64,000 nucleotides of DNA from Vitrella brassicaformis CCMP3155 (GCA_001179505.1 CDMY01000265.1:62001-126000), one strand, 5' to 3'. Positions 1-64,000 are shown, numbered from the stretch's first letter. Numbers and translations: made by a program. The notes: generated by a model not told the origin, from the letters alone.

Positions 1-1557
1 CTGATCGGTGGACGTAGGCGTCGGGGTCCTTGGGGGGCGAACACTGCACCACCAGATCCACATTGCCCACATCGATGCCGCGGGCAGCCACGTCCGTAGC
101 CACCAGCACCTTGAACAGACCTGAAGACAGACACATACACACACGATGTGGTGCACAGAGAGAGAGAGAGAGAGAGCGCGATCTGGTGCGGGGCTCTTCC
201 CACAGACCTTTTCTGAATCTCTGCATGGTGTGGTCTCGTGTCTGCTGTCCGATGTCGCCGTGTAGCACAGCTGCGCTGAATGCCTTGAAGGCCCCCTCGC
301 TGGCCAGCTCGTCGGCCTCCCTCTTGGTCTGTGTGAAGACGATCGTCTGACCGCCACGCGACTCGACAGCGACGATGTCCTCGAGCACGGCCGCCTTGTC
401 CTCGATGCGCTCCGGCACTTGCACGGCGATGTGACGCACCGATGTGGCCGTGCGCTGGGTGGACTTGCCAACGACGTCGACATCCAGTGGATTCTTGAGG
501 TACTGCCGACTCATGTCCTTGACCCACCTGACGATATATGCCAAACAGCACCGATGACTGACTGCATGTCATGTCTGTGTCGTCCATTAATGGTGTGCTG
601 CCCTGCCCACCTGGGTGTGGTGGCGCTGAACATGAGCACCTGGCAGCTCCTGACGTCAAAGGAGCCGAAAATCCGCTCAATATCCTCAGCAAAGCCCATG
701 TTGAGCATCTCGTCCGCCTCGTCCAGCACCACGTGACGCAGACTGTCGAGCCGCAAGTGGCCCGACTGTATCAGATCCAGCAGCCGACCGGGCGTCCCCA
801 CCACAATGTCCACGCCCTTGCGCAGAGCGTTCTCCTGCGGGCCGAACGGCACCCCGCCGTGGATGCAGGTGATGCCCATCCTGTGCACGCGCGCCACGTC
901 GCCTATCTCCACCTCCACCTGCTTGGCCAGCTCTCGCGTCGGCTCCAGAACCAGGATCTTGGGGTCTCTGTCGCGCTGCACTTCGGGGATGGATTCCTTG
1001 TCGGTTCTGAGTCTCTCGAGCAGCGGCAGGCCGAACGCGACGGTCTTGCCGGTGCCGGTGCGGGAGCGGCCGATCATGTCGCTGCCGTCGTAGATGGGCG
1101 TGAAGGTCTGCGCCTGGATAGGCGTCATGTTGACGATGTTCTTGCGTGCCAGCACGTCGGACGTCTTGCCGCTGATCTGGCTGAATGATGCGAAGGTTGG
1201 CTGGTCGCGCGTGAGTGTGGTCAGATGCTCGTCCTCGTCTTCGACGATGGCCTCCTGCACCCACACATACACATACAGCAGCATGGAGGAGATGCTTTGC
1301 TTTGCTTGTAGTGGAGATCTACATATGTTGTCTGATGCACTACTCACAGGAAAGAGCAGTCTGTTTGGGTCTTCGACAACCAGCTGCATTCGCATGCCGG
1401 ATGATGATGACCCTCTGCCGCCGCTACCCCGATTGACACGGCGCAGAAACGATGAGGCGGGAAGCAACGACGGCGAGAAACCCACCACATGAGCCGCCTC
1501 GTGCGCCAGTAGCAGAAGCACGACTGCAAGAGTGCTCAACATGGTCCTGAACTCCAT
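1..1557 (-). CDS. DEAD-box RNA helicase (DDX21/RH3-like), probably plastid-targeted; multi-exon, 3' end runs off the window
   Basis: Motifs seen in order: GRSRTGTGKT (I), PTRELA (Ia), TPGR (Ib), LDEADEML (II), SAT (III). After splicing: TIVFTQTK (IV), VATDVAARGID (V), YVHRS (start of VI). The N-terminus MEFRTMLSTLAVVLLLLAHEAAHVVG-FSP is a signal peptide followed by Phe and an S/R-rich transit peptide. Confidence 0.92.
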
Positions 1558-1691
1558 TCTTCAAGTCAAAGGGCAGGAGAGGTGGCGGTCGCTGGTCGAT
1601 CTACGAGGCTCACACTTTTGAGCGAAGCGGTGAGGCAGGATCTGTTTGGGTGTGTGACGTGGCGTGATTGGTGCCGTGAATCTGCGCAACC

Positions 1692-4600
1692 ATGGCGAAG
1701 AAGGGCAAGGGAGTCAAGATGAGCATGGTGAGCCGACAGACAGACAGGAAGAGGCGAACACACACGAGGCAGGAGGAGCGCTGGAACGAACAGAGTGATG
1801 TATGTGTGCTTGGCGTGACGCTGTTGACGTCATATTCCGTCTGTCTGCGTTTGCCTCGTGTGTGTCGCGTTGTGTTGTGTGTGTACCTGGCAGGCCGACT
1901 TGGCGCAGGAGTTCGGCGGTCCTGTTCCGGGACAGTCAAGCCTGCCCACCGAGTCCGGCAATGCGTAAGGACACACCTGCCCTGCACACACCACACACCG
2001 ACAGACACATCTCTCTCTGCTGCACCGCACCCATCTTGGTGTGTGGTACACTACATGGCATGGTGCAGTCCTGAGGGCGGTGATCGCCGCAGGGGCGGGG
2101 GCGACAGATACAGGGGATGGGACGATGGTACGCACCGCACATAAATATTCACTCACTCTCAATCGATCCATCGACCAACACAACACGGGCAGACAGAAGA
2201 CAGACATCTACATGTGCTTACTGTATGCACCTGTGTGGGTGGGTGATATCTGGTTGCCCAGATGATGCGGGTCGTGCGGACACTGGCGACTGGCGTGGCG
2301 GTGGTGGTGGTGGTGATAGGGACCGTGACCGCGACAGGGACAGGAGGGACCGAGACCGACCGTCCAGAATGGACGATGGTAATTGATCAAACACAACCAA
2401 ACAGATAGATACCCATCGGGCGGGTCTGGTGTGTGGGGTGGACGCACAGCACGACACACGACGCAGTAAGTGTTAACTGGCCTTGTGTGTGTGTTTCGTG
2501 AGGCAGACGACGGGTTCAGCCGAGCCGACACTGGCGACTGGAGGTACATCCCTTCTTGCCCTGCCCACACGCACGTCCACACACACATACACATACATGC
2601 GCGCCTTGTGTGTTGGATTCATCGTCGGTACGTCCTTGTGTCTGTCTGTCTATGTGTGTGTGTGGATCTCCCGACCAGGGGTGGCTCAAGGGACAGGGGT
2701 GGCTCAAGGGACAGGGACAGGAGGGACGACCGGGACCGCGACCGTGATCGGGACAGAGACAGAGATCGACCGCGAGAGAGAGAGCGGTACGTCCAATCCA
2801 ATCACAGCTGGTCGATAGATACATCACGTATGTATGAGCATTTCGATTGATTGATGTGGTTTGTGTCCATTTATTGTTCACTCAGTGACCGCTTTGCCGA
2901 CGACGATGACGACTGGCGCGGCACGGCCAGGGAGGAGAGAGGCCGCGACAGAGACAGGGACAGAGACAGAGATAGCCATAGAGACCGGTGAGTGAGCATG
3001 GCATGGCATGGCATGGCATGTCCTTCCCTCATACAGACAGACATGCGAGGATCTGTGTGTCACTCACTCCACACGTGTCGTGCATGTATGTAATGCAGCG
3101 ACCGTGACCGTCGTGACCGGAGCCCTGACAGGGCCCGCGACAGGGACCGTGACAGGGACGACTCGAGGGAGAGGGACAGGGACAGAGGTGGCGGCAAGTA
3201 CATCCCACCATCGCAGGTGGGGTCGGGTCGACGGGCACAAACAGACAGACGGACATCTACACTACACTACCCACGGTCTGTCTGTCTGTGTATCGAAAAT
3301 GTCGGTCGGTCGCTTGTTGGTTGATTCCTTCAGCGTCACCGGTCCGATCGTATGCGCGGCCGTGACGACTCCCCCGATCGCGACAGAGACTGGCGGCACC
3401 ACGACAGAGAGAGGGACAGAGATCGAGACAGAGACAGGTGCGCCACAAACACGTCAAGGCGTCCATCCATCCATCCCCCTTTCGATGTGTGAGTAGGGAT
3501 CGTGACCGTGGTCGAGATGACTGGCGCGGCGGCGGCGGCGGGCGTGACAGGAGGCGGGACGACTCACGAGAGCGGAGGAGAGACGACTCACCCGACAGGG
3601 ACCGAGACAGGGATAGAGACACGTAAGGAAAGATACACCAAACACAGACAGCGAATACGTCATCCCCCAACCACCCCATCCGCCTGTGGGTGTTGTGCTG
3701 TCACGGTGTGTGCGGGTCTCATATCCATCAGTTGGCGTTCCGGCGACTCTGGCCGCTCCCGTGCTCCCCGCTACGACCCCGACAGAAGGGACGACTGGCG
3801 GGGCGGCGGCGACAGGGACAGGGACAGGAGGGATCGGGACCGGGACGACAGGCGGCGTGATGACGACAGGTTCGACGACCGGGGCAGGGACAGGCGCGAC
3901 AGGGACGGCAGCAGGGATCGTGACAGAGACAGAGACAGAGACAGGGACCGACTGAGAGATGACGACCGCTTCAACGACAGGCGGCCTGACCGCCACAGGC
4001 ATGACGATCGCGACTCGAGGGACGGCGACAGGGACGAGAGGGACAGGGACGACCTCGACAGGAAACGACACGACGACCGAGAGGAGGTGAGACAGCATCG
4101 CAACACATCATCTCTCCTACTGTCATGTTTGTTTGGACGTCCGCGGTGTCGGCCTCTTGTTGTTTAGGAGATGCCACGAGCCGTCGAGAAGCCTGCTGCC
4201 GAGAAGGAGGACGAGGCACCAGTCCCAGAGGACGCCAAGGAGCCCCACGACACCAAAACGGAGCCACCACCATCAGTCAGCGACGCCGACAAGGACGTCT
4301 CCCCCCAACCGCCACAAGCAGTCTCTCCCGAGGCCGACAAGGAGCAAGACAAGGAGGACCAGAAGGAGACAGAGAAGCAGGAAGAAGCGGAAGAGCAGAA
4401 GGACGGCGAGAAAGAGGAGCAGAAAGAGGCTGCCGTCCAGCCGGTCGTTGACGTGTCTGAGGATCGGCGGGATGACGACACGAGGGAGGAGACCAAAGAC
4501 GAGGAGACACCCACAGCAGCAGCCGACAAGGAACAACACGAAGAGGAGCACAGAGAGGGACACAAGGAGGAGCACAAAGATGAGGATGACGACAAACCGA

Positions 4601-6965
4601 AAGGTCAGTCAGACCACGTGTGCCCCACGCACATGTCATCCATTCACCATGCCATGCACTCTCTTCTCTCCTTGTTTGTCCCTCTCCGTCATTGGCCGAC
4701 TGATCAGCCAAGTACGTGCCTCCCTGGAAGCGTGCATCAGAGGCGGCCGAGCACGACCCTCCAGTGCGCGAGTCGCCCCCTCCCCGGGCACTCCGCCCCG
4801 ACCCACAGCACCACAAAGACGACGACGACAAAGACAAAACACCCGGTGAGAAGCAAACGAGGGGAAGTCAATCACAGCACAGACAGGTGCGCATGAAGCG
4901 TGTGTTGTGTTGTGTTGTGTTGTGTGTGAAGGTGGTGGTGCTGGTGGCGGCGGTCGTTACATCCCCCCGTCGCAGCGCAAGAAGATGGAGGAGGAACAGA
5001 AGAGACAAGAAGAGGTACGTACGCCACGCCCTGCTGCAATTGACCACACACACACACACACACGCACACGTCTCTCTCTCCATGCGGCGGCGTGATTCAT
5101 GCGTGCTTCAGGTTGCACGGGCGGCTGCAGCCAAAGCCAAGGTGAGTCAGAGACTTACTGACTGAAGACCAGCAGCACTGGGAGCAGGCATACCAACCTC
5201 TTGTGTGTCTGTGCGTGTGTGTGGTGGCTATCTATCAGGCCGCGGGTGGCCACCGTCCGCTCACCGAGGAGGAAGAGGAGAGGAGACGCATCAAGGAGAA
5301 ACAACGGTACGTGTACACCATAGATATCTATGGTGGCCAAATGCGCACACATGTGCAGTACACGATGCATCTACTGTACTCGTCTGTCTGTCTGTGTGTG
5401 TGTGTGTGTGTGTGCAGTGAGGAGCGTGACCGTAAGCACCGCGAGGAGGAGGAGAAGAAGAAGAAAAAGGAGGAGGAGGAACGAAAGCGACTCGAGGAGG
5501 AGGTACGCACTCAACCACACATGTGATGTGCGACAGAGACACACACGAGCAGCTACAATTAATATGCGTGTGTGCGTGTGGTCAGGAGCGGACGCGCCCG
5601 TCAGATGAGCGGATGTCCAAGCTGGCGGGCATGGTCAGCCGGTGCCTCGTCGACGAGATCACAGCCGACAAGCTGGTCAACGAAGCCGACCAGCTGCTAC
5701 AAGAGGTACGTACACGCAAATCGACTCTCCACACACACATTTGTTTTTGTTTCGTGTGTAAGTCTGATTGGCATCATGTGTTGCCGTCGGCCACCATCGC
5801 CGAAGAGCTGCTCAAAGCTATCGATGGTACTGTCTCTACGCATCTCTGACTGACAACAGGGGGAGGGGACATGAGACATCGACGGCGACTCGACTCTCCT
5901 TCTATATGCTGATGTGTGGTGGGTTGCAATGCAGCTGGTGTGGCTGATGAGAGTCTGGAGAGCACCGAGGCGGTGAGTGCCCTCGTGGCCAAACTCAAGC
6001 CCACACTCGAGAAAATGTTCCAGGTCAGCCAGGGAGGCAGTTAGGGAGGGAGGGAGGGACAGACACACATGGATATGCACGCGCAAGCGTGTGTGGCATA
6101 CCATGTATGGATGGCACTCACTTTTGTGTTACCTCAGACGTCTTGCATCCACCGCCACAAGCTGCGGTTCCTCTTCGCCATTCAGAAGGGCACACTCGGT
6201 AACTAACGTAACCAGCAGCCATGCACTGCACACGGCATGGCCTACACTGTAATGTGTCTGTCTGTCCATTGTGTCCATCGTGACATAGAGTTGCGTCACA
6301 TCCGCATATCGCCGTCGTGGGCTTTGGTCGAGGCCGTCTTCGACGCCCTCTACATGCAGGACATCATCGAGGAACAGTACTTCATATGGGTAACTAACCT
6401 AACACACACATGACTGACTGACACACAGGGATACAAAGGATACATACACTGACTGCACTGCACGGGCCCCTGTGTGTGACGCATCGCTCTGCTTCCGTGT
6501 GCTGCATGGCGTGTCTGCAGTGGCGTGAGGACGAGCAGGACAAGACACCAGGCAAACAAAAGACACTCTTCCAGGTACACACAGGCACAAACACACACAT
6601 ACACACACACGTCTGCGCCGTCCATTCGTCCGTCCATCTGTGCATCCATCCACCACTACTATCAGGTGTTGAATTGGTTGGACTGGCTCAAGACGGCCCC
6701 GTGTGAGGGCGACCCACGTGCTGCCGAGATCAACGGCCGCAATGACAACAACGAGGATGAGGACGACGAGGACCAAATCAACGGGGAAGACGACTCTGAC
6801 GACGACATTGAGGTCGGTCAGCCTCATTGGAGAGACAGAACAGAGAGAGAGAGGGAGAAGGGCACTCACTGTTTGTGTGTGTTGTGTGTGTGTGGTTGGT
6901 GCCACCAGGCCAACATCCCCAAGAGCCGCAAGCCCATGTACACGTTCGTGCCCATGCGGAGGTGA
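1692..6965 (+). CDS. RD/RG-repeat protein with acidic linker and C-terminal W2 (eIF4G/eIF5/eIF2B-epsilon) domain; translation-factor-like
   Basis: Spliced C-terminal exons read KLKPTLEKMFQ...KLRFLFAIQ...VEAVFDALYMQDIIEEQYFIWWREDEQDKTPGKQKTLFQVLNWLDWLKTAPCEGD, which carries the W2 aromatic/acidic boxes. Upstream are many DR/RD-repeat exons and an E/K/D-rich region (4171-4610). Stop at 6963-6965. Confidence 0.8.
3771..4085 (+). repeat. Coding low-complexity (GACAGG/GACAGA/GACCGN)n tract encoding RD dipeptide repeats
   Basis: Translates as DRRDDWRGGGDRDRDRRDRDRDDRRRDDDRF...; similar modules recur in exons from 2263 to 3620. Confidence 0.9.
5316..5335. other. Perfect 20-bp palindrome inside an intron
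   Basis: caccatagat|atctatggtg is its own reverse complement. Function unknown. Confidence 0.8.
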
Positions 6966-7520
6966 CGTGACACACACCAAACCTGCCCGCCGTCCCACAC
7001 GTATCGCTGGCCGGCTGTCGTGGTATCTGCTCTGTCATTTTTAAAGTATGATGAACGATCGATCGATGACGTGGGTCAACACACACACACACGCCACGCA
7101 CAGAGAGAGAGGGAGAGAGAGAGGCAGAATTGATGCATGAGTTCGTGTATTGCATGGCATGCATCGCTTTCAATTGAACCACATACACACGTTGATGCGC
7201 AGAGTGAGGCGTTTTGAAGCGATGAAGGATGGACGGGTTTCGCATGTGCGTGTGTGTGTGTGCGGGGCGGATGTGTGGGTGCAGTGCAGCGATTGATGAG
7301 TATGTGCTTGCCTGCCTTGCTTGTTTTGACAGCGCTGCGTGCGTTTGTGCGTTTCTCCTTTCCCTGTCGTGGCGTGGGTGCGGTGTCTGCAATTGGTTGC
7401 CTGGATGTTTGTTCCCTCGTACTACATGCCGTGCGTATTACATGAGTGCCCCATTGCATGTGTGTTGGTGGGACTCCTGCAAGTGTCCCACAGCTTAGGC
7501 GTGGTGGGGGAGGCTGAAAG

Positions 7521-10013
7521 ATGGGATCTTCCACATTGAAATATCATCTCAGCGATCAGTTCAGGCTTCCAGAGATCAGCTCGCACCTGTTGGCTAAGCT
7601 TGCAGACGAGAGTCATTACTTTTCCACTTCCAGGCGGTCATCCACTGATATCATCATGAGGACGGAGAGCACTCAGACGTCCCCTCCCTTCTCGCCCAAC
7701 CCAGATGCTGGGATGACCTCCCCGCTGCTGAGGCCAAACAGCGCACCCGGCATGGTATGTACGCAACGCAGACAGACACTCACACAGCCATGCCATGAAT
7801 CCAATCCACAGATGCTATGCTCGCCCAGCCACAGTGTACATATGTATGCATGTTGTTCTGTCTGTCTGTGCATTCAGGAGTCATCTCCGATACTGGGACC
7901 GTCGAAGCGAGGCTCCTCTTCTGTGGCGGCGACGGCGGTACTGCTCAACACCATACTCGGCGTCGCTGTGCTCGGCCTACCTTGGTCAGTCAGTGAGTGA
8001 GTGAGATGCATGGATTGGATGATCCAGTCAGTGTGTGCATGTGTTGGTCGGTCGAGATCACTTGGATGTGTGATGTGTCTGTCTGTCGTGATGTCTGTCT
8101 GTGTGCAGGGCGTTCAACGCCAATGGTCTTGTTCTGGGTCTGGTGTTTGTGTTCGCGTCGGGCTGTCTGTCGGCATTCGCACTGCACCTCCTCAACTGCG
8201 TCGCCGTCAAACTCGGAGGTACTTACGTGAGGCACTCACCAACTCGCAATGGGTGCGTGCGATGGGTGAAGGGGGTGTGTGTGTGTGTGTGTGTGTGTGG
8301 CCAGGTGAGGATGTGACGTTTTATGCGGTGAGCATTCGCACCTTCCCGCAGCTGCGCCACATGCTAGACGGCGTCATCGCCCTCAAGTGCTTCGGCGTGG
8401 CCACCTCCTACCTCATAGTCATCGGCCACGTCCTCCCGCCGCTCATCGGCGGCACACACGGACTCAACGAGAGGAGCGTGAGGGCACTCTGCATCATCGG
8501 AGCCGTTGTGGTCAGTCAGCGAGCCCACCCACCCAACAGCCGTGATGTCTGCCCATGACGATTGATTGCATCTGTCTGTCGGTCCCTCTTGCTCATTCAG
8601 TTGGGTGTGGGCCCAGCATCGTTTCCAAAGCGCATACGGTCTTTGCGGCACACGGCGTGGGTGGCGCTGTCGTTCATGCTGTACCTGACGCTGCTGCTGG
8701 TGCTGGGGGAGCAGATACACACCGCACACGAGATGGAGGGCGGCGGCGGGTCCTGGTGGGCGCACCACCAGGCCAGGGGCGTCAACTGGTGGCCGCGGCA
8801 GGGCAGCCTCTTCAGCCTCATCAAGACGCTCCCCGTCTTCATCTTTGCCTTCACCTGCCACCAGAACCTCTTCACCGTCGCATCTGAGCTCAGAGTCAGC
8901 TCTGACCCCCACACAACACACCCAGCACAGCACAGCACAGCACACCATGGTATGTTGTGTGTGTGCGCTTCCCATTGGCTGCAGGCGGACACATTGGAGG
9001 CGAAGCGAGGGAGGATGGACGTGTGCATCGTGTCAGCTGTGGCCATATCGATGACCATTTACTACCTGTCGGCGGTGGACGGCTATCTGCTCTTCGGATC
9101 GGCCGTCGACTCGGACATCCTCAACAACCTCAAAGACGCGTCAGATGCCTCATGGTGGCTCTGGGCAACTTGGATCGGTACGCACGGGCTTCGGCAGGCA
9201 GTGCTGGGTGGGTGGAGAGAGACATGGATGTCTCCTTCGCAACGTGTGTGTGTCATGTGTGGTTCGTCATTCATTCGACAGCCAAGTTGGGAATATTTGT
9301 GTCAATGGTATTCACATATCCGCTGCAGTGCCACCCTTGCAGGAGGTCAGTGCACTGCAGTGAGGGAAACACAACACGCACCCAAAGTGTCCGGCCGTCG
9401 TGTCATTTTCTCACTCACCATGTGCTGTGTGGTTCTGGGTGTGTGTGTTGTGTGCAGGTCGCTGTGGACGCTCTTCTTCCGGGGGTTGGTTGTGGATCGT
9501 GTGCGTGAGAAGCGCATCCTGCGTATGCTGACAGCGTCCATCCTGCTGCTCAGCACCATCATAGCCGTCACACTCACTGACCTGGGTGTCGTCTTCGAAC
9601 TGGTCAGCTCAAGTCAGACAGAGGGGGGGACGGAGAGAGAGAGAGACCCGTGTCCAGCAATTGGGAGGTCCGCCTGTCTCTCTGTCTGTCTGTATGTCTG
9701 TCTGTCTGTGTGTGTGTTGTGTGCAGGTTGGTACGATAGGTTCGAATACGATCTGTTACATCGTGCCTGCCCTGCTGTACATCAAACTCTTCCAAGACGA
9801 CGGACTCACTATCAAACGGTACACAACCACACACACACACAACCACAGCCACAGACAGACAGACAGACAGACGCATCCGAAGGCACTTCCTTCCTGTGTC
9901 GTGTGGTGTCGTGCAGTGTGGCTGCCATGGGGCTGTTGGGTTTGGGTCTGCTGATCCTGCCCACATGCCTCACTGTGATCCTCATCACACACCTGTTCGG
10001 CACACCACACTGA
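7521..10013 (+). CDS. Amino-acid transporter, Aa_trans (SLC38/AVT5-7-like) family
   Basis: Exons give LLNTILGVAVLGLP, AFNANGLVLG, DGVIALKCFGVATSYLIVIG, LPVFIFAFTCHQNLF, GYLLFG..VDSDILNN and VGTIGSNTICYIVPALLY, with about 10-11 hydrophobic segments. Confidence 0.9.
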
Positions 10014-10670
10014 GGGAGACCGATGGATGCCGTGTGTATGTCAGGGGGGCAACGCTGCGTGTAGTGCAACTGAGTTGAGTGCGAATTGTTAGACAATGCA
10101 TCGATGCACCACACCAGGGAGTGGAGTGAGGGGTGCAGGAGGAGCGAGTGAGTGTGTAAAGAGCGTCGTCGGTCACTTTTATTGTATATATCCGGTGTAT
10201 CGCTGGCTGTGCTTCGCTCGATCGGCCCCGTGTACCATCAACCAACCTATCTATCAATATATTTATCTTCCTGTGCAGTAGAATGAATGAGATGATTTTT
10301 GTTGAGGCGTGGATGTACTGTCATGTGGTCATGCTGCAATGGATGGATGGATGGATGGCCTGCCAACAGGCCCCCCAGGTAGATGGACACCCGTCGATTC
10401 GATGCGTGCGACGTGATGTGACGAGCAGTGAGTGTCCAGACTGACCGACTGACCGTCTCATCGATGTTTGTATCTATCAATGCTCTGCCAAGGCAACACA
10501 ACACGATCGCGCAAAGGAAAACTGTACACTCATCCATCCTGTCTGCCTGTCCGTTGCGGTGCACTCGTCTGCACGTCAATCCGTCCATGCGATAACATCA
10601 CCTTCATTCAACAGACCACCCCACCGCCTCTCTCCCCCCATGGCCACCCTCCCTTTGTCTGTCTGTCTGG

Positions 10671-12472
10671 CTACTTGATAGCCACAGCGATCTGCTGCCC
10701 TTTTGCCGGGGCCTTGCTACCGTCCTCCTGCTGCTGCTGCTGCTGCTGCAGCCTTTTGCTGCTCTTGAATGGGTGTTCCTTGAGGTAGGTCTTGACGTCC
10801 TGAGTGTCCGCCGTGGGGCACATGCCGTTGTCGGCCTTCTCGGCGAAACTGATGGCTTGGCTGAAGTCGACCTTGGACACATCCTGGAAGTCGGGCGGCG
10901 CCAAACCACCCAGAGACCTGATCATCGACGCAAGGATGCAGCGTACAGGCAGACAGTGTGGGCTGAGCATGCGTTGGTGCCTGCCTGGTACCCACCAGAT
11001 GCCGGCAGGGTAAGTGGCTTGAATGTCAGGTGTGATGCCCCTGCCGTTGAGGTCCTCGCCAGACGGCCGGATGTACCGAGCTATCGTCATGACCAGCCCG
11101 CTGCCGTCCTGTAGACCGTACACCGCCTACACCACCGAGCGAACAAGGGACCAGTGAGTGCAGTGGATGGACGGCAGTTCAACAAAGCATGAGCATCGAA
11201 TCGAATGAAGGTGTGTTTACCTACCTGCACAAGCCCTTTTCCGTAGGTCTTGCGACCCATTGTGACCGCCCTGACGCACACATCACATGACACACACGGC
11301 GGCAATGACGTACACAATGCATTCCTATACGGTGTCTCTGGATCGACGCATGGGCGCACCCACGAACCTCACCTGCAGTTGTCCCTGAGTGCGCCCGTGA
11401 GCACTTCCGATGCACTAGCGGTGAGCTCGTCCGTCCACAAGACCAGAGGGTCGCGGGTTATGACCTTGCCACGCTCACTCCTGCATGACATGAAAGCATT
11501 CAGACAGACAGACAGACAGACACACACTGGGCGTTCAGGAACAGATGGGCTTGTGCGTGGGATAGTGTGGCTAGTCTGCCTGTCTGTGTGTGTTACTTGA
11601 ATTCGAGGACCTCTCCCTCCCCATCGGCGAGCCAGCAGATGGTCTTGTCGGCCATGAAGAGGCTGCTCATGCTCACCGCACTCTGGAAGTTGCCGCCCTG
11701 GCAGTGACCGACGTACGAACGAGCGGCCATCAACACACACAACACACAGAACACACAGACACTCATTCATTCAGACAGACAGGCCGCATGTGCGGTCGGT
11801 GTACCGTACCTACCTGGTTGCTCCTTAGGTCGAGTACATAGGCGTCGGCGCCCTCTTTCTCCATCTGGACGAGCGCCTCCTTCATGCGCTCCTTGGCCAC
11901 TGCGTCAAACTGCTGAAGCTTCAGATACCCAATCTGTGTGACACACAGGAGGGAGCAGCATGTCGAAGAGCATCCACAGGGGGGATCCGGTAGATAGGGA
12001 CCTTTTTGTCTTGTTTGGTGTCTGGGTCCTTGACGGTGCGCAAAGCGGCGATCACCGGATTGCTCAGATCGTTACGCACCCGGGGCAGCTCCTGCACACA
12101 CAAACACACACATGAATCTCTACGCTTCGTTTGTGTGTCGTGTTGCACCACACGCATCGTACCAGCACTATTGGTGGCTGTTGGGGGTCTCCCTGTGCCG
12201 GCTGCACTTTGAGGACCAGCTTGTCGCCCTCCGCGTCGTCCAGGATCTTCAAGATGTCAAACGGTGACCGACCCTTCAGCGGCACATCTGACACACAGAC
12301 AGACATGGAGTTCGTCCATGTCGGTGTGTGCGAATGTGTGTGTCTTCTGTTTGTGTGTACCGTTGATGGCAATGACGACGTCGTTTTTCTGTATGCCGGC
12401 CTTCTCTGCGGCCGAGTTGGGGACGGGGGCCGAGTAGAAGATCACATCGCCGTTCTTGCCCTCAGCTACACA

Positions 12473-12506
<34 letters not shown>

Positions 12507-13344
12507 TCATCATCCCATCTGCTTTCCCTCGCCCCCTTGTGTGTGCTGTCTGTCCCCTCCCTCCCTCCCCGCCCTCACTTTTGGTGAGCGGCGCCCCGAC
12601 GCCAAGTATGTCGAATTTCTGTATCTCGAGGTACTTTTTTTGGTCGATCCAGCGCGTGTATGGGTCGTCGAGCTCCTTGACCATGTCATTGACGAGCTGC
12701 CCCCGGTCCTTCCACGCAACCCGGTACTTGCTGCTGATGCCCCGGTACCTGTCCTTGACACCCTGCCAGTCCAGCCCGTTGTACGTCCGGTCCAGGTAGT
12801 ACTTGCGCAGCAGCTCCCACGCCTCGTCTATCACGTCGCTCTGCGGCTCAGTGGCGGCTGGGGGGGCAGAGGAGATCAGGAAGGAGGGGGCGGAGGTGGA
12901 GGTGGAGGGGAGGGACAATGAGGGCTGGTCGACTGATGCGATGGATGGGAACGTTGGGAAGAGGGAAAACGCCAGCAGCAGCAGGGCGCTCATGGCGGCC
13001 CGCCTGAGGGACTCCAGCCGCCCCTCCCACCCCTCGGCAGGACCCTTTGACTCATCGCTTTCACCGTCGCGCAAGCTGCGAAGCGTGAAGGATGCCGTCC
13101 GCCTTGGTTGGGTGCAGGCCAATGCAGCGGCTGGTCTCGGTAAGCGCTCCCGTATGCGATGCAGAGGGGCGGCTGGGTGAGGGGCAAATGCAGCCGCACC
13201 GGCGGACAGGGCTGTTGGCACCGATAGCAATGAATGCACCACGACCAGCACAGCCGCGCGAGTGAAGGATCTCCTTCGACCTGGCCGTCGAGAGCCGCCT
13301 TGATCATTGCGCATCACCGTTGGATAAGGATGCCCCTGCAACAT
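10671..13344 (-). CDS. ctpA: C-terminal processing peptidase (S41A, PDZ plus Ser/Lys dyad), CtpA-like, plastid-targeted
   Basis: DVIDEAWELL..YLDRTYNGLDW, MVKELDDPYTR, PDZ segment APVPNSAAEKAGIQKNDVVIAING, catalytic TASASE and TYGKGLVQ, then YGLQDGSGLVMTIARY..GRGITPD. The leader contains a hydrophobic stretch ending in AAA-FAP (ASAFAP-like). The 3' end is uncertain. Confidence 0.9.
10728..10748 (-). repeat. (CAG)7 polyglutamine tract in the CtpA C-terminal tail
   Basis: Seven ctg units on the + strand; translated as RLQQQQQQQEDG on the - strand. Confidence 0.85.
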
Positions 13345-13652
13345 CGTCTGTGAGAGGCCAGCAGCCTTCTGAGCAGCCAGATTGAAGACGAGAGTACAGA
13401 TCTGGAACAGCACTGATCTACTCACAAAGGAGAGGGTATAGAGGGAAGCGAGAAAGGCTCAGAAATGGCTCTGGAGGGAAATCCGAGGTCGAGCCAAGCT
13501 CGCGGGTGCTGAAAAAGGGAAGAAAAGGAAGGTAATGAGAGCGATAGCGCACAACACCACTGTGAGGGCATGCGTTGGATAAATCACTTTGTGTTGTGTA
13601 CAGGTGTTTCGGTCATACCAATTGCCTTCTCAGTCCTCAGTCGGCTCTCGTT

Positions 13653-14792
13653 ATGGAGGAGTTTGCCACGGCTGGTACGTCAGCGATAGCGGCGATATGC
13701 ATCATGCACCCCGTGGATGTCGTCAAAACCCGATTGCAATTCAAAGGCGAGGCTGCACTCTCATCTGTGGCCGCTCTACGAACACCAGCAGCAGCGGCAG
13801 CGTCAGCTGTCGGCCGGCCAAGAGGGGTGGTGGGTCAGCTGGTGTCGATAGCGCGCTACGAAGGGGCAAGAGGGCTCTACAGAGGACTCGCGGCCGCATG
13901 CCTGCTGCAGGTCAGTGTCACTGGCACGAGGTTTGCCACCTATGGCATGGGGAAGCAGCTATTGGCTGACAGCTCGGACGGCGGCGGCTCAGACGCATCT
14001 CGGCCGTCGGCATCGTCGAGTTATCTTCGCAACACTGCACTGGGGCTGGTCGCGGGGGTCTGTGGCGCGATATGTGGGTGCCCTTTCTTCGCACTCAAGA
14101 CGAGCATGCAGGCGCAGTCAGACGTGGCGGCATTGCAAGCGGGTTTTCAGCATGGCTATACGAGCCTTCGGTCGGCCTTCGTCAGCATCTATCGTGAGTC
14201 CGGCGGCCTGAGGGGATACTTCCGGGGAGTGGATGCGTTCGTCTTGAGGTCGGTCGGTGGATGGTCAGGCAGGAAGCAAAGGGAAGGGCCACACCACACC
14301 ACACCCTTTCATCAGTTTCATGTCTGTGTCGTGTGTGCTGGCCATGCTATTGCTTGCAGAGTGGGCATGTGGTCGGCGGGTCAGCTGTCGACCTACGATG
14401 CGTTCAAGCACTCCCTCCTCTCTGCTGGCTTTGCCGACTCGACGCCCACTCACCTGATCGCCTCGGCTGCCACGAGTGTTGTGGCGTGTATGCTGATGAC
14501 CCCCTTCGATTTTGTGGCCGCCAGGATGATGAACCAGCCGTCGAATCCCGACGGGCGACCCATGTTCTACAAGAGCCTCCCAGACTGCTTCGTAAGAGCC
14601 CCCCAGATGCGCACGCGTGAGCGCATGTATGTGTGTCCGTGCGGATGTGCTCAGGCCAAATCGGTGCGGAACGAGGGCATCCTCAGCCTCTACAAGGGCG
14701 GACTGGCCAATGCTCTGAGGATGGGGCCATACAACATCCTCATTTTCGTCTTCTATGAGCAGCTGAAGATGCTGAAGGCGAGTTTTTCGTAG
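13653..14792 (+). CDS. OAC1: Mitochondrial carrier (SLC25), oxaloacetate/sulfate carrier OAC1 / SLC25A34-35-like
   Basis: Three carrier repeats: HPVDVVKTRLQ, CPFFALKTSMQ (the degenerate second signature typical of OAC1), TPFDFVAARMMNQ. Also GLYRGL, GYFRGV, LYKG and RMGPYNILIFVFYEQLK. Confidence 0.88.
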   Translation: MEEFATAGTSAIAAICIMHPVDVVKTRLQFKGEAALSSVAALRTPAAAAASAVGRPRGVVGQLVSIARYEGARGLYRGLAAACLLQVSVTGTRFATYGMGKQLLADSSDGGGSDASRPSASSSYLRNTALGLVAGVCGAICGCPFFALKTSMQAQSDVAALQAGFQHGYTSLRSAFVSIYRESGGLRGYFRGVDAFVLRSVGGWSGRKQREGPHHTTPFHQFHVCVVCAGHAIACRVGMWSAGQLSTYDAFKHSLLSAGFADSTPTHLIASAATSVVACMLMTPFDFVAARMMNQPSNPDGRPMFYKSLPDCFVRAPQMRTRERMYVCPCGCAQAKSVRNEGILSLYKGGLANALRMGPYNILIFVFYEQLKMLKASFS

Positions 14793-15154
14793 GGCAGCCT
14801 GCCAGCACCCCAATGCGCGGAGGGAGGGATGGGGTCGCAGACAATTTTGTTCATGTGCTGTCTACAAATGTAAGTGTGCATGAGACTTATCGCTCTCATG
14901 ACTATCATCAATTGTACGCTTGTCGCCGTCTTTTGCGCACATCCACTAGCGTTTATCCGTGGCCATGTATCAGCAATACCGCTGTCGCATCATTCAGAAA
15001 AGCAACTCGCACCGGCACACAGAAGGGATTGACGCATACGGAAAAGCAAAGGGATGTGCCACTTGGCCATGCAGCTGCCAGACGAAACAAACAAATCGGA
15101 AGCAGGCACTCCATCCCGACGTCGACTTGTGCGTGTGTGCACGCAGCAACGTTG

Positions 15155-16446
15155 TCACAGCTGTGTCGAGGGCAGGGAGGGCAGGCAACACTTGCCCTTG
15201 TGTCTGAGTTGCTTCACCGCCTTCCGGAATGATGCAAGTCGCTTTTCCTGGTCAAACTCCCACTCGAGTCTCGTCTGCCATGAGCACAGGCAGCAGACGA
15301 AGCAGGCAGGCAGGCAGACAGGCACAAGAGACAAAACGAGGATAAGGTGACGCCGTGATTTCAGGGTGCACTGCACGTACTGTACTCACCACGGGGGTCT
15401 CCACGCACTCGAGGGCCGAACTGCCGCAGTCACCTTTGTCGATGTTGCACTCTGCAGCCATGCAACACCCGCGCATAGATGCACATATGACCACCGCAGC
15501 CGTGTCTCTCACCTTTGCCCAGGTTGTCTGTAATTCGCTTGAGCCTCTTCTTCTTCTTCTCTTCGGCCTTCCTCCGCGCCTTGTCGCCTTCGATCTCGTC
15601 CAGGTCAATCTCGTCCAGTTTTTCAATGAAGGTGTAGCAGTCGGGCAGCTCAAGATCCTCGCTCACACGCACATTAAAAAGGCCACTAAAGCCCTTGCTC
15701 GTCGCGATAATGTCGGCGGCCTCCTTGCTGTTCAACACTTCCTCGTGCTCCTCGTTTTGTGCCTCCAATTGCTCCGTGAGGCCTGCGAGGTATTCATCTT
15801 CAATGTGCTTCTTTGCCGCTTCCAGCCTCGCTTTCTGCAGAGACACACAAAAACAGTACCGGTAAGAGAAGGGGGAAGGCGTTGCAATGCATCCACGGTC
15901 ACTTACGTAGGCCTCCATGTCGTCAAGTTCTTTCTTGAGTGTATCCTGCTCTGCCTTGACGCGTTGCTCAGACGCAGAGGTCTCGTCGTTGTGGAGGGCC
16001 AGTGCCATCGCTGCTTGAGCCACGCTGTCCTGCGCTTGCTTCTGCATCTGGTTCACGTGGCTCTCGACAAGCGCAGGATCGACCTGCATTCAATGATTGA
16101 TTGACCAGTCATGTGCAAATGCACCTTAGCTGTTTGTTCCTTGATTACATGCTCGAAGGGAAGGGGAGACGCCGGATAGACCTCGATGTTTCGCAGTCGT
16201 TTTTGGTGCGGGATGGCGTTCTCGAGCAGCCATTGTTTGTCCCGCAGATCAGCGGCTCGCTGCCAGGCCATCCACCAGTGACAAAATGCTGATTCCAGTG
16301 TATTTTCTGACCTTGAGGTTCTCTTTTTCATGGTGGGACAGTTCGTGTTTGAGTTCCTGGATCTTGAATGCTGCCTTGGATGTCCGTTTCTGGATCCGAA
16401 GCATTACACGCTTTGCCTTCTTCTGCTCGGCATCCAGCCGCTGCAT
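15155..16446 (-). CDS. Hypothetical coiled-coil protein (multi-exon; ends uncertain)
   Basis: E/K/Q/A-rich heptad exons (MQRLDAEQKKAKR..., VNQMQKQAQDSVAQAAMAL..., KARLEAAKKHIEDEYLAGLTEQLEAQNEE) with GT-AG boundaries. No family recognised. Confidence 0.5.
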
Positions 16447-17212
16447 ATTTATCACCCAAACATCAGAGAGGTTCGTGGTAAGATGAGGGAATGAAGGCAC
16501 AGTGCATTCATTCACGCGGCGCGTGTTTTCCTACTTGCATGCTCGCTCGGAGGAGCCTTGATTGGGTGTCGAGGGACTGATGTGGCAGGCTCCAGGCTTC
16601 TCGTCGTTGCAGACGGTCTTTAGCCACTGGGGCGCATTGCAATCGCCCAAGGTGAGCCCCGCGTCGATGAAACCTGTAGACTCATAAAGAGAAAGAAACT
16701 TGGGAGCTGCATTTGCGCACCGGGCTGACCATGATGGTTGAGGGATTGATTTGCCAGCACAGCTCCTTCCACAGACGCGAAGAGGCCTCGGGTTGCTTGG
16801 AATAAGAGAAGAACCGCCCACAACCCGGAAGGCTTCATTATGAAATTGAGCGTTGCAGACTGGAGACGGGTTGTGGGGGCCGTTGCGCATGCGGCCAGAA
16901 CAGTCGGCCAGGCCAGAACAACCGCCAGAAATCACACGCTTGCAATTGCCACCCGATTTGTCCACAATTAGATAGTAGGTATGGAATACACACGTGATCA
17001 CTTGCTCTGAGCATCTACTTACAATTACCACATAATATACTACGTACAGTCTGACAGACTGTCCTCACTCGCTGTCTGTCTATCTATCCAGGCTGCCTTA
17101 CGTACGCACATGATGGATGCCCTACGATCGATCGATATCAACATACGTACACATAACATCACAAATAGGATGCATACGCATCATACGTATCACATATGCA
17201 TCGCATCACACG

Positions 17213-19746
17213 TCACCAGTCGGGCGGCTGGCCCAAGCAATTCAAGATTGGTAGCGGTCCTTCGCTCGAGTTGCGGCCACCCACCGCCTCGTCGCCTCCT
17301 GACGGCACCTTGCTGCTGCCCGCGTCGATGTCGCTCTCTCCCTCAGTGACAATGATGTTGATGGTTTCGTCGAAATACTGAGGCACGTGTGTGTCGCTCG
17401 CCTTGGGGCACTGTGCGTCATCAAATCGACCGACGCGACGGCTGCCAGACACCTGTCCGTACAAGCAGCAGCAGAGGCAAGGCATATGAACTTCTCTTCC
17501 CTCTCTCTGATGCGATGGCCCGACTCGCTTGCTTATTGCTTACATGGAATGATTTCTCTGACGAGTCCAGCTGGCTGTCCGCCAAATCGCCGTAGTTCGC
17601 GAGGCAGAAGAAGGTGGCGGATATGTCTCGCGGCGGCAGCTCACTGGAGAACAACTTGACATTGGCCAGCTCGAGGGCGGAAAGATCGCTATGGCGCCGG
17701 CCCAGGTGGAGCTTGGCATCACGCGGAAGCGACCCGCCGGCCTGAAGAGAAACACAAACAGCCGGCCTTTCAGAGGCACGTGTGGCACCAAGACGACCAT
17801 ACCATGAAGTTTATTTCTTGCACTTGTTCCGCATCCCGGTATGCCACCAGCCGCCCGTCGATCGCCCGCCACGACAATGCGAGATGCACCCACCCACTGT
17901 GCCGCCCGCCCCCCTCATCCGAGGAGCCAAAGGGCGAGAGGAAATCGTTCGCTGGACAGCATGAGTCTTCCCTCTCTCGGGATGTCTTGGCCTCCCAGAA
18001 GCGGGCGAACTGGACGTCATTGCCGTCAAGCGTCACCATGAGGTGAGGTCCCGTGGCCGCAATGCCGATCGACACCAGTGCCGGCTCGTCTGCCCGTGTG
18101 TAGCTGAGGTACTCGAGTCGATCGGGTGTGGGGTCGTGGCGTACCCACAAGGCGATTGTCATCTCGTGGAGGCGGGAGAAGGACGGATTGACTGCGGAGA
18201 GGGGGAGGGGACAGCTTCTGGGGGAGAAGGGATGGCTGAACGAGGGTGGTGGGGGTGGGGCATTGTTGTCTGTCATGGGATAGTACATGGGATCTCTCAC
18301 GGGCGTGCTGCCCTCCTGAGCCCACGCATCTCGCTCTCCCAGCGGCCCAAAGGAGAACCTCACGCCTATCACGCCAGAGATACATGAACACACTGCGCTG
18401 CCGCCTGTCTGTCATTACCATCGTTTGGTCGGTAGACTCGGAAGTAGTCGACTTTCAGGGTGCCGGGCAGGTTGCTCTCGCTCATGCAGTGAGTGATGTG
18501 CTCGGTGATGATGGCAGAGAGCCAGTAGTGCATCGGCATCAACTCCTGAATCTTCAGAGCAGACCAGTCCCCAGTGCCGACGACCTCGCCGTCCAAGAAC
18601 ACTCTCGATTGGATGGGGGTGTGCTCCAGCCCCCAGACGTGCCAGTCGTCCGTCAATCGCCAGCCTGGATGCAGCCGCCGTCCGGCCACGTACATGCGTG
18701 GGGGTGGCCACCACTTGATGTGGTTGTACTGGTAGCTGTTAACGCCGCTGTTGATCTCGAAGACGTCGATTTCCTGTCGTGGATGGTCGGTGTTGTTGCA
18801 CACTGCACACTTGGTCTTGTCGATGGAGTTGGCAGTGGCCGCCCAGAAAGACTGCCAGTCGAGAGACAAGTCATCGCAGGCAGACACACATAAATGAATG
18901 GCACGTTGGTCAGTTCCTGCGTGTGTGTGGTCAGGATGTTCACACGGTGATGCCGACCCGACGGCAATGTTTGCCCACTGGGTGTGCACACACTCACTTG
19001 CCAGAAGCCCGGATACGCCCACGACTTGATCCGCGCCTCGAAATAGCCGAAAGGAAGAGGCTCACGGGTGATCAAGCCGCCCTGAGTGCCGGAAACCAAC
19101 ACACGCACACTGTTGCACCTGCCCAGGACCAATTGGTCTCGTTGGTCCGCTCACCCCTGCGTATCGGACGAGCTTGTCCTTCATGTACCGTGGGTACTGC
19201 AGCCTGTCCATGTGCACCTGAAGCGCACCATCCCTGACCTCAACCTGACGACACAAACACCACGCAAAGGGAACAAATGCCTTGTGTATCCGCAACCGGC
19301 GTCCCTCGGAAGCCGACTGACTTGTGAGGCCATCTGGCAGCTGGGCGCGAAGTCAGGAGAACACTCGTCGCGATACATCCATCTGCAGTAAAGATTGCTC
19401 TTTCATCTGTGCCTGTACGTATGTCTGTCTGTCTGTCTGTCTGTCTGTGTCTGTGTGTGTGCGTGTTTTGGTGCTTGGCTTGACGTGGTCTCGTTGACTC
19501 GGGACGAGTCAAACTCGTCCGACCAAGAGAGGTTCTCATATCCCGCCGGCACATATGGAGAGTGACCCACGGGCTCAGCAGCCACGCCACCCCGGAACAC
19601 ACCTGCAGACAGACAGACAAACAAACACCCATCCCAAGCCTTTCCTGCTTCAGTGTCCTCCCACCTGACACGACGGCCACGAACACGGCAAGGCAGCCCA
19701 TCCGCCAGGCACTGCAGCACGACCGCCTCTTCCGCTTACGACGCAT
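17213..19746 (-). CDS. Glycoside hydrolase family 16 with C-terminal LamG/pentraxin-like domain and N-terminal hydrophobic leader
   Basis: Spliced exons give LSWSDEFD, VEVRDGALQV, FGYFEARIK, GFWQSFW, catalytic EIDVFE (18756-18773), WHVWGLEHTP, FLDG and LKVDYFRVY. These are followed by MTIALWVR, GWVHLALSW, GRLVAYRD and LHLG...LANVKLFSSELPPRDI (LamG-like). Confidence 0.86.
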
Positions 19747-19949
19747 TCGAGAACATTCGCTGTACCACCACACCAAACCGCGCGAAATCCGAAGACGTTG
19801 GAGAAACGGCGGGCCAAGTTTCACGCGATATACGCTCTAACCGCACCTTGGGACGGCTCCTTTCTGCTCCTCTTGACTCATTCATGCACTGGACGTGACG
19901 CTCCTGATACTTCTGTTGCCTGTTTTGATGTCGTAATTGTCGCCAGTAG

Positions 19950-21879
19950 ATGCGGTCGTGTGGCTATCAACCATTCCGCCGGCTGCAGCACTCCCCGGCC
20001 CACAGCATGACACTCTGCAGCGGTGCCCCGCCCACTCTTCTGCAGCTCAAGAACGGGCTCATCAGTCCTCATCGCAAAAGTCACAGCCACCAGAACGGCT
20101 TTGCAGCCAACGGCTTGGGTGTCTGCAACGAGCAGCAAAAGCGATATGTGCAGCGGAGTGGGGTCGGCAAGGGGAGGGGGAGGCCCACGAGTGGACAGCC
20201 TCACTATGGGGACAGTGCGAGAGCCGAGTTCCCAGAGGCCGACTCTGTGCATGTGATCTACGACAGCGAGAGTGTGCTGGTCGTCTCCAAGGTGAGAGAA
20301 GACAAGCAGGAGGGAGGGAGGCAGGGAGAGAGGGAGGCAGGCACACCGACCGACACATATCCATTCAGAGTTTGCTTGTCTGTGCTTATGTATGCAGCCG
20401 TGTGGCGTTCACCCGTCCCTCAATTTGGCCCCCTCCAGTCGGCGCTCCCCCGACACCAGCGACTCATCCCCCTCGCCCCTGCCCTCCACCGCCGACCCCA
20501 GCAGCCCCACAGAGCACGCCAGCTCGGACACATCCACGCGGGAGGAGAGCAGAAGGGCCTCGCCGCTCCGCCGCTCGAGAGCCAAGGTCCCCTCATCGAT
20601 GCTGCCCTGCGTGGGGCAGCTGCTGTGCCGATGGCACGGCAAGCTGGGGCTCGATGGCGAAGTCAAGGGTGGGGACCGGCTGCTGAATGTGGGCGAGCCG
20701 CTGGAGAGCGGGGTGTCGGGCATTTACGTTATAGCCAAGGGGAGGAGGTGAGAAAGAGGCGATGGGTGGGCGATTGGGCGATTTGCGTGATGCCAATATG
20801 GTGCTGTCTGTGGCTGTTTGCGCTCGTCAGGTCACAGATGGAGGTCGAGTACTTCTGGGCAACCCGTAGAATCAGTCGGGTGAGCTGGGCGTCTCGTGTC
20901 TTGTGCATCCATGGTCCGTGCAAGTGTAACACATGTGCCCGGTTGATTCAGATCTATCTGGCTCTGCTACATGGACATGCGCCTCTGACGTTTGTGCATT
21001 GCCGCACGCCCATCTGCAAGCCCACAGAGGGATGCGAGGAGGGGAGGGTCGCCAACACGCAGATTGAGGGAAAGGTGAGTGACAATGGCCTCGCTGTGTG
21101 TGTGAACGTGTACGTCTGTGATGCCTTCCTTATTCACTGTGCGTGCAGTTGGCGTCGAGCCTGATCCTTCCCTTGATCCACGGCGAGTATCTGGGCAGCC
21201 CCGTCACTCTCGCGGAGCTGAGGCCAATCACTGGTACCCAAACGAACAAAAGAAGGAAACTTCTCTGTGGATGAGTGCGTGTTGTTTGTGTTATCCTCTC
21301 TGTCAGACCGTCGGCATCAGCTGCGGCTCCACACGATGGTCATCGGACACCCAATCGGTGAGACGAAACACCCACAGCAGCATGTCCGCTGGTTGCTCTT
21401 CCCACTTGTGTGTGGTCCGGTGTTCAGTTGGCGATCGTCTGTATCTGAAGGACAGGCGTATCGAAGGTAGGTACAGCAATCCCCCTGGCTGCCCACGGCT
21501 GATGCTCCACTCGTGGCGGCTGCGTCTCCACCTGCCGCCCTCCCCGTCCCCCTCCCTCTCACACACCGACCTCCTGTCGGATCACCCCATCGACCTCATC
21601 TCACCTGACCCCCTCTCGCCCTTCATCGGCATGCCCATCCGCCAGTCGGCCGACTGCCAGTTGCTTGCATACCATGACCCGGATGGGTGGTTCCCATTCT
21701 ATGAGCAGCCTGAGGGTCTGCTGATGGACGGCGACACGGGGGAACGGGGCGGGGAGGTCGGTGAGGGCGGGTGGTGGAGGCGGTACGTGCCGCGACAGGA
21801 GGGGGTGCACGAAAGGGATCTAAGGTATTCCGATCATCACACTATGTTCGATCATATCGAGAAGAGATCATACAGATAG
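19950..21879 (+). CDS. RluA-family pseudouridine synthase-like protein with degenerate catalytic motif; possibly mitochondrial
   Basis: VIYDSESVLVVSKPCGVHP (motif I), GEPLESGVSGIYVIAK (motif II position), [39 protein letters not shown] and RLMLHSWRL (motif III). The N-terminus is R/S-rich and poor in acidic residues. Confidence 0.82.
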
Positions 21880-23343
21880 ATCGGATAGGCTTTTTTTTCG
21901 CACGTCCTTCGCTCCACATACACTTGCAATGGATGTAGCTCTACGGGGGGCGACACACTCTTGCATGGCATGTCTGTTGGATGTGCTGCATGGCGTAGAA
22001 GAGCAAGGTTTGTCCTTGCCAGCGGCAAATGGACAGTCATGTACGTGTGAGCATCGGGTTGTCACTTTTTGCCATTCCGCGGCATGGATGTTTTACAGCC
22101 TTACATGTGTGTGTGCGTGTGTGTGCATTGACACACACATCCTAGCGCTCATGGAGAGACCGGATGGCGGGAGGTAAGGGGTGTGTCAAAATGACAGGGC
22201 TCTGCTGCTCAAGTTTTGTGCATGCATGCAAAGCGATCGATCGCCCCCGGTGAGAAGCAAAGCGGCTCCTCCGTGCATTTTGGCCATTGTTGCAACACTC
22301 AACAGCACCTTCCTTGCTCCACAACTCCACCCGACTCTGTCTGCTGTGTAATGAGCATGGCGTCGAGGCCCGAGGAAGGGTTCTCTCGCCGTCTCCGGGC
22401 ATCCATTCGCATGGGAAGCGGCCGCATTGTGTCGAACATCCGTGCTGACGAGGGTGCTGTGCGCGTGCCGCCTGCTGTGGTCGCTGCGGATCCCGTGGCC
22501 GCAGTGCAGCGGACTCCCGACACCAACACTGAGAGGTCGCGGCGCGAAAGAAATTCTGCATGGCATGAGCTCGAGCGTCACAGCCTTTCTCATTTGTCTC
22601 TGCAGGGCTTCGCAAGGGGACAGGACCGCGCGTCAGCAGGTAGACAACCAGCCGGAAGAGGAGCCGAAGACGAAGAAAGAGGAATAGACGCGATGATGAG
22701 TACAACAGGTCAGCACAACCGGCAGACAATTCTATGCGTGCCTATCTTGTGTCTGTATATGGGATGTGATACGCAGGGAGTGACTGACTGGCGTGTTTTG
22801 TAGTGAGTGAGTGGCACCCTTCGTGCATGGTGAGTGCTGGCGGCTGACGGTCCGGCGTTTATCTTTTGAGATAGACGAGTACAGGAGACGAATGTCGGAG
22901 AGAGAGAGAGATACGAGACAGAGAGGGTGACAGGCTGAGGGCACCAGAGACCAAACCATGAATGCATGCCATGCCGGTCGTTTCGTGTCGCACATTATAC
23001 ATAATTGAGTGACAGCAAAGAAAAGGAAAGAGAAGAAAAGAGCGAGACACTAATGGGTCAGAACAGAAGCTCACGAAATTCAATCAACAGGTGAAACCGG
23101 CCAAGGAAATAAAAGCGTAGGCAACCATAGAGACACACAAGGATCGTATTCAGTAAGTACATCTCCTGTTCCCTTGCTGAATAGCCAGAGTATCATCATC
23201 ACCATTTCTACGGCAGCTCAGAAGCACTCATATTCCCTGATGATGTCAGAAACAAGGAGAGAAGACAGACAAATTGCCCTGCATGTCTCGAACCATTTGT
23301 CCAGCACCCTCGGGCGTGTTTCAGGCTCTCGGTGGCCGTCTCA

Positions 23344-24103
23344 TTAGTGTGTTCTCCTTGGGTCCTCCCCCATGCTCCTCCTACCTGCGTCTCGGTTTGC
23401 TCCGCGGACGTATGGGAGACAATCACATACCATTACCGGAAACAAAGCAGGAATGCATCTACAGCGACACCCATACCAAGCAGAGCTGCCGTCTTTCAGC
23501 GACCTCTCGGTGCAAGCGACTGCATGTGGGGTTGGCCGAATGGACTCTTGCGCGGCTACATCCGGTCCGGGAGGTCCGCCTCTCGCTGATCGTAATGAGC
23601 AGGCCCCGCAGTCATCCCGTCGCCGGCAGCAGGTACAGAACTGGCAGTGCCGTGAAGAACTGGACAGCACCTTCCCTTGACGAACCCACACGCCCAGAAG
23701 CCAAAGATGTTGGACGTACGCAACCTCCGATGCGGAAAGAGGCCCTCAGACGAGGCCGGTGCCTGTCCTTCTCCTCGGCACCGGTCCATTTGTAGCTGTG
23801 TGTGTGACAGTCGACATGATGTACCTGACACACCAGAGAAGAAGAGGACCGTCACGGGTCACTGCTGCAGCAAAAGGAAACGCGCAGGCAGCCCCCTGAT
23901 GATTGCAAATGAGGAGTGATTACCTCCGTGCTCAATGCACTGAGGACGTGAGGCTTTCCCTGCGAATTGGCGGGAGAAGGAAAGTATTCCCGTCTCGGCG
24001 GTTCACTGGGGGCGGCCCCCAGTCCGTGCGTCTTTTGTTTGGCAGCCTGAGCACTCCGCAGTTGCTTGAGTAGTGATCCTCCAATGAGATCATCCTCCCC
24101 CAT
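23344..24103 (-). CDS. Hypothetical protein, tentative; may continue to about 22150
   Basis: A first exon MGEDDLIGGSLLKQLR...LSTE is followed by a GTAATC donor, with plausible downstream exons. The reading frame is not securely reconstructed. Confidence 0.3.
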
Positions 24104-26325
24104 TCAGCTCCTTGTCATCTTCCTTCCTGTTGCCAGCCTTCTCATGGCATCATCGTCCGATGCCTCCCCCCAAACGCCCACCGCCTTGTCGGTCATGCAC
24201 TCCCCTCCAGCCCCAGGATGGCCGTCCTATACTGTCACACTGTCAGTGGATCAATCGGGGCGACTATGTTATGCTGCGGATGTGCTTCGGCCTTCTCTTT
24301 CCCTTATGTTGCCCTCTGCTCTCGGCATCTCGGTGGACGGCACTGATCTGGGGATTGATGTGGAGCTGGTCAGCAAGGAGGAGCAGCAAGTGAGGAAGAC
24401 CTATGCGACTCGCGGCAAGCACGACGTGGCTGAGGCCCACTACAGCCATGTCTCATTCACCCTCCGCCATCGCCCAACCACGCGTGTGTGGCACCTCCAC
24501 TTCCGCCTCTTCCCTGATGGCCTCTCATTCCGCTACTCTTTGCCCGCAATCAACGCGACATACGAGCCCCGCCATGTGATTCAGGAGACTTCACAATTTT
24601 CCTTCCCCTTCACGGCCGACGATGCGGCGTGGTTTTTCGAACGCGACAAACTCAGCCATTATGAGTTGCTCTCGTACGCCGGCGTGTTTCGGACGGCTCC
24701 GGCCAGCTCTCTCTCGTCTCGCCCGAGGAGTAGAGGGCCTTTGTACGGCGCACCACTCATCTTCCATGATGTCTCGGCGGGTGCCGGCCCTTTCCCCTAT
24801 CGGCTGCTGACCGAAGCTGCCCTGTATGAGTACCCGGGGATGCGCTACATAGCCCTCCCCGACAACAACACATTTCGTGCCGATCTGGCCGACGAGACTG
24901 TCGCTCTTTCCCTCCCACTCCCCACCCCATGGCGCGTCATCCTCCTCGCCCGCACACTCGACGAGCTGATCAACAGTGACGTCATCACGTCGCTGAACCC
25001 CGCACCCGACCCTGACCTCTTCCCTTCTTACCTGTCCTACGCCAAGCCAGGCCGCTCCGTGTGGCGATGGTGGCGCTATGACACGGGCACGCCAGAGGAG
25101 GAGAAACAGTACATTGACGGTGCGGCTGGCCTGGGATTCGAATACACGACGATCGACGACGGCTGGGCGGACTGGCCCGACAAGTGGGCCACGATGAAGG
25201 CGGTCTGCGACTATGGACGCGAGAAGGGGGTCGGGGTCATGCTGTGGGAGGACTGTGCCAAGGTCGAGGATACAGCGGATGACTACGCCGACCTCAGACT
25301 GTTTCTCGACAATGTCAAGGCGACAGGAGCCGTCGGTGTCAAGTTCGACTTTTTCAACAAGTAAGGCAAATTGCACATAGTCGTGGCCTCCTCACCCAGA
25401 AACACCTTTTTTGTCTTGCAGTGAGACAGTCTCCCGAGTTCGCTTGCAAACGAAGATGCTTGTTGAGTCGGCCAAGAGAGACCTGTTTATCAACTTCCAT
25501 GGCATTCAAGTAGTGGAGCCACGAGACGACATTCCGAGCGATAAGCACTCCATGCCTCTGGCTTGTCTGTATCCATCAGAAACCGACTGGTGAGACACGG
25601 AGGTTCCCCAATGAGTTGACAAGAGAGGCGGTGTGGGGCATGGAGATCAACAAGATGTCAGATGACTATCCACCGATCGAGTCCTCCCACAACGCCGCAC
25701 TGCCATTCACGAGGTTTGTGTTGGGTGCGGCCGACTACACGCCACTCGCACTGGCCAAGGAGTGGCGAGGGCCGACCACTGTGGTGAGAGCGCCCATACC
25801 AACGAGACACGGACGACTGAGAGGAGACACGATGTGTGCTGCTGTCTTCAGGTACATCAGATTGCCTTGCTGGTGTTGTTCGACTCGCCCCTCACGACCA
25901 TTGCAGAAGATCCATCCTTCATTCTCGACCCCACGCAGCCGCACGCGGCCGCCCTGGACGTCATCAAGGCCATCCCCACCATATGGCAACATACACGAGT
26001 CCTGCCGCCGAGCAAGATAGGCGAGCTGGCCGTCATGGCACGCAAAGCCCACAGGGGAGACATGTGGTTCCTGGCGGCCATCAACGGCAAGAGCGAGACA
26101 CAGACAATTGATGAGATTCCGGTTCATTTCCTGGACAGTGAGAGGGCGTATGAGATGGTCATGATCTACACAACTGAGACAGAGGGAGGGGAGGGGGGGC
26201 AAGTGAAGAGGGAAGAGGGCAGGTGGGACCCCGGCCAGCAGAGAGCATTGAAGAATGTGCGGCTGCTGGGGGGTGATGGGCTTGTTGTCATGTGGAGGCC
26301 TCTTGGTGGTGACCAGCTCACATGA
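24084..26325 (+). CDS. Glycoside hydrolase family 97 (retaining type), signal peptide; paralogue 1
   Basis: Signal peptide followed by LFPDGLSFRY, LLTEAALYEYPGM, PTPWRVI, KPGRSVWRWW, YIDGAA..GFEYTTIDDGW, GVKFDFF (Asp at 25347), INFHG, REAVWGME (Glu at 25625), HNAALPFTRFVLGAADYTP, HQIALLVLFDSP and PTIWQHTRVL..IGELAVMARK..WFLAAING. Three introns. Confidence 0.93.
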
Positions 26326-27819
26326 GGTGTGCTTTAGTGGAGTGGCATGCATCGAGGCAGCGAGGATGCATGCCATGCAACCATAAGGCGAGGTCCGTCC
26401 GTACGTACGTACCCACTGTCGGTTGGTCAGGTCTCTAGAGCACATTGTACAACAGTATTTGCTCAATTTTCTGTACTGTCTGTCCCTCCGCCCACACATC
26501 ACATACTGCACTCTTCGCTCTACATACACGACGCCGCTGGCTGGCTGTTCTTCCTTCACACAGCTTGACGAATGGCGGTTTCAAGCTGCGGCGGCTGTCT
26601 TTTTTCTTACTGGATAATCAATTCCTAATAAGACGGGAGTTTTCTTACAGTGTCTGTGCATCTGTCCTGGTGCTATTTTGTAAGTATCCATCCAACTCGC
26701 TAGGAATGTCGGTCTTAATGCTCATGCTTCAAATGCCGCGACCGAGCCATTTTTTCCCGGGGAGGAAGAGCCATTTGGCTTCTTTTGCTGTGAGTACCGT
26801 CAGTTTTTTGATGAATGAAGAAGGACGAGAGAGGGACTGGGTGCATGCTGGTTGGGGTTTTAGAATGGTGGTGGCTAACAATGAGTTGGCAGGGGGTGGG
26901 AGTTCAGCGACCAACAATGGCGTGCTTGTGTAAGTGTGTCCCGGTGCATTTGTGGATTGGCGGTGGACTCGGGCGATGCATGGTGAGGGTGTCGGTGAGA
27001 GTTCAAACGCTTTTAGTCTCTCTGTGTATCAATGTGGGAGAATAGAGATGATCCATCAACCTCCATCAATCAGTCAGTCATTTTATGCACCATCCAGTCC
27101 ACGGATGCACATAAAACCACGAGACACGGATGGATGCGTGAAGGCAGGCCTCGAGAGGGCCGCACGCACGCAGTCCTCACGCACAAGCAAAGGCATGGAT
27201 ACACACACCTCGCAAGAGAGAGCTCAAAGGGCCGACAGATGCATGTCTGCTGCGCTGCTGGCTGTGTACGTATGGTGTGGTGTGAATAGTCGCTTCACAC
27301 TCATGTATGTACATTCCTGCCCTCCACTTAGCTGTTCAGTGACTGTCCTCTGATGGATGGACCTATCTCGTGTCTCATTACGTTGTGCTGATGGTGCTTT
27401 GGTGGTGTGTGCGCGTGTGGGGATCTGCCGATCCGGCGTCGCCCCGCAGCCTGCACAGACACCATCCACGCAGCGACTAACAGCTTCGTCGATGCAACTT
27501 CGCCGATTAGCTCGCGGGAAAACCGCTACCATCCTAAGTGTGTGTCAGGCGAGGGAGTCTGTGCTAGTGAGTGGGTGACAGGCTAGAGGGAATGGCCAGC
27601 TAGGGGTGGGCAGGCCGGCGGTGTTCTCAGCGGACGGTGCACATCACAACACAAACGACGCTACCTAGAGGCAATCCAGCCAGGCAGGCAGGAGAAAGGG
27701 CGAGGAAGATAAGGGAAAAGACGAAGAGCGAGCAGGCAGACACCGACACCCCATTCCCCTCCCTCCCTTTATCTCTTTCCGTCTTGAGTTCCCCTGTTGA
27801 GTTCCCCATTGTCTCCCCA

Positions 27820-28597
27820 TCAGATTCCGTTGTTGTATTTGGCGTTGGCGTGTTTGTTGTTGCACACCACGCTGGGGCCGCTGTTTTTGATTTTCTCCGC
27901 CTGCATCCACACGACACAGGAGAGTGATAGGTGGATGGATGGATAGATGCGTGCAGGAGGTGCACATATGAGTACCAGCACCGATGCCATCTTTTCAGCC
28001 ACCGGAGCCCTTGCCATGGGCAACTCGTGCTCACGCAACGTCACACGCTGCAGTCGGGAGGTCTTGTTGCGGCTCACGCTCGCCGACGCACTGGCTGCAG
28101 CAGCCGACGATGAAGCACTCTTAGAGGCGTCGTGAGGCAGACCAACCTGCATGCACAAAGAAAAGAGACGTCACATTTGTGTCCATTGGCTTGGGTATCG
28201 CTCGCTTCCGGATCCTCACCTTGCTGCCCGTGGTGTCGTTCTTTTTGTCCTGGTTCCCATTGCTGTCGTCCGGGGCCACCTGCCCACCACTGGCGGTCCA
28301 CATGCGACGCACACTCGTCTCGTCCCGGACGGACCAGCCCACATGTGCATCGCTGCCGCTTGCACTGCTAGGCTCCTGCTGTGGGGCTGCTGCAGCACCC
28401 TGCTCTTGGTCCATGGCGCGGTTCCCCTGACCTCGAGCGGGACGTCGCCGGCATGTGGGCTCTTTCTTGGTCTTGACGTACTCCTCTGTCATGGGCTGCG
28501 GCAGGGGCATCATATCGGGATTTTGAGCCCCCATCACGTAGGCGAACCGCATGAGGAAGAAAAATGCCTGGGGCCAGGCGTGGAAACTCTGCGGCAT
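27820..28597 (-). CDS. Hypothetical low-complexity protein, tentative
   Basis: Three exons joinable by GT-AG (MPQSFHAWPQAFFFLMRFAY..., VGLPHDASKSASSS..., AEKIKNSG...GI*). No domain recognised. Confidence 0.35.
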
Positions 28598-28834
28598 GAT
28601 GACGGGAGGATAGTTGTCCTTGGTGACGGCGACAGAGACGAGATGAGACGATGTCGCAACGATGCGACTGTAACAGTTGAAAAGAGCGCTTGCAGTGCAA
28701 ACTCGAAGCCGAATAAAGCTCTTGCGGACCTCTTCAGCGTTTTTCAGCGAGCTCAAAATGGGGGCCCTGGCCCCACTTCCGATCTCGGCATTCAACCCCT
28801 TCCCCGTCTTTATCTCCCCTGGGAATAGACCATC

Positions 28835-31800
28835 ATGAAGCCATTCATGTTCTGCATCGCCACTTTCTCCCTCGACCTGAGGCTTGTGTTGGGTCAGGCG
28901 GGGGATATCCCTGGCGCGAGGGAGCGCCTCGTCGGCCTCGAACCCCGTGTCCCATCCTTCTTCCCACCCCGAGCTCCCTCACTCATCGACAGGACAGAAG
29001 GGGAAGATGCGGCAGCCAGTGTTCCCTGGGGAAGCGGTCTGTTGCAAACCACGGAGGAGGAGGTCCAGAAAATGGGCCAGTGGCCTTCAGTGGGAGCCAT
29101 CCGTGTCAGCGAAACGGGAGGTATGTATGTATGCAACCACAAACAACCACAAACACACATTGATGTTTTGGTTGTGACGTCTTTGTGTTTGTGTGTGCGC
29201 ATTCGCTCGCCATCAGCGGACTGGCGTGAGGCCATGAGGCCCCCCCCCTGGGCTTTTGATTCTTTCTTGAATGCAGCGCAATCAGGAGGGGAGGGGGAGA
29301 GGGAGGGCGTCGAGGTTGACCAGGACTTCGAGGGCCAGCTGCGCCGGGCCATCGTGCTGGGCACGCCCCTCAAGCTCGAGTATCTCATGCAGCTGGAGGA
29401 CTTCCAAGGATATGACCCAGCTGTCCTTCCAAAAGTAGAGGAATATCTGCAGCTCGGTCAGTCGGTGGGGCCGTGCATGCATGCATGCGACACAAGGCAG
29501 GACGGCTCTGTGTGTTTTGTGTCTGTCCGATTCCTCAGTGGTGGCTAAATCACGTGCGGCGATTCGTGACGGGAGTTACCCTCCCGACAAGGTGTGGTCC
29601 TTCCTGGACTATGTGACAGTCCGTGCGGCTGAGAAAGCCCGGAACCTCCCGCCTTACTTTTTGAAGTCGGGAAGCATTGAGGAACAACTCAAGTTCGACA
29701 GCGACATGATCATCAAGGTATGACACACACTCTCACACTCTGTCTGTTCCAAGGGCGTGTTCGGATTCCCTCTTTATTTTGTGCCTACGCAGGACGGATT
29801 GGCTAAAGTGAAGAGCGTCCCATCCTCCTTCCCTGGAGCCAGCGTGGAGATGAAGGATCTTCTGGAAGTTGATCTTCTCGGGCTAGGTCCCAAAGGCTGG
29901 CTGCTCTATGCGCCGTCAGCTGTCTCCTTCGTGCCTGGCGAGAAGAGGACAGAAGACGACCTCACCAAACTCGTCAAGGTCATGCGCAGAGGACAATATA
30001 CCAATAGAGAGCGGTGTGTGCATCTACGCATTTATCCCCTCTCTTTGTACATTTCAGGGGTCTCTCAAGACCAGGCAGCCCATCAAGAAGGAGGACCTGA
30101 AAGTGATCTATCCGGCGGTCGTCGACACCAAGTTGGAGCCCCTGCAGATGTTCATCAACAACCAGGTGGGGGCCAAGTACGACGACGCCAAGACTGAATG
30201 GATGACCAAGATCACCAGTGAATACAAAGGCTATGGCGATGCGTTTGATGAGTTCGTCGCAAGAACGGCGGCCAAAGGTACACATAGGCGGATTGAGCAT
30301 GGGAGGACACCATTGTTGACCGTTTCTTTTGGGTCTGTCAGAGTCGGAACTGTATCTCAAGTATAGCGAGGAGCTCAAAGACCGACTCCTCAGCAGCGAC
30401 CTGACAACGTACTTCGACAGCATCTCAAAGTCGCTGTTTGAAGACGCCAAGGCCCGCATCCCCACATGTGACCGATATAAGGACGGCTCCTTCGACAAGA
30501 CCCTGTGCGAGCTCTTCTACCAGCAGACCTTCCCAAAACACAACAGCAGACGGCGCCTGCTGTATGACCCCAACAACCCCAGCCCCTCGACGGCTCCGGG
30601 GTTCATGTCCATCACCCAGCTGCAGGCAGAGCCCACAGCTGCGGCGATAAAGGCGAAGCCCATTCTGTTCGACGACCTGAAGCCTCTTGCGGACATGTAC
30701 CAGAGGGATCCCGTGCCCAAGAAGATTGAGTACACTGACGCAGAGCTGCAGACATTCCTCCGGACAGAGGTGGTGCCCTTCATGGCGGCCATGCAGAGGC
30801 TCGCCGACACCTACAACAGCATTCTGGCTGGCGGAGAGCACGTGTGTCTCCTGGCGGAGTGCAAAGACGAGAAATACCTGTTTGAGAAGCTCATGAGCGC
30901 CAAGGCCGTCGAGGGGTTCTACCTCTTGCAGCCAGCTGCTGCATACGAAAAGAGTAGGCAGGCGCTCAGACATAAATGAGAAAGACATGCGCCTTCTCAT
31001 GTCTCTTTGTTATGTCTCTTTCATCTTGTGTCTTGTGTCTGTAGAGGTGACCCCCGAACTGGTTCTGTACCAGGATCGCTTGGCTCGGCAGCTCTACACT
31101 GAGGCCAAGGCCTACGCGGAAGACTTCCCCAAGAGGCCCTATTTGCCCAAGCGACCCCCACAGGTCCCCGACCTCAACGCACTCACGGCCCTCAAGCAAT
31201 TGGATGACCTTGCCAAATATCTCCTCGTGAGCGGCTCGACAATGCCTGTGAAACCTGGTGTGCGCACGAAGGACATTCTCTGGCGTCTCTGTAATGATGT
31301 GCAGGATAAGCTGGTCAGCAAGGTCGATGTCGTCGCATCTGAGCTGCAGGCCTTCTTCAAGACGGCCCTTCCCAAAACCCTGCAAATCCTGCCGAGCTTC
31401 TACAAGGAGGTCAGGGCTGCATTCGAGCCGGTGCACGAGAAGCTCAAGGGCACCGACTACGGCAAGGCATTCGACAACTTCGTCGCATACGAGGCTGCCA
31501 AAAGTAAGGCGGACGTCGAGACACCAACACAGAAGAGGCAGAAGCAAGTGAAGTCTGCTGGTTGTCATTCAGTGACCCGCGAGTTCCGTCGCTACTTCGA
31601 CACGGCAACTCTTGTCGACGAGGCGGTCCGCAGCAAGTATCTTAAGGAGGTGGCGGCTTCTATCGTCAAAGACGGCGAGCACCGGCTGCCGTCCATCGAT
31701 CGCTACGACAAGGACTTCGACAAGAAGCTCTACACTCTGTTCCAGGAGGCCTTCAAGACAGGCTCCGTCATCACGGCATCGGTGTCCGTGCCGGCAGACT

Positions 31801-34800
31801 GTCCCCTCGACGATCCACTCTGCACGAGTGTATCCCAATTGCCCACAGTCAGTTTCCAAGACGTCAAGCCGGCCTGGGCGACCACAGCCCCAGACGACTG
31901 GACCCACTTCCTGGACAAATTTGCTGTTCCCTTTTTTGAGACCCTGCGGCTAAGCGGAGACAAGTATTACAAGGACGCGAGTGAGGAGAAGAAGAAGGTG
32001 TTCAGGGACTACCTTCCGACACTGGCGGTAAGGTAAGATTGGTGGCAGCGCTGCCTGCCCCTGCATCATCCATCCCCTGATCTCACCTGGTCTTTCCCAT
32101 CAGGTCGATGGCTACTACCTGCTGATCAACGTCGCGCGGCAGCACACTTCGCCTGATCTCGGGGAAACACCCATCCGCCGGCGCCTGATGCTTCAAGCCA
32201 CCCCCGAGCACCTGAGTGCAATGCAGGTGAGAGAGAAACAGGTGCACCTAAGTGGGTGAGTGTCGTGTGTTCTGCAGAAAACCACTGCGGAGGGGGCGGA
32301 CCTGTATATTACTCAAGTACAGCCCCCCGAAGTGGTCACCCCCCCAGCCGCCCTGCTCACGGAATCCGAGCAACTCATTGTCAAGATGAGCAAGGAGGCT
32401 GTCGAGGCGGCCAAGCAGTACGGTGACGCTTTCGTCAAGCTGCCCCTGCTGCCGCCCCTGCTGCCCTGGGGCTACCTGCAGCCCGCCATCCCCAAGGCCC
32501 CAGCGGCCTTGCCATTCGTTCCCTCATACAAGCCATATGGCGCGGCATCTTTGGTCACAGAGGGGGAGTCGATGGTGGTATTCCCCACTCTACGGCAGAT
32601 GACGCCGCCCAGCGTTGGGGTGCCGGTGTATGGCGGGTCGAGTGAGGCGGTCAACATGGTGTTTGTCAGGGAGTATCGGGCCATCCTCTATACGAGGGAG
32701 AGGGAGGTCGACCTCACCGACGCGTGGCTACGGAAATTTGATGAGTTTAAGACACTAACCAGAGAGGTGACAGTCTACGCCAACTCCTTCCTCAAGGCTG
32801 TCGCCGTCAAGGTACTTAGGCAGACGATATCAGATCTCTGTGGCGCTTTCGATACTCTCGATTGATGCCATTCCTCTTATATCGTCAGGTGTACGCCAAG
32901 AGGCCTTCCTTCGACGGTGAGCAGTACAGCGCGTACGTCGATCTGGTCGCGATGTATGCTTACGGAGACCTCAGAAAGGTAGGTGCAGAGAGACAGAGAC
33001 ATGTACCAGATTCGCCCACTCACCCCGGCGATGTGATGTGCACTTATGGTATGTGAGCAGCTGATCGGCCACACGAGGGAGTACAGTGACCTGGGCAGCG
33101 ACGAGGCAAGGAGGGGCATCGAGGACTACATTGACAACATCCTCTACCGCACAAGTACAAACTGCAGCACACAGGTTGCACATCGCCCATGCTTTCGTTC
33201 ATGTGTGTCTGTGTCTGCGTGATTTTCTCAGCCGAGGAGCCCCACACTAACGTCATGTGGATCCGCCCCGAGCTGCTGGGCGTCAGTCTATATCAGCTAG
33301 AGGAGTTCAAGAACCCGCAGTACACCGACTTTGAGAAGCTGGTGAAAGACACCATCATCAAGGAGGACATCAAGTCTGAAGACGCGGACAAGGTGATCAG
33401 GGCGATGCCCGGGCCCATCGTGATGCCAGGTGACAGTGAGATGGGGCCCGACGTCTTCAGAGACAGAGCCACGGCATTCTTCGACGCCATTGCCAAGGAG
33501 CGCAGCAGGCTTGGGGCTGACCCAAAACGGCGGAGACTGCAGGCTGGAAGGGACCCACTCGCTGTCGTGGTGAGCTGGATGGCGATCATTCACAGAGAGC
33601 GATCAATACCGGCTCATTGGCCCGCCCGTGTGTGTGTGTTCTGTGTGCTCAGGACCACTATCTGGTGCGTCGAACGGAACGGGCGCTTCAGGCCCTGGCA
33701 GTCCCTATGCCTGCTTTTGTTCCGGGTGGCATCCCGGCTTCGCCACCTCTTTCATCCCCCGAAGCGGGAGCCGCGGCCGCTCTCAAACTCCTCCAAGAGG
33801 CCGATATCTTCTCCACGCAGCAAGGGCAGCCCCAACCCGACATGCTGATCCCCGGCCTCGATGAGGGCCCTCCTCCGATGTTCGCACCACCTCAGGCCAG
33901 TCCCTTGCCGGGGCTGTTGGGTCCGCAGCAGACCGGCGTCCCTGCTCCCCCGCCCCCACCCACCCCACCTGTCGGCCCAGGTCCACCCCCAGATCCCCTT
34001 TCAGCCATGTCCCCCGCTGGTGCGACCCCCATGGCCGTGCCGCCCGCCCCAGGGGGACTGGTGATGGGGCCTCCGACCGACGCGCTGACACCGATCGAGA
34101 CAGCCTTCATCGTGCAATTCTACCTGCAGCCATCATCAGGCGCGCCCCAGCCGCCGTTGGGGTGGGCCGGACCGGTTCCAAGCAAACTGGATGATTTCAA
34201 CTGGTCGGGCAGGAAGCAGGAGCTGGGGCAGATGGTCGACGCATTCGTGGCCACGGTTGCCACAAAGAAGGCCGAGGTAGGCATGGCGTGGCATGGCATT
34301 CGCGAGACATCCATCCATAGCGCGAGACGTGTGTCTGCCTGTCTCTCAATCGCTGCACAAATGTCTGCCCGTCTGTCTGTCTGCCCTGCAGTATGCTGCC
34401 CAGTATGCGGACGACCCCATGAGAGTGCAGACCTTCAACGACTGGCTTTACAGCCGCACACTCATCGAGGCCGGCCGCGTGGCAAGCTTCGTGCAAGGCG
34501 AGTCCGAGGGCTACATCGGCACCATAGCCGTGCAGAGATTCATCAAAGAACGGGTCAGTCGCCCGACTGGCCGGCCCGGCAATGCCTAGACAGAGACACG
34601 TCTCACCATGTCTCGTGTGGCTGGTGGGCGATGGTGTGCAGGCGGACAAAGTGTACAACGAGGGTGTGCAGTTCATGGAGAGCTGGAGCACCCCCCTGTT
34701 CTCCACCAGCAGGCTCTTCTACAGCCAGCCCGATTGGCAGCAGGTCGACAACGGCCCCCCAGCACTCGGCCTGGAGGTCATCGCACAGTCGGCCGCAGAG

Positions 34801-34836
34801 CTGGGCGGAACCATCCAGGGGCTGTTGCCTGTATGA
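28835..34836 (+). CDS. Large, probably secreted, helical protein of unknown function with internal repeats and RRRL motifs
   Basis: More than 12 exons join in frame via GT-AG with strong C/G third-position bias. Possible signal peptide MKPFMFCIATFSLDLRLVLG-QA. Internal repeat YG(D/K)AFD(E/N)FVA...R(I/L)PxxDRY...FDKxL. Pro-rich segment near 33850-34070. Confidence 0.75.
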
Positions 34837-35013
34837 TGACATCCGATGATAGTCGTTAGGCAGCAATGTCTTTGCTCTTGTATGGCTCTGTGGGCCGCAC
34901 CACGGTGTAAGCATTAAGCCGTCTTTGTTCGTTCGTCTTTCGGCTCTGTGGACGTGTGACACGAAGGGACGTTGCTTAAGCCACTTGCGCGTTCGTGTGT
35001 GTGTGTGTGCGTT

Positions 35014-37026
35014 TCACTTTGCTGACGGGTGCATATGTGCATATGTATGTGGCAACATTTTCGGTAACATGTTCAAGTCAGTTCGGGGCAACAAAGTCTC
35101 TGCCTCCCCCTCCCTCCCTCCCGCCACCGCTTTTGCAAGAGGGAGTAGGTACTTGTTGGTGAAGAAGGTGTTGACGTACGAAATGAGCCATCGTCTGCCC
35201 ACCTACAAGTACACCACCACCACGCCCACACCCACTTGCCCACCTGCGGCCAACCCACACGCACGCATCACGCCAACCTGCCTACACCCATAGAAAATAC
35301 CAATACGAGTGAGTATGCACATATACGGCCGAGACTGGATGACCTAATCAGTCAGCACGACAACCACACACACACATACATACCTACGTGTATACATACC
35401 TACATAGCTACAGAGGAGTGAGTGAGTGAGTGGGTCGTGTACGAATGCGAATACACGGGCGGCACATGCTCAGAATGACGCCATGCATGGCTGTCTGTCT
35501 GTCTGTCCATAGAGACGGGACGGAAAAACAAAGTCAGTCACTCAGCCCTCCATCCAGATCGATCATGTGTTGATCTTGGGCGGGGCGTAGGTGCCGTCGA
35601 TCGCCTTCATGTACAGCTCCAGACGGGGGGAGAGAACCCTACCGAAGCCGTCTTCGGCTACCTGCGAACAATCAAACAGTGATCGGGTGAATTGTTCAGA
35701 CATCAGCCGCAAAGCAGCAGAGTTGTGCATACGCCTCTGGCCATCTCCAGGTATGTCGTGTCGCTCCCCGGGGGGACTGTGGCCATCGTCAGCACCACGG
35801 CAAACACCAACACGGCCTCCTCGGCTGCATACCGACACAGACAGGTCGTGTGTGTCATGAATGGTCTGTCTGTCTGTCTGTCTGTGTCTATGTGGGTACT
35901 TCCGAACACAATGTAGCGCTGTCCATCGCCATGTGCGATCTGCTGCAGCACCGTCTCGACAGCAGGTGTAAGTTGTGCGAGTGGGGCGTCGGGAGGGCTG
36001 GGCAGCAGCACCATGTCGCCCACAACCTGTGGGACACCACACCCCAGACAAGCATAGAAGTAAGCGCCTTCCTGCTCGCCTCGCACGCCCTACATACGTG
36101 TATGTTGCTGCTGCTGAGATTGATGTATGTGTAGGGCTTGACGGCTTTGTCTGGAGGGAAGACCGAGTCCACCTGACTCCACACACACGCACACCCACTT
36201 CCACACACACATGCATGCATTCGATGGTCGCTTGCTTCGGGTCTGACCACATTCAAGTACGGTGTGGAGATACAGAAGCACCAGCGGCCACCTTTGAGTT
36301 CGACAATGTGCATAGGGGTCCGCTGGGCAGACAACCTGCATGCCATGCAATTCATGTGCAATAGATCAATGAGGCAGAAACACAGACAGACACGAGGCGC
36401 GCCCACTCACAAGTAGGTGTCCTGATACTGAGCGTGGCTCTTCTGCACAGCACAAACAGACAGAGGGGGAGGGACACACGACACCCAACCATTGCACACT
36501 CACCCACTCACCCACCGCCCTACCTGACGAATCTGTGCTGTGATGACGTCCTGCTGCTCCTCCTGCACACACACGCACGCCACCATCATCAGCACACCAG
36601 ACCATGCAGCCCATTCGTGTCATCGCTTCTGTGCAGGCCGACCGGTGACAGGCCAGTGGGGATCGCCTGAGGCGACGTCGACTCGGGCTGCACAGACACA
36701 GAAACAAAGCGGCAAGGGAATCGCCTGTCCCATGCCCTCCCATGCGGCTCGTGATCTTACTTCGGTCACCGGCTGTGCGGCCTGAGAGCAGCTCACACGT
36801 GCACCACGCACCACACAAACCACACACACCCACGTCAGCACACCCCGGCAGACAGACAGACAGACAGACAGACAGCCCGGCAACGTACAACAAGAAGGGA
36901 CGGGAGGACGACTGGCTGACAGCCCGGCAACGTACAACAAGAAGGGACGGGAGGACGACTGGCTGCGAGGCATCTGTGTACCTGGCTGGTGTCAGCAGCA
37001 GCGGCAGCAGCCTGCCTATTCCCCAT
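35014..37026 (-). CDS. Hypothetical multi-exon protein, possibly N-myristoylated (MGNRQAA)
   Basis: Many short exons with clean donors (EEQQDVITAQIRQ, KSHAQYQDTYL, VDSVFPPDKAVKPYTYINL, RWLISYVNTFFTNKYLLPLAKA). Family not recognised; both ends uncertain. Confidence 0.5.
36871..36965. repeat. Exact 47-bp tandem duplication in an intron
   Basis: acagcccggcaacgtacaacaagaagggacgggaggacgactggctg occurs at 36872-36918 and again at 36919-36965. Confidence 0.95.
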
Positions 37027-37352
37027 TCCGTCCGAGAAACAAAACCCAATCGGAAACACGCGGAGGGGAGCCGCTCTAAGCCTTTTCGGCGGGTTCCTCG
37101 GTGCAATGGAGCGGAAAGAATTGCAATGGAATTGCAATGGAATGGTTTGGAAAGATCCACATCACATTATCATCCATGCACACATGAAACGAAAAGGGAC
37201 AGCACTGCAGCCACTGCAGGAAGCCAACCCATGCACCATGCGTTATCTACACATGCCCCTCCCCTGCTGTGCTTCTTACTCAACCACGCACGCACGCACG
37301 CACATGGATCCGTCGGCTTCAACCAACTGTCCATCTGTGTGTGTGTGTCTAT

Positions 37353-39219
37353 TCATACCGGCTTGGGCCCACCACACACGTCACACCTGGCCGCCATGGG
37401 GGGGTTGTACGCGAACGTGCAGCGGTCACACCTCCACACGGCGGCGAGGGCAGCAGCACCGTCGTGCACCCGGCGCCGCTTCACACCGCCACCATTCCCC
37501 TCCCCCTGTCCCTCCCCCTGCCCGTCCCCCAACTCATCGCTATCGCTGTCGTCCAACACAATCACGTCGTCACTGATGGCAGACGCTGCTGCCTCGCCGC
37601 CACCCTCACTCGGACCCTCCTCCTTGACGGCCACGCCAGCCGCTGCAGCAGCCGCTGCTGCTGCAGCTGCAGGTTCGCCCCTGTCACGGCCGTCGTGAGG
37701 TTCGTGTTCGTCTTTGATGGCGAGACGGGCGAAGAGGTCGGGGAAGGCCTGCTCTGCCTCCTCCTCCTGCCAGGCGTTGTCCTGGGGGGCCAAGGCTGGC
37801 TGGGCGTCGTCCTGACCTTCGTCGGTGGTGAGGTCGATGATGAAGTCGACATCTTCCTCATCGCCCACGGCTGCGATGCACCGGCCGTCCTGATGATTGG
37901 TGGATACATCCATCAATCAGGGAGGGGTGGGTGGGTCGGTCTGTCTGTCTGTCTTTCTGTTTGGGTGTGTGCGATGTCGTATGGCTGCTTGCTTACGTCT
38001 TTGGCCGCCCGCTCCCTCTCTGCAGCAGCAGCAGCGGCCAACTCGCCTGGCTTCAACGCTGATGGGCAAAGATGAAATGGGAGAAGCAATGTGTGTGTCG
38101 CCAATATGGTGATGTGTGCGTGTGCCCGCTATCCTACCTTTCATGAGGTCCGCATCGCCTCCCAGCCGGTTGCCGCCCTTGGGCATGAGCTTCTTGAGGT
38201 GGTTGCGCCGCTCGGCAGCCTGACGACCCAACACCAACACACACGTGGAATGGAATGTATGTACAGCCTCATGGCACATGCCAGTCGGAGTGTTGGCGAG
38301 CGTACCATCTTGGCCTTCTTGCGCTGGTCGTCACGGGACACGGGATTGTGCATAGCACCACCCAGCCGCTTGCCTGACATGATGCGATACACAACACACC
38401 GATGGATGATGCACACCGACATGACATACACGAGTGCTCCACCACCAGATGTGTAGGTGTGTGGTCCGGCATACCCGTGCCGAGGAAGAGGCTGGTGTCC
38501 ATCGCACCACTAATGCCGCGCCGAATCAAATCGCTGCACTCCTGCACCCATCCATCCATGCAGAAGGAAGATAGAGTCACATGAACATGATGCACACACA
38601 TTCCCTGCACCCCCGCCCACCTTCTGCAGCTGTGCCCAGAGTTTGTAGAAGGCCGCGTCGTGTCGTGGGATGTCGTTGTGCGCCAACTCGTGCGTCAAGC
38701 AATACAGCACTAAGCGATACGAGTAGGTGATCCCACTGTTCCTCGTCTGACGCAGCCGCAACTGATGGCCACCCACCACCCACACACGCAACACGCAGGC
38801 ATTCAGTGAGGTATTGCGGTGCCTTCCCTCCTCACCGCTTACACATATTTTGTGCCCTTGGTTGACGTTGAAGCCGCCCACATTTGGGTTTCTGGGTATG
38901 CCTTCGTAGAGCAACGGAACTCGCCACTTGTACTTGTACATCAATGGCTGCACACCACACCAGGAACGGAGCACACATGGTCACTCACTAGAACACCAGC
39001 AGCCTTTCGTGCCGCATTGTATCGCAGCGACGTACCTGCACCTGTGCAGCGGCTCTCTCGAGCATCCGCCGCGCCTCCTCCTTCTGAGGCAGATTCAACA
39101 CTCGAATCTGCACACAACACACACAACGAACGAACGGTATGCAGCAGAGGTGATGATGATCTGTCGTTTGTGACCTCTTGGAATCGGTATTTCTGTCGGT
39201 TTATCTCCTCTATAGACAT
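37353..39219 (-). CDS. WSS1: Wss1-like WLM metalloprotease with SHP box, VIM, SIMs and RanBP2-type zinc finger
   Basis: IRVLNLPQKEEARRMLE, VQPLMYKYKWRVPLLYE..P, GFNVNQGHKICLRLR and LTHELAHNDIPRHDAAFY (HExxH plus third His). Then FLGTGKRLGG (SHP), RKKAKMAAERR (VIM, Rx5AAx2R), FIIDLT and VIVLDDSD (SIMs), and WRCDRCTFAYNPPMAARCDVC. An alternative start is possible at 39448. Confidence 0.88.
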
Positions 39220-39516
39220 GGCGGATACTTGTGGCTGCAGAACGCCAAAGAACTGACGCAAGGTAGGCGAAAGCCGCTGGGAAGGATTCAGAAATAGAGC
39301 GGAGTGGACGGCGGGCCAGGCGGTGGATGCCACCGTACGTGGGATGTGACACCTGTCCTAATCCGCCATCAAAAAAAGGCTTCAGTTTTCGAGGTCGAGC
39401 TCTTAGGGAAAGTTTGAGGGGGAGCGGACCCTGGGCTGGGGGCTGCATGTCCGTCTCAGTTGCCCCCCCATCCCACACTGGGTAGTGTTTCTTCTCCGCA
39501 GACCTCCGGTTCTCTC

Positions 39517-42500
39517 ATGTCCTGGCAGATGCACAAGCCGCTGGACGAGGTGGATTCGGTACGTCGCTTCGTGTGATCTTCTTCGGTTGCTGATCTTCGC
39601 AGGTAAGACAGCAGATGGATGGACAAGAGGCGATGCACACTCATTGGGGGGACGACAGACAGTCTACGGGCAGCTTCCACATTGCAGAATGTCCTGTTTT
39701 CCCTGTGTGTGGATGCCATGACAGGCGAGTCTCAGATCCGAGACCGACAGGCATTCGGTGCTCAAATCTGCTCTGACATACCGCCACAACCCCTTCCCCT
39801 CTCCATTGCCTGGGATTCAGCCCTTGTCGGTCGCTAACACCACCTCATCACGCCCATGGAACCCCCATCAGGTGGGCTGCACCGTCAGGGAAGATAGACT
39901 CAGCACACACTCACTGTGCAAATGTCTGTTATGTCAGAGCTCCCCACGGATCCGACGGAGCGTCGTCGTCTCATCGACACGGTGCTCGACTCCATCGGCA
40001 GGAGGACATCGGGCACAACGCAGAGGGCACACACGCACGCTGAGGGATGGCAGCCGAGAGAGGAGCGCGACACCACCGGACCACACTCAGCACCTGCACG
40101 AGCGCACACTATGGAGGCGAGCCCAGCCAGTCGGGGAGGTATGGTGATCCAGCGTGCGACCGAGACGGGACCGCAGCACCAGCCGCCCCACGAGCATGAC
40201 ATGCAAAGGATGCAGGAAACACACGACAAACAGGCACAGGAGATACAAAAGGTTGGTGCCTGGGTGGAGCAGGAGGCAGGGAGGGACCTGGCTGGGTGTG
40301 GTGTACTTCACGTGCTTACATCTCTCTCTCTCTCTCTCTCTTGCTGTCCCTCCCTATGTCTCTATGTATGTCTCCTTGTCTGTGACTGACAGGGTCGTGA
40401 GGCGTGCACCAAGCTGTCGATAGAGGTCCAGAACCTGGCTGTTCGTATGCGTGAGACAGAGGACAAGCACCTTGGGGAGATCCGTCGCCTGGAGGGCTTA
40501 TTAGACCAGGCGCACCAGGACTTGGAGAAGGAGCGCCGCGTCAAGGCCGAGGAAGACCAAGGGACCGTGAAACACCGGATGGAGGCCAGACTGCAGCCGC
40601 CCCCTGGTGCTCCGGTGCTGTCATGCCCCACGTCTCCCTCCCTCCCAACCCCCACACCCACACCTGACGCGAGAACAACACTTGCCCGGCGGCCGCCAGC
40701 AACACACAAGTCCCATACCATGCCGGCAGACGTCGAGGCCTCCCGGCCTGCCCATTCTGGAATGGAGGTGGCCTACAAGCGGCGGGCGACCCACCCCATG
40801 ACGAGAGAGGAGGAGGAAGAGCGAGCCTTTGAAGACATCAAGTACGGCCCTGAGAAGTACAGGCGGGGCTACACTATGCCACCACGGCTGACCGAGAGCC
40901 CCTACACGCTGCACGAACTGACGCCGCCCAAGAAGAGCCTCACCATGCCGGTCGGACCCCCTGCCGCCGATGCACACCCGTCGACCCTTGTGAGCATCTC
41001 ACCTGACCGTGGCATCGTCGCCCCAAAGACGTCAATCGCCATCGGGCCAAAGCGCGACCTCACCACACCAACAGTCACAGACACCGCTTTAGCCAAGACA
41101 ATGCCGCTTCCGCCTCCGCCGGGGCAGCAGGTCGGGCAGAAGACACGGCCCAGTCCAGCCCGCTGGCGGTCGACCCCGACGATTGGGTTCACATCGCCGT
41201 CACAGGTGCGTCTCCGCGAGGCCAAGACGGATGGCGGTGATGTCATGGGCAGCGTGCTGTACAACGGGCCAGAGGAGGTGGAGAGCAGCATGCTGTCGCC
41301 TCCTGAGGAGGGGAAGATGGAAGAAGACAAGACAAAGACAGAGACAGAGAGGAGGGAGGTGGGCGCTTACGAGCCGACAGTGGAGCCGGAGACATTTGAG
41401 AGCTGGCGGCTTCACGCCACCCCCAGCCCTTACACCTTCGGCACGTCTGTCAGCCGACCGCCCCCAAAGAGCCCCTACACCACGCGGCCCTCATTCCAAG
41501 CTCGTGTCGATGCGGCAGCCGCAGAGGCGTGGACATCACAGCCGACGACAAGATACGGCGCTGTGCGGCCCTCGGCCGACTTCCTCTCACCACCACCTGC
41601 CCCGTCCTATACGTCGGGGGCTTACTATGACAGAGAGAGGGAGACGGGCACTCGCTTCCGGTCGCTGTCGCCCTCCTCAATGCCGCCGCCTCCACCGTGC
41701 TTTCTGTCGGAGCGACTGAGAGACGAGAAGCCGATCGACATTCCCCCCATAAGCGATTTCTATCCGCTGTCGACTCCGCGCTCGTCCCCACTGGACCGTC
41801 CCACTCGCCGGCCCTTCCAGACCGAGCCTCTGCTTGGAGGGTCGACCTACACGCCCGTCCTTCCCCCGCCACGGCTGCCACCCCGCCAGCCATTCGACTT
41901 TTCATCGGCCATGAGAGACGATCCCGGATATGAGCTCCCCAGATACAGGGACAGATGCCTCCCCTACTGCCCCCGATCCTCCTACCTGTCGTCGATGCCC
42001 TTCCCGTCGCTGCCCGAAGACCGGCCCCTCCGTGAGTACTACGGAGGTGGCGGGCCTCTCAAGACCTCCCGGCCGCCATTCGACTACACTTTCGGGGGCG
42101 GCTTGAAGGAGCCCGCCACTGTCAGCGGTGTCAACACGGAGTCGCCCGATGGTGCCTCTCCTGAGATCAAGCCAGACGACAAGGAAGCGGCGGGTGGCGT
42201 GCCAAAGTTAGAAGGCGGCGAAGGGCAGCCTGTGCAGGAGGAGAGGGAGGAAGGGGAGGAACGTGAGGCTGAGGGTAAGCCCGATCAGGAAGAGACGGCC
42301 GCTGCGGAGCAGGACGACGGGTGCCTGGGGCTCGGCTACCCGATCACAGCCACACAGCGGCTAATCAAGTGGGATGTGTGTGCCGTCGGGCTGACCCACA
42401 CGCGGACTCTCACCGTGCAAAACAACAGGCAGGCCAAGAGAAAGACGCAGATCGATACACATCGACGCACCAACATGAAAAATGTCTTCTCTTACCTCTA

Positions 42501-45500
42501 CGTGCAGCTCCCAGCCCGTGTTGGTATATCCGGAGGTGTGGACGGTGTCAGCACTTGACGATCCCCCAGACCCCACCGAGCCCCCCACCCTCGCGCCTTG
42601 CTCCCCATTCCGCGTCCCCAGCAGCCCCGTCACCCTGCCGCCATACGGCACGGCCCACCTGCCCATAGCCTTCACACCCACGCTCAACAAGTGCGACCGT
42701 GTGCAGCCGCCCGCCCGAGGGGAGAGGGGTGCAGAGGGAGAGAGGAGCGACGACGGCGTGCCGCTGAATTGGGTGGGGGAGTACGTTGCACAGCTGAAGC
42801 TGATCACGGCCACCAGTGTGTGTGTGGTGGGGCTGGAGGCGCATGCCGCCGTGCCCAATATCGAGGCAAGCCAGGCCATACGACTTGGGCACTTGTGTGT
42901 CGATTGTATCCTTGTTTGGATCAGATCACGCCTTCCTCTCTCTGTCTGGGGGCGGTGTTTCCCTTCGGCGAGAGGTGCCGAGCAGTGACAGTCACCAACC
43001 GAAGGTCGCACATCACCCAGTTCACTCGCGCATGGCTGATGGTGCGCTGCCTGTGTCGCTGTTGTAAGTGTGTTTGGCGTAGCCATCAGCCCGAAGGTGT
43101 CCTATGGCGGTGCTGACGTCTACAACCCCTGCACAGACGCCAACAGAGGCCACCCCACGTGGAGCATCCTCATCGACAAGGACGGCCCCCTGAGCAATAA
43201 GGAGGGCCGCATGGTGGTCTTGACCCCCGTGGCCGATCGACGCGAGGGGCGGGCTCTGGTGCTGCCGCCATCAACCAGCAAGACGATCTGGATCAAGTGA
43301 GACATGGAAGAAGATAGATGTCTCACGATAGATCCATGGTGTGCGTGTCGTGTGTTCTGGTGGTAGGTACCGTCTCCCTCCCACCGCCCCCCGCCCTGCA
43401 CACGCGGGTCCATCACTGGCCGACATCCTCGACAGCCCCGCCGCAGCCCCCCTGCCCCCACAGCGCCCCGAGTGCTCCACGGCATTCCACCTGGTGCCAT
43501 CACCAACAATCACGGAGACAACCCCATTCCTCACCGACTGCCTCGGGGCACTGGAGAAAGATACACCGCTCTATGACGCCCTTGCGCTGCTGAATCTCCC
43601 ATCTGAGAGTGCCGGAGGTGCTGGTGTGGGCAGGAATGATGTCATCGAGGGTTCTGGTTTGCCCGTGGTGGTTGGCGTGCTGCAATCTTTTGTGGACGTC
43701 GTGGCGCTGCAGGTGCCACACCCACTGCAGGCGGAGGGCATCGTCCTGCAGCCAAAAGAGTCCCTACAAGCCCTGATGTGCGGCAGGGCTGACTGCAAGA
43801 GCAAGAGCGACGGGGCGCTTGCCCCCGTTCGACCGGATGGGGCCTCCTTAACGCGCGTGGCCGACAGCAGGACCACCCGCAATGGTCAAGGTGACGAGTA
43901 TAATGGCTTTGTCCGGCTGCATGCCTGGGTTAAAGTGCGCTATGACGGCACTTTCCCACGAGTTGTGCTGAAAGGAGCCCTGCTGCATCCAGCAGTGCAC
44001 AAATCAGCCGGTCTTGTGTCTCCACTGGAGGCGCTGCTGAACCCTTTGGTTGGATGGGACATTCGCGTGGAGCCCATGCAGCTGGAGCTGGCCAAGGGGC
44101 AGGCCGGAGCGATCCACATCATCGCCGACAAGGCCACCGACGCCCTGTTCGACGGGCCGCTGCCGTCACTGCCTGTTGTGCATCATGTCTCTGGCGGCAA
44201 GCCCACTACCACTTGTTCCTACGCCCTGGAGTTGCGTCTTGCCCTCCCCAATCCCCCCGATGCCGCCGTTGACGCGAATGCCGTCAGCCATGCCTTCACA
44301 CTGCCCCTCGTCCTCGCACCCCCACCGCCCTCCATGCCTCTCTGGACAAGCGCCAAGCGGCTCGTGTGGGGCGAGGCCGCACCCTTCATCCCCACAGCAC
44401 GAACACTGTTTCTGGCCAACAAGGGCGAGTGTCCTCTTCTCATCCACATGACGTGTCTCGTCGAGTACCCCGTCGTGGCGCCGACTTTGCCGCCGGCACG
44501 TGAAGGCAGGAGGCGGTCCAGTGCCTATAGCGACATGGGAGGCCAGCACAGCGTGTCATTTGACGTGCACTTCATCAGGGGTCCGGGGTGCTGCTTCAGG
44601 CCCCTTGTGTCGGAGCGGGAGGGCGGCAAGTCGGGAATGGTCATGGGCGAGTGGGAGCTGCTGCTGCCGCCTTATCGGTACTGCGAGATGGCCGTCGACT
44701 TGCAGTACTCCCCAATCATCACCCATACAGAGGTCAATCACTTCGCCCCTTCCCGTCTGCATTTCTCTTTCGCGCACAAGCAAGAAAGCATCACCTCATG
44801 ACATGCGTACCTTGTGTGTGCTGCAGATTCCTCTCGTCCAGGGCAGCCTCAGGCTACACTGCATCAACTCACCCAACAGGAACGGCCCCTCAGACAGCGA
44901 CCCATCCACATCTGTGCGGCTGCTGGCATGGCGAGGGATCGGAGGCGCACTCCTCACAGACGACCAAGACCGCACTGCCCTCTGCTTTGACCACGGCGTG
45001 CAGCCATCACAAGGCCCGTCCAACAGCCGGCTCTTCTCCCTCCATTGCCGCAACCCATCCTGGACAGAAAGGAAGACAGCGCGGACAATGGATGCCGCCC
45101 CCACCGATTCCTCCGGCTGTCGACTTATGGCAGCGCGGGCGCAGAACGGGCGATCTCATCGGCAGCCGTCTTCTTTTGAGAGGGCTGATGGCGCCACGTT
45201 TGTGTGGAGTGGCGTGCCCCGACTGCCAGACGGCCTGAGATGTGTGCCTGATTCGGTCACTCTGCACCACGAGGACGACATGCTGATCCAGCAATGGCAG
45301 CTGGACCCCATCAGCCACATGATGATGATGTCCCACCTGCAGTCGCCACCAGCCTATGCGCCGAGGCCGCCGGCGACGTTTGGTGTGGGGACAGACGTCG
45401 AGGGAAGCTACCACATCAGTTCTCAGGTGGTGTCCGTCTGGACGGGGTCGCAGGCCTTCCTGCGGTTCATGGAGGATGCGCAGGAAACGAGGGGTGGGGC

Positions 45501-46437
45501 AGCGGGAGGGTCGATCGAGGCCCTCATGGACGCAGCTCTCAACAAGCCGCTGCCGCACTGCCCCGGCTGGTGTCAGCAGCATGAGGAGACACGACTGGAC
45601 CAGACGGCGGGCGAAGGCCAGGAGGGTGAAGGAGACGGAGAGGGAGAGGGAGAGGTGGTCGCTGCAGTGCCGTTCATCAGCAAGGACGACCTCAAGGCCC
45701 TCACACAGGCTCACATCCGGTCGGTGCCCCTCTTCTGTGTCCGCCTCACCCCCACCGGCGCCCCCAGAGTGCCCCTGACCCCTTCCACCCCTCTCAAGAC
45801 CGTCATCCTGGGCCCCTTTGACCTCTCTGAGTTGAGAAGCACCATGCACCGCTGGAACATGGCCACCGAGACACTCACCCTGCAGTCGCCCTTCGCCGAC
45901 CATTCGGCACATTTCCGCATCTTCCCCGTGACGCGGCCGTCCCTCTCTCACAGCCAGGACGGGGCGAGACACAACCGATGGCTGCCGGCCATTGCCTTCG
46001 AGGCAACACCGAGCGATGCTTATGAGGGCGAGGATGAGGTCTTCCTGTTTTCGGAGATGGAGGGTCAGCTGTCCGCTGGTGGGCAGAAGGAGGTGGGCAT
46101 CGAGGCCAACCTGGCGAAAATGCTACCACTCATGGTGACGACGAGCAAGGCACGGCAGGTGCATCACGACACGAGAGATGGCGGCCCCGTGACGGTGGAG
46201 GCACTGATGCAGAGAGAGGAACAGCACCTGCAGGAAGGCAGCAGGGGCAATGCCATGGGTGTGTCCCTCTCTGATGCGATAGAGGTGCGGCCGGAGTGTG
46301 TGCTGATGATGTCTCAGTACTATGTGGTTGAGTATGGCGTCGATGGCTCGCGTGTGTGCCAAGTGCTGGGGCTACACATGTTCGGACGGACGGACGGGAC
46401 GGGCCGGGCCGTCGTGGGGTGGATGGACGAAATGTGA
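39517..46437 (+). CDS. Large protein with coiled coil, long Pro/Ser-rich region and several ASH (ASPM-SPD-2-Hydin)-like Ig domains; centrosome/cilium-type
   Basis: ASH-like strands TRTLTVQNNSSQPVLV, VTLPPYGTAHLPIAFTP, RTLFLANKGECPL, LLLPPYRYCEMAVDL and GQLSAGGQKEVGIEA. Long exons at 40393-42428, 43400-44790 and 44830-46430. The start is tentative, and extra exons may extend to about 47129. Confidence 0.55.
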
Positions 46438-47567
46438 TGGGGGCGTGGTGTGGATGGGCGCGGGGCTTTTTCAATCGCAGAAAGGCTGACTGGCTGATGA
46501 ATGAGTGCGTGCCTGTCTGTCTGTCTTCCGTAGGCCGTTTCCCGCTTTGGGCGGGCCGCGTTCTGGCTGGCTGGCTGCGTTCCTTCGTTCGAATCTGCAT
46601 GTGTGGGTGCGTGCCTGTCTGTCTGTCTGTCTGTCTGTCTACGCCGGTGTGGACGTGCAGTTTAAGCCTGAATGGCGCCATAAGCGGTACTGTACCCATC
46701 ATCGACCCGCCCGCCGTCTGCATCACCATTGACACATTGACATATCTCTCGCGGGCTTTGTCACTTGCACATGCAGACTATGTATGTCTGTCTGTATGTA
46801 TGGTACACAACACCAACACTGACACCAACACCGACACATACACATACACAAATAAATAGATAGGCACTCAGACAGACAAGTGCCTGCATCACACACACAC
46901 ACACACACACCCAGCCACGAAGAGGCCATACTCTCTCTCTCGTATGCACTGCACTCAGTCAGCTCCCTGCCCCTCGATTAAACAGTGGGACGCTCAACCA
47001 CGTATAAAGGGCCCACCAGCCAATCCACAGTCACGTGGGTCGACTGACTGGAAGTACGGCGACGGAATCGAATCAAAGGGCGGGAAGGTTAGGCCGATCT
47101 GTCTGTCTGTCTGTAAGGCTTCCATTTGAGCCTTTCCAGGCCACGGGTGAATGGTTCTGAGCGGGTCAAACGAAAGCCTCCAGACAGACAGACAGACAGC
47201 ATGTGGGTCGACGCTGTTCAAGGCAGGGAGTCGCGGTGCAACCAATTCGAGTACACCCGTCCACACAGACAGACAGACAGACAGACAGACAGGGATAAAG
47301 CAAGTGCCTGGCCTGATTCGATTCACTCGCTGAGACGATTGGTTGGTCAAGCTAGCTAAGAGAGACCGAGACAATCGATCACATCGATCATGCACAACTA
47401 TATATATACATTTCATATCATACACACTCTATCTATCGGCCCCTCTCTCCCCTCTCTCCCTCCCACCGGTACACACACGAGAGATCACTGCGCCCTCGCC
47501 CCCGTCCTCACACGAGTGAATGCGGTGCGTCGACTATGCGCGTGTGTTGTGTGTTGTATGTCTCTAT

Positions 47568-49430
47568 CTATTTGTTTGTGACGTTGTCGAGGAGGCCGTG
47601 GACCACCCACTTGCGCTCGCCCCGGGTGTGAAACTCCTGCAGGCACCACATGCCAACCCAACAGTCACTCGTGACGGCTCGATGGATGTTGCTTGGACAT
47701 GAGTGTGAGTGTGTGTGTATGGGTGTGGTGTGCCCCAGCCAGCCACCGACCCATGCGACTGCGATGCTGTCTTTGTAAACGATGTAGTTGCGGCCCTGGA
47801 TGAAGACCGGCGTGTGGTGGACTGACATGACACACCAAGCCAAGCAGAGAGAGGCATAGCGACCGACGATGAGTGCAGTGCAAGGGGAGCCGTGCCGTCC
47901 TGTGTAGGTAGGTACCATTTTGTGTGAAGTACATGCATCGTCCGAAAGTGCGGCCGTTGCCCCACGCACTCGTCGGCGGCCCCTGGAAACGATGGTGCCT
48001 GCACACAACACAACACAACACAACACACACATGGCCATCCGACTGCCGGTTCCCCCCTCCGTCCCCCTCTCTTCTCACCAGCTGTGGTAGAGTGCGTGCC
48101 GCTCATAGTTGTTGTCCAGCTCCACGCCGTACCTCACGTCGCCATCCGTCTCCAGGAACCTGGCCATCCCACCCTCAAACCCCTCCAGCCCACCCAGCTT
48201 CACCTTCTCCACAAAATGGTAAAAATCGTACGTCGGCTCCCACTCGATGCTCAGGTCCGTCTCGCCGTGCAGCTGCTGGTCGGCCGACCACACCTGCACG
48301 CGGCCTTTGTAGTGTGTGGGGTAGGGGGGGATGACGTAGGGCTCCTGGCTCTCGACCTCCTGGAACTGGAGGAACTCCTCGATGCGCTGCTGAGTGGCGT
48401 TGGTGGTGTCGGTGTAGTAGCTGTCGTCCCGCTGGTAGATGCCGCAGGTGCCGGCCTCCATGTTGGGGCCGACGAAGAGCACGTTGGTGTAGGCCTGCGT
48501 GATGTTGTCGGGCATGATCTGAACCCACACATGCAGGTTCTGCTTCCACGCCTACACACACACACACACACCCCCATCCATCCATCCATCCATCCATCCA
48601 TCCATCCACACACACACGTGTGTAGCCCCTTGTCGCCCGACTCGGCTCACGTGGTTATAGACGTTGCCCAGCAGTAGGTTGCCGTAGGGCACCCCATAGC
48701 CATAGAGGTCTTTGCCGAGGTAGACGCGGCAGTCGCCCTTGTTGGCGGTGCGCAGCTCGATGCCGCCGAACTCCAGCGCCTTGCCGCGGTTGGGCACCAT
48801 GTAACGGTGGAAGAACTCTATGCCGTCGGCCTCGCTCTTGCGAACCGCCTTGACCAAACCCTGAAACGTGCCCTGACAGACCAGACCGAGGTAGGGGAGA
48901 CAGTGGGGGTGTGGGGGTGTCATATATATGGTTCTGTGGTGTGTGTGTGCTGTGGGTGCATGCGGACTTCTCTGTCGAAGATGGCCGGGCGGCCCCACCA
49001 AAGGCCGCCTGCGATCCGCTGCCACGCATCAGCTGAACGACAGACACACGAGCACAGCAACAACAGACCACATGCATGTCATGTGTTTGCAGGTGTGGAG
49101 TGGAGTGCGGCTTCCGGACTGCCCTCCTCCCCTCTTTGTCTGTGGCCACCCTCCCACCGCCCACATGCGCACCTTTGTCTTCCACTTTGCCCTTGACAGC
49201 CTCGTCCATCACAGCCGACGCACGCAACTGCAGCCGCTCTTGCAATCTACCCGCCTGGTGCTTGTTGGTCACTGGCCGCCTTATCACAGAGCTGGGTCCG
49301 CCCATCGTGGCGAAGGCTGCCTTGTCTGATCCAGGGCCATGTGTGAAAGGAAGATGCCTCGGCGGAGGCGAGAATGCGATGCTGCCGGGAAGCAGGAGGC
49401 TCAAGGACAAGGCGAATGTGATGGAATTCA
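47568..49430 (-). CDS. Plastid-targeted protein of unknown function, rich in aromatic residues
   Basis: Leader MNSITFALSLSLLLPGSIA-FSPP plus an S/R-rich transit peptide. Exons join in frame through GIEFFHRYMVPNRG, WVQIMPDNITQAY, EWEPTYDFYHF, YHSWHHRFQGPP, GRTFGRCMYF and ...NVTNK*. Confidence 0.75.
48553..48618 (-). repeat. Intronic (CA)n + (CCAT)n microsatellite, representative of the many intronic simple repeats in the window
   Basis: Directly visible acacacacac...ccatccatccatccatcc tract. Confidence 0.9.
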
Positions 49431-49592
49431 TGGAAAGGGCCAGAAGGGAAGAGATCTGCACCTCTTTCAAGCTCGCAGTCGCCAAAAGCGGTTCGGGGTG
49501 AGCCTTTCCCACGCCCTTTACATTGCACCTGGATTGGCTGCATGAATCGGTAGTGCTGTTTGCGGGAGCGAGTTGCGAGTGTCGTTCGTAGC

Positions 49593-51327
49593 ATGGCAGT
49601 GAGTGCAAATGGTGGGTTCCATCCCATCAACTTGGATGACTATGAGGCGACGGCTAAGGAGAGGCTGACCACACAAGCGTGAGGGGACAGAAAGCGAACA
49701 AAGATCTGCCTGCGCCATTTGTGTGCATGTGGATGTGTCTGTGTCTGTGCGTACGCTGCAGTCATGGCTACTTCTCGTCTGGTGCAAATGACCAGTGGAC
49801 GCTTCGCGAGAACCGCGAGGCGTTTAACCGCATTCGGCTCCGGCCACGAGTCCTCAATGACGTCAGCAAAGTCAACCTCAACACATCCATGTGTGCAACA
49901 ACACACACGCACACTCAGCCACTGCGGATCGGCATCTGGTTGCTGTGTGGCTGTGTGTCTGTGTGTGCAGTCTGGGTCACACGAGCACGATGCCCGTCCT
50001 GGTGGCGCCGACAGGTATGCAGAAGCTGGCGCACCCCGAGGGCGAGACGGCCACTGCCCGGGCGGCCAGGGAGGTCGGTGTCCCCATGACCCTCTCAACC
50101 ATGTCCACCACACCTCTCGAGGAGGTCGCAGAGAGTTCGGGCAAGGGACTCAGATTCTTCCAGCTATACGTCTTCCAGTAAGGCAACAGACAGACAAATG
50201 GACCGAGTGAATGAAAGTGATGGACCTATGCGCGCGCGAGTGTGTCTGTGTGTGTTCAGGCAGCGTGAGTTGACAGTGCAGCTGATCAAGCGTGCCGAGG
50301 CCGCAGGGTACTCGGCCATCGTCCTCACCGTGGACGTACCTGCAATGGGTCGGCGGGAGGCGGACCTGCGGAACCACTTCACCCTGCCCCCCCACCTCAC
50401 ACTCGCCAACTTCGACGAGGAGACCCATGGCGCCACGAGGTTGTGCGGGGCCAGAGAGGCCGCCAGGGACGGCAGTGGGGGCGACTTTGGCTTAGCCGAC
50501 ACCAAGTCGGCCCTCAGCGCCTATGTCAACTCCATGTACGACGGCTCCCTCACCTGGAAGACGTACGCACGCACACGCACTCCAGCCACGGACAATGCAC
50601 AGCAATGGACACTATGCATGATGTTTCATGCCTGCCTGCCTGCCTGCCTGGCTGGCTGCCGATAGGATCGACTGGCTCAAGTCGATAACGGCCCTGCCCG
50701 TCATTGTCAAGGGCATCATGACGCCCGAAGACGCCCTTTTGGCGCGCGAGCACGGCGTGTCTGCCATCTGGGTGTCCAACCACGGTGGCCGGCAGCTCGA
50801 CGGCGTGGACGCCCCCATCACGGTGCTGCCGTCCATCAAGCAGGCCCTGGCTGAGAAGCCCGTCATGGAGTCCCACTTCAGGATGCCCACACGCATGGCC
50901 ATCTGGGTTGACGGGGGAGTCAGAAGGTACGTACGGTGTGGCCGCACACACACGCCTACATGAGCAGACATCCTGGATCTCTCTCGCTGTGTGTGTGTGT
51001 GTGAAGGGGTTCGGACATCTTGAAGGCGCTTGCTTTGGGTGCTGACATGGTGGCCGTCGGGCGGCCCGTGCTGTGGGGCCTGGCGTGTGGGGGGCAGCAG
51101 GGGGTAGTGGACGTCCTGTCCATGATCAGGGAGGAACTCACACTCGCCATGAAACTCGCAGGGTCAGTGGGAGCGGGGGCAGCCAGCTTGCAAGAGAGAC
51201 ACGAGACACACACGCGGGACCGGAGGCAGAGCTGGCACGCTACGCTACGTCTGGGTGTGTGTGTAGGTGCAATGACGTCAAGAAGGTGTCGCGGCAGCTC
51301 GTGAGGCTGGCGCATGAGCCTGTGTGA
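49593..51327 (+). CDS. FMN-dependent alpha-hydroxy acid oxidase (glycolate oxidase/HAOX/lactate oxidase family), no cytochrome b5 domain
   Basis: [90 protein letters not shown] and GRPVLWGLA. Ends ...AHEPV*. Confidence 0.94.
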
Positions 51328-51977
51328 TGGATGAATGGACGGAGGTGTGTTCAGCACACACTATGCATAGAGAGAGCCGTTTATCTGTGTAGAGGGGGAA
51401 GTTGACCGCTGTGTCGTGTGTGTGGTTTGTTGGTGTGAGAGTCTCTCTGAGTGAGCGAATCTGTGCTCATAAGTTTTTGGGTACCTACCTACCTAGCTCA
51501 ATCGATTCAATCACGCCGTCTTTTCCAGTCCGTCCGTCCGTTGGGTTCGTTGGATGTCCATGTGTTTGTATGTGTGGGGGCATTCAGGCCACTCCCTGTC
51601 CGTCACATGGTGGTGAATCTGTGCGCCTGTGCCCGAGACAGACAAATAAATCGCACACGTCGCCTGCCCATGAATCAATCGGCCTTCCCTCAAACTCTCC
51701 TCCTTTGGATGTTGTAGTGCAAGGGCGCCCAACAACACGTTGCAGCCGTGTTGCTGGGCCATCTTACACGACGAGATCCAAAAGAGGGGAGTTTGAGGAC
51801 AATGTGCAAGAGATCTGACTCCCTCCCTCATGAGGGCTTCTCTACGTGTGTCTGACATCTACGCGTGTAGAAGCTCTCACTTGACGAATGGCTGACCCAC
51901 GCAAGGCATGAACCAAACAAGAAACACGACGCACTGACTGACACGCTCGTCCATCCATCACATCTGGCCTAACCTCC

Positions 51978-53383
51978 TCAGTCGCCCCCCTTCCCTCTCC
52001 ACCCAGCCCAGTGATGCTGCCTGCGGCCTCCAAAGGCCCGTGTGTGTGATGGGATAGGGCGAATAACAACATACTGTCGCATGTAGCCCGCACCACCGTC
52101 ACAGTCGTCGCCTTGGTGCCTGTCTTCGCATCTGACGACCATGCCGCAGCCCAGGAAGAAGCCGAAACTCACGGCACCGCCAATCTGCACCGGGAAAAGG
52201 CAATGGGGCGACGAATGAGTGCATGCCGGTTCCTGTTCGCATGCGTACCACAGAGAGGGGGAAGAGGAGGATGTTTCGCTGCACGATTGACGCATACACG
52301 CCCGTCAGAGCACCGAAGATGCCGCCCACCATCGCACCCTAAACAAACAACAACACGGCCAAAAGACAGATTGAATCGCGGCATACCACAGGCAGGCAGA
52401 GGGCTCCCTCCCTCCCTCCCTCGCTCCCTCACTGACCATGTTGATGCCCATCTTGATGCTCTCGAGGCACGCCAGCACCCTGCAGTCACAGGACAGGCGC
52501 CAGGCAAGACACGGCCATTTCCTCGTGTGATCCATTCTGTTGGTTCGGCGGTGCGGTGGTTGCCTGGGGTTGGTGATCCATGGTTCCCTCCCGCCGTGCA
52601 TGGCCGCCCGCCTCTCCCGCTCCAGGATGGCGTCGTCACGCAGACCATCAGACTCCACCACTGGGGAACTGATTGATGCACACCGTACCAGTGACACACA
52701 ATGGAACGCTCGTGTGTGTGTTGATTTGTTTGGTCTTGGCCTGTGCGATGCGATGCGGTTCGTACAGGTATCTGGAGAAGTCTTCTTTGGCGTACTCGTC
52801 CTCCCCCGTGGGGCTGCTCTTGCGGCCAAACATCGGGATGAAACTGAACACACACACACACACGCACGCACGGAACAACCACAGCATGCACAGTAATGCA
52901 TGGACAAGACCTCCCTCCTCTCCCCGTAGCTACCTTGTTGGCGGCTTCAGCGAAGTCGCCAGCCCCCCAGCAGCAGGAGCCTCTGCTGCGGCGGCTGATT
53001 TCTTGGTGTCTGTCGACGCGATGGGCGGTGGGCTGAAGCCTTTGAACTCCCCCACAGGGGGCGCCAAGTCGCCGGACAGACCCTTCCATGAACGAGGAGG
53101 CTCTGGGGCAGACAGACAGACGTGCAATGACGCCCATGCATCTATCGCAGACCACGTGCTCAGGTGTCTTCCTTCGTTAGTTACCTGGCGGCGGTGCGAG
53201 AGGGTTTCCTGCGGGCGGCGGTGGCACGAACGCATCGAATTCACTCGCCTCCTTCTTCTCCTCCTTCTTGCCGCCGCCAAACCTGCGCCACACACAACAC
53301 GCACAAACACACACACTCACACACACATCCATAAATGAATCATGTGTGCGTCTGTCAATCATCTCCCCTCCTGACCACGACAT
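51978..53383 (-). CDS. ROMO1: ROMO1/Mgr2-like mitochondrial inner-membrane protein with long N-terminal extension
   Basis: Spliced C-terminus CLESIKMGINM-VGGIFGALTG...GGAVSFGFFLGCGMVVRC matches the Romo1 pattern (C...KMG...G..FG.F...G...RC). The start is MSW|FGGGKKEE. Confidence 0.75.
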
Positions 53384-53522
53384 GCTGCTGATGCAGATCT
53401 CCAACAACAACTCCTTAGCTGAGCTGGCAGGCTTTCCCCAGCTCGCACCTTTTTGGGGTGTGGTTTGCGCTGTTTCCGGCTGCAAGGGCATTCGGCCTGC
53501 GCGAAGCGCTTCCCTTGCCGAC

Positions 53523-55782
53523 AATGTCACAGCCGCAACCCTCTTCTGTGCCCTCGTCTTCGGCGGAGCCGCCGCACCATTCGTCGAAGCGACACAGAGC
53601 GACAGAAATGTACAGGAGAGGGCTTATCCTCGAAAACAGAGGCCGCCTGACGGATGCCATCGGATGTGAGGACACACAAAGCCACACAGCAACACAACAC
53701 ATTGCGAAGCACGTCCTCATTCGGTGCGTGCGTGTGTGTGTGTGTGTGTGCGTCTTGTGTGCAGGTTATCGTTCAGCGCTCAAGATAGACCCCGACTTGG
53801 ACGAGCGGACCATCGTTGTCGACGACGACGAGGCCCTCCAGACGGAGAGGGAGGATGACCCCTTCCTCGACAGCATAGACGTGAGGGCCGACAGGGAGCC
53901 CCCCGCGCCGGCCGACGGGTCATGGTCGCTGATTCTGTCGCTGCCGATAGAAATGGTGGGCAGACTGCCCCTCTTTATGGGACCATATGACCTAGACAGG
54001 TAACTGCATACGTGCGTTCGTCAGCTGCCGAAACACACTCACAAAACATGCCGAACACACACCACTCTCTGCTGTGTGTGCGCGTGTGTGTGTTTGTGTG
54101 TGTGTGTGTGTGTGTGCAGGTTGTCGGGTAGCTGTCACACGATGAGGGCTGTCTGCCGGCAAAGCCGCGTATGGCAGCGCCTGTTCTTCAAGACGCTCCC
54201 CAAGTACTTCCCGCACCTCTCACTCAGCATGGCCACGCCGCCCGGCCCCTCCAGCAAGAGCCCCACACCCGCCGCAGACAAGATGAGCCGCCGCGCCACG
54301 GCTGACGAAGACGCCGACGGCGAGGCCGAGAATGAACTACAGGCAAGTAACGGACAGACACACAGATGGATTTGTCCTTGTGCTGACCTGACGCATCCGT
54401 GGGTGCAGCCTCTGTTTGAGTCGGTGCTGCACGCGGCCCCGCCGCCGCGGTACCTGCGGGGCATGATGCGCAACGACCGTGACAATGACGACTACCACCA
54501 CTGGCTGTCGGTGCCAGCCAGGTACCAGCAGAGCATGCCGTCGGTCTACAACAGCATCATTCAGGACCTCAGAAGACACGGATATGACTGGAGAAGGTAT
54601 CAAGACGGAGGGAGGGAGTCAAGAGGCCAGAGAGAGCTCTGATGGTTCGCTGCGCTGTCCGTCGTGTGTGTGTGTGTGTGCAGGTTGTATTTGGAGAGCC
54701 GCCGGCCCCGCTGCGATGGCGTGTACATAGCCAAGTGCATCTACTTCAGACGTAAGAACAAGGAAGCCATCAGCACGCCCGCGCCGCGCACACCAACACG
54801 AACGATTCGACAGACAAACAGACTGGTCATGTCATTGCCCTTTTTGTTTATGTGTCAGGTGTGCGTGACATGGGCAATGTTCATCTGCCAGACCCCTCCA
54901 AGGGCCACCACCGCAACCCGGTCCTGGCCGTCACCTACTTCAGATACCTCAGGTTCATCTGGGGCACCAGGAAGGTGCTGGTGCTCAGGTCAGAGGTCGA
55001 CCAGAATGCCGCCGTCCGCGCACTCAAGCAATTCGATTTCCGCCACCCACAACACACCGGCGAGGGGACAGCCGCCACCAACACCAGCAGTAGTAGCAGC
55101 AGCAGCAGCAGCTCATCCTCATCGTCGAGCACTGCCAGCGGTGCGTCGTCGTCGAGCAGTGCTGCCGGAGGGGGTGTGGTGGGCCTGAAGGACAGGGGCG
55201 TGGACAGGGGCGCTAGAAGCCTTGACGTGGGAGGGGAGGAGGGGGCCACCAACGTGCCGCGGATCATTCAGGAGATCCATGTATGTGTGTGAGGCGGGAG
55301 GGACGGGAGAACAACGTGGACGGACACCTGTACAATGCCTCCCGTGATGCTAACCTTCGCGTGTGTGTGCAGGTAGGAGTGTATGAGCTGAATGGGTCGG
55401 CGCTGAGCATCCGCTATGTCGACCCGAAGCACAACCCCAAATACTCAAACCAGGTGCGCTGACCGAGCGACCGACCGACGCCAGCACTGCAGGGGAGGAC
55501 CATGCATGCCGATGTTATTGGTCCGTCAGATGCGTTTGGAGATCACCAACGCCCCCCGCGGCCGATGGAACTCGCGGCTCAAGTGGACAGGTGTGCATGA
55601 CACACCCTCACACATACACACCGCCCTCTCGCATCATGTATGTATGTGCGTGTTGGCTGCCCGCAGGGTTCACAGTGTCCGTGTTGGGAACCGATCGCGA
55701 GCCCACGGAGCTGCCTGTGGGTGACGACCACACCCGCCCCTTCCTCTTCAACCGCATCAGGGCCTACGAAGACCTCTTCTGA
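53523..55782 (+). CDS. FBXO9: F-box protein, FBXO9/Hrt3-like
   Basis: TPR-like ATEMYRRGLILENRGRLTDAIG.YRSALKIDPD, F-box ILSLPIEMV...LSGSCH...VWQRL, then RPRCDGVYIAKCIYFR, TYFRYLRF and C-terminal RPFLFNRIRAY. Confidence 0.8.
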
Positions 55783-56673
55783 CTAACACAACACACAACA
55801 CCACACACCCACAGAGAAAGATGTGCCTCGTAGTTGAGTTGAAATGTACCATAGCCTTGCAACTGCTGCCTTACGGCCTGCCTGCCTGTCTGGCCCCGTG
55901 TGTGCCTGTCAGAGTCTCTTCTGCACCGACTGCAGGAGGAGACAGCGCACACAAGCGGGCTTGGCGATCGCTTGACACTTAGCCTACATAGCCTACATGA
56001 GTGCGTGAGCGTCTTTTTCTCCTCCCATTGCTGCTGCTGGATGGCTGGATAACACAACTGACACGGGAGAGTGAGTGAGAGAGGCTGGGTGGACGGGACG
56101 GGAGGGGACGGGAGGGGCGTCTCTGCTCTGCTGATGCAGATGCACACGCCGAGGTGGGGCTCTGGCGGGTTGCTCACACACAGACACACACACACACACG
56201 CACGCACACACATACACGCACACAGAGGTGGCTAGATGGCTGGCTGCACATCTCATTTTGGCATGGTTCATCGACTGCGCTGCGTACTTTTTTGTGCGTG
56301 GGCTGTATGTCTTTCTGTACAAACACACACAGCACGAGCCAACTTTTTGAGGTGGATTGGATCATGTTGGCAGTGGTGGCGAGAGACACACGGACCTATA
56401 TATATGTTATATATGCACCGCACCCATCTTGTGCAGCATTGGCTGGCTGACTGATGTCAGCCATGGCATGGCGGCCACCCATCCACCATCGATTCACCCA
56501 CGCGGACAGACACGGTACGGACTGACATCCTATGCACACAATCTAATCGGCACACACAGCGCCCCTCCCGCAGTCACACAGAGGACAAAATAGGCGGCGG
56601 GGCACCCACGCACTCTTCCCTCCTTCCCTCCCTCGTGCTTGTACCTGTCTTGTCTATCTATCTAGCTATATGT

Positions 56674-59600
56674 TCATCTTTTGAGCTGCCGCAGCTCCCG
56701 CAGACTCGACCGCACCTGACACACAGACACACAGATGGATCGGTGGCTGGATGGATGGATCAATGTGCTGCGCGAATCGCAGCCACTGACCCTGGCGATG
56801 GTGGCGTCGAGTTCCATCTGGCGTCTCTCGAGCTCCATCCGACGCTTTCGCTGAGCTACCGTCTTACCTGCACACACACACACGCACAGGCCACAAGAAG
56901 CATACAACAAGCCAGGTGGCCATTCTGCCGCCACACACTCCACTCCGACCTGCGCTGCCCGATGGGAACTTGCTGAGCTCAGAGTCGATCATGGCATTCT
57001 CCATGTTCAAAGTCTGTGTGAGACAACCAACCGACGAACAAGAACGAATGCGTCAGTCACCTGCCGCGTGTATAGCAGTGTCACCCCCTTTCATGCTGAC
57101 TGACTGACCAGCAGCTGTTGCTCGAGGCTCTGCAGCCTCTCGCCCTGCTCCTTGACCTCCCCCAGCCCCATCCCCTGGTTCAGAGCCGCACCAACGCCCG
57201 TCGCCCTCCCACCCAGATTGGCACCCGCATGGGGACTGCTGCCGCTCAACTCCCCAGACCACCCACCAGCCGTCGATGGCCTCACACCACCACCACCACC
57301 GGGCTGCTGCTGTGGGGGCTGCTGGTACACACTGGCGATGGGTGGTGGCGTGACGGTACTGGTGTTGACCTGGTGGCCCATCACGCCGCCGTAGTCTGGT
57401 GTGGGCGGCTGTGAGGGGTATGGGTTGCCGTATGGTGGGGATGGCTGCTGATGAGCCAGGGGTGGTGGTTTGGAGGGCTGGAAGGGGGAGGGCTGGGATG
57501 GCGGTGGGAGGGGCGGGGAGCGACCCACATCACGATACAGAGATGGGTATGCCGGCTCAGCTGACAGACGGCCCTCTGCAACACGGAATGCTTGCAATGA
57601 GGTTGTGTGTGCATTTGTATTCCATGGTACCTTGTCCGGACAGCTGTGTGACGTATGGGCTCTGGGCCATGGCTGGTCCGCCCACAGGCGGGCTCTGTGG
57701 TGGCTGTGCCTTCTTGAGTGCGTGCAGCTGCTGCCTGAGGTCGAGCAGCTCGTTGGACTGCTCCTGCAACTGACGCTGGGCCTTCTCGTGCTGATCCCTA
57801 CATATATGCACACACATACACCAATGGAGTCCCGTGCTCACTCCTGCACCCACTTGCACCCACCCCACCCACCCGCGGACCCACCTGTATCTCTGTGCGT
57901 CGCGCATTGCAGTCTCATTCTGGGCCGCCAACGAAGCCGACTTGCGCCTGGGACAGATAGGGAGACAAACGGAGAATACCGTAGACTTTCAATCAACGAA
58001 GCAAACGAGCCCACCCCACCCTCTTGACTCACTTTTCGTTTTCTAGTTCTCCCTTGGCCTTCTGCGACTCTTTGCGCATCGACTCGCTCTCCTGCATCGT
58101 CTGAAAAGACAAGAGAAACAGACAGCAGCGGCATGGCCTTTGCAACCCACGTCTGTCTGTCTGTCTGTCTGTCTGTAGGTTTGTATGTGAGGTGGTGGGT
58201 GAGTGGATCAGATCACTGGACCTACCTGTGCCATTTGTGCGAGTTCGTGTTTCCTGGTTTTGTCTCGGTCCTTCATCTGGTCTATCAGCGTCTCGTTCTT
58301 CGACTGCAACTCCTCACTGTCAGTCGAGTCAGTCAACCAACGGCAGCCACACAAAGAGACAGACACCCATCTTCGATGATAGATAAGTGCGTGTGTGAGT
58401 GAGTGAGATGGGCGGCTTGCGTCATTTGCTCGCTTAGATACCATCTCTTGGCTTCCTCCTCAGCTTTCTCCAGGTCAGTCTTGAGCTTCTTGGCCTCCTT
58501 GCTCAAACTCTCGTACTCACCCTCAAGCTAACACCAACACACGCCCACACACACACGCGGAGAGACACCATTTGGGTCCCGAGAGAGTGCGAGAGGGGTG
58601 TGGTTTGATGTGATATAGACAAGCACCTTGTTGAGGCTCTGTGTGGCGGTTTGGTGTTTGGTCTGGAGCTCCTTGAAGTCGGCCTGCAGATGCTGAATCT
58701 CACGCTCCTGCGTAGTCTGACAGACAATGGCATGCTCGAGCACAGTGTTGCTTGTAGGAGAGATGGCTATCTGTCTGTCTGTGTGTCGTCCCTCCCTCCC
58801 TCCCTCCCTCCCTCGTTCACCTTGGTCTCCTCTAGCGACTCCACCTGCCCCTGAAGCACCTTCTGCACACACGTACCAGGCCAGGTGGGTGCACGCACAC
58901 GGCTCGCTCATTGGATGCCCCACTCTCCCCCCACCTTTGTGTGTGCGAGTGCGGCGCAGTTGGCCTGGACGTCCTCGTTCTCCTTCTCGAGTCGTCGCAC
59001 GGTGTCCTTGTGTGCGGCGAGCAGTCGCGTGGCCTCCTCATATGTCTCTTGCAGCGTCTGGACAGTGCGCATGAGCTCCTCCTTCTGCTGCAGCGTCTCG
59101 TCCAGCCGCTTCTCCAACTGGTTCTTGCGCAACATCACCATCTATAGAGAGGGAGAGAGGGACACAAAGGAGCAAACGAATCAAGGACTGGCGCACTCTT
59201 CATGTCTTGTTTTCGCTGGCTCTCTGACCTCGTTCTTGGCGCTGAATTCGGTGACTTGTCTGTTTGCCGCCTCCAGGTTGGCCTGCAGGGACGACACCTT
59301 GCTGTCCAGCTCACGGGAAGACGACTTGGACTCACTGCATCCGCAGGGAGGGAGGGGAGAGAGGTGTGGAAGTTTCCTTTGCGTATCGTCGTGTTTACGT
59401 GGTCTCTTTGGCGGCTTCCTTCTCGAGTATGCGCATCTTCCGGTCGCACTCGGCCTTGACGTTGTCGATCTCCGCCTGGGCCTGCCGACGAAGCTGCACA
59501 TGCACAGAAGCACAGAGACACGCACGTCCATTCACACAGAGAGAAGTGTGTTGTCTTTTGAAACATAACCCGCACACACACCTGCTGTATGCGTTGCTCT

Positions 59601-61301
59601 AACTGCTGGGTGTAGAACTCCCTCAGCCGGGCCTCGTGCTCTTTCTCCTTCTCCTCCAGCCAACTCTCAAGCTCCTCCTCACTCTTGGACCCACCTCCTA
59701 CCCCACCCAAGCCGCCACTCCCACTGACACCCACGCTACTGCCCACATCAGGGGGCGACCGATCCTCCCTCCGAGGCCCACCAACACCAACACCCGCACT
59801 CCCCCTCTCGCCCCACGCCTCACGCGCCCCAGCCGATCCCCGACCCTCACGTGTGCGCAAAGGCGGCGCACGGGGCGACCGACGGCTGGGCTCTCCTGGG
59901 GACGGTGAGGGCGGCAGCCGTCGGCCTGCGGGGTGGAGGGGAGGTGAGGGGGGATGAGAGGGCATGCGGCCGCCGTAGCTGTACGGCATCTCCTCCTCCT
60001 CATAGGATGCATAAAGGTCATAGGCGTACTCGTCCTCCATCTCCGGCGAGGAACCGTAGTAGTCATACGACGAGCCGTAGCGGTACTCCTCCTCTCTCGG
60101 GCTCCGCCGGTACTCATAGATGGGCTCGTTGTAGTCGACTACAGGGTCAGAGATGGTGTGGTGGGGGTCCCTCCCCCGCCCCCTGCCCGGCGAGAGCCGT
60201 CGTGGCTGCTCGTGCGGTTGGAAGTACGAGGGTGGCGGGTAGAGGTCACGCTCGCGACGGCCGGTGGGCGGCAGGCGCGCAGGGAGGGGGTCCTGGTACC
60301 TGGGAGGGGGGCCGATGGAGGGGTAAGGCGACTTCGGCCGGAGAGCCGTCTCGGATGCTGACTTGCCGCTGCCCAGAGATGGCTCTGGTTGATTGGTCAA
60401 CATAACAAAGATGGGGCCAGACAGCGATTGAAACTGGGCCTCTCCGTGTGTATGTGTCTCACTTGGTCGAGGTGGCCTCTGATCACTGCGATGGCCGGGT
60501 GGCGGCGCTGGCACTCTGTCAATCATGTCTAGAATGAGGTCCACGTCCCTCTCGTCCCTCACTGCAACCCTCTCCCTCTCCCGTGAGACCCGCCTTCTGG
60601 TGTCCCCATTATAGGTCTCCTCAGGGTGATCCTCCTCCACAGCTACGCCCACATGCTCCTGCTCCGCGGCTGCACAACACACACACACGGTCAGCAATGA
60701 AGGCGAATCATTATGTCAGCTGATCTTCTGTGGTCTCAGTCGCCTACCTTCGCTGGATGCGCCTCTAGCGTACTCCCGCACGTCCCTCTCCACATCCCTT
60801 TCGTCGTCATCTATGATCTCGTCCCCCTCATCCATATCAGCATACTCCAGCCCCTCAACATCGTCTCCCACCTCCTGCGACCTTCGCCGCTCATCGGCCT
60901 CGTAATGTGCGATGTCCTCGCGTGGCAACGTGTCGGTGTGAGATCTCTTGAAGGGCCCGAAGTTCGACGGTAGGCGGTCAAGGGGGCGGGAGGAGGGGCG
61001 GGGATGCAGGGTGGGGTCCAGCGAGAAGGCCCTCTCGGGCAACGGACGAGGGAAGGGGTGCCCTGCACCACACACAGCAACAGATGGACAATTTCTCATG
61101 TCTGATCCATCGAAACGACTCCTTGGTGTTCTCTTGCCGAGACCACCACCATTCTGCCTCTGTATGTGCCCTGCTCTTGCCATCTTCCCTCGCCCTTCTC
61201 TCCCTCCGCGCCCGTGGCCTACGTGAATTGGAGAGGCCTTCCGTGTGACTGCGCGTGTATGGCCGCTGAGCCTCAAGGAAGTCCGTCTTGATGGACGTCA
61301 T
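56674..61301 (-). CDS. Long coiled-coil protein with Pro/Arg-rich N-terminal half; C-terminus resembles MPHOSPH9-type centriolar proteins
   Basis: Heptad exons from 57750 to 59690. Terminal exons read LNMENAMIDSELSKFPSGSAGKTVAQRKRRMELERRQMELDATIARVRSSLRELRQLKR*. The family assignment is recalled similarity only. Confidence 0.6.
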
Positions 61302-61390
61302 GACCTCAAACAAACACTGAGGCCGCGGGACTCCCTGCGGGTACGGGTTAGAGAGCTCTCCTTCCGTGGACGAAATAACGGTACATTGAA

Positions 61391-64000
61391 ATGAGGCGCT
61401 GTGTTGTGTTCCTTTGTGTCGCTGCCGGGGTGCTCACACAGGCGAGCAGAGGTGAGGTCTCCACTCCTCCCCCCGCTGACGACACGAATGAGGCTGCCGA
61501 CACGCCTTCCCTGCTGTTCGGTGGCCCCTACACTCCTGCCGGTCTCGGGGAGTTCTCTCTTCATTCCTACCTGAGCGGCATCGAGAAGGCGGCAAACGAG
61601 CCGGCCACCTGCACAGACTGCGTCACCCTCGACACAACCCACGACCCCGGACGAAAGGGACAGCAGACCGTCACAGAAGTGACGGACAACAAGGTGCCGC
61701 CTCTGCGGCCTCCCCTTGTGCACCAGGGGGACAAGGCCACCTATGAGGTGCAGATCACCGTGTCGGCTGCTGGGGAGCTGACGTATTCGGTGCACGAGAC
61801 GGATGGCGACGGGCGGCGAGGGAATCAGCTGCTGCGGGAGGCGGCATTGGGGATCACTGTGGATGGGGTTGACCTGGGGCAGGATGTGCACATCACTTCA
61901 GTGGCTCGGCAGCCGATTGAGTATCGCTATCGCACACGAGGCAAACACAACGAGGCTTACAACCACGGTGAGCCGACAAAGGGAGAGAGAGGCACCTGCG
62001 TGATGTACATTCCTGCCTGCCTCTCTGCCTGCCTGTCTGTCTGTCTGCAGGCAACGAGTACACAGTGACTGTCAAGAACAAGCAGGCGTCAACAGACTTT
62101 CTGGTCACCTTTCGTCTGTACGATGAGGGGATGGCATTCCGATACAGCCTCGCGGACGGCCAACGCAAGCACAACAAATCGGTGCAGATTAACGGCGACA
62201 GCTCCTCATTCGCTGTGCCGAGGGATGGCATCGTTTGGTGAGCAAAGTGCCGCATATGCCATGCCGACCAACTCACGGGCATCTTGTCTGTGTGAGGGAC
62301 GTTTGGTCAGGCACTTCTATCGCGACCTCAACTACAGCCGTGAAGCCAAGAAAAAGAAGAACTTCAACTACTCGGGCCCCTGGCAGTCCCACCCCGTCAG
62401 CAAGGCCGGCAAGTCCATGCCTGTGTACGGCCCTCCAATCCTCATCGACACGGCCGACGGTAAGTGGGGTTCGGATGAGCACTACAAGTACCTCCTCATC
62501 ACCGAGGCAGCGCTCTACAAGTTCACGGGCATGCGCCTGGAGCCGGAGCCCGACGGTGTGTTCCGCGCCGATCTGACCGAGAAGCACCTCGACGTCCCAG
62601 CATCCTTTAAAACGCCCTGGCGAGTCGTGGCCATGGCGAGGAATCTGGACGAGCTCGTCAACACGGATATCATGACGCACCTCAACCCGCCGCCTGACCC
62701 CAGGCTCTTCGCATTCCGATACGGCGACGTGCAGGCCGGGGCGGCGGATGGGCGGAAGAGGCGGGCCGTCTACTATCCCTCCTGGATCAAACCTGGCCGC
62801 TCTGTCTGGTCATGGTGAGTGCTACCTGCGATCGCTGGGATTCTCTCCGTTTTACATCTCCCTCCTCCTTGTCTGCTTGCCTGCAGGTGGACCAAGGAGA
62901 CTGGTACGCCCAAGCAGGAGCGGGAGTTCGTCGACTATGCGGTCAAGCTGGGGTACGAGTACACGACACTCGATGTGGGCTGGGAGCGGTGGTACGCCGA
63001 CGACGCCATGTTCCCTAAGCCCAAGAAGCCCAGCAAGGCCTATCCCCACAAAGACCCCAGGGAGGCCCTCGCGCCAGTGCTGCTGCCCCTACCTGAGGCA
63101 ACCGGCAACAGAGAAGACAGTCGGCCCACAGCCCAGCACAAGTTCGACTTCGAGCGGCGAACCAAGGCCCGCTGGCCCCTTCTTCGTGACTTCTGCGAGT
63201 ACGCCAACGACAAGGGTGTGAAGGTCATCGTGTGGAAGATGGCGGACGAGCTGGCCATCCCGGGCAAAGACGGCAGCTACTCGAGGATGGACAACTTCTT
63301 CGACAAGGTCACACAGCATGGCGCGTCGGGCGTCAAGATCGACTTCGTCAGCCGCGAGACACTCGACAGGGTGGAGTTCGAGACGGCGACTTTCATTCTG
63401 GCCGCCAAGCACCATCTCATGATCAGCTTCCACGGCGTGCACAAGCCACACGGTGAGGCCCGCCGCTTCCCCCACGAGGTAGGCCGGGAGGCCGTGTGGG
63501 GCAACGAGATCGAGAAGTTCGTCAAGCACAACGGGGCCGATGTGGACCACATCCCGGCCAGCCACAATGCCGCCCTGCCATTCACCCGCTTTGTGGTCGG
63601 CCCGGGCGACTACACCCCCCTCGTCCTGCGGCCAGATGCCAGGGGGCAAACCACAGCGGTGCGGTGCGCTGCGCTAGCCACTTCCACACAACCATGCCCA
63701 CACTCGTGCCGTGCCCGCCATCTCTCTTGATATCATCTGTGCCTGCAGGTGCATCAGATTGGCACGATGGTCTTGTTGGATTCGCCCATCATGACGGTGG
63801 CTGAGCACCCAGAGGTGATCCTCGACGACAAACGGCCCCATGCCCGTGCCGTCGACCTCATCAAGGCCATTCCCACCACATGGGACCAGACGCACGCACT
63901 CAGGCAGAGCAGAATCGGACAGCTCGCCGTCCTGGCGCGTAGGAATGGTGGCACATGGTGGCTGGCGGCGCTGAGTGGACTCAATGAAGAGCAGACAGTC
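61391..64000 (+). CDS. Glycoside hydrolase family 97 (retaining type), signal peptide; paralogue 2, 3' end beyond the window
   Basis: Signal peptide MRRCVVFLCVAAGVLTQA, then RTRGKH, YDEGMAFRY, LLITEAALYKF, KTPWRVV, KPGRSVWSWW, FVDYAVKLGYEYTTLDVGW, GVKIDF (Asp at 63341), ISFHG, REAVWGNE (Glu at 63488), HNAALPFTRFVVGPGDYTP and HQIGTMVLLDSP. Confidence 0.93.

What the first reader, a model, noticed from the sequence alone, without database searches (positions are those of the whole stretch)
17213..64000. Bacterial-type secreted polysaccharide-degrading set (GH16-LamG plus two GH97) in a photosynthetic eukaryote
Seen: three CAZyme genes with N-terminal hydrophobic leaders at 17213-19746, 24084-26325 and 61391 onward. 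All are interrupted by host-style spliceosomal introns, and the GH16 and first GH97 are about 4 kb apart. Established: GH97 (SusB family) is overwhelmingly bacterial, and GH16 endo-glycanases work with GH97 exo-glycosidases in Bacteroidetes polysaccharide utilisation loci. Inference: these are horizontally acquired genes forming an endo-plus-exo glycan degradation or wall-remodelling system in a plastid-bearing alga. It could serve mixotrophic use of host or algal glycans, or opening of its own sporangial wall.
Basis: partly seen in the sequence, partly recalled or inferred. Interest (0 to 1): 0.8.

Follow-up and report, generated by a model that had tools for sequence, protein, structure and literature searches.

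The report
Bacterial-origin GH97 glycosidases in Vitrella
The coral-associated alga Vitrella brassicaformis carries real, intron-containing genes for two GH97 glycosidases, whose family came once from bacteria and then multiplied, and for a GH16-lectin enzyme shared with its relatives, but nothing shows that the three work together as a bacterial-style sugar-degrading unit.

Summary
The window is Vitrella brassicaformis CCMP3155 contig CDMY01000265.1 (100% identity).

All three genes are real.
- **GH16-LamG:** minus strand, 19746/19701 to 17213, nine exons. An MMETSP transcript confirms six of its introns.
- **GH97-1:** plus strand, 24084-26325, four exons. RNA-like contigs confirm two of its introns.
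- **GH97-2:** plus strand, 61391 onward, cut by the window end.

Each starts with a hydrophobic leader.

**GH97 origin.** Bacterial origin is supported. All five Vitrella GH97 genes sampled form one clade (UFBoot 99 / SH-aLRT 99) nested inside a bacterial subfamily. The donor is unresolved and is not specifically Bacteroidota. No other eukaryote was found. A shared phase-0 intron in four paralogues shows that intron gain came before the duplications.

**GH97 type.** Both genes carry the retaining-type signature (KFDF/KIDF, HG, conserved Glu pair). They are therefore alpha-galactosidase-like, not SusB-like.

**GH16-LamG.** It has the same architecture in Piridium and Chromera, so it is inherited vertically within chromerids. 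Its deeper origin is unresolved.

**The "endo-plus-exo set" is not supported.**
- A pseudouridine synthase gene lies between GH16 and GH97-1.
- The two genes are on opposite strands and have different histories.
- The other GH97 and GH16 paralogues examined are not linked.
- GH16 genes do neighbour this GH97 subfamily in 10 of 80 bacterial loci, but they form a GH16 clade apart from the chromerid one.

The scan has flagged further GH97 loci elsewhere in this genome.

The parts
17213..19746 (-). GH16-LamG gene (Vitrella CEL98210.1 / P0106). Exons are approximately 19701-19663, 19600-19484, 19381-19319, 19241-19155, 19081-18998, 18851-18417, 18363-17803, 17741-17538 and 17446-17213. An alternative in-frame ATG lies at 19746.
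   Evidence: P0106 and the MMETSP transcript protein P0070 were mapped onto the window. Pfam Glyco_hydro_16 and Laminin_G_3 hit P0070. Exon ends are within 1-2 nt where codons are split.
18756..18773 (-). GH16 catalytic motif E-I-D-V-F-E (ExDxxE)
   Evidence: The motif is intact.
17538..18363 (-). LamG / concanavalin-A-like domain, in exons 7-8 of the GH16 gene
   Evidence: Laminin_G_3 scores 23.0 bits on P0070, below the cut-off of 27.6. It scores 50.8 bits on the Piridium orthologue P0107.
19950..22687 (+). Intervening, unrelated gene: pseudouridine synthase (PseudoU_synth_2, 538 aa). It is not part of any glycosidase set.
   Evidence: Annotation, mapped through. Five GT..AG joints appear in the RNA-like run X1.
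24084..25360 (+). GH97-1 exon 1. It holds the signal-like leader, the GH97_N domain and the first half of the catalytic barrel. It ends in GVKFDFFN (25335-25358), which contains the putative nucleophile Asp.
   Evidence: An RNA-like contig covers 24142-24600, upstream of the annotated start at 24306.
25422..25509 (+). GH97-1 exon 2, with INFHGIQ (the HG motif of retaining GH97)
   Evidence: GT..AG joints 25360>25422 and 25509>25580 in run X1. Translation.
25580..25783 (+). GH97-1 exon 3, with TREAVWGME (25622-25645 covers REAVWGME). These are the equivalents of the Ca-binding Glu526 and the catalytic acid Glu532 of BtGH97a.
   Evidence: PMC2670981.
25852..26325 (+). GH97-1 exon 4 (end of the barrel and GH97_C), with the stop codon at 26323-26325
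   Evidence: Pfam GH97_C at 1.6e-11. Intron 25784-25851 is GTGAGA..CTTCAG, inferred by homology to P0001.
61391..61967 (+). GH97-2 exon 1 (leader MRRCVVFLCVAAGVL, an acidic linker and the start of GH97_N)
62051..62237 (+). GH97-2 exon 2
   Evidence: Homology and GT..AG frame logic. Not checked against RNA.
62311..62814 (+). GH97-2 exon 3 (end of GH97_N)
   Evidence: Pfam GH97_N at 6.2e-15 on piece 62123-62818. Boundaries.
62887..63658 (+). GH97-2 exon 4 (catalytic barrel). Motifs are GVKIDF at 63329-63346, SFHGVHK at 63425-63445 and REAVWGNE at 63485-63508. It holds an extra stretch of about 55-65 aa relative to its homologues.
   Evidence: Pfam Glyco_hydro_97 at 5.3e-39. Motifs, the extra stretch.
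63749..64000 (+). GH97-2 exon 5 (VHQIGTMVLLDSP...), which runs off the window
   Evidence: Its phase-0 intron sits at the same position (TTx|VHQ) as in GH97-1, P0001 and P0110.

Best explanation
This is an ordinary nuclear region of Vitrella brassicaformis. It holds members of two glycosidase families that entered the lineage at different times.

GH97-1 and GH97-2:
- They are deeply diverged paralogues (about 36-38% identity) in a Vitrella-specific GH97 expansion. At least five genes were sampled here, and other scan notes list more.
- The expansion descends from one old bacterium-to-eukaryote transfer.
- After transfer, the ancestral gene gained at least one spliceosomal intron. That intron is still shared by four paralogues. 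The gene then duplicated and diverged quickly. A eukaryotic ER-type leader was also acquired, but its timing was not established.
- By their motifs, the products are Ca2+-dependent retaining alpha-glycosidases of the BtGH97b kind. Asp in K(F/I)DF is the likely nucleophile, the second Glu of RE-x4-G-x-E is the acid/base, and HG replaces the inverting HE.
- The most likely activity is alpha-galactosidase or a related exo-activity in the secretory pathway, wall or medium.

GH16-LamG:
- It is a divergent GH16 endo-beta-glycanase with an intact ExDxxE centre, fused to a concanavalin-like lectin domain.
- The fusion is shared with Piridium and Chromera, so it predates Vitrella.

Linkage. The closeness of GH16 to GH97-1 is most likely coincidental.

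Shown: gene identity, introns, transcription of GH16 and GH97-1, the GH97 phylogeny, the motifs.
Inferred: secretion, substrate, timing of the transfer, independence of the genes.
For: - The window is identical to CDMY01000265.1 and is flanked by eukaryotic genes: Aa_trans, Peptidase_S41, Mito_carr and PseudoU synthase.
- Pfam domains were found on the pieces.
- RNA evidence comes from MMETSP transcript P0070 and from GT..AG joints in run X1.
- In the GH97 trees, the Vitrella rows form one clade. Support is SH-aLRT 100 with 99 rows and UFBoot 99 / SH-aLRT 99 with 62 rows under LG+C20 PMSF. The clade is nested several supported nodes inside bacteria.
- Only Vitrella proteins carry a eukaryotic source among the 66 hits and the top 120 hits. 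The nearest Atlas clusters are 100% Bacteria.
- The phase-0 intron is shared at TTx|VHQ.
- Retaining-type motifs match those described in PMC2670981.
- GH16: the Piridium orthologue is 65% identical, Chromera P0079 has GH16 plus Laminin_G_3, and the chromerid rows group together.
- Paralogue neighbourhoods show no GH16/GH97 pairing.
Against: - GH16 ORFs lie within 6 kb of this GH97 subfamily in 10 of 80 bacterial loci, about seven independent lineages. A functional or ancestral link is therefore not absurd.
- The GH16 backbone is unresolved, with support as low as 21.
- Red algae (Pyropia, PMC7423979) and gut fungi reportedly have GH97. Their sequences were not in my trees, so a route through a eukaryote such as the red-algal endosymbiont is untested.
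- Absence from Chromera and Piridium rests on searches limited by length window and candidate caps.
- The window genes entered the trees only as exon pieces. The GH97-2 pieces are long-branched.
- No signal-peptide predictor, expression level or enzymology was available.
Confidence: 0.75

Rival explanations
1. GH16-LamG, GH97-1 and GH97-2 form a co-operating endo-plus-exo glycan degradation or wall-remodelling system, kept near one another because they work together. This would be a eukaryotic analogue of a bacterial polysaccharide utilisation locus.
For: - All three have secretory-type leaders.
- GH16 and GH97-1 are 4.3 kb apart.
- GH16 genes recur next to this GH97 subfamily in bacteria, in 10 of 80 loci, together with sulfatases and GH43- and GH127-like genes.
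Against: - A pseudouridine synthase gene lies between the two genes, and they are on opposite strands.
- GH97-2 is 35 kb away, and the long ORFs in between show no CAZyme.
- GH16-LamG occurs in Piridium and Chromera, where no GH97 was found.
- The other GH97 and GH16 paralogues examined are unlinked.
- The bacterial GH97-linked GH16s are a separate clade.
- In marine Flavobacteriia, GH16 pairs with GH3, GH30 and GH17, while GH97 pairs with GH13, GH65 and GH31 (PMC6298971).
Confidence: 0.1
2. A bacterial GH16-GH97 gene pair was transferred together into a chromerid ancestor. The present neighbourhood is a relic of that pair, and GH97 was later lost in Chromera and Piridium.
For: - Adjacent GH16-GH97 pairs exist in Alistipes and Paenibacillus ginsengarvi, and GH16 ORFs lie within 6 kb of this GH97 subfamily in Maribellus, Didemnitutus and others.
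- After the chromerids, the closest relatives of the chromerid GH16 look bacterial. They carry Por_Secre_tail, PKD, CBM96 and Golvesin_C domains.
Against: - The GH97-linked bacterial GH16s form their own long-stemmed clade (SH-aLRT 100), not sister to the chromerid GH16-LamG clade.
- None of the bacterial relatives has a LamG domain.
- The model needs two independent GH97 losses.
- An unrelated eukaryotic gene sits between the two genes.
Confidence: 0.05
3. The Vitrella GH97 genes did not come directly from bacteria. They were inherited from another eukaryote, for example by gene transfer from the red-algal ancestor of the plastid, or from an older eukaryotic GH97 lineage.
For: GH97 is listed among expanded orthogroups of the red alga Pyropia yezoensis (PMC7423979). 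GH97 transcripts occur in some anaerobic gut fungi (10.1101/487215).
Against: No non-Vitrella eukaryotic protein appeared among the closest hits in two searches. None appeared among the nearest Atlas clusters. The sister groups in the trees are bacterial.
Confidence: 0.07
4. Bacterial contamination or an assembly artefact.
For: The family is overwhelmingly bacterial.
Against: - The genes have canonical spliceosomal introns, some seen in RNA.
- GC content matches the rest of the contig.
- Eukaryotic genes lie on both sides.
- DNA contigs of three further runs are colinear across the junctions.
Confidence: 0.01

Closest known systems
BtGH97b (BT1871), the retaining alpha-galactosidase of Bacteroides thetaiotaomicron (PDB 3A24), and the related GH97 structures 5E1Q and 5XFM
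   Same: - Three-domain GH97 architecture.
- Asp in a K-x-D-F motif where inverting enzymes have K(T/S)GY.
- HG in place of HE.
- Conserved Glu pair for Ca2+ binding and the catalytic acid.
- These chains are the best or only PDB hits for the N-terminal half of the barrel.
   Different: - Sequence similarity is distant (phmmer E about 1e-31 to 1e-39 for the paralogue P0001).
- GH97-1 has KFDF rather than the published K/M-I/V-DF.
- The genes are eukaryotic, with introns and an ER-type leader.
- GH97-2 carries an extra stretch of about 55-65 residues in the barrel.
- The substrate is untested.
SusB / BtGH97a, the inverting alpha-glucosidase of the starch utilisation system
   Same: Same family and fold. 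The Ca2+ ligands Glu526 and Glu532 are conserved.
   Different: At the position of the SusB general base and Ca ligand Glu508 (the HE motif), the Vitrella genes have HG, and they carry the nucleophile Asp instead (PMC2670981). The HHET (Glu439) position was not examined here. They are therefore not SusB-type. No SusC/SusD genes or GH13 partners are present.
Marine bacterial GH16 enzymes (porphyranase B 3JUU, GH16 carrageenases, laminarinases)
   Same: A Pfam GH16 match, the ExDxxE catalytic motif, and the best PDB sequence hits (8e-7 to 1e-3).
   Different: Identity is very low, so no subfamily or substrate can be assigned. The C-terminal LamG fusion was seen only in chromerids.
Known bacterium-to-protist transfers of carbohydrate-active enzymes (for example rumen ciliates, PMC1413528, and anaerobic gut fungi, 10.1101/487215)
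   Same: A bacterial glycosidase fixed in a eukaryotic nuclear genome, with later intron gain and duplication.
   Different: The recipient is a free-living, coral-associated photosynthetic chromerid. The family expanded to at least five deeply diverged copies.

Membership tests
Glycoside hydrolase family 97 | GH97_N beta-super-sandwich, (beta/alpha)8 catalytic domain and GH97_C | tested here: met
   GH97-1 has all three Pfam domains above their cut-offs on the exon pieces. GH97-2 has GH97_N and the catalytic domain. Its C-terminal domain runs off the window.
Glycoside hydrolase family 97 | Conserved Glu pair (BtGH97a Glu526 as Ca ligand, Glu532 as catalytic acid) | tested here: met
   TREAVWGME in GH97-1 and REAVWGNE in GH97-2. 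In the paralogue P0001 the same motif aligns to TREGARGQE of PDB 5HQ4 (PMC2670981).
Retaining GH97 subgroup (BtGH97b-like) | (K/M)(I/V)DF with nucleophile Asp, and HG instead of HE | tested here: met
   GH97-2 has KIDF and FHG. GH97-1 has KFDF and FHG, so the Asp is present with Phe in place of Ile/Val. The stereochemistry itself is not testable here.
SusB-type inverting GH97 | HHET general base, K(T/S)GY and HE motif | tested here: not met
   HG, not HE, and K-x-D-F, not K(T/S)GY. The HHET position was not examined.
Glycoside hydrolase family 16 | Pfam/PROSITE GH16 domain with the ExDxxE (or ExDxE) catalytic motif | tested here: met
   PF00722 scores 25.6 bits against a cut-off of 22 on P0070. 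EIDVFE is at 18773-18756. The PDB hits are all GH16. The beta-jelly-roll fold was not modelled.
LamG / concanavalin-A-like lectin domain | Laminin_G_3 profile match | tested here: inconclusive
   23.0 bits, below the 27.6 cut-off, in the window's protein. The Piridium orthologue scores 50.8 bits, above the cut-off.
Polysaccharide utilisation locus (PUL-like gene set) | Contiguous, co-regulated CAZyme genes with SusC/SusD-type uptake genes | tested here: not met
   An unrelated gene lies between GH16 and GH97-1, and they are on opposite strands. GH97-2 is 35 kb away. The annotation shows no uptake genes or further CAZymes, and ten long ORFs gave no Pfam hit. Co-regulation was not testable.
Horizontally acquired gene (bacteria to eukaryote) | Nested with support inside a bacterial clade, absent from related eukaryotes, and truly integrated in the host genome | tested here: met
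   This holds for GH97: see the trees, the hit lists, and the introns and flanking genes. Absence from other eukaryotes is only as good as those searches.
Horizontally acquired gene (bacteria to eukaryote) | The same criteria applied to GH16-LamG | tested here: inconclusive
   Chromerid sequences group together and the next relatives look bacterial. The backbone is unresolved, and the gene is shared by three chromerid genera.

The most novel reading that the evidence does not exclude
The GH16/GH97 neighbourhood in Vitrella is not chance. It mirrors the recurrent GH16-GH97 adjacency seen in bacterial loci for complex, often sulfated, glycans (10 of 80 loci). The explanation would be either that a two-gene module was transferred together, or that selection brought the genes together for co-regulation. 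In either case a photosynthetic chromerid would run a bacterial-style endo-plus-exo module on coral or algal glycans, or on its own sporangial wall.
Probability: 0.1. Interest if true: 0.65.

Novelty: new member of a known kind. Interest (0 to 1): 0.38.

Why it matters
- **A clean, datable case of gene transfer.** A bacterial glycosidase has become a eukaryotic gene family: one entry, intron gain before duplication, an ER-type leader, then at least five deeply diverged copies. GH97 is otherwise almost unknown in eukaryotes.
- **A functional hint.** Vitrella, a coral-associated relative of apicomplexans, may have an expanded set of extracellular alpha-galactosidase-type enzymes. That bears on mixotrophy or wall turnover in chromerids.
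- **A contrast worth explaining.** GH16-LamG is kept in the parasite Piridium, whereas GH97 was not detected there.
- **Limits.** This does not reveal a new kind of system. Transfers of carbohydrate-active enzymes into protists are well known. The proteins are already labelled GH16 and alpha-galactosidase in public databases. I found no paper describing GH97 transfer into chromerids.

Tried and rejected
- Pfam on single GH16 exon pieces gave nothing except a weak Laminin_G_3 hit.
- The word search with the GH16 exon gave nothing.
- Both blanks came from fragmentation and divergence. The full HMMER search found the window's own protein and its relatives.
- The listing of cluster members on the top GH97 hits gave no taxonomy. 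The taxon-labelled genome scan replaced it.
- The look-up of encoding contigs for the transcript protein P0070 found nothing. P0106 worked.
- I first suspected another strain, because a Vitrella contig end (L001) is only 94% identical over two patches. It turned out to be a partial chimeric duplicate.
- Ten long ORFs between 35 and 61 kb gave no Pfam hit.
- Co-transfer of a GH16-GH97 pair was tested and found no support.
- Contamination was rejected.
- A plastid-targeting reading of the leaders was considered. The GH16 domain starts right after the leader, and the GH97-2 linker is acidic, so a transit peptide is unlikely. This is inference only.

Full report
**Where the window comes from**

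A locus fetched for the annotated GH16 protein is 100% identical to window 29701-7213 over 22,489 bases. The window is therefore Vitrella brassicaformis CCMP3155 contig CDMY01000265.1. GC content is even at about 55-63%. The annotated neighbours are ordinary eukaryotic genes: an amino-acid transporter, an S41 peptidase, a mitochondrial carrier and a pseudouridine synthase.

GH97-1:
- Pfam GH97_N (2.7e-32), Glyco_hydro_97 and GH97_C hit three exon pieces.
- RNA-like contigs of run X1 show GT..AG joints at 25360>25422 and 25509>25580. They also cover 24142-24600, which lies upstream of the annotated start at 24306.
- The third intron (25784-25851) follows from homology.
- The four exons sum to 2043 nt, in frame, and encode 680 residues from the ATG at 24084.

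GH97-2:
- Pfam GH97_N and Glyco_hydro_97 (5.3e-39) hit its pieces.
- Four canonical introns keep the reading frame. None has been checked against RNA.
- The gene runs off the window.

The GH16 gene is on the minus strand:
- Its exon pieces alone gave no Pfam GH16 hit and no word-search hit.
- The exhaustive HMMER search returned a 100%-identical MMETSP transcript protein (P0070) and, in the same cluster, CEL98210.1 (P0106, 607 aa).
- P0070 passes the Pfam GH16 cut-off (25.6 against 22) and has a sub-threshold Laminin_G_3 match.
- The ExDxxE centre (EIDVFE) is intact.
- The model has nine exons. The transcript confirms six of the eight introns.

All three N-termini have a strongly hydrophobic stretch.

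**GH97 is of bacterial origin, through a single old event**

- Two searches returned only Vitrella proteins with a eukaryotic source: P0001 (70% identical to GH97-1), P0109 and P0110.
- All other hits are bacterial or metagenomic, at 43% identity or less.
- A scan of one genome per prokaryotic species gave 498 relatives. The best come from Paenibacillus, Pirellulaceae, Cellvibrionaceae, Opitutaceae, Alistipes, Zobellia and others.
- In a 99-row tree, the six Vitrella rows form one clade (SH-aLRT 100) nested inside this bacterial subfamily. These rows are three database proteins and three exon pieces from the window.
- A careful 62-row tree under a site-heterogeneous model gives UFBoot 99 / SH-aLRT 99 for the same clade.
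- Its neighbours are Chloroflexia, Paenibacillus, Cellvibrionaceae, Verrucomicrobiota and Armatimonadota. The donor is unresolved, and the Bacteroidota rows lie outside this group.
- Nearest ESM Atlas clusters are 100% bacterial.
- GH97-1, GH97-2, P0001 and P0110 share a phase-0 intron at the same codon boundary (TTx|VHQ). GH97-1 and P0001 share two more introns. At least one intron was therefore gained before paralogues that are now only 36-42% identical diverged.
- Untested caveat: GH97 is reported in Pyropia and in gut fungi, and those sequences were not in my trees.

**What kind of GH97**

Gloster et al. (PMC2670981) separate two groups. Inverting members carry HHET, K(T/S)GY and HE. Retaining members carry (K/M)(I/V)DF and HG. 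GH97-1 has KFDF and FHG, and GH97-2 has KIDF and FHG. Both keep the Glu pair in RE-x4-G-x-E, which the paralogue P0001 shows aligned to the catalytic acid region of PDB 5HQ4. They are therefore retaining-type and alpha-galactosidase-like, not SusB-like.

**GH16-LamG has a different history**

- Its best relatives are Piridium sociabile (65% identical, with Laminin_G_3 above the cut-off) and the Vitrella paralogues P0072 and P0073.
- Chromera velia has two related proteins. P0079 carries both GH16 and Laminin_G_3.
- The chromerid GH16-LamG rows group together: 96-98 for window + Piridium + P0072, and 88 when the Chromera pair is included.
- The next relatives carry bacterial accessory domains, and none has a LamG domain.
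- PDB similarity is weak and spread over porphyranase, carrageenase and laminarinase. No substrate can be assigned.

**Is there a set?**

A spliced pseudouridine synthase gene on the plus strand occupies 19950-22687, between the two genes. GH16 and GH97-1 are divergent, on opposite strands.

| Vitrella gene | Neighbours within 10 kb |
|---|---|
| GH97 paralogue P0001 | FAD oxidoreductase, trypsin-like genes |
| GH97 paralogue P0110 | dynamin, MFS transporter |
| GH97 paralogue P0109 | alone on a 5 kb contig |
| GH16 paralogues P0072 and P0073 | no GH97 |

Ten long ORFs between the two GH97 genes have no Pfam match.

In the 80 bacterial loci, 10 carry a GH16 ORF within 6 kb of the GH97. In Alistipes and Paenibacillus ginsengarvi it is directly adjacent. 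In the three loci scanned, the neighbours include sulfatases and GH43-like or GH127-like genes. However, those GH16s form their own clade (SH-aLRT 100), apart from the chromerid clade. Co-transfer therefore has no positive support. In marine Flavobacteriia the usual partners are different (PMC6298971). A glycosidase gene lying a few kb from some other glycosidase gene is not improbable in a genome with several copies of each family. That is my inference, not a computed figure.

**Verdict**

The genes and their introns are confirmed. Bacterial origin is well supported for GH97 and open for GH16. The functional "set" is not supported.

**Left out on instruction**

I used exon pieces and database proteins instead.

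Noticed in passing
window 24428-25382 and 32335-33000; L001:9228-10856 (CDMY01001064.1, contig end): A second Vitrella contig ends in a chimeric partial copy. It is 94% identical to the 3' part of GH97-1 exon 1 and is joined directly to a piece of the downstream repeat-protein gene. There it is annotated as two short proteins, one of which is P0055. DNA contigs of runs X2-X4 carry the variant copy, with a junction at 24436, so it is real DNA and not only an assembly error.
   Followed up: partly
window 23235-23815: RNA-like contigs show CT..AC joints at 23235>23307 and 23235>23384, which indicates a minus-strand, alternatively spliced transcript. It lies in the gap between the pseudouridine synthase gene and GH97-1, where one search lists no gene. 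A further GT..AG joint at 22705>22774 lies beyond the annotated end of the synthase gene (22687).
   Followed up: no
window 24084-24306: The public GH97-1 model (606 aa) starts at 24306 and lacks the leader. The in-frame ATG at 24084 adds a hydrophobic leader. From 24141 onward the extra stretch is conserved with P0001, and an RNA-like contig covers it from 24142.
   Followed up: yes
window 10671-13344; L085:18208-22330: Both the window's GH16-LamG gene and its Vitrella paralogue P0072 have a PDZ/Peptidase_S41 gene 4-6 kb away. This may be an old segmental duplication.
   Followed up: no
window 63000-63200 (within GH97-2 exon 4): GH97-2 has about 55-65 extra residues between the GWERW and WPLLRDFCEYA segments, compared with all homologues. 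The stretch has no stop codon. It could be a real insertion or an in-frame intron.
   Followed up: no
L018:4284-7770, L007:5938-10402, L060:372-12724 and other bacterial loci: In bacteria, this GH97 subfamily often sits beside a distinct GH16 clade. In the three loci scanned (L018, L060, L007), the neighbours include sulfatases and GH43-like or GH127-like genes. This suggests a role in breaking down complex, possibly sulfated, glycans.
   Followed up: partly
P0071 (Piridium sociabile transcript isoform): The protein ends in CLLYTSPSPRD. That looks like translated sequencing adapter rather than real coding sequence (my recollection, not tested).
   Followed up: no
L002:6451-12638 (CDMY01000130.1): The closest paralogue of GH97-1 (P0001) lies head-to-head with a FAD-dependent oxidoreductase gene. 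Other notes of this scan flag the same pair, and also a GH97-GH31-GH97 cluster elsewhere in the genome.
   Followed up: partly
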